Assembly: GCF_016433145.1 (NCBI RefSeq) | Contig: NC_058130.1 | Span: 127,906,922 to 127,970,921, forward strand | From: Gracilinanus agilis | Lineage: Eukaryota | Direction of reading: 5' to 3' | Length of the DNA: 64,000 bases | In this document: piece after piece, positions 1 through 64,000 of the stretch | Layout of the letters: each line of letters begins with the position of its first letter | Numbering within the stretch: the first letter of the stretch is position 1 | Program-made: the position numbers and the translations under genes | The notes under the pieces: model-generated | The model's input: the letters and a program-made list of their open reading frames with translations, nothing else | Database searches by the model: none | What the model was told of the DNA's origin: nothing

Positions 1-379
1 CATACAAGTAATAGTTTCATACATGTTTCTTGAGTTGGAGGGTGGGAATGTGACATAAAAGAAAGAACATTCAATATACAGTTGGGAGTTCTGGTTCAGA
101 TACTGCCACTATGTGATTCTGGACAAGTCATTTAACTTTCCTGAACTGATTTCCTCATATATGAAATGATGGGGTTTGTCTAGATGATTCTTAGGTCTCT
201 TCTATCTCTGAGAGTCTATGTGATTATTACTATCTAGAGATACCTGAAAATAGCATGGGTGAATAACCTATTTCCACTTGATGCATGGTGAACCTTTATT
301 GCTTCTCAGTAATCCTCAGTCTTATCAAATCCCCAATTTATTCCTTAAAGTTATTGTTCTTAAACCTTTTCCTTTCTCC

Positions 380-941
380 TCAAGTGTCTCATCAAATTTG
401 TCACATTCACAACTGAGGACTTAGAACTCTACTTCACTAAAAATTGAGTGCCTCTACTTAGAAATCCTTGAACTCAATCCTTCTCTTTCTCTTCATCACC
501 ACCCATTTGCTTTTCCTTCCATCATATTCCAGAGGAAGAAAAGACCTCTTTACTCCTTGCTGAAGCTAATCCCCATATTTTTCCTGCTGATACTGTCTCA
601 ATTAAAACCTTGCTCCAGCAATCATTATATTTAATTATCTTTCATTATCTTTAATTCATTCTTCAGCACTGTTTACTTCCCTATCCATCTATAAATTTCC
701 AACGTTTCCAAAGCTTTTCCTTAACCATTGAACTCTATCCAGCTACCATATCTTCTCCCCTTCACTAAGACTTTTTGAATAAGTTTTCTATTTTCTATAC
801 CTAAGGTTTTCTATTCCCTGCTGTTTACTCATCTTTTTGCCTTCTGGTCTTCAGCCCCACCACCCTCTGAAACTCTTCTCTCAAGTATCACCAGTGACCT
901 CCTCATTCTTCTTTCTGCAGTACTCATCCTTCATCACTTCT
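380..941 (+). mobile_element. L2 LINE ORF2 relic, 5' part (split by the provirus)
   Basis: Pyrimidine-rich sequence resembling L2 RT (tctggtcttcagccccaccaccctctgaaactcttctctcaagtatcaccagtgacctcctc, similar to QSGFRPHHSTETAL..VTNDL). It continues collinearly after 6413. Left boundary approximate. Confidence 0.7.
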
Positions 942-1330
942 TGTTAGGATTCGAATGGGTGGCCACCAAAGGAACACACGAGGCAATGCAATCAAAGCAG
1001 GAGAAAACTTTATTGCCAGTGCTCACTGGGGGAACTCAGCAAGAGAATCCTGGAGTGGTGCATTTAGATGAGGGAAGATATACGTTTTAGGGGCCTGGAT
1101 ATGGGTACAGGTGTCATGGAACCAATAGTTACCAGACTCTACTTAGTGGGAGTATTGATATCTCCTGGTGCCTTAGAAACTTTGATGTTTGGAATTAGGG
1201 CTGCTCTGTTCAGCAAGGAGTGGTGCTGTTAGGCCATGAACTATGAGTTCCTGATAACTACTCTGCTCAACAGAGCATGGTGCTGTCAAGCTATGAGTTA
1301 TGAGTCCCTGGTTTCTGATTACACACTGCA
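942..1330 (-). repeat. 3' LTR (389 bp)
   Basis: Direct repeat of 6025-6413 with 19 substitutions. Starts tgttagg and ends ctgca. - strand AATAAA at 1009-1014. Confidence 0.97.
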
Positions 1331-1348
1331 TTCCCCCCTTTTCGTTTT
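1331..1348 (-). promoter_or_regulatory. Polypurine tract
   Basis: - strand aaaacgaaaaggggggaa lies directly before the TG of the 3' LTR. Confidence 0.9.
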
Positions 1349-1350
1349 AC

Positions 1351-3325
1351 TCAATGAGGACTCTTCCTCAAAGCTATGCGCTCACTTGGATCTGGGATAG
1401 TAGCTAGGGGTTGGTACTGCAGCTGCATGACCATAAGCTGAACCGTGTTTACCCGGTCCTTGATGAACCGGACCAAACGGTTGAGAATGCAGGGGCCAAG
1501 AGTTAACAACAGGAGGATAATCAAGAGGTGCCCTAGTATAGTAGAAATGAGGGTTGTGAGTCAGGGTGACCGATTGAACAGTTGCTGGTACCAAGGGGTA
1601 GAAGAGTGGAAGTATCTAGGCTGCGTTTGAGCTCCTCCAGGGATTCCCTCACCACCCCAGTGTGGTCAGTATAAAAACAACATTCTTCCTTAAGGACCAC
1701 ACAGAGGCCCCCTTCCTTCAGGAAAAGGAGGTCGAGGCCTCACCGGTTTTGCAAGACCACCTCAGAAAGAGAAGTGAGGGACTGCTCTAAGGCTTGAATA
1801 GATTTCTCGATCCTCCGCAAATCCTCATCTATTGCACTCTGGAGGGCCCGAAGATCCGTCTGGTGTGTCACCAGAGCTGCTATCCCCGTGCCAAACCCAG
1901 CCAATCCAAAAATGGTGGCAAGTGTGATGGCAGTAATGGGTTCCCGTTGGGGCTTGCTGTGAGCTTTCTGAGACCAAAAACCCAGGAACTGCTCCCTTAG
2001 GTGGTATATGACTCTGGGGAAAAGCATAACCAGGATGTAGATTTCCTTGTTATGGAGCAAGGTGGAAGCTGCCACGCAGGGGGTCAGGCCTGAGACTGTG
2101 CAAGCCCATCGGGCCCCCACAGGAGGAAGCTTTAATGGCTTTAATTAAAATACTAATTTATATTATTATCACAGCCTTTATCATTTTTCATATTTATAGT
2201 ACCAAGTGGGGGGTCCTGATGTCTGGGCCTGACTGTTACCTTGAGGGGAGATGCAGTGAGGCATTGAGGAAATAAGGGTGGAATTGCCAATGCACCTACC
2301 CTGCCCAGAAAGAGACTGAAGAGTTCAGCTGACTTTTTGGTCCACCCAATTGCAAGTGTCAGGGCTGACCGCAATGGAAGTATTGTAAGTGGAATTAAGG
2401 GCTATAGCATCATAATAGGATGGGCATCCAAACAAAGCCAACAAGTGGCCATCATATTAGGAAATGTCTGGTTCAGGGTTGCATATGCAGCATTCAGGAG
2501 AGGCCACAATGATATTTGGCTCTCAACGGGGGTAGGAAGGGGGAGTGCTGGGGCAACCTGGACAGGTAATGGGGAATGGGGAATAAGGAGCTTAGGTGAA
2601 GGCTTGGTAACCTCAGCAGCTGTGGGCCAGGCCGGTTTAACCGGTTTCTGGAATGGTTTTAAGACCGAGTTTGGCCCGACCACTAGTGAAGGGGGGTGAG
2701 GGGTTCTTTCCTAATCAGGATGAGTCCTCCTGGGTCAGAGCCCAACATATACGCCCTGAGGCCCCAAGTTTTTCCCAGGACCCAAGACTGATCCTGAGGA
2801 TGGAGGACAGTGAGGTTAAGAAACTTGCAGGTCCCCGCCACTTCTACAATGACTATGTGGCCAGCTCCTGTGCTCCAGGGAACCAAGCTCCGAGGTTCAC
2901 AGCCCGGTGGAGACCACATCAAAAGCAGGGAGCCATCCTGAATAGTCGTCTCCCACCCGGTGGGCTAAGGTCTCACAGCCCCAATAACCACAATAAAAGT
3001 GATTAGGATAGTTACAATAGGGCCGACCTGGGGCCGAGGCGGGGCAAAGATACCAATCAAAGAGTACAAAGGGCTTGATGCCAGGCCCATCACACATGGA
3101 GGTGAGAACCTGGCAAGGAGTGAAAAGGAAACTAGGTGCACCAGGGATAATGATAGAAGAAACAACATCTGAAGTATCCCCACTACTAAGGGACCATTTC
3201 CAAAGTTGGTGGGGGTTATGGAAAGAACTTCGAAAGGATTGGTGCCCCACACAAGGCCAGAGGGTGAGGGGGAAGGTGAGAGAAAAGACCATGGTGCCAG
3301 CGAGGGAAAACATGGGGAGATTCAT
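1351..3325 (-). pseudogene. env: Gammaretroviral env (SU+TM), disrupted
   Basis: Signal peptide, NPHQ, FYCGYWGCET, KTWGLRAY, proline-rich region, CWLC, KPQR/EPI cleavage site and fusion peptide, [22 protein letters not shown]6CC, TM anchor and cytoplasmic tail. It has several frameshifts (about 2950, 2695, 2415), in-frame stops and an AT-rich insert. Confidence 0.95.
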
Positions 3326-3330
3326 GGGGG

Positions 3331-4047
3331 CTAAGTAGAGTTCAGGGGCTTATATCGTGACAGCTGGAGTTTCAAGGGATTGTCCGGACAGCTGTGGGCG
3401 ATCCAGGTGTCGGGCTCAGGGTCCGGAGGTTCTGCTGGTCACATGTGGGAATGGTAAACCCAAGGACCAATCCCGTCAACCTTGAGGGCTGAAGGGGTCA
3501 CAAAAAGGACGACAAATGGCCCCTTCCAGCGAGGTTGGAGGACCTGCTTCTGGTGTCTCTTGACCCAGACCCAGTCTACAGGCTTATAGGGGTGAGGATT
3601 ATGTGAGGGAGGCTGGACCCGGGCTTGCAGGCGAGGCCAGAGGTCCTGCTGCAGCTGAGAAAGAAAAAGAACAAAATCACACAATTGAGGGGCTCAGTTA
3701 TCATCCGGGAAGGAGAAAGAAGAGAGAATGGGGGACAGAGAACCATACAACACTTCATAAGGAGATAGAGACAAGGGGCCCTGTGTATTCCAGGCTTTAA
3801 ACAAAGCCACGGGTAGGAGCATCACCCAATTACCGCCAGACGCAAGGACCATTTTAGTCAAGGTCTCTTTTTAGGGTCCGATTCACATGTTCTACCTGTC
3901 CTGAACTCTGGGGGTTATACTCACAGTGAAACTTCCACGTGACCCCCACGGACTTAGCCAGGGACTGAATGACCTTAGACACAAAGGCAGGCCCATTATC
4001 CGACCCTAGAGAGGCAGGCATTCCAAATCTAGGAATAATCTCTAGCA
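3331..4047 (-). pseudogene. pol: pol fragment: integrase core and C-terminal domain only
   Basis: [25 protein letters not shown]...[28 protein letters not shown] and WVWVKRHQKQVLQPRWKGPF...ALKVDGIGPWVYHSH, ending DNPLKLQLSRYKPLNST* (TAG 3331-3333). PR, RT, RNase H and the IN N-terminus are absent. Confidence 0.93.
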
Positions 4048-5256
4048 GGGGCCTTGGGATCCAAGGGGGAATAGATCCTGAATGCCTCCTTGAGGTGCTC
4101 TAGGAACACCGCCAGAGTTTCCTCGGGGCCCTGCCGCATGGATTCAATTTTAGCCAAATTAGTGGGATTAGGAGCTATTGCTCTGAGCCCGGCCAAGAGA
4201 GTCTGGCGGTAGGTTCAAAGATGCTCCCTACCTTCATCAGCTGAGAAGTCCCAGTCAGGGTGGTTGACAGGAAAGATGGCAGCAAGGCAGGTAGGGTCTG
4301 CGGTGGGCCCACTGTCATCGCCAAGGACTAATTTACGTCTTTCGGCGTAGATGTGGTCACGCTCCTCCAAAGTAAACAGGGTACAGAGGAGCTGCTGGCA
4401 ATTGTCCCAAGTTGGACCGTGGGTCAAAAAAACGGATTCTACCAAGTCAATGAGATTCTGTGGTTGCTCCGAAAAAGGTGGGTTTTGGTGCTTCCAGTTA
4501 TGAAGATGACTTGAGGTAAAGGGCTGGTACTGATGAATTAGGGGACCCCCAGGGACCATTGAGTCAACTGTGCGTACTGGGAGGGTGGTGGTAGATGAGG
4601 GGGCATTGGGGCCAAGGGCACGGTGGTCCCGTTGACCCCAGCCCCGAGTGTGGTGAGCAGGGGGAGAGAGGAAGTCTTCTGGAGGGGCTGCCAGCATCAC
4701 TTAATTGCCCACATCCTGTGGAGGCAGTGGCAGTGGGGAGGGTGGGGGGAGAGGGAGGATAAAGGGTGGGTGGAAACTCTGGAGCATAAGGTGGAGGAGA
4801 CATAGGAGGATCTGGAGGGGGGTCATCTGGGGCAGGCAGAACCGGGGGCTTGGGTGAAGCTGAAACCTTATCTGGACTGGAGCTGGGTTTTGGGGGCTGG
4901 GCGACCAGAACCTGAGAGGGAGTGGTTGTTTCCTTGCTTACATTAGACACCTCCATAACTGGACGAAGCCAGGATGATGGGTCCAAGGCTAAATCCTGCC
5001 AGGTTAAAATATACGGCATCTGGTCAGGATGCCCTTCCAGGCCAGGGAGTAGAACACGGCCCCGAACGGCAGAGAAAATAGACTTCTGCCATGTCCCACC
5101 CTGGGGCCACCCAACCCCAAAGGTAGGCCACTCCAAATTACAAAAAGTCTGTAATTTCCCCTTTTTCACTGTCAATCCTAAAGCATGGGCACAGATTTTG
5201 AAATCAGAATAATGACTTAGGACCAAGTCCAGGGGCGTCGACTGGCTCTGGCCCAT
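4048..5256 (-). pseudogene. gag: gag (MA-p12-CA), frameshifted and 3'-truncated
   Basis: MGQSQSTPL (ATG at 5256), EWPTFGVGWP, PPPY late domain, [41 protein letters not shown] then [10 protein letters not shown]. Frameshifts near 4660 and 4090, stop at 4215, NC missing. Confidence 0.95.
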
Positions 5257-6004
5257 ATTTAACCAGTCATAGAGGTATACACAAAGGACAACACAAAAGA
5301 CAGACAAGATGATAGACAAAAGATGCTTTTTGTGGACCCACACAAGGTTTGGGTCGGGGATAGAGCCCGCTCAGGGCTCCACCCTGATTTCCCTGGCGTC
5401 CTCCTAAAAAAGACCCAGTTCCCTTACTTCCGCCCGCAATGCTTTTACCACGGGACTTCCCGGAACCTAGTTCCACCAGGGACTTGAACCCCAGATTTCC
5501 AGAACTTAGTTCCACCAGGGAATCAAACCCTGGCTTCCCCCACCCCAGGACCTTTTCTAAGGTTACCAGAGGACCTCCAACCCCTTGAAGTTACGTATCC
5601 TGTATTCCTGACTCCAAGATTTCCAATGACTTCCTTCCCTCCCTTTATTCCCAACTCACTTCCCAGTTTTCCCAACCTGGCTCCTCTCGGAGGACAGGAA
5701 ATGTGGCATAAACCCATCCCACTCAGAAACAGGTAGAAATTTGGACACAGAGCCATGGGACGTCGTCCTTCACCCCAGAATGGGATGGGCCTCGGCGCTT
5801 AGCATAGGACATCTCCATATAATCCATGGAGCCCAGAATCTGCCATCCACTTAGTCATATGCTTAGTGAGAGTTCTCTTTTCCCCATCAACCACACATGC
5901 CACACATCATTCACACAAACATGCACTGCTCACCTCTGGAAGTCGTCACAAAACCTAGGAGAGAGCTTTCTCTGTCTCAGCAGTCCTCAGGGGGGTTGCA
6001 CACC

Positions 6005-6022
6005 ATCCCAGACCAGCCTCCA
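6005..6022 (-). promoter_or_regulatory. Primer binding site, tRNA-Pro-like
   Basis: - strand tggaggctggtctgggat, 2 nt after the 5' LTR. Matches the MLV tRNA-Pro PBS TGGGGGCTCGTCCGGGAT at 15/18. Confidence 0.85.
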
Positions 6023-6024
6023 TA

Positions 6025-6413
6025 TGTTAGGGTTCGAATGGATGGCCACCAAAGGAACACACGAGGCAATGCAATCAAAGCAGGAGAAAACTTTATTGCC
6101 AGTGCTCACTGGGGGAACTCAGCAAGAGAATCCTGGAGTGGTGCATTTAGATGAGGAAAGATATACATTTTAGGGGCCTGGATATGGGTACAGGTGTCAT
6201 GGAACCAATAGTTACCAGACTCTACTTAGTGGGAGTATTGATCTCTCCTGGTGCCTTAGAAACTTTGATGTTTGGGGTTAGGGCTGCTCTGTTCAGCAAG
6301 GAGTGGTGCTGTCAGGCTATGAACTATGAGCTCCTGATAACCACCCTGCTCGACAGAGCATGGTGCTGTCAAGCTATGAGTTACAAGCCCCTGGTTTATG
6401 ATTACGCACTACA
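6025..6413 (-). repeat. 5' LTR (389 bp)
   Basis: Direct repeat of 942-1330. U3 contains an imperfect internal repeat (tggtgctgtca(g/a)gctatga). Confidence 0.97.
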
Positions 6414-7105
6414 TTGGCACTTTTCACATGGTTATCCTTGGGCTGAAAACACTCTTTGTCCATTGCTTCAGTCACCATTTTCCCCTGATCATCCTCTCAT
6501 CTCTTTAATTGTTCTTTTTTCTCTCCCCTTCTCTGGTACCTTATCTTCTTCTGTACCCCTTAAGCTGAGTCCTACCCAGAGATTTGTCTCTTCTCAGACT
6601 CTCTTTGTACCCTACCCTTTGGCATTCATATTAATTGCCAGGGCTTCTATGACCTATATGGATGATTTTCAAATCTGTGGCTCTAGCCATGACTTTTAAT
6701 TTGACCTCCAGACTTTCAGACATCCTCAATTCATTACAGCACATCTATATCTGAATGTCCATTGGCTCAAGATTGAGCTTCCTTTATTTTCCCTTAAACC
6801 TTCTCCTGTTTCCAATTTTTTCCTTTCTGTCAATTGCACTGTCAGTGGACTCAATTCAGTAAACATTTATCTCTTCCCTTCACTTCAACAAGCACCATTC
6901 TCTCCAGCTCCTACCTCTGAAACTGTGTTGTTACTTTTGACTCTGTGTCATGTATCTCTACTGTGAGCATGTTCCGAGGGGGCAAAGACTCTGCTTAACA
7001 CACTAATCAATCAGCATTACGATGCACTTATTAAGCACTTACTATACACCAAATACTATGTTGTATTGCCCATAGTAGACATTGTGAAAGTTGTTGAATG
7101 AATAA
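6414..7105 (+). mobile_element. L2 LINE relic, 3' continuation
   Basis: Resumes L2-like sequence after the provirus and runs to an L2-type tail (gttgttgaatgaataa). Right boundary approximate. Confidence 0.65.
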
Positions 7106-7381
7106 TGTTAAGATCCTGTATGGTAAAACATTGCTATTACGTATTTACAAAAATTCCTACCCATCTTTTAAAGCCCAATTGAAGGGCCTCCTCCACCATG
7201 TCAGTTAGCACAATTGGACAGCCCTTCTCCTTTGGAATGTTGTTTATTAAAGTTTTCACTTGCTAAACTGTAGTCTCCAGGAGGTAAGCGGCTGCCTTCT
7301 TTCATTTTTGTGTCTTCCCCAGCACAGCACAGTCCTCTGCACACAGTGTGTGACTAGCATTTATCTAATTAAATTGACATA

Positions 7382-7775
7382 TAGTGATCCCTCACCCATT
7401 GTGGGAATTATATTCCAGAGATCCCTGCAATAGGTAAAAATTCACGAAGTAGTGGCATTATATTTATTTTATTATTTATATATGTTAAGGCTTTATAAAC
7501 CTTTCCCACTCTCCTATAAACCTTTCCCACACTCTTATAAACACTGTACCAATCAGCACTCAGGATACAGAATGCAGCGCTATGGTTGGTTGCCTTTCAG
7601 CCAATAGTGTGCCATGTATGATCTCACCTTGGCGAACTTGTGCAAATGGTAGTGGCATTGTGTACATCTTTTGATGTAGTGAAAACTCCGCAATACAGAA
7701 TTAGATTTCTTTTTAAAAAGCCCACGATACAGTGAAGCTGTCATCAGTGAACCGTGATATAGTGAGGGACAACTC
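7382..7775. mobile_element. Tc1/mariner (Tigger-like) MITE
   Basis: Imperfect TIRs (tagtgatccctcac... / ...gtgagggacaactc) with TA at or next to both ends. Confidence 0.65.
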
Positions 7776-10700
7776 TAGTAGCCCTAAAAAGCTTCCATGT
7801 CCCATATGTTCTCAAATGAAAACTAATTTCTTTCCCTTAGTAACAATCCTAATGTGAACTTAATATTTTACTTTCATGGTGTTGGCTATTACTAAAGCTT
7901 CCATCTATGACCCCACTTAGCTGGCTTTTCAAAGGAATTTTTTGTACAGTTTTGGTTTTATTTCTGATAAAGGATAAGGAAAAAAAAGACAATTAAAAAA
8001 GCTACCGTTCCCATCTCTGAGCAGTTCTACTTTCTTAGCCCCAGAAGTGCTCACTGCTAAATAGGGTTCTCCTTTTGTACAGCTTTTGCCAAATATTGCA
8101 AAGCATTCTTCCAGCAACTTTGTTCACATATGATCTGGTTGTACATAATTTGGCTGAGCCGATTAGCTATTCTTTTTTGACTAGAAGTACTTCGCAGGGA
8201 TCAAGCATTTGGAGATTTCACAAGACTAAAACATAATTTTTATAGTCATCAATATTTTCAGGGAAATTTAGTTTAAATATTTGGATTCACTTACACTAAA
8301 ATAGTAATGATGTTGTTGCACGAGAATTATTTCATTGCCAAGTACTTGGTGACATCTTTGAAAAATAAACCATGAAAAACTAGAAAGACCTTTCCTACCC
8401 ATATAGACAAAGGAAAGCATACTTAAGTCCATAAATAACAGAGTTGCCTTTGTAACTTCTGAACCATCAAATTCCAATCATGTCATATGTTATATGTAAC
8501 CCTAACCTCATCAGTATGAGCATTCTATCTATTGGAATAATAATAACAAAAATAAAAATTACCACAATAACAGTGTCATCATTGATCATTGTTTCACCCC
8601 ATGCCTGACTCTGTAACTCCATTTGGGGTTTTCTTGGCCAAGATATTAGGATGATTTGCCATTTCCTTCTCCAGTTCACTTTACAGATGGGAAAACTGAG
8701 GCAAAAAGGGTTAAGTGGCTTGCCCTGGGTCACACATCTAGTAAGTGTCTAATAAGATGAGTCTTCCTGACTCCAGGCCCGGTACTTTATCCGCTGTGCC
8801 CCCTCTATTGAAAGATGACTACATTTGAAGCCATGGACTCTAAACATCCAGGTGTACTTTATGCCTACTCATGCCTACCATTTCTCTTTCCATTGCCTTT
8901 GGTTTACTTATAATTTTTATTCTTCTGACATGAAGGTCTGCTATTTGCAGCTGTTAGTCAACTAATAGTTATTAAATCATATCATATGCCAGGCAATTAT
9001 AATTATATTAAGCAGGGAAGAGGAAAGAAAGCCCTTGAACATTTGCAATCAGGTCAACTTTCTACTATGTCTCTAGATCCTAAGGGAAGAGCATAAATGC
9101 AAGAATTGCCCTTTCATTGTGACAGGACATATGAGGTACCTGGTGAGAGACATTTGTTAAATGGCCCTCTGGTAGGGGCAGCTAGTTATCAAAATGAATA
9201 AAACACCAGACCTGGAGTTAGGAGGAGCTGGGTTCAAATTTGACCTCAGAAACTTCCTAGTTATATGACCCTAGGCAAATCACTAAACCTTTATTGCCTA
9301 GCCCTTGGTTCCTATCTTAGAACTGATAGTAAAACAGATGTTTTTAAAAATTACCTCTGTTATTATCAAAATAATTCATATTTCTGAAGTGCCTTAAAGT
9401 TTGTAAGATCTTGCAGTCACAACAAACCTATAAAGTTAATAGTACAACTTTTATTATCCCCACTTTACAAATGAGGAAACTGATTGCACAAAGAGGTTTA
9501 TGATTTGCCCAATAAGTGGTGGAGCTGCCAATTCGAACTTAGGTCTTATGACTACAAAAGCTCATTCTGCTAGCTTCACCGACTTAGCAAATGCATATAT
9601 CTATCTGCCAAAGACTATGCACTTATATCCAGTAAATACATTTATGTAAGCATGCGTGTGACATTTATAAATATATGCTAAGTATATTTATAAAGTAGCA
9701 ACAAGGCATAGTAATTAGAGAATTGGCCTTGGAGTCAGAAAGACCTGGTTTCAAGTCCTACCTTTGACTTTACAATGGGTATATTGGCCTCTCTCAGTGT
9801 TCCATACAACACTTGCAGAGAAAGTATTGATTTGCAATGGTAAATCTAATTTCTTCACCTGGTGCTCTGAATCAAAAGAAAATGCATTTAAATGCAGATG
9901 CCCACTTCCATTTACATCCAAATGCTTGCTTGACAGTTTGGCCAAAATGTCCTTCTCCAACCTAGACAGATCCACCATCACCACCACCCCACCCCACCCC
10001 AAACCCCCACTCCCCGATCCCCTTCCCATGCAGGGGTGGGTTTCAGAAACAGGTACTTTGAGATGCTTTCAGAGACAAGAATTCTATCACTGAGTATTAC
10101 TAGAAAGGTTGATTACTTGGGACCATGCAGTGCTAGCTAATACAGTGGGATTGGCAGCATTTCGCTTAGAATGTTTTCTTCTTGTGACTTCCTTTTTATC
10201 ACTCTCAGAGATCTTATTGCTCTCAAGAAGTCTGGGCCCTGAAGAGGGCAGGGGAGGAGCCTTCTAACCTTCTCAAACTCTTTTCTTAGAAATAGCCTAA
10301 AGAAAAATAGAGAATTAAAATTAACAATTATTTTTATTATTATTATTATTAATTTGCTTTCCCTTTCTCTCCTCTCCTTTTTTTCCCCTCTCCGGTCTTT
10401 TTCCGGAGCTTCTATTGCTTCCTCCCCCCTTTATCTTCTTGTTGCCTATTCTTTTCTCCCTTCTTCCTTTTCTGCTTCTTTGTTTTTCCTCATTTCTCTG
10501 CTTCCCTTTCCTTCCCTCACCTCCCATGGCACTGTTCCTCTACCTTGAATAAATATTTAAGATATTAAGTAGATGCTTCCTAGTGCTTACATCACATCAA
10601 ACATTACCTTAGGTGTTATCATTATTGGCCTATTAACTCTTTTCCACCAATGGAGCTTAAAAACCTCTCCCTGTCATATGGTAATGAGTTAACCTTGGCT

Positions 10701-12356
10701 AATTAACCATGTTGACATGCCTTCTAAAGGCCTCTATAACTTCCTAACTGTCAAGGGCTTCCCTGGGGAGAATGGGGCTCTTTATAATTAAAAAGAGGCC
10801 CCAAGTGACATTTACTTTCTCTTTCATTCTTTGCTTTTCAGAAATGAACCCAAAGGCACAGTGTCATTATCTCTAATAGCATTTCTGGGAATTAATGGTT
10901 TTTTAATTAGTTAAATAATTTTTATAAAGTAATTAAATACCATTCATATTTTCCTTCTAACAGATCTGAATTTAAGAAAAGTTCCGTTTGATTTTTCTTT
11001 TCATATTTTGAATACAAGGCCAACAAGCCTTTATTCTCTGTATTACAGGCATTGTGCTAACACTAGAGATACAAATACACGCAAAAACCCTCATTGAGTT
11101 TATAAGCTCATGAGGAAAAACAACATTCAAAAGGGAACTGGAAAGTGGGAGTATGTGCAGGTACCTGATGTGGGACATGCAATTGATGATCAAAAGTTCA
11201 ACCAGAGTGGGGGAAGTAGGGAATGAAGGTTGCCCAGTCTGAATGCAACCACAAAATGGAGACTCCAGAAGGAATTTGCGAATGAGAGAAGGAGGTGTTG
11301 GTATAGGAGAGAAATGTTTCAGAATAAGGACCCAGAAGATGACAGATATTCCATGGACGTTCACAAAATAAAGATTTTTTTTTAAACCAACAATTCATTA
11401 TTGCTCATTTCCCCATTTAGCAATAGAGGATATGTTGTAACTGAAAAGGTTCTTTGATTTCTTTGATTCCCCTACTATCAAGTATAGCTATATAGATTCT
11501 GATACCCAGATCAAAGAAAATGAAAAATACCTAGAAATCATGTTCATTTGAGCATGAAAGAGAACAGAAAAAGACCTCAGATCTCAGGACATAAAGTCTT
11601 GAATTAAGAAAGATACCAGGACACCAATATGTGCAAAGACTCCACGATATTTATAAAACCCCTTTCAAGGAATCAAGTAGGGCAGAGTGAGCCAAGAAGA
11701 AGAAACTACTTTAAGGTGGGAGGAAACTGACCATCCAGTACCTTCTTCTTTTAAATATTTTTTTTAATAAACCTTTACATTCCACCTTAGAATAATGTGT
11801 TCTGAGGCAGAAGAGCAGTAAGGAATAGGAAATGGGGGGTTGTGTGATTTGCCCAGTGTTACACAGCTAGGAAGTCTCTGAAGTCAAATTTGAACCCAAG
11901 ACTTCTCAGCTTTAGGCCTGGCTTTCCACTGAGCCAACTAGCTGCCCCTAGTCTTAACTAATTCTTGCAAACAAGATTCTGCCTCATGAAGAAATTCAAG
12001 CACTGTTGACCTCCTCTAAATTTCAAAACACTGGAGCAAAGCTTCTATTAACTTGCTCTGGTTACAGTTTTATACTCAAGTAAATTAAATCTTCATTGGC
12101 ATAACTAAACAGCAAAATAACATTGACTGGAAAAGATAAAATACTTCACTGACTAGACTAATGTCACAATTTACAGACTTCAGTCTCAACTTGGAGCTGG
12201 AATATGGATTGGAAAAAAGAATCCTACTTACTATATTGAGGACTATATATAACTACCTTTATTAGTTTTAATTTTTCAATATAGTCTCAATTAAAATTCT
12301 CCTTTGATACATTATTGATCATGTAACTAAATTTTGGTTTTATTCTCAGACATCAG

Positions 12357-12411
12357 GTGATGACACTTTCTGGCCATAGCAATAATTGCTATGGCCAGAA
12401 AGTGTCATCAC
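12357..12411. repeat. Perfect palindrome, 27-bp arms with a 1-nt spacer
   Basis: gtgatgacactttctggccatagcaat-a-attgctatggccagaaagtgtcatcac. Confidence 0.97.
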
Positions 12412-13309
12412 TTATAGTTGGAGGGTTGTTGTTTGCTTTCGTGGAAGGATGGGTCTGGACTGATTAGATCCTTAGAAGTTATGTTAAAGGTTTTAAACTC
12501 ATGTCAAAAGAGCACAATTTGAATCTGAACTCTTGACACTTTTGTATGCCCTTGCACAAATCTCTTCCTCCATCTGGCCCAAAGTTTTCTTCTCCACAAA
12601 AGGAGAAGATTGGTAAATATAAGCCAGAGACACATAAAGCCTACAAGACTCTCTATGCAGAGACATTAAGAATGGAGAATATCTCCAGAAACTTCTAGGG
12701 ATTTAAGAAATTTATTACTGGGACGTTGGAAGCTACCAAGAATGGCAACATGATTGAGTGTAATCATACTACAACTGGGACACATTAGGCCTTTATTATC
12801 CCTAGTAATCTCTTATGACAGGCCACAGAAGGTCTTGAAAATCTACTCTGGACCTCAAAGATCCAGGAGCTTCCAGCTGTGGTTAACACAGGAACTCAGA
12901 TGACTCAGGGTGATATAAAATGGGTTCCACAATTTTTTCCCAAAAAAAGCAACAGAAGGCAGAGACTGTTCTGAGCACAAAGCACCAGTTCAGATACTAA
13001 GACTTGAGAGATTAGTAAACTCACAAAAATAACATATATAATAAAGAATTCTTCTAGATCAAGATGTCCAAAGCATTCAACCAAGAGAGAGTAATACTGT
13101 TAATAAATGTAGACAAAAGGGGTAAAATTGGATTTTCCACAAGAACTACATGAATACTTGGGAAAAATGGAGCAAGTGGGAGGAAATGATAAAAACATGA
13201 AATAAAATAAAAACCTCAGGTGGAAAAGAATTGGAAGAAAAGTAAAGTGCTTCTTAGAAGAGAAAGTAGTAAACCTTACTTAAGTAATAGACTCCCTGAA
13301 AACTAAAAT

Positions 13310-14680
13310 AGAAGTAGAAAGATGGCAGAGTAAGGCCTAAGGCTTCCTTGCTTTCTGAACTCCCCCACATTAAAAAGCTACTCCACAGAATCAATGCTAA
13401 AAGCAGTTAAAAAAAAACAGATAAGAGTTAGGAATGCAGCTAAGCAGCAAAGGACTACTAGGGAAGAAGTCAGTGACTTCCCTGGCCTCAGTTTCACTAA
13501 ATAGTGCAAACACCCCAGAACAAACAACACAGAATCAACAAGTGGCAAGCTCTAGGGGTAGGACCCACAGTCTCATTTCATCTGATGAATAAGGAGTTTA
13601 CATTCCAGTGGCAGATTCCAGTGAAGTCAACAGGCAGAAAGTCCTGGGAAAAACTGTGCCACTACACCCTCAACTCTAGAGATCTCCACTCACCCATAGC
13701 TGAGAGTTGACTACTGAGAAAAGAAGGACTTTGGGGGCCCAAGCACATGAACCAGACACCTGCTGTATCTCAGGCTGTAGAAATGAGGGGAAAAAAAGGA
13801 GAAGAGAGCACACACTGGTGAGTGAGATTGCTGAGGGGCTGGAACTCTGTTAGATGTGGTCAAACTGCCCCACCTCCAGAAAAGAGGAGTCCCTGGCTGC
13901 CATTTGAGAGCAGAGGTGAGCTCATCTGTTTCCAATTGAAGAACTGAGGTTAGGGGTGGTGTTTCTGGTTGGAGAACCTAACATCAGTCATTGACTATGA
14001 CTTGAGCAGGAACCAGGTACCACACCTGATGTGGATTTTAGAAATTGGAAGAACAAAATAGGGCTCAGGAAATAACAAAGGCAAATAATCCTGAAACCTG
14101 AATCACCATCCCCCACACCCTGGGAACTCTGAGCCTCTAGCATAAAGCTAACAATAGAGCCTATTGGCCTGGCTGCTAATTTTTTTTTTTAAGTAGGCAA
14201 AGGAGAAAAAAATCCAACTGTTGATAGCTATTATGGGGACAGAGAAGACCTGGGTTCAAAATCAGAGAAGAGTGAACTAAAAATAATTCTAAATTCTAAA
14301 ACAACAAGGAAAAACATTAGATGGTAAAAAATTCAAAAAGAGCTTTTGAAAGAACTTTAAAAAGTTCTCAAAAGAAGCAAATGAGAGAGGATAAGGAAAA
14401 ATAAGAGCAATGCAAGATTAAGAAAATTATGAAAGAAAGATCACCCAAATGGAAAAAGAGATCCAGAAACTCACAGAAGAAAATAATTCATAAGAACTAG
14501 AATTGGAAAATGAGAAACTAACTTCCAAAAACAACAAGAAATAATAAAGCAAAATCAAAAGAATGAAATCATAAAAGATAATATGAGACACTGTATTACA
14601 AAAACAACAGACTTGGAAAATAGATCAGAGAGAGATAATATAAAAATTGTTAGACTTTCAGAAACTTATTATCAAAGAGT
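13310..14680 (+). mobile_element. L1 5'UTR/ORF1 relic
   Basis: gatggcagagtaag-type start. The ORF1 motif DLENRSERDNIKIVRLSE (similar to ENRSRRxNLKIIGLPE) is near 14610-14665. Boundaries approximate. Confidence 0.7.
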
Positions 14681-14689
14681 TTAGTATAA

Positions 14690-15889
14690 GCATTTTCTGA
14701 AGGTGGCCATTTTCTGCAAGGAGCATCAACATGGGGTTCAGAGTTTGGAACCCCAAAGAAACCAGGAGGCAGTTGAAAAACAGAACAACACTATAAAAGG
14801 AAGTGAAACCCAAGCAACTCAACTCATTCCTGAGTTGGGGTAAAGAGTGGAAGGGAGGTTCTGGGTAGCACTCTCCATTGAACTCTAGTTATCCTCATCA
14901 GGATTGTCATAGCCTGATCTGTGGTGCTGATTCAAGCTGTATCTGCCAATCTCTGCTATTGACTGCATTCAGCAGCATATATATTTCATCAATTTATACC
15001 AAGAATAACAACATCAAACCATCACTGAAGATCAATATCTTATACCTGTTATCATCCAGCTTAGCTGGCTTTTCAATCCATTTAGCTAGCTACTAGAAGC
15101 TGAATTCAGGTATAGTGTAGAATACTGTCAAGGGCTGTGCCCTGAGAAGGGGGCAGCCTACTTTCTAATCCAACTAGATAAAGTGTTAGATTTTCCTGGT
15201 TCCTCTTTCCTTTCCCATCATACCTAAATTCCCAATACCCTCCAGTTTATACTTCTCTTGATAAATTAAAGAAGTTACCTTTGTTCCTAAGATGCCTTTG
15301 GTCATGCTGCTGATCTGATTCAACATCTATCTGAAGAATCCCTCCATACTGCTTGAACTTGACAGTTGGTGGAGACTCCTTCAAGAAGGGGAATTCTTAC
15401 TGATTTCCACATAAAAACTTGTCAGAGAACTACTCCCAGTTAACCAGAGTTATCTACTCAATTGGCAGATCACCATCTTTAGCCATATAAGTCAATAAGA
15501 GAGATATTTAGTTGTTTCTTACTGGAGAGCCATAGGGCTTAGGCCCTCTCTATTAGGATCCTCTTGAACCTGCCTGCTGGGGAACAGACAATCACTGAGT
15601 TGAAGTCAGCCAACCCTGACAGGTGGTTCTGTGTGGTTGCTTTGTCATCTGCAGCCAAGAGAATAATCCTAACATTTTTGGCAGAGCCAGAATAGGATTT
15701 AGAACCTACCAACTACAACTAGGTAGCCATTTCTTTTGAGGAAGAAAAAGAAACATAGGGTACTCCTTGGGGAGGATTACTTTCATCCTAATTAGTGGTA
15801 CCTTATTATTATACAGCTTATGGACAGGAGCCTACAACTTGTGAGTTGAATTACTTCTCCAATATTTATTAGGAAATGTTAGGATTATT
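14690..15889 (+). mobile_element. Probable LTR-element remnant nested in L1
   Basis: TATAAAA near 14792. LTR-like end aataatcctaaca at 15662-15674 followed by a PBS-like tggcagagccag. Its reverse complement tgttaggattatt reappears at 15877 after a purine run. Confidence 0.4.
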
Positions 15890-16660
15890 TAGCTAAAGAG
15901 CAAATAATAGAAACAATAAATAATTTCATTAAAAAGAATGAAAATAATGAGACAGCATACCAAAACATATGAGATACAGCAAAGCAGTAATTAGAGGAAA
16001 ATTTATGTCTCTGAATGCTTATATTAATAAAGTAGAGAAAGAAAAGATCAATGAATTGGGAATACAATTTTTAAATCTAGAAAAATTAAAAATTCCCAAC
16101 AAAACACCAAATTAGAAATCCTAAAAACTAAGAGTGAGATCAATAAAGTTGAATGTATAAAAACTATTGAATTATTAAATAAATCTAGGATTTGGTTTTA
16201 TGAAAAAAATCAACAAAATAGATGAATCATTGGTTAATATGATTTTTAAAGAAAACTAAATAACTCACATTAAAGATAAAAATGGTGAATGAAATTAATT
16301 ATTAGGAGTTTTTTTCAATTTACAAGAAAACAAATTTAATAATGTAAGTAAAATAGAAAAATACTTACCAAAAAAATAAACTGACTAGAGGCTATCAGAG
16401 GAGGAAATAGGATATCTAAATAAACTTATTTTAGAAAAAGAAATTGAACAGGACATAAAATGAACTTCCTAAGAAAAAGACATCATGACCAGATGTATTT
16501 ATAAGTGAATTCTACCAAACATTCAAAGATTAAATAGTTCCAATATTAAATAAGTGATTTGAAATAACAGGTAAAGAAAATATTTTACCAAACTCCTTTT
16601 ATATGAAACAAAAATGGTGCTAATACCTAAACCAGGGAAAGCAAAAACAGAGAAAGAAAA
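15890..16660 (+). mobile_element. L1 ORF2 relic (post-endonuclease linker)
   Basis: KEQIIETINNFIKKNENNETAYQNI*DTAK ... KENY, typical of L1 ORF2. Many stops. Confidence 0.8.
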
Positions 16661-17429
16661 TTATATACCACTGTTGGAGTTTCATGAATGGCCCTCTAGG
16701 ACTAATATTCTATCATTTTCTGTCTACAGATTCTTATCTTGGATCATATTTCCTCTAATGTTAATTTTGAAAATGATGTTATAATTAAATCAACCAACAA
16801 GTATTTATTAAGCTTCTACTGTGAGTCAGTCACCATGCTGGATATTGGGACTGCAAAGACAAAAATGAAAGTCAATCTCCTCAACTTGTTTATTATTAAA
16901 ATTGAAAGCTTTCTTCATAAGGTTATGAGACTTCAGAATTTAGGGGGTGGGGCAGGCAATGGTAAAACACCATAAAAGATGAAATTGGAACCAAAAATAC
17001 CCCATACTCTTTGGAGAAAGAGCAATGGAGTTCAAGTATGGAAACCAAAGGGAAAGAGTAAGGATGGATAAAATGAGGACTATACATTAAATAATACTTA
17101 ATAATTATGTGCCCATATAATGGGGGTGAAAAGCCTACAGCTCAAAAATGGACAATAATTTGAAAATGGGTATGCAGTGTTTACATGAAGTTATAGATAC
17201 ATACAGAAAAGATCTCTGGTTTTATCAAAGTAGGGAATTCCAAGTATGGGAACTCCGACTTAGTAGGAAAATTGCCTGCAGCAAGACATTAAATGGCTTC
17301 CCCTGGGTTAGAGGTTAGATGAAAGCCTCTGAAATCCAAGCCTAGCACTCGATTTACTCTGCCATACTGCCTTTTTATGAGGGATGTTCATTAGCAGATA
17401 TTTTTGGCAGAAGGCATAGGAACATAATT

Positions 17430-17960
17430 AAGTAATCCTTCCATTACATTTGGCATTGATGAGAAATTTATTAGGAGACTTCATCCACTTTGGGCTTCTT
17501 GTTTTAAGAAAACTGTCAAGAAATTGAATGGAGTGCAGAGGACATTAATGAAAATGAGTGTGTAACTGGAAAATTGGACCTCTAAAGAAAGGTTAATGGT
17601 TTGGGGAATATTTCTCCTGGAAACAAAATACCAAAGGCTAATTCAATAAGGGTCTAAAATTTTAGAAGATCGTTTAGTGGAACAGTTTGTCATTTCTGCT
17701 GAGGGTACAATCCTAGGAAATTACCTGCTGTGTGCTTAATAGCAGAAGGAATATTGTTCAGAGTTCATAGACACAAACATTTCCCAGTTGTGTCAATGAT
17801 GAGCTCATCTTTCAGAAACTAAAAGTGTGACAAAGAGATCTGCTATCCGACACTTGCTTCTTTCTGTCCAGTAAAAAGGAAGAACTGATTTTTCAGATCA
17901 GAAATGAAAGGATGTGACCACACCATCATAGAGTTCCTGCTAAAGAGGGGAATGCCAGAT
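17430..17960 (+). mobile_element. CR1/L3 relic fragments
   Basis: CR1 3'-like stretch (17440-17640) and an EN-like stretch ending tgaccacaccatcatagagttc (SDH..IEF). Confidence 0.55.
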
Positions 17961-18913
17961 TTCCAAGACCAGAGATTCTTAATCAGAGATATGTGAACTT
18001 GGTTTTTTTAATCATATTAATAATTGTATTTCAGCATAATTGGTTTCTCTTCTAATCTTTTGCATTATATTCTACATATGTAAAACAGTATTTGAAGAAA
18101 AGGTCTATAAGTTTCACCAGACTACCAAAGAAGTATACTATATTTTTAAAAAAGGTTAAGAACCCCTGCCTTAGACTTTGGTAGAGAAGACTTTAGGTTA
18201 GCTTTAAAAAAGACTTTTGAGATAATTTAGGATTTTTTTAAACTTTTCCACTATTCTAACATATTTAGCCCTATATCAAACAATCAGTGTTTATAGTTTC
18301 TCATTAAATAAAACTCCTGGCCAACTGCAGCAGCTTTTGAGCCACTCTTTTTCTGCTATCTAAAGTTATCCTATTCAAACCCTCTCCCAGTTTCTGGTCC
18401 TCATAAAGAAACACCCTGCCAAACTTCATGCAAGTCTGGTATTGATAAGTGATCCCAAGAAATTCCCTACATATGAACTGATTAGGGATTCCCCTTCCCA
18501 TATCTGGCACCTATTTTCCTTTTTCTACCAAGCCTATTTTTGGGGTACAAAACTTTCCTATCTGAACCTTAAGTTTGAACATGTTCTGTCCCCAACATGA
18601 CTCTCCCATTCTTGCATCCCCCTCATATTCCTTAAGTTTTTTTGAATCCATGGTGATGAGCCTCTGTCTCTATAATGACATGTAGTGTGTATATATTTAT
18701 ATGCTTTTTCCTGCCCGCTTGCTGCACCTTATAATAATAAATCTCTTGTTTGCCAGCTTCATAGGTACCAGTCTTCTGTAAATCCCTAAACTCAGATCTT
18801 TGCTTTAAGGTCTGAAACCAAAGGGGTTCTACTATTCTACTATTAACACTATTTCCCTTAGTAATTTGGACTATTAAAGATAATGCTTAATAGTTCATTT
18901 CAAGTGGTATTGA

Positions 18914-19601
18914 TGTAGGAGAACCGATTAGGAAAACCTGGGTCAGAAGGGACACCTTCTTCAAGAATGACAAGGCACTAGGAATTAGCTTAAAAATAGA
19001 AAAATGTTTTCAATTTAATGCAAATTGGATTATTGGATTGAATACTGCCTTCCAGAGGAGATGGAGTTTGGGATATGTATACCATCCTACATGACTAGAG
19101 ATGGAATGATTATGGGGAGATAGAGTGATGTTTTGGGGACTCTGGGCCCAGAGATGGGTTGTGTGCTTATGTCTATGACTCAAAGTCAAAAGTGGGTGAG
19201 CTTCTCCAGTTTAGGGGATGATTAGATATCTGAGCTCAAAACAGATGCTTATCAGAAGCAAGCTGGGAGGTGCCTGTGTGCATCAAAAATGAGGGGAGAG
19301 GGCAGAGGGAATATTCTCAGCTCAAAGTCACTTTCCCTCAGCACAGCAGGAATGCAAGGGAAAATGAATTATTTATGTATTTTCTGACCTGGGACACCTT
19401 TGAGGTTTTGGGGTGGCTAGGGGAAGCCCATACCCCTATATCTGTATATCCAGCTCCAACCTTCCTAGACCATTCCAGACTTAGTAAAGTCCTTCACAAT
19501 CTCTGCTAAGGTTGTTAGTAGTTTTGTTTTTTTTCCTTCCAACATAAATTTCAGAAAACCTTCCTGGGGTGCGTGTTTTGATCTATAATGTTTTCGTTAC
19601 A
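18914..19601 (+). mobile_element. Probable solo LTR
   Basis: Starts tgtagg and ends gttaca, with LTR-like composition. No clear TSD. A second LTR-like block ends ...ttaaca at 18848. Confidence 0.4.
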
Positions 19602-20780
19602 CTACTGTTCGGTATAAAAATTTTGAGTGCCATATTCATGCAACCTTTATCACTTACATATTGAAATTCATTCCAATGTCAAACTCCAACCAAGCAGCAT
19701 TTTTCTAAAAATACACTAGCCCAGCCATTTAAATCTAATTGGTCCCAACTTTAGCAGGATACATTTGCCACATTTTGACCCTCTAAGTTCAAGTAGGATC
19801 CCCGTTCACAGGACCCAACTGATCATCATTTATTAAAGCCATCTAGTAATCACTATAATAGATACTTTGGGTTTTTTGGTTGTTGCTACTGAAGATATAT
19901 AGTTTGTATCTGTCCATAACCAGAACTATAGCCTTCTGCTTTGTTCAATCTCGGCTCATTGAATATTATGCCACAGTATTGTGAATTATAGGATCATAGA
20001 ATTGGAGTTGGAAGGGTATCTAGTCCAACCCCTAATTGACAAGAAGCCACTTTACAATATACTTAACAGTTGGTCATCCAGACTGATTGAAGACCACTTG
20101 TGAGAGGGAACCCACTACTTCCCAAGGCATGAGTAGGATGATAGTAGAATTATAGATGTATAACCAGTTGAACAGGCACACTTAAAGCATGGGGCTTCAG
20201 ATGTAGTGAGTTCTTCATCTCGTCCTTCAAAGTCCATTCCATGAAGGAGTTTTAGAATCCCCCCCAGGAGCCAGGCTATACTCATTTATTAGAGTTCCTT
20301 ACATTTTCCAGCCACCATTCTGACTATACTTTTTCTCCTGTGCCATTTTAATGCCATACTGTGTCCTTTGGCCCTGGGAGTAACTTCACCCTACCCTTTG
20401 ATTGAGAACAAAGATCAAATCTATACTATCTTTGCATTTGGGAAAAGCATGTCAATTAAGCACTTTATTATTCCATTCACCACCATTGTAATTTCCCTGA
20501 TCAAAGCACCATTATCTGACTAAATCCCATATTTTCTACCCCTTTTCAAATGTGTTTGTGTAGCTAGTCTTGATTTTGTATTTCAGTACCAAGCACTTAG
20601 CATATCACCTTGCACTCAGTAAATACTTAATCAGTTCTTTTTTCATTCATCATTAAAGGTCGTAAGCTGGAGCTAGAATGCCAGTTTCTAGGGAGTTTGG
20701 GGAGGGAATGTCTTTTCAGATTCAGATTGGACTGGATGACCTCTAGAGTCACTCAAAATTCTCTGATTCTCCAATACATA

Positions 20781-21110
20781 CAAATATCCCTTCCACATCA
20801 CAACTTTCCCCCTTGCTGTTTCCATATATTCCATTAACATAAAAAATTAAATAGAAATGGGGGGGGGGGAGTTCCAGAACCCATAGATGGCACGTGAAAG
20901 TCAGCAGACAACAAAGAACGAGTTTAAAAACTATATAACCTATGACCAAATGCTTAACCCAAATTTTATAATAAGGTACTGTAAGTACTCCATAAAAGAA
21001 AAAGAAAAAAAAATTCAGACTTCTTCTCTGGTCTTAAGGGAGGGTTAAAGAACTTTACATGCATTTTCCAGATTGTGGGAGAACTATGCCCCTAACCTCT
21101 ATAGTATGTA
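20781..21110. mobile_element. Tigger-like MITE, degenerate copy of the 29431-29745 family
   Basis: Shares caaatatcccttccacat and tgaccaaatgcttaacccaaattttataataaggtactgtaag with the 29431 element. Confidence 0.7.
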
Positions 21111-21147
21111 CATCCTAGTGGGGTTCCCCCCACCAAGGCTCCTTTAT

Positions 21148-21332
21148 TTATTTTTAAACCCTTAACTTCTGTGTATTGGCTCCTTGGTGGAAGAGTGGTA
21201 AAGGTGGGCAATGGGGGTCAAATGACTTGCCTAGGGTCACAAAGCTGGGAAGTGTCTGAGGTCAGATTTGAACCTAGGACCTCCCATTTCTAGACCTGAC
21301 TCTCAATCCACTGAGCTACCCAGCTGCCCCCC
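21148..21332 (-). mobile_element. Young tRNA-derived SINE (opossum SINE-1-like)
   Basis: Full head (reverse of cagctgcccc) and tail. 12-bp TSD aggctcctttat at 21136-21147 and 21333-21344. Confidence 0.9.
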
Positions 21333-21374
21333 AGGCTCCTTTATAATACAATAATTCCACTTTTTCTTTTGCAG

Positions 21375-21552
21375 GTTCTAGTGAAAAATAACAACCTCTC
21401 AGACAAGATCACAGTTTTGCCAGGAAAAATTGAGGAAATCTCACTGCCAGAAACTGTAGATGTGATTATTTCTGAACCCATGGGCTATATGCTATTCAAT
21501 GAGAGGATGCTGGAGAGTTACCTTCATTCCAAAAAATGGTTGAAGTCAAATG
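21375..21552 (+). CDS. CARM1-like: CARM1-like exon ([60 protein letters not shown])
   Basis: ttttctttttgcag acceptor, gtaagt donor, 178 bp. Confidence 0.96.
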
Positions 21553-24500
21553 GTAAGTTGCCTGGCAGGACTATACAAAGCCCTTTCTCCCTTAGAAATT
21601 CTTCTAACTTTTCACTCTAGGGATATCTGAAAGGAATATAGTTGTAGCTGAAAAGGGAAGAGAGAAAGAGAAGCAAGGGGAACAAGTATTTTATTCCTTA
21701 GACCTTTATAAAAAATATTTAATCACTTCCATAGAGTAACTATCAAACTTTCAAAAAGAAATCAGTAGGTAAAATAACATTGGACTGATGAATTAGTATT
21801 GTGTATTAGAAAGAGAACTACCCTGAGAATACTACTCTCAACTCAGTCATGGATACGGGCTGGCTCTACACTGATCTGCTAGGTAGCCTTGAATACTTTG
21901 AACTAGATGATCCTGAGGTCCCTTCCAACTCTGACATACCATGATCTGCCAAAAGCTTTTTATTCTTAGCTACTCTTCTCTTCTCTCTGTCCCTCTTTCT
22001 CCATCTTTCTCTTTACCCATAATCACTGCTTATCTTGGAGAATTTTGGGAATGCAGTCCCATCCAATCATTTCAGTGACCGCATGTCATGTGGCTATTAG
22101 AAATGCCCATTTCCAAGATCTCCCTGCTCCCATTACCAGACCTATAGGCCTAAAAGCTTCTTGCCTAAAATTTTTTACTGGAACCTTGGAAGTGATGTGA
22201 GAAGCAACAGTGTTAACTGTTAAACAAGCTCCATATAGGGCAAGCAACTTAGAATTCAATCCTAGACTACCCAGGCATTTAGACTATACTTTGTAATTAC
22301 CAAATGCTTTACATGTATTATCTCACTGGAATCTCACAACAGCCCTGGAAGATAGTTTGTATGGAGATTACACCCATTTTAAAGAAAAAAAAAATCAGAG
22401 AGTTTCAGTGATTTTCTCAAGATTCCCCAGAGCTCAAGCTCCAACCTTTGACTCTGACTGTGATGTCCTTTCCCCTGAGTTAAGCTGTGCCCTCCTTCCT
22501 CCCTTAGAGAATCTGATGGAGGGAAGGAGGGAGTAAACAATCACTCTGAAACCTGCTAGGGTTTGGGGTTTTGTTTTGTTTTGTTGTTGTTGTTTTCAGC
22601 AAACTATACTCCTCTGTGTTTTCTTTAGGATGGCTAACTGCCATTCTTCAAATATGAACATGTCCTTCCCATTGCAGAGCTCTATTAAGAGCTTTATTCC
22701 TTTGGTTTGGGGTTTTGCCATCTCATAAAATTCAAATTCCCCTGTCAGTAGGGAAAAAAAATTTTCAGCTTACTATACCCCATACTCCACTTTCCATCTC
22801 CTGTCTTAGTATCTTTGTCAAGGCAGTTCCCTGCACCACCACTCCCCCTATCTGGAATATATTCCCTCTTCTTATCCACCTCATGGAATCCTCATTTTCC
22901 TCCAAAGCTTACCCTCCTTCAGAGCCATCTCCTAAAGGAAACTTATACTAGTTTTCACCCACCCTACTTCTTACCACTTATTAAAGCCTTTAGCCTAGAA
23001 ACTCTTCTACATGTGTCTTGTGTCTGTGTGTACACAGTTTCTCAAAGTAAGTTTCTCAAAGGTGGAGTTTGTTTCATGTTTTTATTTTCAGATCCTTAGT
23101 GCCTAGGACAGTGGTGAGCACACTGTAGGTACTTAATAAATATTTAATAAGTGGATGTTAGCTATTCATCCTTCGTTGGGAATAATTGAGATGATTCTAG
23201 CACTAGAAATAAAAAGGGAACGATGCAGGGTGTCCCTAAGTCTTATACAGTTTTAAACTTTTTTCAAAACCTTTAGTAATTTAAATTTAAAGCCTTAATA
23301 TTAAAACTATCATAAATATCTTTACAAATTTAAGTTTAGATAGTTTAAGGAGCTTAAAATTACAGTAAAACCAGGAGCAGCCGTGCAGCACAGTGGCGTA
23401 GTCAGGAGAATTTGGGTTCATTTCTAGCCCTAGACACTTTCTAACTGTGTAACCCTGAGCTAGTCACTTAATCCTAATTGCCTAGCCCTTACCATTCTTC
23501 TGCCTAAGCAGAAGGTAAGCGTTGTTTTGTTTTGTTTTTAAATCATTATACTAAGATTTTGGGGACACCCTGTATACTGCCTTGTCAGTTTATAGCTACG
23601 TGACTTGTTTCTGTTGCACAGACATGGTCACATTTTGGCAAACTGGGTGTCAGTTCATGGAATGGTTGTGGGCTCTGTCTGAGGGAGTTTGTTAACCTTT
23701 ATGTGAACATGTACTTCAATTAGAATAATAGAGAAACTAAATTCTGCGATTCTGTGTGTGTTGTCTTCTGTTCATTAGGGATGATGTTCCCAACATCTAG
23801 TGACATTCATTTGGCTCCTTTCTCAGATGAACAACTCTACAATGAACACTACTCCAGAGCAAATTTCTGGTAATGTCATCTCCTTCTGAACTTATTTATT
23901 TGCTATTTAGGGCCAACCAACTTCAGGTAGGGTCAAGTCAAGTTATTCCATGCCTTAGTGGAAAGAACACAGTTTTTTTTGTTTTTAAATCAGAGGTCCT
24001 GAGTTCAATCCCTGACCCTGCCATTTATTAGCTGTGCAACCTTGAGCAAGCGACTACCCATTTCTGAACCTCAGTCTCCTCATCTGTACAGTGAAGATTG
24101 TCATTGCTGAACACATTTTCTAAAACTTAAATTTGTTATTGTTGTTCAGTCATTTCAGTTATATCTGTCTCTTCATGACCCTTTTGGAGTTTTCTTGGCG
24201 AAGATGCTGGAGTAGTTTGCCATTTCCTTCTCCAGCTCATTTTCCAGATGAGGAAACTGACACAAATGGGGTTAAGTGACTCGCCCAGGGTCAAACAGCT
24301 AATAAGTATCTGAGGCCATAATTGAACTCAGGAAGATGAGTCTTCCTGACACAATACCTGGTACTCTATCCAAACTGTGACATCTAGCTTCCCTTAAAAT
24401 ACCAAAAGAAACCAAAACCCAACAATCCTTAAACATGGCCTGTTATTAGGCATATACCTATGTGACATTGTTTGATAATTCAATTTGACTTCAGAAGACT

Positions 24501-27500
24501 TCAGAAGAATCTATTAGGCAAAAAAATATTTCCTTAATATGCTTGCTAATACTGGAAATTGTACATTTCATGATTCATTCAAGACTTTGGGACAGATATA
24601 GAGAGATAGAGTCAAATACAAAGACAGAGAGACAGAGCCTAATACAAATACAAGGAGAGGCAGAGACAGACAAGAGAGATAAACTCAGTGAAAAAGACCA
24701 AACTGGCATCGATAGAAATGCAAATATGAGTGTGTATCTATATAGATAGATAAATATCAGTAATGGGATTCTTTCTCCCTCCTAAGTTTGCTTTTTATTT
24801 TTTTCCTAAACATCTGCTTTTCCCATAACTCATTTTTTAGACTTTTTCTTTTACAAAATTCAAAATTACTCTGTATTATCTTTAATTTAATTTGAGAAAA
24901 CTTGCATTACCTACTTCACAGAGGTATTGTGAAGAATCTGTTTTGTAAAGTTGCTTCACTGTTCTAAGCCTTAATTTTCAAGAGACACCATAAACATGAT
25001 ATATATTAACTCTTATCATATAACGATTTAAGTTTTGAAAAACATTTTTCTATTCCAATGACCATGTATGGTAGATATTGTAATATCCCTAGTTCAGAAA
25101 TAGGTTCTGTTCCCTGATCCAAAGGAATGTCTCTAATAGGTGTCTCTCACAGGCATCATGGCAGGCTGAAAAGTTGGTGGATCTGAAGAACAGACAGACA
25201 TCTGCCTCCTTTCATCTTGTAGATCTCAGCTCTCCCACTGCTCTGTTTCTTGGGAGCTCATCCTTATGTTAATCTATTTGGAGAAAACAACCTAAAATCT
25301 AGCTGGAGATAGGTTCATCAAACACATTCATTAGAAATTGGCTAACTGTATGAGGAAAGGGAAAAGGGAAGGAAAATTCATGTATTTAGGAATGTCTTAT
25401 CATTCCATTCCTTATTTCTCTCATTTTTTCCAACTTCAACAATTAATTCTATTAAAGCATATGAAGCCATGAATCTCATGGATTGTGAGGATGAGCACAC
25501 TTTGAAGGAGAGAAATGATAGATTAGCATGCAGATATCCTTGGAAAACTGTGGCTATGTTTCTGTGATACCAAAATAATACCTTGTCCAACACTCCAATA
25601 GCCCACCAGCTTTTGGGAGGATTTGATAGACTCATAATATTTAGAAAAAGAAAAGGCCCCAAAGATTATCTTGTCCAGTCCCTTACTTTTACAGATGGGA
25701 AAAGTAAGGCTAAGAGAAAAGTGACTTTTCTAAGGTCAAACAGATTCTAAGTAGCAGAGGTGGGGTTTGCCTCCCATGGATGGCATCAAGGTACTGATTT
25801 AGCATCAGAATTTTTGAGCTTTAAGGGATGTGAACAGCTGTATCATTCAACTCCTAGATTTTTAATGAGGAAATTGAATTGTGGTTTTCTCAGGGTCACA
25901 GAGTAACAGACCAAAGATCAGAATGCAGTGCTCCTCACTCCAGATTCAAAGATTTTGCCAAGTATAGCCAATGACTTTTATCTATTTCTTATTCTGGTTT
26001 CATGAATGCATAATTTGGAATGGATGAAATTTTGGACTTTTCAGTGTGATGTGGTAGAAAGAGCCCTAAATGAAAAATCATAGGCATAAGTTCAATTTCA
26101 AGTTTCATCTCTTACTAGCTTTGGCCTTGGACAAGACAGGTAACCTCTCCATCATAAGTTGTTGTGAAGATCAAATTCCATTCAATAAACATCTATTAAG
26201 TTATTACAATGGGCAAAGAAGTGTAGAAAGTAGGCACAGGAATAAAAAAAAATCACTGCTCTCAAGGAGCTTACATTCCACTTGGGAATACCATATATAC
26301 AAAATAGATAAATACAGAGAATAGACAAAATAAATGCAAAGTAACTTGGTGGGAGAAGAGGACCAGCTATTTGGGGGATGAGGAAAAAGGCTTGTATTAA
26401 GAGGAGGAACCTGAATGGACATTTGACTAAAGCTCAAAACTCCAACAGGCCAAGGAAAGGAAGAAGAGTATTTACAGACCACTTGTGCAGAATCATTGAG
26501 GGAGAAAATAGAAAGTCATGTATAGGGAATAACAGGTAAGAATTGGATTGGAACATAGATCACATGAGGGATAACACAAAACAGATAGATGGAAGTTTTT
26601 GGTCAAGAGAACAGGAGGCAGACTACCCAGCTTCCACTTATATTCAGTCATTTTTCAGCTGTGTCTGACTCTTTGTGACCCCATTTGGAGTTTTCTTGGC
26701 AAAGATACTAAAGTGGTTTGCCATTTCCCTCTCCAGCTCACTTTACAGATGAGGAAACTGAGACAAACATGGTTAAGTGATTTGCTGAGGGTTACAAAGC
26801 TAGTAAGCAAATAAGGCTTTATTTGAACTCGGGAAGATGAATCTTTCTGACTCCAACTCTACCTACTGCACCCACATATGCACTCCAGCAAAAACCTGAA
26901 ATTTTCACCAGACCAAATAATGATGAAGAAAAACATTTAGAAGCCACATAACTTCTTCCACCTGCAATAAGTAACTTATTTCACATAGAACTGCACAGAA
27001 ATTCAGCCAGAAGTCCAAAGATGGTAGGCAGGGAACTTCTAGCAAAGGCAGTGCCAAATCAGGCAAACAAGCCCCTACCTAATACAATAAGAGATGGGCC
27101 AGAGCAGGGGTCGGCAACATATGGCTCTTGAGCCATATCTGGCTCTTTTGAGGGTCAGATATGGCTCTTTCTGCAGGAGCCATAAAGGAGCCAATTTTTT
27201 TTTCAGGCGCTGTTACAGGAGCTGTACTGTACGGCTCTCACGAAATTACATTTTTAAAAATGTGGTGTTTATGGCTCTCATGGCCAAAAAGGTTGCCAAC
27301 CCCTGGGCCAGAGACACCAGAAGCCTTGTAGGCTCTGTGTCCATAAACAGCAAAAGCAGAGGAGCCCCCTGAAAGAGAGGTAGGTTGGAAAGACTCAGAA
27401 GGTGAAGAACTTGGTATATTTCTCACACTGTTGTGAATGAAAAACATGTAAATATAATGAAGCATATAAGCCTGGGTGGAGTGGCCATCAAATGAACCTC

Positions 27501-30500
27501 AGTCTAACTTGAACAAGACAAAGGATTGAACTCATGTTCATTGTACAATCACACAAAGTCAGTATGGTGTGAAAATACATGAAACTCAACAGGTAATCAA
27601 GCAGAAACAGAAGGGAGTATTTAACAGGGAGGATACTAGAAGGAAGAGAATAGCTGTAAATAAACCAAACTTCCTGATCTTGAAGGGTAGATTAAAAAGG
27701 GCTAAAAAGAGAAAAGCATAGAACTGGAATCTGAATTCCCAGTTGTGTAATGGCTCAACAAATTGTACAATATATATGAGAATGTTCATGCTCCCATAGG
27801 AAATAATAAAAAAATGATGACAATTTCAGAGGATCCTATGTATTATGAACTGATATGGGATAAATTTAGCAGAAGGACAGTAACTCTGAAAAACTCAAGA
27901 ACTCTGATCAATGAAGTAACCAACCATAACTCTAGATCTAAGATGAAGGAAGCTTCCTGCCTACTGAAAGAGAAATGATTGAGTCAAAGTGCTGAAAGAA
28001 CTTAAATATTTGTTCATGAGGGGAAAAAAAGAAATACAGGCTGAAACCATATTGTGAAAGGCTTTACATGAAAGGCTTTACTGGGAAATTTAGCAGTAGA
28101 TATCTAGTGAAATGGCTGATAGATGCCAGTGTGCCACCTGGATTATTTCCAAATGCTAATCTTAATAGCAACACAGGAATTCAATGTCCTAGTTCTAGCT
28201 CTGCCACTAAATAGTTTTTTTTATCCTGTGCAAGTCATTTACCCTCAATACCCATTTCATCAAAATGAAAGGATTAGACTGGATGATCTAAGGTACCTTG
28301 CAGAGTTAAAATCTTATACCTTTCTCTTTCATGATACTTTGCAATTGTAAGTCAAAAAGCATAGGAAGCAATATGGGGTAGTGAAAAGAACACTAAGTTT
28401 AAAATCAGAAGACATCACTTCACATCTGGGCTCTACATATTCACCCACGTGACACTGGGAGAGTCACTTCTACTCAGATCCTTTGGGTTGGTTTCTTTTT
28501 CAGCTATAAAATGGGGGGGGGGAGTTATATTAGATAATCTCTTAGATCCATTCCAGTTTTAAATCCTATAATCCTATCAGATGCTTTACATGAGCTTCTA
28601 ACTTGAATTGTGAGACACTTGGACCCTTTCTTAATATATAAGTAGATTACTATAGTGTGAAGCCGATAGCTGGCACTCTTAAAATCAGTAAGATTATCCA
28701 ACTGCTGTGTTTCGGATTTCTTTGTTTTTGTCTTATTTCTTTTCATCAGAAAAATGGAGCTTTTGGTTTAAGGTACCAGGTTCTTCATCTTTCAGAAATT
28801 ATGCTCCAATTCAAGTATCTGTTGCCTTCAAGTGGTAACATTTTCCTTTCTAATGGAATCCACTTGCATTGTGTTGACAGAAACTATCTCAGGAGTTCTC
28901 ACCAATTATGGCTGTAATTTTCAAGTTGAAATCTCATCCACACCTCCTAGGAAATGTACAAATGAGTTCAAAGAAGAGGAATGACCAGATATTATCTATT
29001 ATCAAAAATCACAATGCATGACTCTCCTTTCCCCAGTCATATTTATGGATTAGAGAAACCAATGGAACACATTGATTTGTCCATCAACTCAGTCCCATTC
29101 CAGGACTGATCTGCCTTTTTTTCTAACCATACCTATCTGATGTCATCCTTCACACCTCTTAGCATAATTCTCCATTTGTAATGAGTCACGCCTGACTTAA
29201 GACTGCCATGTGTCTCTTCATTAAACTTTAGGTGACAACCCTCCTACACACTTTACTTACTTGATGATTTTTTGAGTATCAGTAAATCATCAACTATTTA
29301 TTAAGTATCTACTATGTGCTGGGCTGGGGAAACAAATACAAAATCTAAGTTTCCTTCAAGAAACTTAGATTATTTGTGAGAGAGTATATAATATGTTCCT
29401 AGAAAAGTAAATAAAAGTATATACGTAATACAGGTATCCCTCCCACATGGTGACTTTCTTCATCATGGTCAACATAATAAGTTAAATGGGAATTTGGAGA
29501 AAGTTTGGCAGAAACCACAAATGGCATACAAAAACCAGCAGACAACACAGAAAAAGTTTAGAAACTATATAGTCTCTGACCAAATACTTAACCCAAATTT
29601 TACAATAAGGTACTATAAGCACCCCATAAAAGAAAAATTAAAAATTCAGACTCTGGTGTGAAGAGAGGACCAAAAAAATTTACACGGATTTTCCAGATCA
29701 CGGGGTGCCGTGCCCCTAAGGTCTGCAATGTGGAAGGGATACCCGTATATACAAATGTATTTCGGTAGGGGTAGGAAAACAAATAACTGGGAGATTTTCA
29801 GAAAAGTCCTCTTAGAAGATGTGAGTCATACAAGAACTAGGAGTTCTAAGAGTCAGAGGGGAAAAGGGTTTCAGGAATAGGGGACAATTTGTATAGAAGC
29901 TGAGAGGCAAGAAATGGAATGCCATATATAGGAAACTGCAGAGTGACAAAGCATCACTGGTTTTTTATTTAAAAACAACTAGCAAAAAGGGTTTTGATGG
30001 ACTCCTACAGAATATTTATAAGAGATCATGAATAAGAGTTGTATAAGAGGAAAAAGCAATGGATTTATTGCACTCTTCTTTAGTGGAAGGAGTAGCCACA
30101 TTGATGAGATCACAAGGTCTTTTGGTGGAGCATACAAATAAATCAGCAAATATTTTTAAGTGCTTATTATATGCTAGATGCTGGGGATATAAAGATAAGA
30201 AATAAAATAGTCTTTACCCACAAGGGATTCATATTCTTTTGCAGAACATGTATATGTGTTTGTATGCATGTATGTGTGTGTGTGTATTTGATATAGAACA
30301 TAGAGTGCAGTCCTGGAATTAGGAAGAAACATCTTCCTGAGTTCAAATCTGGCCTTAGACATTTAGTAAGTGTGACCCTGGGCAAGTCAGTTAATCCTTT
30401 TTGCCTCAGTTTCCTCATCTATAAAATGAACTAGAGAAGGAAATGGCAAACTTGCTCCAGTATCTTTGCCAAGAAAAACCCAAATGGGGTCACAAAGAGT

Positions 30501-33500
30501 TGGACACAAAAGGAACAATTGAAAAACTATATTTGTAATATATTTCATGTGTAAAATCATATATTATATAGCCACACCTCATTCTGTTACATATTTCAGA
30601 TGTTATATACATATCATATACATTATATGTGTGTACCTGTATGTATATATGTAGTTGGAAGGAGCCTTAGTCTAAGCCTTTTCTTTACATACGAGGGAAC
30701 TGAATTTCAGAGAAGAGGAAGGATTTGCCACAGTTAGTAAGCAGCAGATCCAAAATTTGAACCAAGGTCCTGTGGAGTAGAAATGATGATATTGGAAGTT
30801 TAATAAAATATGATTACCTCAAAAATGCAATTGGCAGTCAGTAGCTCTTCAATAGTAGTAGCTCTTCTTTTCAAAGTAGGGCACAGAGTATATTTGTAGC
30901 CCATCATGCCTGACAATTGAGCAATGTCAAGGTTGCCAGTGGCAGATTACATGTTCCTGGGAAATGGCCGATGTTCTTTGCAGAGAATAGCAGCCCTGTG
31001 GTTGCAAAGAACAGGGTGAAGATGAACACAAGTGATAAATCTGCTACACATAATGAGAACATTCTGGTGTGAAGTTCAGCTTTGAGTGTACCAAGGACAG
31101 TACTGATTGGGAAGCATTCAAGCAAATGCTCTCCCTTCCCATGTACCCACCCAGGCAAATAGTGCTTGAAATGAGTGAATTAGTAAATTAGTCTCCTAAA
31201 AACTGCTGGAGGTGGGGTGTGAGAGAGGATCTCTCTTATACACTGACCCTTTCCTAATATTCTTACTGAAATCCATTCTGGAGTCTTCTCGGGTTCCTAC
31301 ACCCCAGATGAAAGTTGCCTCTTGCCCTTTACATCTCTCATAGCACTCTGGCCCAGATCTCTCCTTTGCATGCATCGTGTTCTGCCTTGTATCAAGCTTA
31401 TTTTTACACATGACACATTTGATTTCATTCAATTCAGTAAGCAATGACATTGTGCAAGATATTGGAGAAAACACACAAATACAACCAGCCCCTGCCCTTA
31501 AGAAGCATGTATTCTAGAGAGAGGGAAGTTAGAAAGAGGACCCAGATTAGTAAATGACAAGTGTGTGCATGTATTCAGGAATGGGAGGCAGTTGCCCTGT
31601 GAATTCCTTTGTATGGTCAATTCTCTCTCTCTTTTTTTAAACCCAAACTTTTGTCTTAGTATCAATTCTAAAACAGAAGAGCAGAAGGGCTAGGCAATTG
31701 GGGTTAAGTGACTTGCCTAGGGTCACACAGATAGAAAGTTTCTGAGGTCAGATTTAAACTCAGATCTTCCCAACTCTAGCCCTGGTCATCCGTCTACTAT
31801 GCTACCTAGCCACCCAGTATGGTGAACTCTCAGTAAGGAAACTCATCCTACCAGTGTACATAAATAACTATTCTGCAACTGATAATTTTAGAGAGTTACC
31901 AGCGGCATTGAGAGGTTAACTGAGTTGCCTACAATAGCACAAGCAGAGGCAGGACTTGAACTGAAATATTTCTGACTGAGGATTCTATCCACTATACCAG
32001 TGATGGGCAAACTTTTTAAAGAGGGGGCCAAAGGAAAGGAAATGCTCACCTGTCAATCCATTTCTAAGTTTTATTGTATCGTATCCTACTCATTGTATTC
32101 ATCAGATTAGGAATAAGGTCATGCTTCAGGATAGAACATTTCAGGGGGCCCCATCTGGCCTGCAGGCAGTAGTTTGTCCATTACTGCACCATCCCATGCT
32201 TGCCTCTTCCAAATACAAAGTAAATGCAAAGAAAGTTTCAGGTGATTCTAGCTACGTGACCTTGGTCAAGACATTTAACCCCAGTTGCCTAGCCTTTGTC
32301 ACTCTTCTGTCTTAAAATTGATACTGAGACAGAAGGGGTTTTAAAAAAAAAGAAAGAAAGAAAATATAAGTAAGACCAATAATGTTAAGACATTTGTCTA
32401 AGCTCAAAGATGTAATATAAATTAGAGACACACTTTGAACCCAAGACCTCTTACTCTATAACCAAGATTCTTGAATGGAATTGAATTAAGTTTAATTCTA
32501 TTGAATGTCATTCTGTTTAGATAAAGTATTTAGATTGAAGACTGATCAGATATAGGAGCTGAGATCTAATCCAACCTCCTCATTTTACAGATGAGGAATT
32601 TATAGCCCAAACACAGGAAATGACTTACTTCCAGTTAAAAAGGTAATAAATAGCAGAGCATGGTTCTTTCCCAGCAGCCTTTGTCACTTGATAGAATTTA
32701 TGAAGTTTGAGGTAACTCCTGGCAAGACTTTTAAATGCTTTCCTTGGGATTCCTTCCATACCAGGTCACTGTCACCAAATACCAGATGGTGCCAGATATT
32801 GGTAACATTAGTTTAACAGTCTGACTCCCTCCCACATGAACTGGAAATAGAGTATTCGCAGTCAGAACTGGCAACCATTTGTTTATAAACAGAATAGAGA
32901 ACTATTTACACTTAAATTAAATAATTAAAAATTAATTAACTATAGTATTAAATCTACGAGTAATAACATATGGAGCAAAAATACACAGTAATGAGAAGGC
33001 ATCTAACTCCTAAATGATAACATTTGCCCACTTAATTGAAACTTTTCAGGTTATGATCTCCAACAGGCTTACAAATTAAGCTCTGCATTAGCTTTGTATA
33101 TATCCAAGTAACAAAAAAAAAAAAAAAAGCTACACTTACATTGGCTTAAAGCAATAATTCAATTGATGATTTGAAAGAACTTTCCCCTCAACAATCTAGT
33201 GAAGTACATAGTATAAAAATTATCTCTATTTTACAGATGAGGAAAATGAAATTCAGAGATGTAAAGTGAATTGTCCAAGATCACAAGGTCACTCGAATCC
33301 TGGTTCTGACACTCTTTTTTGAGAGTCACCTTGGGCAACTTATTTCACTTTTCCGAGTTTCTCTTTAAGTACAGCTAGAGCCTGAATTCTGTTAGTTGTC
33401 TTCCCTTATTTACCCTTTTTTCTTGGATACAGGCCATGTTCAGTGTAGAGTACTCAAATATTTATCTCATATAACTTAGTCCAGATATAATCTCTCTTGG

Positions 33501-36500
33501 ATACAGTAACTTAAGAGATGCCATGTTCAGAGCCCAGAAGCCAATTCGAGCTAGCAGTTTCTTTCAATAAGTCAAATCAATAAGCATTTATTAATTTCTA
33601 ACTATATTCCAGGCACTGTGCTAAGGGCCAGTGATACAAAAAGAAGAGCCAAATGTTTGTGCTTTTCCTTTTATATCTGTCTCATCTCTACCTTTGAAAT
33701 ATGGCCTCTTCAAAGTCCAGCTCAGGTGTCAGCTCTTTCAGGGTACTTGCTGTGATGCTCTAGCTGAAAATGAGTTCTTCTTTCACAAAATTGGCATCAA
33801 GTGCTTTCTCTTCACTTTTCCCTTGGTTTTATCACATTCTACTTTGTGCCATCAGAGTAGCGAGGTGGTGCTGTGGATAGGATCGTAGCCTTAGAATCAG
33901 GAAGGCTCATCATCAATTCAAATCCAGTTTCAGACACTTCCTAGTTGTTGTGACCTTGGGCAAATCACTAAACCACATTTGCCTCAGTTTCCTCATCTGA
34001 AAAGTGAGCTAGAGAAGCAAATGGCAGACCACTCCAGTATCTTTTCCAAGAAAACCCCAAATAGAATCACAAAGAGTTAGACAGCTCTGGAAAAATTTCT
34101 ATAGAACCACAAATTTTATGCTAGGCATATTTGCATATATGTCATATCTCCACCACCCTCATTAGACTTTAGACTTCCTGAAGGAAATCATTGCCCTAAG
34201 TAAACAATCAAATAAAAAAAATACTGAACTTGGAGTCAAAAGATTTAGATTGAAATCTCAACTGGGACACTTAGCAGACATGTGACAGTCCCTTAGCTTC
34301 TCTGATCCTTCATTTCACCTTCTTCACATTAGGAATGATAATTAATATTCATGCTACCTCCTTAGGAAGGTCAGAATGAAAACACTCTGCCAAATGTAAA
34401 GGTGTTGAGATACAGTGAGGTGAAGTCACTCCCATCTGTCTCACCTCAATTTGACACTCTTCTTGGGGATCCCTCTCTTCTTTCAAGGCTTAACCCAAGT
34501 TCCCCCTCCCACTGCTAAGGCTTTTCCTGATCCTCCCAGGCAGTAGCTCTTCAAGCAGAGAATAGAGGACCAATCACTCCTGGTATGTTATAGAGGGGAT
34601 TCTTCCTCCAATTCAGATGAAACCAAATGATCCCTGAGATCCTTTCCAATGCTCAGATTTGGTGTTTCTGTGGTGGGTGTCTNNNNNNNNNNNNNNNNNN
34701 NNNNNNNNNNNNNNNNNNNNNNNNNNNNNNNNNNNNNNNNNNNNNNNNNNNNNNNNNNNNNNNNNNNNNNNNNNNNNNNNNNNNNNNNNNNNNNNNNNNN
34801 NNNNNNNNNNNNNNNNNNNNNNNNNNNNNNNCTCTCTGTTTTCTCATCTTTTTCAAAAGGGTTCAGATAAAATCAAGTCCTGGGACAGTTCAAGATCTTG
34901 CTTTCATTCCTTTATATTCCAAGTCCTACAGAAAATTATAGAGGTTGATTTATACATACATACATATATATATATGCATATATATATATATTATAGTGAA
35001 TAGAGTATTTTACCTGAAGTATAGAAGACCAAGTCTTCCTCTGATACTGTGACCCCAGACAAGGCATTTAACTTCTGTCTTCCTCAGTTTCTTCATCTAT
35101 AAAATGGGATAATAAAAGTACCTACCTCCCAGGGTTGTTAAAAGTATAAAATGATATTTATAAAATGTTTGCAAATTTTAAAGGCAGTATATAAAGTTAT
35201 TATTATTGTTATATATATTTATTTTTATTGTTATTATTATCGTTGTTGTTAACTGCTCTTTGTAGTTGAATAAAAGTATTAGAATGTAAGTTTATCCTTT
35301 CTAAGCATGCCAAAAACAACTTTAACACAATTCAAGTAGTAGACAGGGCTATAATATGTACCCCATCTCATTCTCATGTGATTGTGATCTCATGGGGCCT
35401 CTATATTTAGAAGTTTTTTCATTCCATGTAACTTGGAAAAAAAGTATTTGGTATGCTAAGAGATATTCAAATATTGTCTTTAAGTTTTCAGAATTGTTGT
35501 TAAATCTAGGCAACTGTAGGCAAAAGTTTTTGTCTGTGATAACAGTCCAGTATCCTGTAGAGACTGAACTCTCCAGACTATTTTGAGGTCTGTATCTGTA
35601 TTTGTTATCTTTTATTCCATGAAAGACAGAGAGCTTCTTGTTAATGTAATTTTAGCTTCCTAAGTACCCTATTTACAGCCTTGCTGTGACGTATTGCACT
35701 CTCTCCACTATTTCCTTGTATAACCTCAATGGATCATGAAATCCAGAACCCTTAAAGATAATGCTTCTGTAGTTTCTGATGGTGATAATCTGGTATTGAG
35801 TTGCCATTATAAACCCCTTTCTTTCCACCAAAAAAAAAAATCTTCATGACTTAGAATTTATTCAACACTTTTTGCTAATATATTATTTGTTAAGTTCATG
35901 CCAACATTGCCCAAGGGAAGTCTTCTGAATCCACTTTTGAATTTTAGCTATTTCATAGACTCCATCTGAAAGTAAAAGACACATTTGGTTCCATTTGACA
36001 TAATTTGCATCTCCAGTGCCAAGCATGGTTCCTGGCACACAGGAGGCACTTCCTAAACATTGGTGGAATTATCAAAGACAAAAAGGCCTATTTTTGTAAA
36101 AAGCCTTTAAAATGGAAGGAAAGAAAGACAACATGCCATAATGGGTAGAGAGCTAGCCTCAGAACCAAGAATTCCTGGTTTTAAGACCTGCCTTCATATT
36201 TTGGCCACATAATCCTGGGCAAGTCATGTAAATTCTTAAGTGACTCTAAGGCAGTAACTTGCTGAGAAGGTGCTGATCTACATTGTTGTAGGGAACTTGC
36301 TCACTAAGGAGTACTCTAAACTAATAAAATCACAGTTCTAGGTCCCCCTCCTTGCCAAAAAAAAAGTATGAAAAAATAAATTTTCTTGACCCTTTACAAT
36401 CATTTGTGCCAGAAAATTGACTTGTACCAAGACATCTTACAAATCACTAAGAATAAATGATTGACTCAATCAATAAGCATTTATTAAGCATCATAAAATT

Positions 36501-39500
36501 GAGAGAGAGAGGATCTAAGAGAAAATGTGTTGATCAAATTGACAAGACTTGACAAAAGATTAGATATAGGGGCAGTCAGGGACAGGGAGTGATAATAAAG
36601 AGTCAAAGATGACTCTGAATTTGTGAATCTGGGTGACCAGAAGGATGGTGGTACCCTTGAGAAAATAGGGATGTTGGGGGAAATGGCCAGCCTTGGGGTA
36701 AAGAAAAATTCTGTTTTGGATATGTTGAGTTTAAGATCACTTTGAAATAGTTGAAAGTGTCCAGTACACATTAGTAATAAAGGATTAGTGCCCAAGAGAA
36801 AGAGTAGGAATATATATATACATACACACACACATATATATATAGATATAGATATAGTAATCATCTCCATAGAGATAACTGAACCTTTGAATCCCTAAAG
36901 AATAGAATAATTGTCCTTGGTTGGTTCTTTAAAAAAAATCTTTACCTTCTGACTTGGAATTAATACTAAGTATTGGGTCCAAGACAGAAGAGTGGTAAGG
37001 ACTAGGCAAGTGGGGTTAAGTGACTTGCCCAGGGTCACATAGCTAGGAAGTACTGAGGCCATATTTGAACCTAGACCTGGCTCTCTATCCACTGAGTTAC
37101 CTAACTGTTCCTTGATTGCTTTTTAAAAAGACATATATATTTGTGGATATTAACCATGTTTGGGGGAAGGAAAGGTGTATGTGTTGAAATGCTGTTGGGC
37201 CTTAAGGGTTATTATCCTCTTAGGTATCTCCAGCTTAACTATTTAGTCCACAGTTGAGGCCAGAGCATCCTTTGGGCTCATGTAAATACTAAAAATAAAA
37301 ACAAAAGAACCCATAACACCAATGTATTCAAGAAATTTGAACTCCTGGGGTTCTGTGTATCTGTAAGGAACAAGGATTTATAAGACAAACAAAAGCAATT
37401 AACTAGAGTAGAAAGCCCAAGGTGTGCTATAAGAAAACCAGGATGTGAATACTGCTTCTCCTCTTTATCGGGGTATGATCTTCAACAAGCCCTTCCTCTG
37501 AGTTTCTGTTTCTTCCTCTGTAAAAATAAAAGAGTTGGAGCAGATTAGGAGTTCTTATCATTTTAAAAGTCATGTCTGAAGTCTATGAATACCCTCTCAG
37601 AATAATCTTTTTTTTTAATTGAAGGAAATGCTAAATTTCAGTTAGAAATTAATGAAAACAAAATACAATTTTTCCTATCCAAGTCCATGGACTCCATGAA
37701 ATATCCACAGTACAGTCTAAAGCTGTGGATCTTAAGTGAAGGGCTCCTAGGCTAAAAGGTCTACCAGGTCACTTGTAGTTCTAACATTTTATGATATTCT
37801 AGGAAAAGAATATGGTTTTCTGGGATTTTGGTTTTGTCCACTGGGAGAAAAAAAGAGTTCCATTAAAAGACAACTGCTTCCAAACTCTTAGTCAACCCAG
37901 AAGAGAAGCAGTTTTGACACTCCCTAGTTGTGTGGCCAAATCACTTAACCTTTTTTAATCTCAATTTTCTCATCTGAACAATAAGTATAATTTAACAGTA
38001 CTATCATAATAATATAACAATAAGTATAATATGCAATACCTGCCTCACAGAATTATGGGAAAAGCACATAGTATTGTTAAAGCACTTAAAACACTATAGA
38101 AATGTGAGTTGTTACTCCTTCCACCAAAATAATTGTCTGATGATTCTTTGTGGTTGGAGAGGTGACCCTGAATTTCAGAGGCTATGCCAGTGCATGACAG
38201 GCAGGTCCTACAAAGGTAGAAATTCTTCTGAAACAAGCTTGCTGACCAACCATGTATATTGTTGTCCAAGAACCAGCCTAGTGAAGTTTGGAGAGACTCC
38301 TCACAAGATTGACCACATGGTGATAACATTTGGAGCACAGAAGCCTTTGAAAAGTAGCCACAAAGGCATAAAGGCAATCTCTGTTGATGGAGGGAGCGAA
38401 ACCCCTACTAATGACATAATAACTCCATGAAATACTGAAATGTTGTGATGAACAACAAAAATATTTCATCTATTGTAGGCACAGAGAAACCAAATTATGG
38501 TCCATCCCTTTTTTTTTTTTTTAAACCCTTACCTTCTGTCTTAGAGTCAATACTGTGTATTGGCTTCAAGGCAAAAGAATGATAATGGCTAGGCAATGGG
38601 GGCTAAGTGACTTGCCCAGGGTCACACACAGCTAGGAAGTTTCTGAGGTCAGATATGAACCCAGGACCTCCCATCTCTAGGCCTGGCTCTCAATCCACCG
38701 AGCCACCCAGCTGCCCCCATGGTCCATTCTTAGGATACAACATAAGCTTTTAGAGGAAGTGTACGTGCATATACATGTGTGTAAATATGTGTGTATCTAG
38801 TTCACTGTGCACACAGGCTATTCTAATTAAAACATGGCAGCAACAACACTGGTGATATTACAAATGTGCAACTCCCCTAGGCCTGAGGGGAGAATTGTGG
38901 GAAAAGAGCCCATTGCCTGAGTATGAAGAGGGTGCCAGCAGAGCCGTGTTCCCAGTTCTTAGAAATTTTATATCTCCATCTGAAGTGCAGCATAAGATAA
39001 TTAAAGCAGATGTGAGCTGGCATTGCTCTGGGAAGCCTGAGACACATTTGTTTTGGGAATAAATGAGAAAAAAAAGTAATCCATCCTAACAGAAGTTGGG
39101 AGTGGCGGCCATAAGTTTCATCTTATATGGAAATATCATCATAAGATTTAAAACTGGGGGGAAAAAGACTTTAAAGATCTTCTAATCCCATCCCCTAATT
39201 TTGCAGATGAGGATACTAGGGCCAGAAAGGGGAAATTGTTTGACCAAGTAAATTGCAAAGCTGGGAATTGAATGAAAATCCTCTCATCTAAAAACTCGTG
39301 TTTTTTTCTACTTTGGACTATAATCATTGAGAAGTTACTGTCTCTTTCTGAGTTCTTTCCCCCTGTCCATTGATTCTTATATTTATACTTCAGTGGGTCA
39401 GTGATCACATATGTGAGAGTACTTCTGGTGGCACAAATCACAACTGACTCACACCTTCCTGTGTGACCACTGCTCACATTCTACCATAATCATCCCTGAA

Positions 39501-42500
39501 GAGTGTCGAGGGGTCTTATATAGAAGGTTTTTTTCTGATTCTAACAAGCCGATAGTCTGAATGCACTCAGCCATTTGATTCGCAAGTGATTCCCACATTG
39601 GTAACCAGCCATTTCTATTCTATTGAGATATTTTCAGGATTGTTTTTAGGTGAATTTGATGATTGCCATGCCCAATGCCTTCCATCTCTCTCTTCTTAAA
39701 GTTTTCATGGCATACAGGTATGAGGGTCCTGTGTTGTCTACAAGCCTCCCTCATTTCCTGATCCTGTTATATTTTCCAGTGTATTTTTCGCTACCCTTCA
39801 CTATAATCACCTTTACATTAAACTCAGTGAACATCAAGGTTTGGAAGCTCTTATCTAGTTATTCCTAGCATCTCTCTACTTCTTCATCTTCTGCAATACA
39901 TAAAGATGGGCACATAAGCTACAAATATCTTCAGGTTTTCTTTTTGTTAATGCTCATCATGGATTCTCCAAGATAAAGTGACCAATTATTATAACAAAAT
40001 TATTTCTTATTGCTCTTGGACCCATAATGAAACAATCTCCCCAGACTCCTATATTTGGCTAAGAACCTGTGGGCATTGTATCTACTTAGCCTCAACTGAT
40101 TTAGACTTCTAGTTTCCTTTATAATGAGAATATCGATATCAATGTGGTTCATTTCCATACATCAGCTTTGTCATCATTCTCACCTTGAGAATTCCACAGT
40201 TAAATTAATTTGTAGATTTCCATATGCAAAGAATTAGTCATCTGATGGACAACCTACTGGTGATGCAATTCTCTATACTTGACTAAGCTTTTACTATTAT
40301 AATCAATCAGCAGGTATTTATTAGTCACCTATTAAGTTCCAGACATTGAACTAGGCACTTGGGGTACAAATTCAGGAAGTAATTTCTGCTCTCAAAGAGC
40401 TTCCCTTCTGACAGATGAAACAATCTGCTCATGTACAAATACATATAAATATATACAGCTTCAATGACCTGTCCACAGACACTATGGCTACTCTTTAAGA
40501 AAGTAGAGACTCTTGGGTATCTTACAATGAACTGTGATGGCTGAAGGAGTTTCTACTATTAGACAACTAAGTTTGAACTGCCATTTTCCTGAGGAAGAAG
40601 ACTGATAGTTAACTTTCATTTGTGAGAAAATTGAGTGTTAACTGTCGTCATGTGAAAAACTGAGTCTAAGAGTGTTAACTATCATCTTTAGAGAGATCTA
40701 GATGGAGGGAATTAACTGCCACCTGGAGAAGCCAGATCATGAAGGTTTTTAAAAGCCAAAGGAATTATCTGTGATCATAAAAGTAATAGGGTACCACTGG
40801 AATTTGTTGACTAGGGGAATGACTTTATAAAAATCACTTTAACAGCTGTAGGGAGAGACTTGAGGCAGAGACATCAATTAGATTATTGTAATAGTCTATG
40901 AGAAGTGATAAAGGCTTGAGGTAGTGTGATAGAGAAAATGTGAGTAGAGAAAAGGGAAGCTATGAAATAATTATGATGTAAATCTATTTTTAAGATTTTT
41001 AATAAAGGGAATTTTTGTAATATTCTTGGGTTATATACACTCAATTAAAAAAAAATTTAACCTTTACCTTCTGTCTTAGAACCAATACTATATTGGTTCT
41101 AAGATAGAAGAGTAGTAAGGGCTAGACAATCGGGGTTAAGTGACTTGCCCAGGGTAATACAGCTAGAAAGTATCTGAAGCCAGATTTGAACCTCCTGTCT
41201 CCAGGCCTGGCTCTCTATCTACTGATCCACCTAGTTATCACTCTATTGTCTATTATTATTGCCTGGTGAATTCCTACCTTTCTTTTAAAACCCAATTCAA
41301 TATATTACAATATGCTATTATTTATGATATAATATATATTTATCAGACCTGTCACTTCGTTACTGCAGGAAATGGGATACTCCCAATATAAAAATTGCTT
41401 CCACCAACATCACTTATTTGTAAATCATAGTCTTAGAGTATTGCCTTACAGCATTAGAAGATTAAGTGATTTGTCCTTGGTTACAAGCTAATAATGTGTG
41501 TCAAAGAAAAGACTTGAACCTACATCTTTCCAACTCTTAATTATGGTGTCATTCATTATTCTATGTTGCTTCATGATGTTTAATTACATTTGTCAGTACA
41601 AACAAGGGTGGTCATGATATGTGGGCAACTGCCTACCTGGTATGATCTACTCAGTAAATAGAACTAGGAAACTTTCCAGCCCTAAGAGTCTTTCCCCACT
41701 GTCCTACTAAGACATGTCCTCCTCCATTTTATTTAATTTTTTTCTCTAGTTTCCAGAAACCCTTAATTTTTCAGCCATAGTAGATATCACTGATCCAGCC
41801 TCCCAAGAAGTCTCATGTACTCTTGACCTTCAGAGCACCAAAGACATAGACTAACCCTGTGATCTACCTGATAAAAGGTCATTTTTTTGTCCATATGACC
41901 CAACGTTTTATCAGGTTCCTTCAAAGACATTTAGAAGTCACATTCTAAATTCTGTAGACAGACTGCTATCCTATCCTATCCCTCTGGACTTTCAGAGAGG
42001 ATTAGCATATACCCTGGCTCTCAACCCCAAAAATTATACTCTCTGTTACTCATTCTAGGTACCAGCAGAGTTTCTATGGGGTCAATCTTTCCAGCCTCCG
42101 TGGTGCGGCCGTGGATGAATACTTCAGACAGCCAATTGTAGTAAGTGTACTCTCTCTTTCTGGGGCTTGGCATCCTTACCAGAACAACTTTTGGAGATGG
42201 AAATGGCTGCAGGAAAACCATGTTTCCATATGTTTTAGCTCTTTTTTTTTCCTAGTTATTCAAGATTACTGGCTTATCTTGATTAGTCCTTCATGTGCTC
42301 TTTCTTAGACAACTCCTATAAAAAGAGACATATTCAAGGACATTAATAATAGCTCAGAGGCTATCTCAAAAGTTTATCACCATATAATTTGGTCTTCATG
42401 GTCAGCGTCACTACAGTACACTGGGGCCATCCATGTAGCTTCAAGGAAGATGGTATTGGTTGAGACAAGACATCCTTTCTTTCCTCTTGAGGAGTCCTAG

Positions 42501-45500
42501 GCTTATAGTTACATTTCTAAGAAAGCACCTTTGTTCACTGTTCCCTATATCGGAAATAGCTTTTCTTCCTTTCTTTGCCTACCTTTTTCTTTTTAAACCC
42601 AATTCAAATATCACCGCCTCCAGAAAACCATTTCTTATTTCTCCACTCTTCTCAGTAGTGACCTTTGCCCTCAAGATCTCACATAACAATCTGTTTTGCA
42701 ACTTTCTAATACATTTTGCTATCTTATTATATAACTCCTTTATTTTTGAATATGTCATAAGTCACAAGATTTGCAAGTAAAAGATACATTAGAGATGGTT
42801 TAGCTCAACTACATAATTTTTTAATGTCTTATATCTTATTTTTGCAGTAGAGTTATTTCTGAAAATATTCCATCCTTCCCCAGTTCTGTCCTCTTTAAAT
42901 TGAACTTTCCTTTGTAACAAAGAAGAAAACAACCAAGCCAAAGACAATGCCCATGTATACAACATTCTGCCCTAATAATTCCCCTCCTCTCTTCTAAGAA
43001 GAGAGTAGAATGCTTCTTTATTGGCTCTCTGAGACTCTCATTCCAACACCAAAATTGTACCAATGGGGACACTAAGCCTCAGAAAAAAGTGATTTACTCA
43101 GAGTCTCACAGATAATAAATAGCACTTCTGGGATTGGAGCAATGATCTATTTCTCCAAATCATTATTGAACCATGGCATATACTAGACTGTAATCTCTAA
43201 GACATAAGGATCTAAATATATCTTCTTTAATCTTATACCTTCCTTTACAAACTACCACAATACTCAACAAAAAATTTTACTTTGATTTGCAGTGAGGTCA
43301 AGTATTAGGTTGGTGAGAAGACTAGTCCATAGAGAAGAAGTAGGACTGACATTTATTCATTCATCAAACAAGTATTTATTAAGAGCCTATACTATATTCT
43401 TGGCAAGAGTAGGAAGGATAGAATGAGTTGGGAGGTTATAGAAAGTGGAGGCCAGAAGAATGGTTAAAAGGCTATTACATTCATCTAGTCCAATGAGGAA
43501 CTTAAAATTCATATTGCTATAAATTGAGAAGAGAGAGAGAGGGAGCAGCTGGGTAGCTCAGTGGATTGAGAGCCAGGCCTAGAGATGGGCAAATCTGGCC
43601 TCAGACACTTCCTAGCTGTGTGACCCTGGGCAAGTCACTTAACCCTCATTGCCTAGCCCTTACCACTCTTCTAACTTGGAACCAATACATAGTATTGATT
43701 CTAAGATGGAAGGTAAAGGTTTAAAAAATAAAATAAAATAAAATAAATTGAGAAGAGAGAAGAGAGAAGGTACTAAGGAAGTTGTGCCATCCAGACTAGG
43801 TAAAGATTTTTAAAAGGTTTATGAGTGAAGATGAGGAGAGGGATGGGACAAGCACAGAATGGGAAAGAAAGGTTTTACAAATGAGGAAACCTAAGAATAT
43901 TTATTACAAAGAAGAGGAATATTGTTTGAAAAGTTCAAAAATGTTGAAGATTTTTTTAACAGTAGAGCAGGTCTCCTCTAGAGACATCTGTTCCCTAAAC
44001 TTTTGCCACTCCCCAACAAGTTGTATGGAAACCTAGAACCCAGAGCCCCAGGCCCGTTCCTTCAATCAAATTGCTGAAGGACATTTGAGGAGAAACATTT
44101 GGGGAAGTGTATCCCTCTCAAAATACCACCATCACAAACTCTGAGACAAGTGAATCTTGTGACTCCTTTATTGGTAAAGTTCTTCCAGGACAAACTATCT
44201 CCTTTAAGATTCACTTCCCAATTCTAGTAATTTTTCATTTTATCTTTGTAACCCAAGAATTCAGCACAGTGCCTAAGAAATGATTATTGAATTGGACTGG
44301 ATCCAATAGTCAATACTCACCCCAGTGCCAAATATCAATAATTTCTTATATCAGTCAGTCCAGAAGTGACCATTTCATATCACCAGCATCAAAGAAATTC
44401 CTGATATTTCTCAAGATAAGCCCCAATTAGCTGGTTCCAGCAGCCATAGATTTGCCTTATAGTTAATCACTTTTGCTCTGCCATACACTTGCTCTCTTGT
44501 TCTCAGTCTTTCTACTATCTGGAATTGCCTAGTAGTCATACCTTATTTCCTTCTTACTGTACGGAGACCCAGAGTATTTCTTTAAAGGCATCAGAAAGGG
44601 ATTTCTGCTGCTAACAGTTCAGGTTTTGTGCCCTTCCATATCTCCTTTGATTTCTTCTCCTTTATCAATAATTCAGTCAGCAAGAATTAATTTAACATCT
44701 AATGTGTATGCCAAGTAGGCACACTGTACTTGGTAGTAAGAATACAAATATGATTAAAGAGACACTCCTGACTCCCTTTTGGTATTCTTTCCCTTGTCCC
44801 ACCACACCCTTTCTCAGCCCAGCCAGCTCATGTTGCCCAGGGCTTCCAAATATGATGGTACACCCCAGACCTCATTCTGGGCAGAATTCCCTGATCTGAC
44901 CCCTTCTCAAACCATCTCCCTAACCCACAATTAAAATTTAACCTGTTCTATGCCTTATTCCTTCAGGAAAGAGCCTTCTTTTTTTCTAGGGAATTAATGT
45001 AATCCATGTTAAAATATTAATAGCTAATAATGGGTATTGATGGATTTTATTATTATTTCTCATGCAACATTGTTTTAAAATCCTTTATAATTCTAAGAAA
45101 TCCTTATTGTTTATTTAACCCAGGCCTTCTGGAAATATGTCTTAGATAAATTCAACAAGAAATTTTTAAGCATGAGATACTAAGGCAAAGTGAGGTGACT
45201 GTGAGGGAGTGGAAGAGAAGGATTTTTTTCAGTGCTTCCAAAACCCTAGTACACAGACAGCCATCTATTTCATCTATTTCACCTGAATGGTGTTTACCGG
45301 AGTCACTGGTCACCCAGGAAAAACTGATTAGATTGGAAACTAAACCACAGTCCAACCAGCATAAATGGCAAAATGCCGGTTCTGTGATCCAAGTCAATTC
45401 AGCAAGCATTTATTAAGCATACCCTTGGTACAAGAGTAGAGAAATGAAATGAAACCATCTCAACCCTCTAGGAACTTAGATTATATTGAAGTAGAAATGG

Positions 45501-48500
45501 CAGCCACAAGCTTGAATTACTAGTTCAAACCACTAGACTTTTTAGTTTTTTATTGAAAAAGGAAAGGAAACTCTTTCAGATCTTTGTTCTGGACTTAAAA
45601 TGACTTTAAAATGTCTCTCACATTTTGCTAAACACAAAACAAGACCCATTGGACTTCTCTGATCAATTCCTTTGTCTCATTAAAGTACTCACACAACACT
45701 TAACAATTCCAATCTGTTTTCCTTGGCTTTGGTGATACCAATGCCAGTTAAGAAAACTGAGGAAACAGAAAATTCTGTGGGGCAATTTATAACTGCCTTT
45801 GTCTGCCACCACATACACAACAGAAGAACTGCTTGTTTGGGGAGAAATTTTATTTAGGAAAAACAGGATAACTAAGATGATGAGTTTATCTTCCTTCTCC
45901 TATAGAATATGAAAAGATAGGTCTGGGGAAATTCTTGGGTTTGCTGTGACATAGTATGAAGTAGATAGAGTACCAGTCCAAGAGTCAGGTCATATTCCTG
46001 AGTTCAAATCCAGCCCCAGCCATTTATTAACCATATGTAACCATGGGCAAGTCACTAGACCCTGTTTCCCTCAATTTCCTTATCTGTAAAATGAGCTGGA
46101 GAAGTAAATAGCAAACTATTTCAGTATCTTTGCCAAGAAATCTCAGATGGGTTTGCCAAGAGTCAGACATGACTGAAATAATTGAACAATAGCAAATATG
46201 AAGGAAAAGTCAGAAAAAAAAAGAAGAGCTTAGTCTTATTATTGTTTAATACTATTGCTATTATTGGTGATTGCTCACATCTATATAACACTGATATTTA
46301 CAAAGGATTTTTCATAACCATCTTGTAAAGTATATATATCCTTATTTTGCAGTTAAGGAAACTGAGACTTGAGTTATTACTTTCCCATCATTAATGTCTT
46401 TTAAATTCTACCTCCAAAATATTTTCATAGCTATCTTTTTTCCTAACATGATTGGTTCTCTTGTATAAACTCTTTTCACCTTATTCCTCCAATTCAATTT
46501 CTGAATTGATTTCATTTTCTACCCCTTCTCCTACTCTCTCTTCCAGCCAAACTAGCCCAGTTGCTGTTCTTCAAATATAACATTCCATTTCTTGCCTCCA
46601 CAAGTTTGCACAGGTTGACCCTTATGCCAGCAATGCTATCTTTCCCTCATCACTTCCACCTCTTTTAATCACTTAGCATCCTTTCAAGGCTCAGCTCAAA
46701 TGCCATGCCCTACACAGGCCTCCCAAATTGTTAGTGTACCCCCCCATGAAATTACTTCGTATTGCCTTTGTATGTATTTGGTATTTACTTAATCTGTATG
46801 CATGTCGCTTCTGCCAGTTAAAATAAAAACTCCTTCAAGGATTAGGGTGTTTTATTTTGTCCTTTAATCCCTAATAACTAGCACAGAAACTGGCATGCAG
46901 TAGGCACTTAGTAAATACTGAATTAAATTAACAAATACCCCCCAAAAATGTGTCTGTTTCAAGGAGAAACTGGGGAACTATACAGTTCTACAAAGGCAAT
47001 CCATTCCATTCCCTTCCTCCTGTTTAATTCTAGGCCTAGTTCATTGTCTGCTTACTGTATTGTATAATTACAGATATATTGAAGATATAACTACTGATGG
47101 ATGAGCTCAGTGGCCTATCTGAATTTAGCTGGTACAGTTCTTGGAAAACAGACAAAAAAACTTGCTGGAAGTATATGCAAAGCTTTTCCAAAATGGTACA
47201 ACCTACTAGAATTTGTTTTCTTCTGGCACAGCCTTCAGAAATTCAAAGTTGCCTCCCCAACAACACAAGTCATTAGAATAGGATTTTATAGAGGTCCGAT
47301 TCATTATCATGCCTTATTAACTATATCTATTCATTCATCAAATCCCCTTTCTGGAATACATGTTCCAAGAAATCAGGCACCATATTTTATTTGGACTTTC
47401 TATCTTCCCTAGCATCTTACACAAAGTGGGCATTTAATAAATGTTTTTTGAATGAATAAATGAATGGATAAAATTGTCCCTCCCATATTGGGTTTAACTT
47501 AAGAACTTGACATTGGATCTAGAATTGATGCTTCATAATTCCATGATGCGCAGAACTTTTTGGATAAACACCAATATAAACACCAGCATAATTTATCTTG
47601 TCTAGTTTATCTTGACAAAATATAAACATCCACGATTATTTTCCACAGGATACATTTGACATTAGGATTTTGATGGCTCAGACAATTAAATATACTGTCA
47701 ATTTCATTGAAGCCAAAGAGGAAGACTTGCACAGGTTGGTGTGAATCATTATTGCTTCTGTTCTTTCGTAATTTTAATCTCACTCCAACCCCATCATTCC
47801 CCCAAAAAAACTCAATGTTGGATTTTACTACATAGTCCATGAAAAGATTAGGTTGGGGTCATGCATATGTAAAGTTATCTTTCTCTGGAGAAACTTTTGA
47901 GGGTTGAGCACTGGTTTGGTTCTATCTTACTAGAAAGTGATATGTTTCCCATGGGATCCCTTATAATTGTTTTACTTCTTTCTCCCCAGGCAGACCAATA
48001 TTTTTATGCAATTGTTTTTAGAGAGGAAGTTCAGGCACAGAAATATTGCTTTCTTCCCAGGGATACACAAGGAGCAAGAGATTGAAACTCCACAGTGTAC
48101 CAAGCTAAGACATGAAATCATAGGCTATAGAAATGGAAGGGACCCTGGAGATCATTTCCTATTCTTCTGTTTTGGGGAAACTGAGATGCCTAAAGTGAGA
48201 GAAGATCCCAACAGATTTCTATTTGCTTCGGAAGCCTTTGCTTCCCACAGAGCACCTCATGAAGACCAGGCAGCATCTCACATGAAATATCTATTAAACT
48301 AGTTAATAAACTGTCAAGTGCTATACACATATTAGGTATTTATAATTAGTATATCCAGCAGAAAGTAAAACAGTGAATTATTTAAGGCTAAAGTTTTAAC
48401 TCAAAAGTTGTTTTTATAGTTTAGATTATAAGAAGGTGAAATTAGCCTAATACAGCCTGATGCTTGGTAAAAGATACACTTTCTTTTGGGTGGAAAAAAA

Positions 48501-51500
48501 AAAGCAGGTTGAGAGTACACAGACCACCAGAATGAATCTGTAGTACAAAGATTCTTAACCAGAGATTCATGGATGGATTGCAGTAGGTGAATGAACCTGG
48601 ATCCAAACATAAGTATTTCAATATAATGTTTCTGTTGTACTTTTGTGTGTTTTATTTTATGCATTTGAATAGATTATCCTCAGAAAAGGGCAATGAGATT
48701 CACCAGGTGACCAACAGGTCCAAGACACAAAAAAGTTTGAGTACCCCTGCTCTAACAATTTTTGGGTCTCTAATCTATAGCCAGAACCAGGCCTGGGACT
48801 TTTGACTCCCAAAGCAAATCTTAACAATGAGTTGGGCTTTCTACTTGATAAAATAATAACTAATACTCTACATTTTCATTGGCACCTGACAGCTTACTAA
48901 TTGAATTGTAGACGTGTTATTTTTGTACTCACAACAGCCTTCAGAAATAGTCGGGGTAAGTTGGATCATATCCAGAGTGGTGTTTTTGGTTCTGGGCATC
49001 TCATTTTTGAAAGGATATTGAAAAACTGGAGTATGACTAGAAAAGGATGAGTAGAGGATTAAATGCTAGACAATATTGGTTAAAGAATTGAGACTGTTTA
49101 GCATGGAAAAGGAAAAGAACACTCAGGAGGGACATGATCAATTTTTCCTAGTACTTGAAGGGCTATCATGAAAGAATGAAGGGCTATCATGAAAGAAAGA
49201 AATTAAACCTGTTCTCCTTGGCCCCAGAAAGCAAAATTAGGAGAAATCAGTAACAGTGAGAGAAAGATTTGAGACAACAAAGTGGCTCAGTGATCAGAAC
49301 ACTGGAACTAGAGTCAGGAATACCTAAACTCAAATCTAGCTTCAGACACTTACTGGCTGATTGACCCTGGGCAAGTCACTTACCCTTTGCCTCAGTTTCA
49401 TGATCTTTAAAATGAGAATAATAAAAACACCTATCTCCCAAGGTGTTCTGAGGATCAAATAAAGTATTTATAAAGTGCTTTTCAAATGTCAAAGCACTAC
49501 ATAAATACTAGTTTTGTTGTTGTTATTATTCTTAACAATTCAAACTTTAAAAAAATAGACTTGGCTGTCATGAATCTGATTGGATTTCCCTTTACAAGAA
49601 GCCTTCAGTTGAAGTGGATGACCAACTTTCAAGGGAAGGAGAACTCTCTTGAGAATTGGTCTGAACTAGATAACCTTTGAGATTCTCTGGTTCTGTATTA
49701 TTATCCTCATTTTACACATGAGGAGATTGAGTTTAGAGGAATTGTGACCATGCTTTTAAATAGTGGAGTCAGTATCAGAATCTCATGTCTTCTGAGCCCG
49801 AGGCCTGCATGCTTTCCACTATCCAAAACTGTCTCATAAATCAAGACCATTTCTGCAAAACTCTTATGGAGATTCTCCAAGCAGTAAATCACCTTTCTGA
49901 ACAAAAGAAGATTAATGATGGCATTCTGATGCTGATGTTCCCTTCTTGGCCTTAGTTAGAGAACTGAGCAGGCTTCTCTCATCCATCTTATTGCTTTGGG
50001 AATACACCACCACTCTTGTTTTGGCCCTCAAAGGAATGGCTATCATTCTTCTTGACCACAGCGAAGGTAGATCTTCTTGATAATGACTTTACTCTCTACT
50101 CTCTGACTACAAAGATGTATGGAAAACTGGGGAAATTTCAGGGTTACTGTTTTGCATCATTGCAAAAACAAGAATAAGCTGGTCTGAGTTAAGCAGTTAA
50201 GATCAAAATTGTTCTAATTACCAAGATACTTTACTTGTATTTTGATAAGCTGAACCATATGGAGTAGATGGATGTCATTGTGAATGGAGGCTGCAGAACC
50301 ATAGTCGGTCACTGAGTCACCATCTCCTTTGAAACCAAGTCATTTCTGTCCCATATGGAGAAGGCATGAGTAAAGAAACAGCCACAGAGCAGGGGAAGAA
50401 GGATACAGGACTGGTAGTAATAGAAGCCTACTCTCATCAGACCTAGACTAAAAAGAGAACAGCATTCACAGTTAGAAGGGTAAAATTTTTCTTAATGTAC
50501 CAAAAAAAAAAAAAAAACCAGAAGGGAAGGAGGATAGGATAAGTGAGTAACTGGAGAGGAGTGTACAAATAAAGAGGAGAGAATGAGGTAAGAGGATAGG
50601 GAATGGCACTTAGGACAAGAGAGGGGAGAGATTTTTAGAATTGAACTCATATCAAGAAGTAGGAGGGCATGGCTTTGGGAAGAAGAAAGGAATTTTTTGA
50701 AAGGTGGATAGAATAAAAATTAAAAGGTAAGGGAGAAGAGACAAGGAAGGAACCTTTGGAAGGAAGGCCAATTTGGAACTAGGAAGGAAAAAGAAAAGGA
50801 TAAAGGAGAATTTGGGGGAAACAATGTGAATAGAAGAGTTATCAGTTAAAGAAAATTGGACATCTGAGGAGTAATACAGCAGAAAAAAAAAGGAAGAGGG
50901 GGAAAAACAGTAAGGAGGAATGGAGTAAATGGAAATGCACAGCTAGTAATTATGGCATTGAGTGTAATGGGATAAATTCACATATGTAAAGAAAATGAAT
51001 AGCAGAAAGGATAAAAAACCATGACCTGACAATATATTGTTTACAAGAAACTATACAAAAAATGAGAGACAAATATAGAGTGAAGGTGAAGGACTGCAGC
51101 AGAATATATTTTGCCTCAGTTGATCCAGAGATGCAGAGGTAGTAGTCATGATCTCTAACAGAGTTGGAGCTAAAATGGATATAATTGGAAGGGATGAACA
51201 GGATAACCATATTACATTTGGGAGAGATTAATTTGGATAATGAAGCATTATCAATGTTGGACCTGTATGCACCAAGTGTTATAGCACCTAGATTTTTAAA
51301 AGAAAAACTAAATGAGATGCAAATGGAAATAGATAACAAAATAATAAAAGTAGTGGACTTTAATTTTCTCCTCTCAGAACTGGATAAATCTAACCAAAAA
51401 ATAAATCAGAGCTGGATAAATCTAACCAAAAATTAAATAAGAGGTTAAGGAGATGAATAGAATCTTACATGAGTTGAATAAGATAGATATCCCCCACATA

Positions 51501-54500
51501 CCTGCATGAGATTAGTAGTTGATCTAAGCCTGACCATAATCCAAATATAATTTCTGGTGGGAAAGCAATGGCTTAGAGAGCATAAACATTTTGCAAAAAC
51601 CTTACTTTAATGCTCATCATACTATGAAAGTAATCCTGCATCCCTGAGGGGTTGTGACACTGGAACAAAAGTTCCACTGGGTATAACCAAGCTGGAAAGA
51701 CATGATTTGGAAAGAATATGGTCCTGGCAACAGACTGTATCTGCTACCTAAAGACTAATCTAGCAAATTATGGTTCTGATAATGTATGTTAACTGAGAAT
51801 CAGATAGGGTAAAGTAATCAAATTAAATGCTGATAGGAACATTGAGAAACAGATATAATATTACATTGCTAGAGTATCTGTGCATTTGTTTTTTTGGAAA
51901 ACAAGATTCAAATATACATCAAGAGCTATAAGACTATTCATGCTCATTGACCTAGGCATTAATGAGAAGGTAAAAAATTGTGTATGTATGAAAATATTCA
52001 TGGAAATTTTGTTTGTTGTGACAAAATAGCTGGAAATAATACAATGCAATAAATGGGGGAAATGGCTAAATAAATTCAGATATGGTGGATTGTATTGTTA
52101 TTAGAAGTTATAAATATTAGAAATATAAAGAAAATAAGGGGAATATATGATGAGATGAAAAAAGGAGAATAAAAAATAATACATACCATGATTACATTTT
52201 TTTAAATAGCCACAAAAATCAAGGGAAAAAGGATCCGAGTAAAAAAATAATCCAAAGGGAATTCAAAAGCAGAGAATGTTTATAATAGCATGTATACATA
52301 TAATTTACATATTTTTAAACAAATTTTAAACAATGGGGAATTTGCAATCTTGCACATAACTTTTTATGCTTTTAGTTAAATGTTTTTTATTGATAGTAGT
52401 GGTTACTAAGTATATAATAAAAAATAAAAAAAGAAAAGAAAAGAAAGAAAGTCATCTTTTTAGAGTCCTAAAGTCCCCTCCAAATGCTATAGTCATTCTA
52501 ATGTAATTTTTAGTATTCTGATGATATAATTCTCTGGTCCTAGAGTTCTTTCTATATCTGTCATTATCAGTCAATTAAGATATACTAAGAGGGAAAGTTC
52601 AATGCTCAATGCTATAGCAAATATAGTCTAAGAATAAAAGTTAGTAGAATCTTAGCAAGCTAGCTTTGATGTCACAGAAAGACCAATAGAATCAGAAGAC
52701 CTGGGCACCAATTCAAATTCTACCCCATGTGACCTAGGACAAGTCACTTCCCCTCTCTAGTGCTTCAAGATCTAAAGTCCAACTTCCTTACTTTATACAG
52801 ATAAAGAACCTAAGCCCTGGGCTTAGCTTGAAGGTCCCTTCAATTTGCAGACCTGTGAAATATGGTCCAGGTGTATCTTATTTTTGTATCCTCAAAAGAC
52901 TTTTTCATTCTTTTCCTACAGAGTGGAAATTCCCTTCATGTTTCATATGATGCAATCTGGCCTCATCCATGGCCTGGCCTTTTGGTTCGATGTGGCATTT
53001 GTTGGATCACTGTATGTATAATAATAATTGTAATAATAATGACAACTCACATTTCTCTAAGGTTTACAATGTACTTTCCTCACAACACTAACCCACCAAG
53101 GTAGACAATGCAGGTATTATTCCCATTTTACAATGGAAGAAGCTAAGACTCAGAAAGTCAAGCAGTTTGCCCAAGGTCACAATGCTTTTAAATGGTAGAG
53201 CAGAGACTTCCACCCACCCAGACCCTCAGCTCCAAGACTAGTACAACATTCTTTCACCTAGCATTTTTGTAGCATTTTGAAGGTTGGAAAGAGCTTTCTG
53301 TGTTACCTCATTTGATCCTATGAATTCTAACTTCAAGGAGAAAAGTTATGATATTAGTAATTTTGTGATGTTTGTGACCTGGAAATATTTCCTTTTACAG
53401 ACCTACTATGGTATAACCAAATCTCTTGCCTTTTTTCTAACACAAGAGAGGTAGAATGGCATAAGTTGAGCTTGAATTCAAGAAGACCTCTGTTCAAAAT
53501 CTGGCTGTCACATACTAACTAGCACTGTGACTCTGGACAAGTCATTTCTCAGTTGTCCCAAGCAACTACAAGTTGTAGAAAAGTTGGTGATCTGTTTTGG
53601 CAGATGCCATTTCCACACCTGGAATTCCCTATACCAATGAAATCCTAGCTCTGAATCCCATCCACCCAAGTCTTTTTCTCCCCAGTAAATATGAACATAG
53701 TCACCTGGCCTTAGTGCAGGCGCATGTGGCTGAGAATTTTAAGTTGATTACTCTCACTCTCTTGCCACAGTATTTCCTCCAGATTCTAGTTTCCCAGACC
53801 AGAACCTTTAATTGCAGATTAAATGTGTGTAGAATAACAATAGCATCTATCTATAGGTGTTTTATATATACATATATAAAACACCTATAGATAGATGAGA
53901 ATCAAAAGGAAAAAAAGCACTGAGCACAGTGCCTGGCATAGAGTAAGTGCTTCATAAATGCCTGTTCCCTTCCCTTAAAGATTGTTTGTGACAGAATGTG
54001 GTATTCCTGCAGGCTCCCTTTCTGGCTTGAATATAGGCTGCTGACTTGTTTAAGGAAGTAAAAAGCTAGCCTCGTGGCTTTATTGCCAAATCTTCATTTG
54101 CCTTTAAATGTTGTATAACCCCTCCAATTCCTCAGCAAGAGATGGAGGTAACCTTGGGGTCTCTGACGTTCCAGTGGCATTTATATTGTTATGAAAGCAA
54201 ATAAGGATGGGGTTGCAGTCTGTGTCACTCTTCTCTCACTCTCTTATGTTTCCTACCCCCAATCTGCAATTCTCCCAATTCTCCCTCTCCTTCAAGCTTC
54301 TTTCCATTCTTCTTGAGATATATTGATTATACCAACAGGCCAGAACTTGTATTCATCCACATATGCAAGTGTGCACATAACCCAAGAGCAATCTGTTAAA
54401 TCCATTATCTTAGCCCTAGCCTCTTCCAATCTTTAGCACACTTACAGAATGAGAGAATTTCCAAAGCAGGAGAGACCTCAGAGAACCTCCTGTCCAATCC

Positions 54501-54632
54501 ACACTGGCACAGGACTCTCCTTTATGCCATCCCCAACAGTGGTTACCCAGTCTTCATTTGAGGACCTCCAGGGACTGAGAGTTTGTTACTTGCTGGAAAA
54601 TCAAAGCTATTTTCCTGTAACTTTCTAGCCAC

Positions 54633-54673
<41 letters not shown>

Positions 54674-57600
54674 GTGTCTCTCTCTCTCTCTCTCTCTACC
54701 TCTATTTCTCTGCGTGTCTTTCTGTCTCTTTCTCTGTCTGACTGTCTGTCTGTCTTTCTGTCTCTGTCTCTCTCTGTCTGTCTGTCTCTCCCATACACAA
54801 TCTTCAATTTCCTAACTAAATTGCTAACTAAATGCATGCAGCTACTACTGCTTATAATAGAGTATGACATTCTAGTTCAGGACAATGCTAATCATTCATC
54901 TGTTTCTGGCCCTTTATATTAGATCTGTGCTACCACCATTGAGGAGTAAGGAGAAGTTGGAAGATGACATAATATAGAAGAAAGAGCCCTGAATTAGGAG
55001 AGAGAAAAGCTGGGATAAAACCATATCATAATATTATAGACTTAAAAATAGGCATGGCACCAACTTCTTCAATATCCTGGCTAGCTGTCTAAAGTTTTAT
55101 GATGGTCATTTTGTTTCTTGTATTGTTCTTAAAGTACAACACTTAAGGGAAGAATCATAGAATAGTAAATTTAGAGATGGAAGGGTAGTTGGAGGCCATC
55201 TAGTCTGGACCCTCCCCCCCTACCACTACCTGATTTCATGAAAGGAAACTGAGGTCCCAAGAGGTTAAATGACTTTCTTGGCCTTACTATTCACTCCCTG
55301 ATTTTTGGCAAGATCTTTCACCTAACCATGTGATTCTGCCTTTAAATAGGTAGACAAATTTCAGTCCCACATTTTAAAACATAAGAACTATTCTTAGTTG
55401 ATGGGCTATACCAAAGAAAAAAAAAAGGCAAATGGGCTAGATATTATCCTCAGGCCATAATTTGCTGACGCCTACTTTAAATCATAGATCTAGAGTTTGA
55501 AGAAATTATAGAAACCCTCTAGTCCTACTTCCTCATTGAGGAAAGCGAGACCCAGAAAAGTAAAATGATTTATCCAGGGTCACACAAACAAGATTCTATG
55601 ATTCTACAGGTTCGAGTAACTTCTCATGGGTTATACAGCTAGTAAATATCTGAGGTCAGACTTGAACTCAAGAATAGCCACCAGCCTCTCTCTCTATCCA
55701 AATGGAGGAAATCCTGTTGAGCTTGTCAATCCTACATAATGGAAAAGGGGCTTGAGGAATCCAAGCCAGAGGACTGTTGGATTTTTCTAGGGAAATGAAG
55801 AATTTTGAAAGGAGACCCGAGTTCCTATTGCCCTTTGTTTCTTTTTTGGCTTGACAGGGTCACAGTCTGGCTGTCCACAGCCCCAACAGAGCCCCTGACT
55901 CACTGGTATCAGGTGCGCTGCCTCCTTCAGACTCCTCTTTTTGCCAAGGAAGGAGAAACTCTCTCAGGGAAAGTGCTCTTTGTAGCCAATAAGCGGTAAG
56001 TAACCAAGCTCCAATAAGTAGCAGTTTTCTGCTTTGTTAACTAGGCTGGTGAGGGGTAGGAGAGACACCAGAAGCTTCACAGAGCCCCTGAGAAGATGGC
56101 TTTTAGAAGGGGACAGGAGATTTGACCAGGGTCAGCTGGTTTTCTGTCTCCACTAAATCTGCAGGATGGAATTTCACTCCTGGCCTGGAAAACAGAAAAG
56201 AAGGGGATTGCTTCAGACAACTACACGGGCAGCCTTTTGCAGTGGACTGAGAAGGAAGAAAGAAACTTATTAGTTCATCATGGTTCTACCAAATGATTTG
56301 ATTTAGCAAGCCTGAGAGAGACACACAGACAGACACAAACAGACACAGACAGAGAAAACAGAGAAGAGGGCAACAGGATGCCTTCACCTAGCCGTATACC
56401 ACCAAATTTAGTGCAACAAAATTGACTTTTTACTGTAAAGGAAGTCATTGCTGCAGCAGCACATAATTTATTTGGCTGCTTCATTATGCTAATAGATTTA
56501 ATAATGTTCTCACATCAGTTACCTTGGTTTGCCTTTTTTTCCCAAGTAAACTTTATTTCTACTTTGCAGTCGTCATCAAAGAGTTTGATTTTCTCCCTTA
56601 GAGTGGGAGAGATGCAATGGGACTTTGGGTCCTTAGTGCCCTGACTCCCCATCTGCACGTGGAAAACATTCCTTGTAGAATTCTTAACTAGAAACCACCT
56701 TAGCATTAACCTTTCAAATTACCTCAATTGACAACAGAGGCCCAGAGCTGGGACATCACTTGTCCAAGGTATTATAGAACCAGAATTTGAACCAGGACCT
56801 TTGATTTTTGTCTGGTACTTTCCCTCACTGTACCACATTGCCCCTGTAACTGTGCTGTCACTCCTCATGGGTTTGTTGTTCATTTGTTTCAGTTGTGTCC
56901 AACACTTCGCAAGCCCATTTCAGGTTTTCTTGGCAAAGGTATGAGAGTGGTTTGACATTTCCTTTTCCAGCTCATTTTACAGATGAGGAAACTGAGGCAA
57001 ACAGGGTTAAACAACTTACCTGGGGTCACACAGCCAGTAGAAAGCGTCTGAGGTCACATTTGAAATGAGGTCTTCCTGACTCCAAGCCTGGTACTCTATC
57101 CACTGTACCACCTAATCATCCCTCCTTATGGGTATAACATCTTATGAAAATTGGTTCATGAAGCAATTATTTTCCTATTCTCGGTTTTATAGCCAATGGT
57201 AGAGACAAGGGTGTGCTGGCAAATGTTTAGCAACAGACTACCTGGGAGAGCAGGAATGGGTGGGAAATGGTCTTGGGATTCACTTTTACGTTTAATCTGT
57301 ATTATTAACATGTTCTGAACTCTATCCAGCCAAAAAAAGCAATAAGTCAATTCCCGATTTGTAAAATTTGCCAATTTTAGATATATAAATGCTCACCCTG
57401 AAAATCCGATGGTTAGCTTTGGTTCAGGCTGGTTTGAGCTGGCTCCAACATGCCTAGGGAAAGAAGCTTGATGCTCACTGATAGCTGCAGACTCTATCTA
57501 CCTATAATTGAAAAGTAAACAATCCAGTGAATAGGCAGGTTTGGGTTTTTTGGTTTTATTGTCTACCTCATCTAATACTTAGTATGACTGCTTTGTTCTG

Positions 57601-60600
57601 AAGTCTTAGAAAAGGAAATACTTTCAGGGAGACAGGTGGTGTCATGGATAGAGTACTAGAAGTAGAGTCAGAAAGTCTTGAATTTAAGTACAATCCCAGA
57701 CACTAGTTATGGGACCCTAGGAAAGTCACTTAACCTATCTGCCTCCATTTTTCTCAACCATAAAATGAGGATAATAAAATAATAAAATAAATAAAAATAA
57801 TAAAATAAATTTAATTTAATTTAATTTAAAAATTTTAAAAAGCACCTACTTCTGAGGCCATCATGAGGGTCAAATAAGATAGTATTTGTAAAGCACTTGG
57901 CATCGCGTGTAAGATTTCCTAAAGGGGAATCACCTGCCTCAGTGGGATCATTCTCCATCACTGGAGGTTTTCAAGTATATCCTGACTGACCATTTATTGG
58001 CAATGTGGGTGAAGGGTCTCTTGTTCAAGTAAAAGTTAGACTGAACACCTGGGGTCCCTTCCAAGTTTGAGATCTAGTGATTTGGTGAATGAGACAAAAT
58101 GGTGTCATAAAAAGAGTGTGGAGTGTGAGGATGTTAGAAGAACTAGCTTCAAGCCCAGACTCTCCTTACTATCCTATACTTTTCTTACCTTTAAGATTGG
58201 GGGGCACGAGGAGGTGTTTGACCCTTTGACCCAGTAATACCATATGAGGCTATAAAGAGCAAGAGCTGAGAGAAACATTTTTGAAATAGAATGTTGGACC
58301 TGCAGAGGAACAGAATGTCGGTTGGAAGGACTGCAGGGGATCTTGGGAAAAGAACCCAAAAGGGAGAGCTGTTTGGGGGAGAGGGAGAGGAGAGAGGAAA
58401 CAGGAAAGCTTGCCCCAAAGTGAATAATGACAGAGAGAAAGGATCCGGACGCATGAAATTATTTCTAGCAACTCTTTGTGAGTCAACAAACTAGAAACTA
58501 AAGGAGTAACCCATCCATTAGGGAAAGGGCCAGCAAATGATGGTAGATGATAGTCATGATATACCATTGTGCTGGAAAGAGTTTCAGAGAAACCTGGAAG
58601 TCTTGTATGAACTTTTGCAATGTGAAGGGAGTAGAACCAAGAGAAAAGTAATGACCATTTAATAGAGACAAACAGTTTTGAAAAACTTAAGAATACTAAT
58701 CAGCGCCATGATTCCAGAGGATCAGCGATGAAACATGCTACCTACCTTAGGACACACAGAGGTGATGGACTTAGAGCACAAAATGAGGCAGGTTGTTGGG
58801 GTTTTTTTTTAAAGACGTTGTCAATGTGGAATTTTTTTTTTGCTTGACTATTTGTATTTGTTACAAGGGCTCATTTTCCCCTTTGTTAAGGGAAGGAAGA
58901 TAAAATAGATATTTTTGTTCACTGAAAAAAGATTTTTTTTTTAAAATGAAAAGTATTGGTTTAGTTTTCTAATATTCCTTCCAGCCCTGACATTCTGTGA
59001 TCCTGTGATTCATTGCATTACTTTTCAGGCAGTTACAGGAAAAGATTCTGCACCCCCAATTAAGCAGGAAGGGGGCACATAGAGATATCAAATATTTTCA
59101 TTTAGTACCTTGATAATGCCACTCTAGCAAAAGAACTATAAAGGCTGATTATAAGTTAATGTGTTTTTTGTTTGTTTGTTTTTTGTATTACAGACAGAGT
59201 TATGACATTCAGATTGTGGCCATAGTGAACCAAACAGGCTTCAAGTCGGGTAATATTCTTGATTTAAAGAACCCATTTTTTAGGTAAGAAAATTGCCCTC
59301 ACTATTTTAAATGTATGTGAAATGTATGATCTGATTTGATCAGCAGCATAAATAGAGACAACACGACTCTGTGTTACCAAAAGGCAAGGGAAAAAAACCA
59401 ACAATAGTAGGAAACTTAAAAATAGACTCTACATACAAGATGGTACAGTGGATAGATTGCCAGGCCTGCAGTCCAGCAGACTCATTTGCCTGAGTTTAGA
59501 CACTTAAAGAGCAACGTGACCCAGGCAAGTCACTTGACCCTGTTTGCCTCAGTTTCTTATCTATAAAATGAGCTGGAGAAAGAAATGGTAAACCACCGCA
59601 ACATCTTTGCTTAGAGAACCCCAAATAGGGTCACAAAGAGTCAGACAAGTCTGAAACAACTGAACAACAGCAATACAAATAAGTACTGGCTTTGGAAAGG
59701 TCCTGGGTCCAAATCCAGATTATTCTGTTAATTAATAATGTAACCTTGGCCAAGTTATTCCTTTCTTTCAGCCTCCATTTTCTCATCTATAACACATAAT
59801 GAGGCTAGTCTAGATGATTTCTAGACCCTTACCAGATCTAACAATCTATGAATTTATATGATGTATTTATTATTAGAAAATTAGTTTCTAGAATTAGTTT
59901 CTAGGAAAGTTCTAGAAATAATTCTAGAAAAATTGTAATTAGAAAAGAGATAAATTAGGAGTCAGAGCCTCTTTGCATAAACTTGATAACTCATTTGTCC
60001 TTTCTGGGTCTGTTTTCTCAAATGTTAAGTAAGGAAGTTGGACTCTTATCATCACTAAGATCCCTTCCAGCCCCAGCATTCTGTGAGATAAATGCAATGG
60101 GAAGAAAACTGGTATTGGGTTCACAAGATCTTTGTTTCAATCCCAAGTCTGCTATTTATTAAAATCAAAATGGGAAATCCAAAAGGAACCTTAGAGGTCA
60201 TCTAATCTGACCCTTTCTCCAAGTAGTAAGTGACCAAGCTAGGATTCAAAATCACTGGTCTCCAACCAGTACTATTCCCACTATATCCCATTGACTCTCC
60301 CAACTCTGTGATTATGAATGAGTCACTTAATGTCTCAGCCTCAGTTTCTCATTTGCAAAATGAGAATAAAAAATAGTTGCTCTTTTTGCCTGAGCAGACT
60401 GCTAAAGTCTCAAATGAGATATTACATATAAAACAGTAAACCTTATTGTTACAGATTAATGTTGATATTATTTACCATATTTTAAATAGTATGTTCCCAT
60501 GTCATATTTAAATTTTGACTCCATTGCAGTGCAAGTTTCCAGGAACATCTCTACTGTGTAAAGTTAAGTTTTGCCATTTTGTTTCAATGATGTAGATTTA

Positions 60601-61835
60601 ACATTAATTTCTTGAAAATTTTTTCCATACTTTCTACGACTCTTCAAAACAAACTAATTTAAAATCCAAAAATGGAAATCTGCCACTAATTCAACAAGTG
60701 ATTTCCACTAATTTGGGCTTCTCTTATTAAAAATCTGAGTGTTGAGTTTTCTTGTTTAATCATTTGTCTGGAAAGCTTATATTCCAACTGCCTTTGGCAT
60801 TTATGATATTAAAACATATGAGAAAGAAAGGAAGTTCAAGAATTTCCTTTAAATCCACTTTCAGAAATGAAAAAATAACCCATTTTATTTCCAGTGGAAC
60901 TTTACTCTTAAAAAGTGCTTCTCTCCTAAGCAACCTTGTGAGGTAGGTAATACAAATATTATGGCCTCTACTTTTTAAATATGGAAACTGAGGTTTGGAG
61001 ACCTGGAAGGGTCATACAATGTATAAGTGTCAGAACTAGGATTTGAACACAAGTGTCTCCTCATTTGAGGGCTCATTTCACCTCTCCAGGGCCCCTCTCC
61101 ATGTGCATGTGCCCACAAGTAGGCTAAGCCTTAAAATATAAAGTGAAACAAAGACCCAGGAACAAGCCATGTGAGCAAATGATTTGGAAGAAAAAGAAGT
61201 GAGCCTTTGCAATACATTGATAATCTTGGGTTTAAATTGATTAATTTTTCTCCAGTATTAGATTGAATCAAAGGAAACAGGATCAATTCCTGGGTTCCCC
61301 CACTTATTCTGTGACTTTGGGAAAGCCACCTAACTGCAGGGGAAGCCAATTACTTTATCTATAAATTGGGGCAGTGGGGAGAGGGTGGCTATAGACTAGA
61401 CCATCTTTGACTTTAGAGATGGAAACAAGCTGTCCCTTCTAACTTTAAATCCAGTGACTATTCTTGCTCCCTCCACATGAAAAAGACAGTTTCTGCCCTC
61501 AAGGAATTTGCATTCTAAGGAGGGAAGACATTTAATAGAAAGCTGAAAAACTGAAAGTGGGGGAGAGGGAAGAAGAGCTTCCTGGGTTTGTCTGTTGGAC
61601 GCAAAAGAAATTCTGAAGAGTCAAGAAATAGAAGGCAGAGAGGAATCAAGAAGGGAACCAAGTGAATGAATGCATTATTTTGTTTAAAGGACCCTAAGGA
61701 TTCTGGAAGACTACAATTAGCTAAACTCTCAGCCTATTTAAAAAAAAAATATTCCCTCCATTTAGGTATCTCAGATGGCCCTCCTGGCCTCCAGAAGCTG
61801 GGAATTCATTTTATCTTCCTTCTGTGGAAGACTAG
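21375..61835 (+). CDS. CARM1-like: CARM1-like (PRMT4 paralog) arginine methyltransferase, 8 exons, 5'-partial
   Basis: Exons 21375-21552, 23779-23869, 42059-42140, 47649-47734, 52922-53011, 55858-55995, 59194-59283 and 61766-61835 total 825 nt. All introns are GT-AG and phases are consistent, with no internal stop. Double-E loop [18 protein letters not shown] and THWYQ loop are intact. Confidence 0.93.
23226..23572. mobile_element. Tc1/mariner-type MITE with nested SINE
   Basis: TIRs cagggtgtccc / gggacaccctg, TA at the 3' end. SINE fragment at about 23373-23540. Confidence 0.7.
23779..23869 (+). CDS. CARM1-like: CARM1-like exon ([30 protein letters not shown])
   Basis: ttcattag acceptor, gtaatg donor, 91 bp, phase 1 to 2. 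Confidence 0.95.
27105..27305. mobile_element. hAT MITE, 201 bp
   Basis: TIRs caggggtcggcaac / gttgccaacccctg. Perfect 8-bp TSD ggccagag (27097-27104 and 27306-27313). Confidence 0.92.
29431..29745. mobile_element. Tigger-like MITE, 315 bp
   Basis: TIRs caggtatccctcccacat / atgtggaagggatacccg (16/18), flanked by TA on both sides. Confidence 0.88.
31998..32186. mobile_element. hAT MITE, 189 bp
   Basis: TIRs cagtgatgggcaaact / agtttgtccattactg. 8-bp TSD cactatac/caccatcc (6/8). Confidence 0.85.
34683..34831. other. Assembly gap (149 N)
   Basis: Run of N. Confidence 1.
38509..38718 (-). mobile_element. tRNA-derived SINE
   Basis: Full-length copy with poly-T tail and TSD atggtccat on both sides. 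Confidence 0.88.
42059..42140 (+). CDS. CARM1-like: CARM1-like exon ([27 protein letters not shown])
   Basis: cattctag acceptor, gtaagt donor, 82 bp. Confidence 0.95.
43541..43743 (+). mobile_element. tRNA-derived SINE with internal deletion
   Basis: Head gggagcagctgggtagctcagtgg, A-rich tail, repeat taaattgagaagagaga on both flanks. Confidence 0.85.
47649..47734 (+). CDS. CARM1-like: CARM1-like exon ([29 protein letters not shown])
   Basis: ttttccacag acceptor, gttggt donor, 86 bp. Not in the ORF track; found by reading the sequence. Confidence 0.95.
48960..49260 (+). mobile_element. CR1/L3 3' relic
   Basis: ttctgggcatctcatttttgaaaggatattgaaaaactggag... is typical of the CR1 3' end. Contains a 21-bp tandem duplication of gaagggctatcatgaaagaa. 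Confidence 0.65.
50940..51490 (+). mobile_element. L1 ORF2 endonuclease relic
   Basis: tgtaatgggataaattcacat...atatattgtttacaagaaac (similar to NVNG.NS...ICCLQET). The ORF 51185-51436 fragment NLYAP.../KIIKVVDFN is L1 EN. Confidence 0.8.
52922..53011 (+). CDS. CARM1-like: CARM1-like exon ([30 protein letters not shown])
   Basis: ttttcctacag acceptor, gtatgt donor, 90 bp. Confidence 0.95.
53844..53897. repeat. Perfect palindrome, 26-bp arms with a 2-nt spacer, inside a MIR-like element
   Basis: catctatctataggtgttttatatat-ac-atatataaaacacctatagatagatg. Confidence 0.96.
54632..54790. repeat. Compound (TCTG)n/(TC)n microsatellite
   Basis: Directly visible. Confidence 0.95.
55858..55995 (+). 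CDS. CARM1-like: CARM1-like exon ([46 protein letters not shown])
   Basis: ttgacag acceptor, gtaagt donor, 138 bp, contains the THW loop. Confidence 0.96.
59194..59283 (+). CDS. CARM1-like: CARM1-like exon ([30 protein letters not shown])
   Basis: ttttgtattacag acceptor, gtaaga donor, 90 bp. Confidence 0.95.
61766..61835 (+). CDS. CARM1-like: CARM1-like probable terminal coding exon ((R)[22 protein letters not shown])
   Basis: ttccctccatttag acceptor in the right phase. The peptide aligns to CARM1 [20 protein letters not shown]. TAG at 61833-61835, AATAAA downstream. Confidence 0.72.
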
Positions 61836-61972
61836 ATGATTGTAGGTGGGGAGGCCCCTTGTTAGAGACTCCTGAGTACTATGTAACCTTACCAAGTTTC
61901 TCAAATAATTCTGAAGAGTATGTACTTGGGCACATCACATACCATTTAAAAACCATCTAAATTCCATAGGAA

Positions 61973-61978
61973 AATAAA
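61973..61978 (+). terminator. Candidate polyadenylation signal
   Basis: AATAAA about 140 nt after the predicted stop. Confidence 0.5.
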
Positions 61979-63412
61979 TTTTTATTTCAAAATTCAATCC
62001 TCACATTGTTTAGAGGCAACTAGGTATTGATGCTCTAGGTTTGGAGTCAGGAAGACCTGAGTTCAAATTCAATTTCAGAAATATACTAGCTATGTGATTT
62101 CAGGCAAGTCACTTAACTTCTGCCTGCCTCAACTTTCCTCATTTGTAAAATGGAGATGCACCTACTTTCACAGGTTTGTTATGAAGATCAAATGAGATAA
62201 CATATGTAAAAGTATCCTACCAAACTTAATGCACTAGCTAAAAACTCACTCTCAATATTATTATTTTAAAATTAAAGAAGTAAGAAAAAGCTCTGGGGGG
62301 ACCTGAAGTACTGCCTGTTGAGATAAATTAATAGTGAGCTTATTCTAATTTGAAAGACCTTCAAAGATGGTTGCCTTAGTGCTCAGATCCATAGGAGGCA
62401 TGACTGGATTTGTAGCAGCTTAATTGTGATTAATATCTATAGAAATCAGAGCTTTTTATAGGATTTTTTAAAATAGCTTTCCTTTTTACATAGGGTTACC
62501 AGTAGGTCCCAGGTTGGCCACTCTGTTATAATATTAAAAATAACCTACATTTTTGTAATATTTTAAAATTAACCAAGTGCTTCCCTTTCAAGATCCCTGT
62601 GAGGTTATAGAGAATGACTAATTGTATTCCCATTTTACAAGTGGGGAAGCTAAGACCAAGTGACTTCACTGAGATCACAGAGCTAATAAATGGAAGAGCT
62701 GGAAATTTTCTGTAGATTTCCCAACTTGCTCTTCACTCCATCCCATTTTCTCCTTACAAGTATTTCTTTATTAAGCACTTCCCATGTGCCAGGCACTATG
62801 CTGCACACTCAGAGGAGAGTGAAAAGCAAAAACAGCCGCTGTCCTCAAAGAGCTCATTTTTAGTGAGGGAAACATCATTGAGTAACCATGTACCTACAAG
62901 GTAAACACAGAGAAAATCAAGGTAACGTCAGAGGGAAAGCACCAGCAGTGAGGAAGACCAGGAGAGATCTTCTGTGGATGAAGATGGCATTCTCCCAGAG
63001 TTGTGAAGGAGGCAAAGAGGGAGAGCATTCCAGCGAGACAGCCAGTAAAAGGGCATGAAGACAGGAGATGGAATGTCAGATCTAAGGAACTTTATCGTTT
63101 TATTTTAGATTACGTGAAAGGAAGGAAGATAAGATAGAAGGATAGGAAAAGGCCAGAAGGTAGGGGGCCTTCAGTGCCAGAGCACTTTACATTTAATTCT
63201 AAAATTAATGGAATTTATAGAGCAACTACGTAGATAGAGCACCAGGCTTAGAGTCAAGAAGACCTGACTTCAAGTGTGGCCTTGAATGTGTACTAGCTCT
63301 ATGACTTTGGGCAAGTCACTTAATCCTCTTTGCCTCAGTTCCTCATCTGTGAATGAGCTAGAGAAGGAAATGGCAAACCACTCCGGTATCTTTGCCAAGA
63401 AAACTCCAAAAA

Positions 63413-63854
63413 GGGGCATCTGGGTAGCTCAGTGGATTGAGAGTCAGGCCTAGAGACAGGAGGTCCTAGGTTCAAATCCGACCTCAGACACTTCCCAGCT
63501 GTGTGACCCTGGGCAAGTCACTTGACCCCCATTGCCCACCCTTGCCACTCTTCCACCAAGGAACCAATACACAGAAGTTAAGGGTTTAAAATAGAAAATT
63601 TAAAAAATTTAAAAAATAATAAAGAAAACTCCAAAAAGGGGGCAGCTGGGTGGCTCAGTGGATGGAGAGCCAGGCCTAGAAACAGGAGTTCTTAGGTTCA
63701 AATCTAGCCTCAGACACTCCCTAGCTGTGTGACCCTGGGCAAGTCACTTAACCCCCATTGCTTAGCCCTTACCATTCTTCTGCCTTGAAACCAAAATACA
63801 GTATTGATTCTAAGATGGAAAAAAAAAGGTTTAAAAAAGAAAAGAAGTGAAAAA
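63413..63854 (+). mobile_element. Two head-to-tail SINEs (63413-63621 and 63638-63854) stacked in an older MAR1/MIR-like SINE
   Basis: Three copies of the target aagaaaactccaaa at 63397, 63622 and 63855. Confidence 0.9.
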
Positions 63855-64000
63855 AAGAAAACTCCAAATGGGGACACAGCTAATACAAAACTGAGTAGCA
63901 ACATTGGAATTTATAGAGTAAGGCAGAGGAGGTAGTGACATACTTAACCTTTTAGTAAAATCATTTTAGTAGCTGATTGGAAGAAGAATTGGAGGAAGGA

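Follow-up and report, generated by a model that had tools for sequence, protein, structure and literature searches.

The 3' half of a probable CARM1-like gene, a second PRMT4 paralog of gnathostomes, in the marsupial Gracilinanus agilis

Background

CARM1P1, formerly CARM1L, is a human transcribed pseudogene at 9p24.2. Does the stretch of 64,000 nucleotides from Gracilinanus agilis analysed here (the window) hold an intact counterpart, that is, a second PRMT4 gene beside CARM1, and is such a gene something that marsupials kept and humans lost, as the initial annotation proposed from eight exons splicing into a 274-aa frame? We conclude with high confidence that window positions 21375-59283 (+ strand) carry the seven homolog-supported last coding exons of CARM1-like, a second gnathostome PRMT4 paralog; this vertebrate gene is the one known as CARM1L (carm1l in zebrafish).

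Results

Exon borders were re-derived from the sequence, and exons were compared with homologs one at a time. Seven + strand exons, A to G (Table 1), each have an AG acceptor and a GT donor (from A to G: GTAAGT, GTAATG, GTAAGT, GTTGGT, GTATGT, GTAAGT, GTAAGA) and read through in a single continuous frame of 755 nt, equivalent to 251 codons and a final AG. Their phases are compatible, with 246 whole codons and split codons for G, W, R, L and R, and no stop, frameshift or lost splice site occurs in these 755 coding nt of the 3' half of the gene. As had been argued from the presence of introns, a processed retrocopy is ruled out: there are six, of 2.2-18 kb, with AG/GT boundaries. Residues at the B/C junction (...ANF-W-YQQ...) are contiguous in every homolog compared, and because they run on here without a missing residue, the assembly gap in that intron hides no coding exon. 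A degraded retrovirus lies within the upstream intron.

Table 1. Coordinates of features in the window (position 1 is its first letter)
Feature	Position	Strand	Description
Exon A	21375..21552	+	ag/GTT...AATG/gtaagt; approximately mouse CARM1 residues 223-282; double-E loop; 58/59 residues identical to ten marsupial CARM1-like proteins
Exon B	23779..23869	+	AG/GT, phases fit; 29/29 identical to marsupial CARM1-like, 19/29 to canonical CARM1
N assembly gap	34683..34831		Within the B-C intron (18 kb); gap size is an estimate
Exon C	42059..42140	+	AG/GT; 27/27 identical to Monodelphis CARM1-like, 26/27 to Australian marsupials
Exon D	47649..47734	+	Located by motif scan; AG/GT; 28/28 identical to marsupial CARM1-like
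Exon E	52922..53011	+	AG/GT; 29/29 identical to marsupial CARM1-like
Exon F	55858..55995	+	AG/GT; THW loop; 45/45 identical to marsupial CARM1-like, 36/45 to canonical CARM1
Exon G	59194..59283	+	AG/GT; final homolog-supported exon; 28-29/29 identical to marsupial CARM1-like
AGG TAA	59282..59287	+	Would give R and a stop were the exon G donor left unspliced; fits 470-aa isoforms
Exon 8 of the initial annotation (candidate terminal coding exon)	61766..61835	+	AG acceptor, pyrimidine tract; TAG stop at 61833-61835
AATAAA (possible polyadenylation signal)	61973..61978	+	138 nt past the exon 8 stop; match to consensus only

Exons A-G correspond approximately to residues 218-470 of a 470/472-aa protein, leaving the first ~217 codons outside the window. 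Because of this, the description of the gene as intact, which stands for a 3' half clear of stops and frameshifts, holds for that half only. Neither motif scans nor a sensitive tblastn search with the Monodelphis N-terminus found upstream exons in positions 1-21374, and in koala the CARM1-like gene extends over 251 kb. Neither strand of 1-21374 showed the SAM-binding motifs I and post-I (VLDVGCGSG..., AVEAS), which would therefore sit upstream of the window; the near-identical Monodelphis protein (P0282) has both. Full-length CARM1-like orthologs have a PH-like domain (PF11531) and a PRMT core.

Within the part of the protein that the window does encode, every catalytic landmark is that of mouse CARM1. 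The double-E loop in exon A (E258 and E267, CARM1 numbering) and the THW loop in exon F (residues 414-416, T414-H415-W416) are intact, as had been reported, and E244, Y262, N266 and M269 (mouse numbering) are likewise unchanged. Exon A matches CARM1 best in the PDB (E 5e-28), well above PRMT6 (6e-14), the PDB offering structures of canonical CARM1 (such as 5dwq, 5ih3 and 3b3f) and none of CARM1-like; exon F matches the Pfam domain PRMT_C (E 1.9e-6).

Identity over the 246 whole-codon residues separates the gene from canonical CARM1. Against canonical mammalian CARM1, 190-192 residues are identical (77.2-78.0%), in agreement with the earlier count of about 55 differences and about 78% identity, and the same 77-78% is obtained with the CARM1 of mammals, turtle, frog, coelacanth and shark alike. 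By contrast, identity is 98.4-99.2% to the proteins that NCBI names "histone-arginine methyltransferase CARM1-like" in ten marsupials, including Monodelphis, Dromiciops, Sarcophilus, Trichosurus, Phascolarctos and Notamacropus. It is 89-92% to CARM1-like of placentals, echidna, turtle and ostrich, and ranges over 84-92% for tetrapod CARM1-like outside marsupials and 78-88% for the fish copies. The Monodelphis domestica (XP_016279723.1) and Trichosurus vulpecula (XP_036594585.1) proteins share 244 of the 246 residues, the exon order and the KNPFFR end. Three differences from the listed marsupial proteins are seen, P234, V326 (also in Monodelphis) and I461 (also in Trichosurus and Petaurus). Because all three states occur elsewhere, in CARM1 or in other CARM1-like proteins, none of the 246 residues is a private derived state relative to the ten marsupials.

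Counts of dN/dS were made between the window and tinamou and between the window and gar; against tinamou the ratio is 0.032, with dS saturated. This strong constraint, together with the absence of private derived change, argues for function, and we regard the view that the product is functional as supported at the level of sequence, its expression and activity being presumed. A word search with the exon A open frame returned exon fragments from placentals, birds and reptiles only (at most 55/59 identical) and none from marsupials. Four sequencing runs guessed to be RNA each held 5-7% of sampled words. One run, probably of source DNA, held 89% of the words sampled from 52900-62400, and may be the assembly's own source.

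The eighth exon, though open and with a good acceptor, is the uncertain part of the proposed 274-aa frame, since it lacks the ortholog support that the seven exons have. Splicing exon G to 61766 would add R and 22 codons up to the TAG, for 274 in total. We consider this exon, and the resulting 274-aa length, doubtful because its peptide has no homolog, with no match in a PDB search, and because marsupial orthologs end 0-2 residues past KNPFFR; the 470-aa forms end in ...KNPFFR itself, and annotated C-termini in other marsupials are RYA or R. Should exon 8 be used, 22 residues would stand in place of the 'YA' of other marsupials. It lies 2.48 kb past exon G; the two-codon terminal exon lies 2.40 kb past exon G in tinamou and 1.7 kb in gar. 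The MAFFT alignment of the DNA of exon 8 with these terminal exons is ambiguous: the tinamou exon, from acceptor to stop, aligns with the last part of exon 8, stop upon stop, and not with the exon 8 acceptor. An alternative terminal candidate, ag/G TAT TGA, is found at 62022.

The shortness of the C-terminus is a property of the whole clade. In 88 CARM1-like proteins the end comes 0-4 residues past NPFFR, an in-frame TAA stands directly past the exon G donor in the window, and the same AGGTAAG stands at this donor in tinamou (L002) and gar (L001). No CARM1-type C-terminal exon was found within the remaining 4.7 kb of the window past exon G.

A maximum-likelihood tree, in which database marsupial CARM1-like proteins stand as proxies for the window gene, resolves two clades, one of long CARM1 (support 86/99) and one of short CARM1-like proteins (100/99). 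This phylogeny, which had been suggested as a check, places the marsupial CARM1-like proteins (100/100) inside the CARM1-like clade, as sister to those of placentals. Both clades span sharks to mammals, and the duplication is therefore old. Canonical CARM1 shows less than 2% differences among the placentals in the tree. CARM1-like has also been kept in many placentals, monotremes, birds, reptiles, amphibians and fishes, and both genes are annotated, on contigs of unequal size, in Mirounga, Leopardus, Mustela erminea, Manis and Orcinus. The two-gene state is seen directly in placentals, frog, coelacanth, gar and shark and by NCBI naming only in marsupials; canonical marsupial CARM1 is absent among the 45 cluster members listed. 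Thus the claim of a second PRMT4 in marsupials that humans lost is upheld as to the paralog, but not as a marsupial peculiarity.

KIAA0020, a neighbour of the human pseudogene, is PUM3. In gar and tinamou, a gene with PUF and CPL domains (PUM3-type) lies just downstream of CARM1-like, while the canonical carm1 of Chanos adjoins genes for Yip1 and Tim29, so that the neighbours, where checked, are of PUM3 type for the one paralog and of YIPF2/TIMM29 type for the other. Human CARM1P1 lies at chr9:2.92-3.07 Mb, within the KIAA0020-RFX3 interval (PMC3772989). From this interval and from the PUM3-type neighbour in gar and tinamou, we infer that CARM1P1 and CARM1-like are probably the same ancestral locus. 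The window ends 4.7 kb past exon G, short of the neighbouring genes, and for this locus synteny is extrapolated from other species. CARM1P1 is classed as a pseudogene and the window exons are open and conserved, a comparison made from that classification.

Discussion

An ortholog of canonical CARM1 that had diverged unusually in this lineage would account for the best PDB matches being CARM1, though in a database that holds no CARM1-like structure. We give this explanation almost no credence, in keeping with the original view that the gene is not the CARM1 ortholog. It is ruled out by an identity of 77-78% to every CARM1 compared, set against 98-99% to marsupial CARM1-like, and by the tree, in which the clades split at 100/99; against it, too, are the lack of a CARM1-type C-terminal exon within 4.7 kb past exon G and the small divergence, under 2%, of canonical CARM1 among placentals. 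A chimeric assembly, in which the estimated-length gap at 34683-34831 between exons B and C joined two loci so that the eight exons were not one gene, is very improbable, if slightly less so. Order, strand and phase of the exons are correct on either side of the gap, a single marsupial protein matches every one of them at 96-100% identity, and the exon order is that of tinamou and gar. The run holding 89% of the sampled words also speaks against a chimera, with the reservation that its words come from downstream of the gap and that it may be the assembly's source.

A somewhat more serious contender, still unlikely, is a recent unitary pseudogene in Gracilinanus agilis, with a clean 3' half and a gene broken upstream or unexpressed, comparable to human CARM1P1. 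The 5' exons are outside the window, expression in this species is presumed, and the candidate terminal exon lacks the stop that yields the 'RYA' of other marsupials and reads on for 22 codons; yet the AGG TAA end of the 470-aa isoform is intact. Stops, frameshifts and splice-site losses are absent from the 755 coding nt. Private derived changes are likewise absent from the 246 residues compared with ten marsupials, which would be unexpected after any appreciable period of neutral drift. The degraded retrovirus in the upstream intron might be taken as a sign of decay, but intronic ERVs are common and harmless. The reading that best fits these observations is that of a CARM1-like gene under constraint.

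CARM1L arose by a duplication that predates the split of sharks and bony vertebrates. In gar and tinamou its locus adjoins a PUM3-type gene, and its only human remnant is presumably the pseudogene CARM1P1. Its first ~217 codons, for the PH-like domain and the SAM-binding motifs, would lie upstream of the window in exons presumed to be sound. The gene is predicted to encode a SAM-dependent type I protein arginine methyltransferase with the architecture of CARM1: a PH-like N-terminal domain, a Rossmann fold, a dimerisation arm and a beta-barrel. Canonical CARM1/PRMT4 (mouse, 608 aa) has the type I PRMT core and beta-barrel in common with it, as well as identical double-E and THW loops. It differs in belonging to a separate clade, by ~56 substitutions in 246 residues, and in a C-terminal region of ~130 residues, for activation and automethylation, that CARM1L would lack, since it stops where the catalytic core does (...KNPFFR, with 0-2 further residues in most species). 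Because CARM1-like lacks this region, it would be expected to methylate CARM1-type substrates, as predicted from the shared core, without C-terminal coactivator function.

It is important to note that the gene, while genuine, is already known: RefSeq has CARM1-like models in at least 10 marsupials, and as a genomic finding it is therefore ordinary. Evenly balanced, in our judgement, is the fuller claim of an active tail-less PRMT4 that humans have lost but that most vertebrates have kept, strongly constrained, for more than 400 million years, its substrates and biology never studied, in which the conserved two-codon terminal stop has been lost here to give a spliced isoform with a private 22-residue tail. 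Raw sequence was enough to recognise a real paralog under constraint. CARM1-like is in any case an understudied enzyme, present from sharks to marsupials and many placentals, without a C-terminal activation region, and a pseudogene in humans. A naturally tail-less CARM1 could help to separate catalytic from coactivator functions in PRMT biology. The gene is functionally unstudied, and in the literature examined it is itself mentioned only in passing, as carm1l; most literature matches to 'CARM1L' are Carm1-loxP artefacts and were rejected.

Exon structure of the CARM1-like gene

The seven CARM1-like coding exons of the window, A-G, are established on the plus strand, where CARM1-type coding pieces were already visible in the ORF list. 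They were derived by motif scans and boundary reading and checked afterwards. Together they total 755 nt, their phases are compatible by length, they contain no stop, and the five codons split between them (G, W, R, L and R) are the same as in homologs. The CARM1-type exons proposed in the initial annotation are thus real, with AG/GT sites, phases and open frame all checking out across A-G. Exons were translated and compared singly by reference, and the identity and constraint figures reported here are per-exon sums rather than values from a joined model.

The gene had also been described as intact, which is shown for the 3' half only; residues 1-217 fall outside the window, and no exons for them (PH-like domain, motif I, AVEAS) were found on either strand of positions 1-21374. 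Because the koala CARM1-like gene extends over ~250 kb (251 kb), the 5' exons are expected further upstream. An assembly gap interrupts the intron between exons B and C, whose 18-kb length includes the Ns and may differ from the true length. The TG left over after ...ANF in exon B and the G that precedes YQQ in exon C join to restore a conserved W (W314 in mouse CARM1). Since homologs all cross this junction with no residue missing, no coding exon is concealed by the gap, and the frame is untouched.

Features of the window (each of exons A-G has AG before and GT after)
Feature	Position	Strand	Remarks
Degraded provirus	941-6310	-	intron upstream of exon A
LTR-like stretches	~941-1232 and 6020-6310		near-identical
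Exon A	21375-21552	+	178 nt
Exon B	23779-23869	+	91 nt
Assembly gap (Ns)	34683-34831		B-C intron
Exon C	42059-42140	+	82 nt
Exon D	47649-47734	+	86 nt
Exon E	52922-53011	+	90 nt
CT/GA-rich simple repeat	54583-54922		E-F intron
Exon F	55858-55995	+	138 nt
Exon G	59194-59283	+	90 nt
Candidate exon 8	61766-61835	+	AG acceptor behind pyrimidine tract, 2.48 kb downstream of exon G
AATAAA			138 nt past exon-8 stop
Second terminal-exon candidate	62022		ag/G TAT TGA

Identity and phylogeny

In the PDB, exon A has its best matches among CARM1 chains (E ~5e-28), the next family being PRMT6 at 6e-14; for exon F the match is Pfam PRMT_C. When exon A was used in an exhaustive profile-free search, some proteins proved 85-93% identical, clearly closer than canonical CARM1, the long PRMT4 proteins. 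A word search seeded by a Tinamus 'CARM1-like' protein recovered ~100 proteins of 450-515 residues from sharks, ray-finned fishes, coelacanth, amphibians, reptiles, birds, echidna, marsupials and many placentals, most of them named 'histone-arginine methyltransferase CARM1-like' by NCBI. In the 90% cluster around a Sminthopsis protein there are, besides a turtle, RefSeq models of ten marsupials (Sminthopsis, Sarcophilus, Antechinus, Dromiciops, Vombatus, Phascolarctos, Trichosurus, Petaurus, Notamacropus and Monodelphis). Over 246 whole codons, compared exon by exon, the window is 98.4-99.2% identical to marsupial CARM1-like, 89-92% to CARM1-like of placentals, echidna, turtle and ostrich, and 77-78% to canonical CARM1 of mammals, turtle, frog and coelacanth. 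The ~78% identity to CARM1 given in the initial annotation was therefore accurate, as was its judgement that this is not the CARM1 ortholog. The paralog interpretation is supported; the gene is no marsupial novelty but the already annotated, vertebrate-wide 'CARM1-like', mentioned only in passing in the literature consulted.

The 90% cluster of a canonical CARM1 seed (P0293) includes cat HIDE1 (C19orf38) proteins, which probably came in through gene models that read through into the neighbouring gene or are fused with it; it is a clustering artefact that matters when cluster names are interpreted. The human fragment and the few ape protein fragments in that cluster were left out of the comparisons.

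The phylogeny called for initially was inferred by maximum likelihood (LG+C20+F+G4, 493 columns) from 24 short CARM1-like, 16 long CARM1, 5 cyclostome and 4 invertebrate proteins, with marsupial proteins serving as proxies for the window, from which they differ by two to four residues in 246. Vertebrate CARM1 and CARM1-like separate: the CARM1-like proteins form a single clade (ultrafast bootstrap 100, SH-aLRT 99) and canonical CARM1 another (86/99). Both include chondrichthyans through mammals, which places the duplication before the gnathostome ancestor; its timing is given only relative to gnathostomes because the cyclostome rows lack resolution and the invertebrate outgroups are long. Within CARM1-like the marsupial proteins are monophyletic (100/100), and their sister group is the placental proteins (99/97); the terminal branches of the marsupial proteins measure 0-0.005 changes per site.

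Two genes in two neighbourhoods

Each of Mirounga, Leopardus, Mustela erminea, Manis and Orcinus has both genes, annotated on contigs of different length, and both proteins are also present in Xenopus tropicalis, Latimeria, Heterodontus and Lepisosteus. Canonical carm1 of Chanos adjoins genes for a Yip1-domain protein and for Tim29, which match YIPF2 and TIMM29 beside human CARM1 at 19p13.2. Directly downstream of CARM1-like in gar and tinamou, on the same strand, lies a gene for a ~645-residue PUF+CPL protein. This is the domain make-up of PUM3, whose former name is KIAA0020; PUF-A/PUM3 forms occur in two paper titles. The human pseudogene CARM1P1 has been placed at chr9:2,923,562-3,073,404, and a SNP at 2,968,377 is labelled 'KIAA0020-RFX3 intergenic' (table in PMC3772989). 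The gar and tinamou neighbours, taken with the published human table, support the view that the CARM1-like clade and the CARM1P1 locus are orthologous. For the proposed synteny check, the PUM3-type neighbour in these two species fits the CARM1P1 interval, but only 4.7 kb of the window follow exon G, which stops short of any neighbour.

Constraint and expression

Only three positions, P234, V326 and I461 (marsupial numbering), set the window apart when it is compared with the ten marsupial proteins. Each state recurs in canonical CARM1 or other CARM1-like proteins and so looks ancestral; among 246 window residues there are no private derived changes. V326 (42096-42098) is common to the window and Monodelphis alone, all nine Australidelphian proteins having L, and the Monodelphis domestica RefSeq protein differs from the window at two other residues. 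None of E244, E258, Y262, N266, E267, M269 and T414-H415-W416 (mouse numbering) is altered, so that the catalytic motifs, the double-E residues (E258, E267) and THW, are intact as originally read.

Window versus tinamou gives pN 0.067, pS 0.71 and dN/dS 0.032, with dS saturated; versus gar, pS is beyond the correctable range. At the divergence times and rates usually accepted, the near-identity of American and Australian marsupial proteins would be hard to square with neutral drift. Of the words sampled from the window, one sequencing run, probably the assembly's own source, contained 89%, and four runs guessed to be RNA contained 5-7% each.

The 3' end

In marsupials the annotated protein stops either at residue 470 (...KNPFFR) or at residue 472 (...KNPFFRYA). 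Among the CARM1-like proteins collected, 88 end 0-4 residues past NPFFR (with YA in 38, nothing in 29, FA in 10), whereas canonical CARM1 runs on for 107-156 further residues (the first 12 not shown here). The window protein is without this C-terminal region whether or not exon 8 is used. The exon G donor reads AG/GTAAG in the window (59282-59287), tinamou (L002:54521-54527) and gar (L001:33084-33090), an arrangement of donor and stop conserved for >400 million years. An unspliced transcript therefore ends AGG TAA, an R and an immediate stop, and such intron retention explains the paired ...FFR and ...FFRYA RefSeq isoforms.

A two-codon terminal exon lies 2.4 kb downstream in tinamou and 1.7 kb in gar. 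The eighth exon of the initial annotation starts with the expected G TAT (Y) and continues for 21 more codons (R plus 22 codons to TAG); its frame and acceptor reproduce the claimed 274 residues, but its peptide found no match when searched, and marsupial orthologs end FFR or FFRYA. MAFFT aligns the tinamou terminal exon, acceptor and stop included, with the 3' part of exon 8, the stops coinciding, away from the exon 8 acceptor. Similar private extensions occur in a few predicted orthologs, such as a 10-residue tail in Orcinus. Exon 8 is thus kept as a candidate terminal exon, alongside the second candidate.

Possible activity of the product

By homology, the product would be a type I arginine methyltransferase that depends on SAM and has a substrate pocket like that of CARM1, in which the double-E loop would hold the guanidinium and the THW loop would close the active site; exons B-G are predicted to encode the dimerisation arm and beta-barrel. 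The CARM1 C-terminal region carries autonomous activation and automethylation functions. A tail-less CARM1-like protein may methylate without this coactivator module, or may partner CARM1.

Other features of the introns

The degraded provirus upstream of exon A is gammaretrovirus-like, with ORFs matching Gag MA (E 3e-32), Gag p30 (1e-34), TLV_coat envelope protein (4e-25), the integrase core and the MLV integrase C-terminal domain (1e-22); pol is mostly missing and frames are broken. The simple repeat between exons E and F is non-coding and yields long SLSLSL/RDRERD pseudo-ORFs on both strands.
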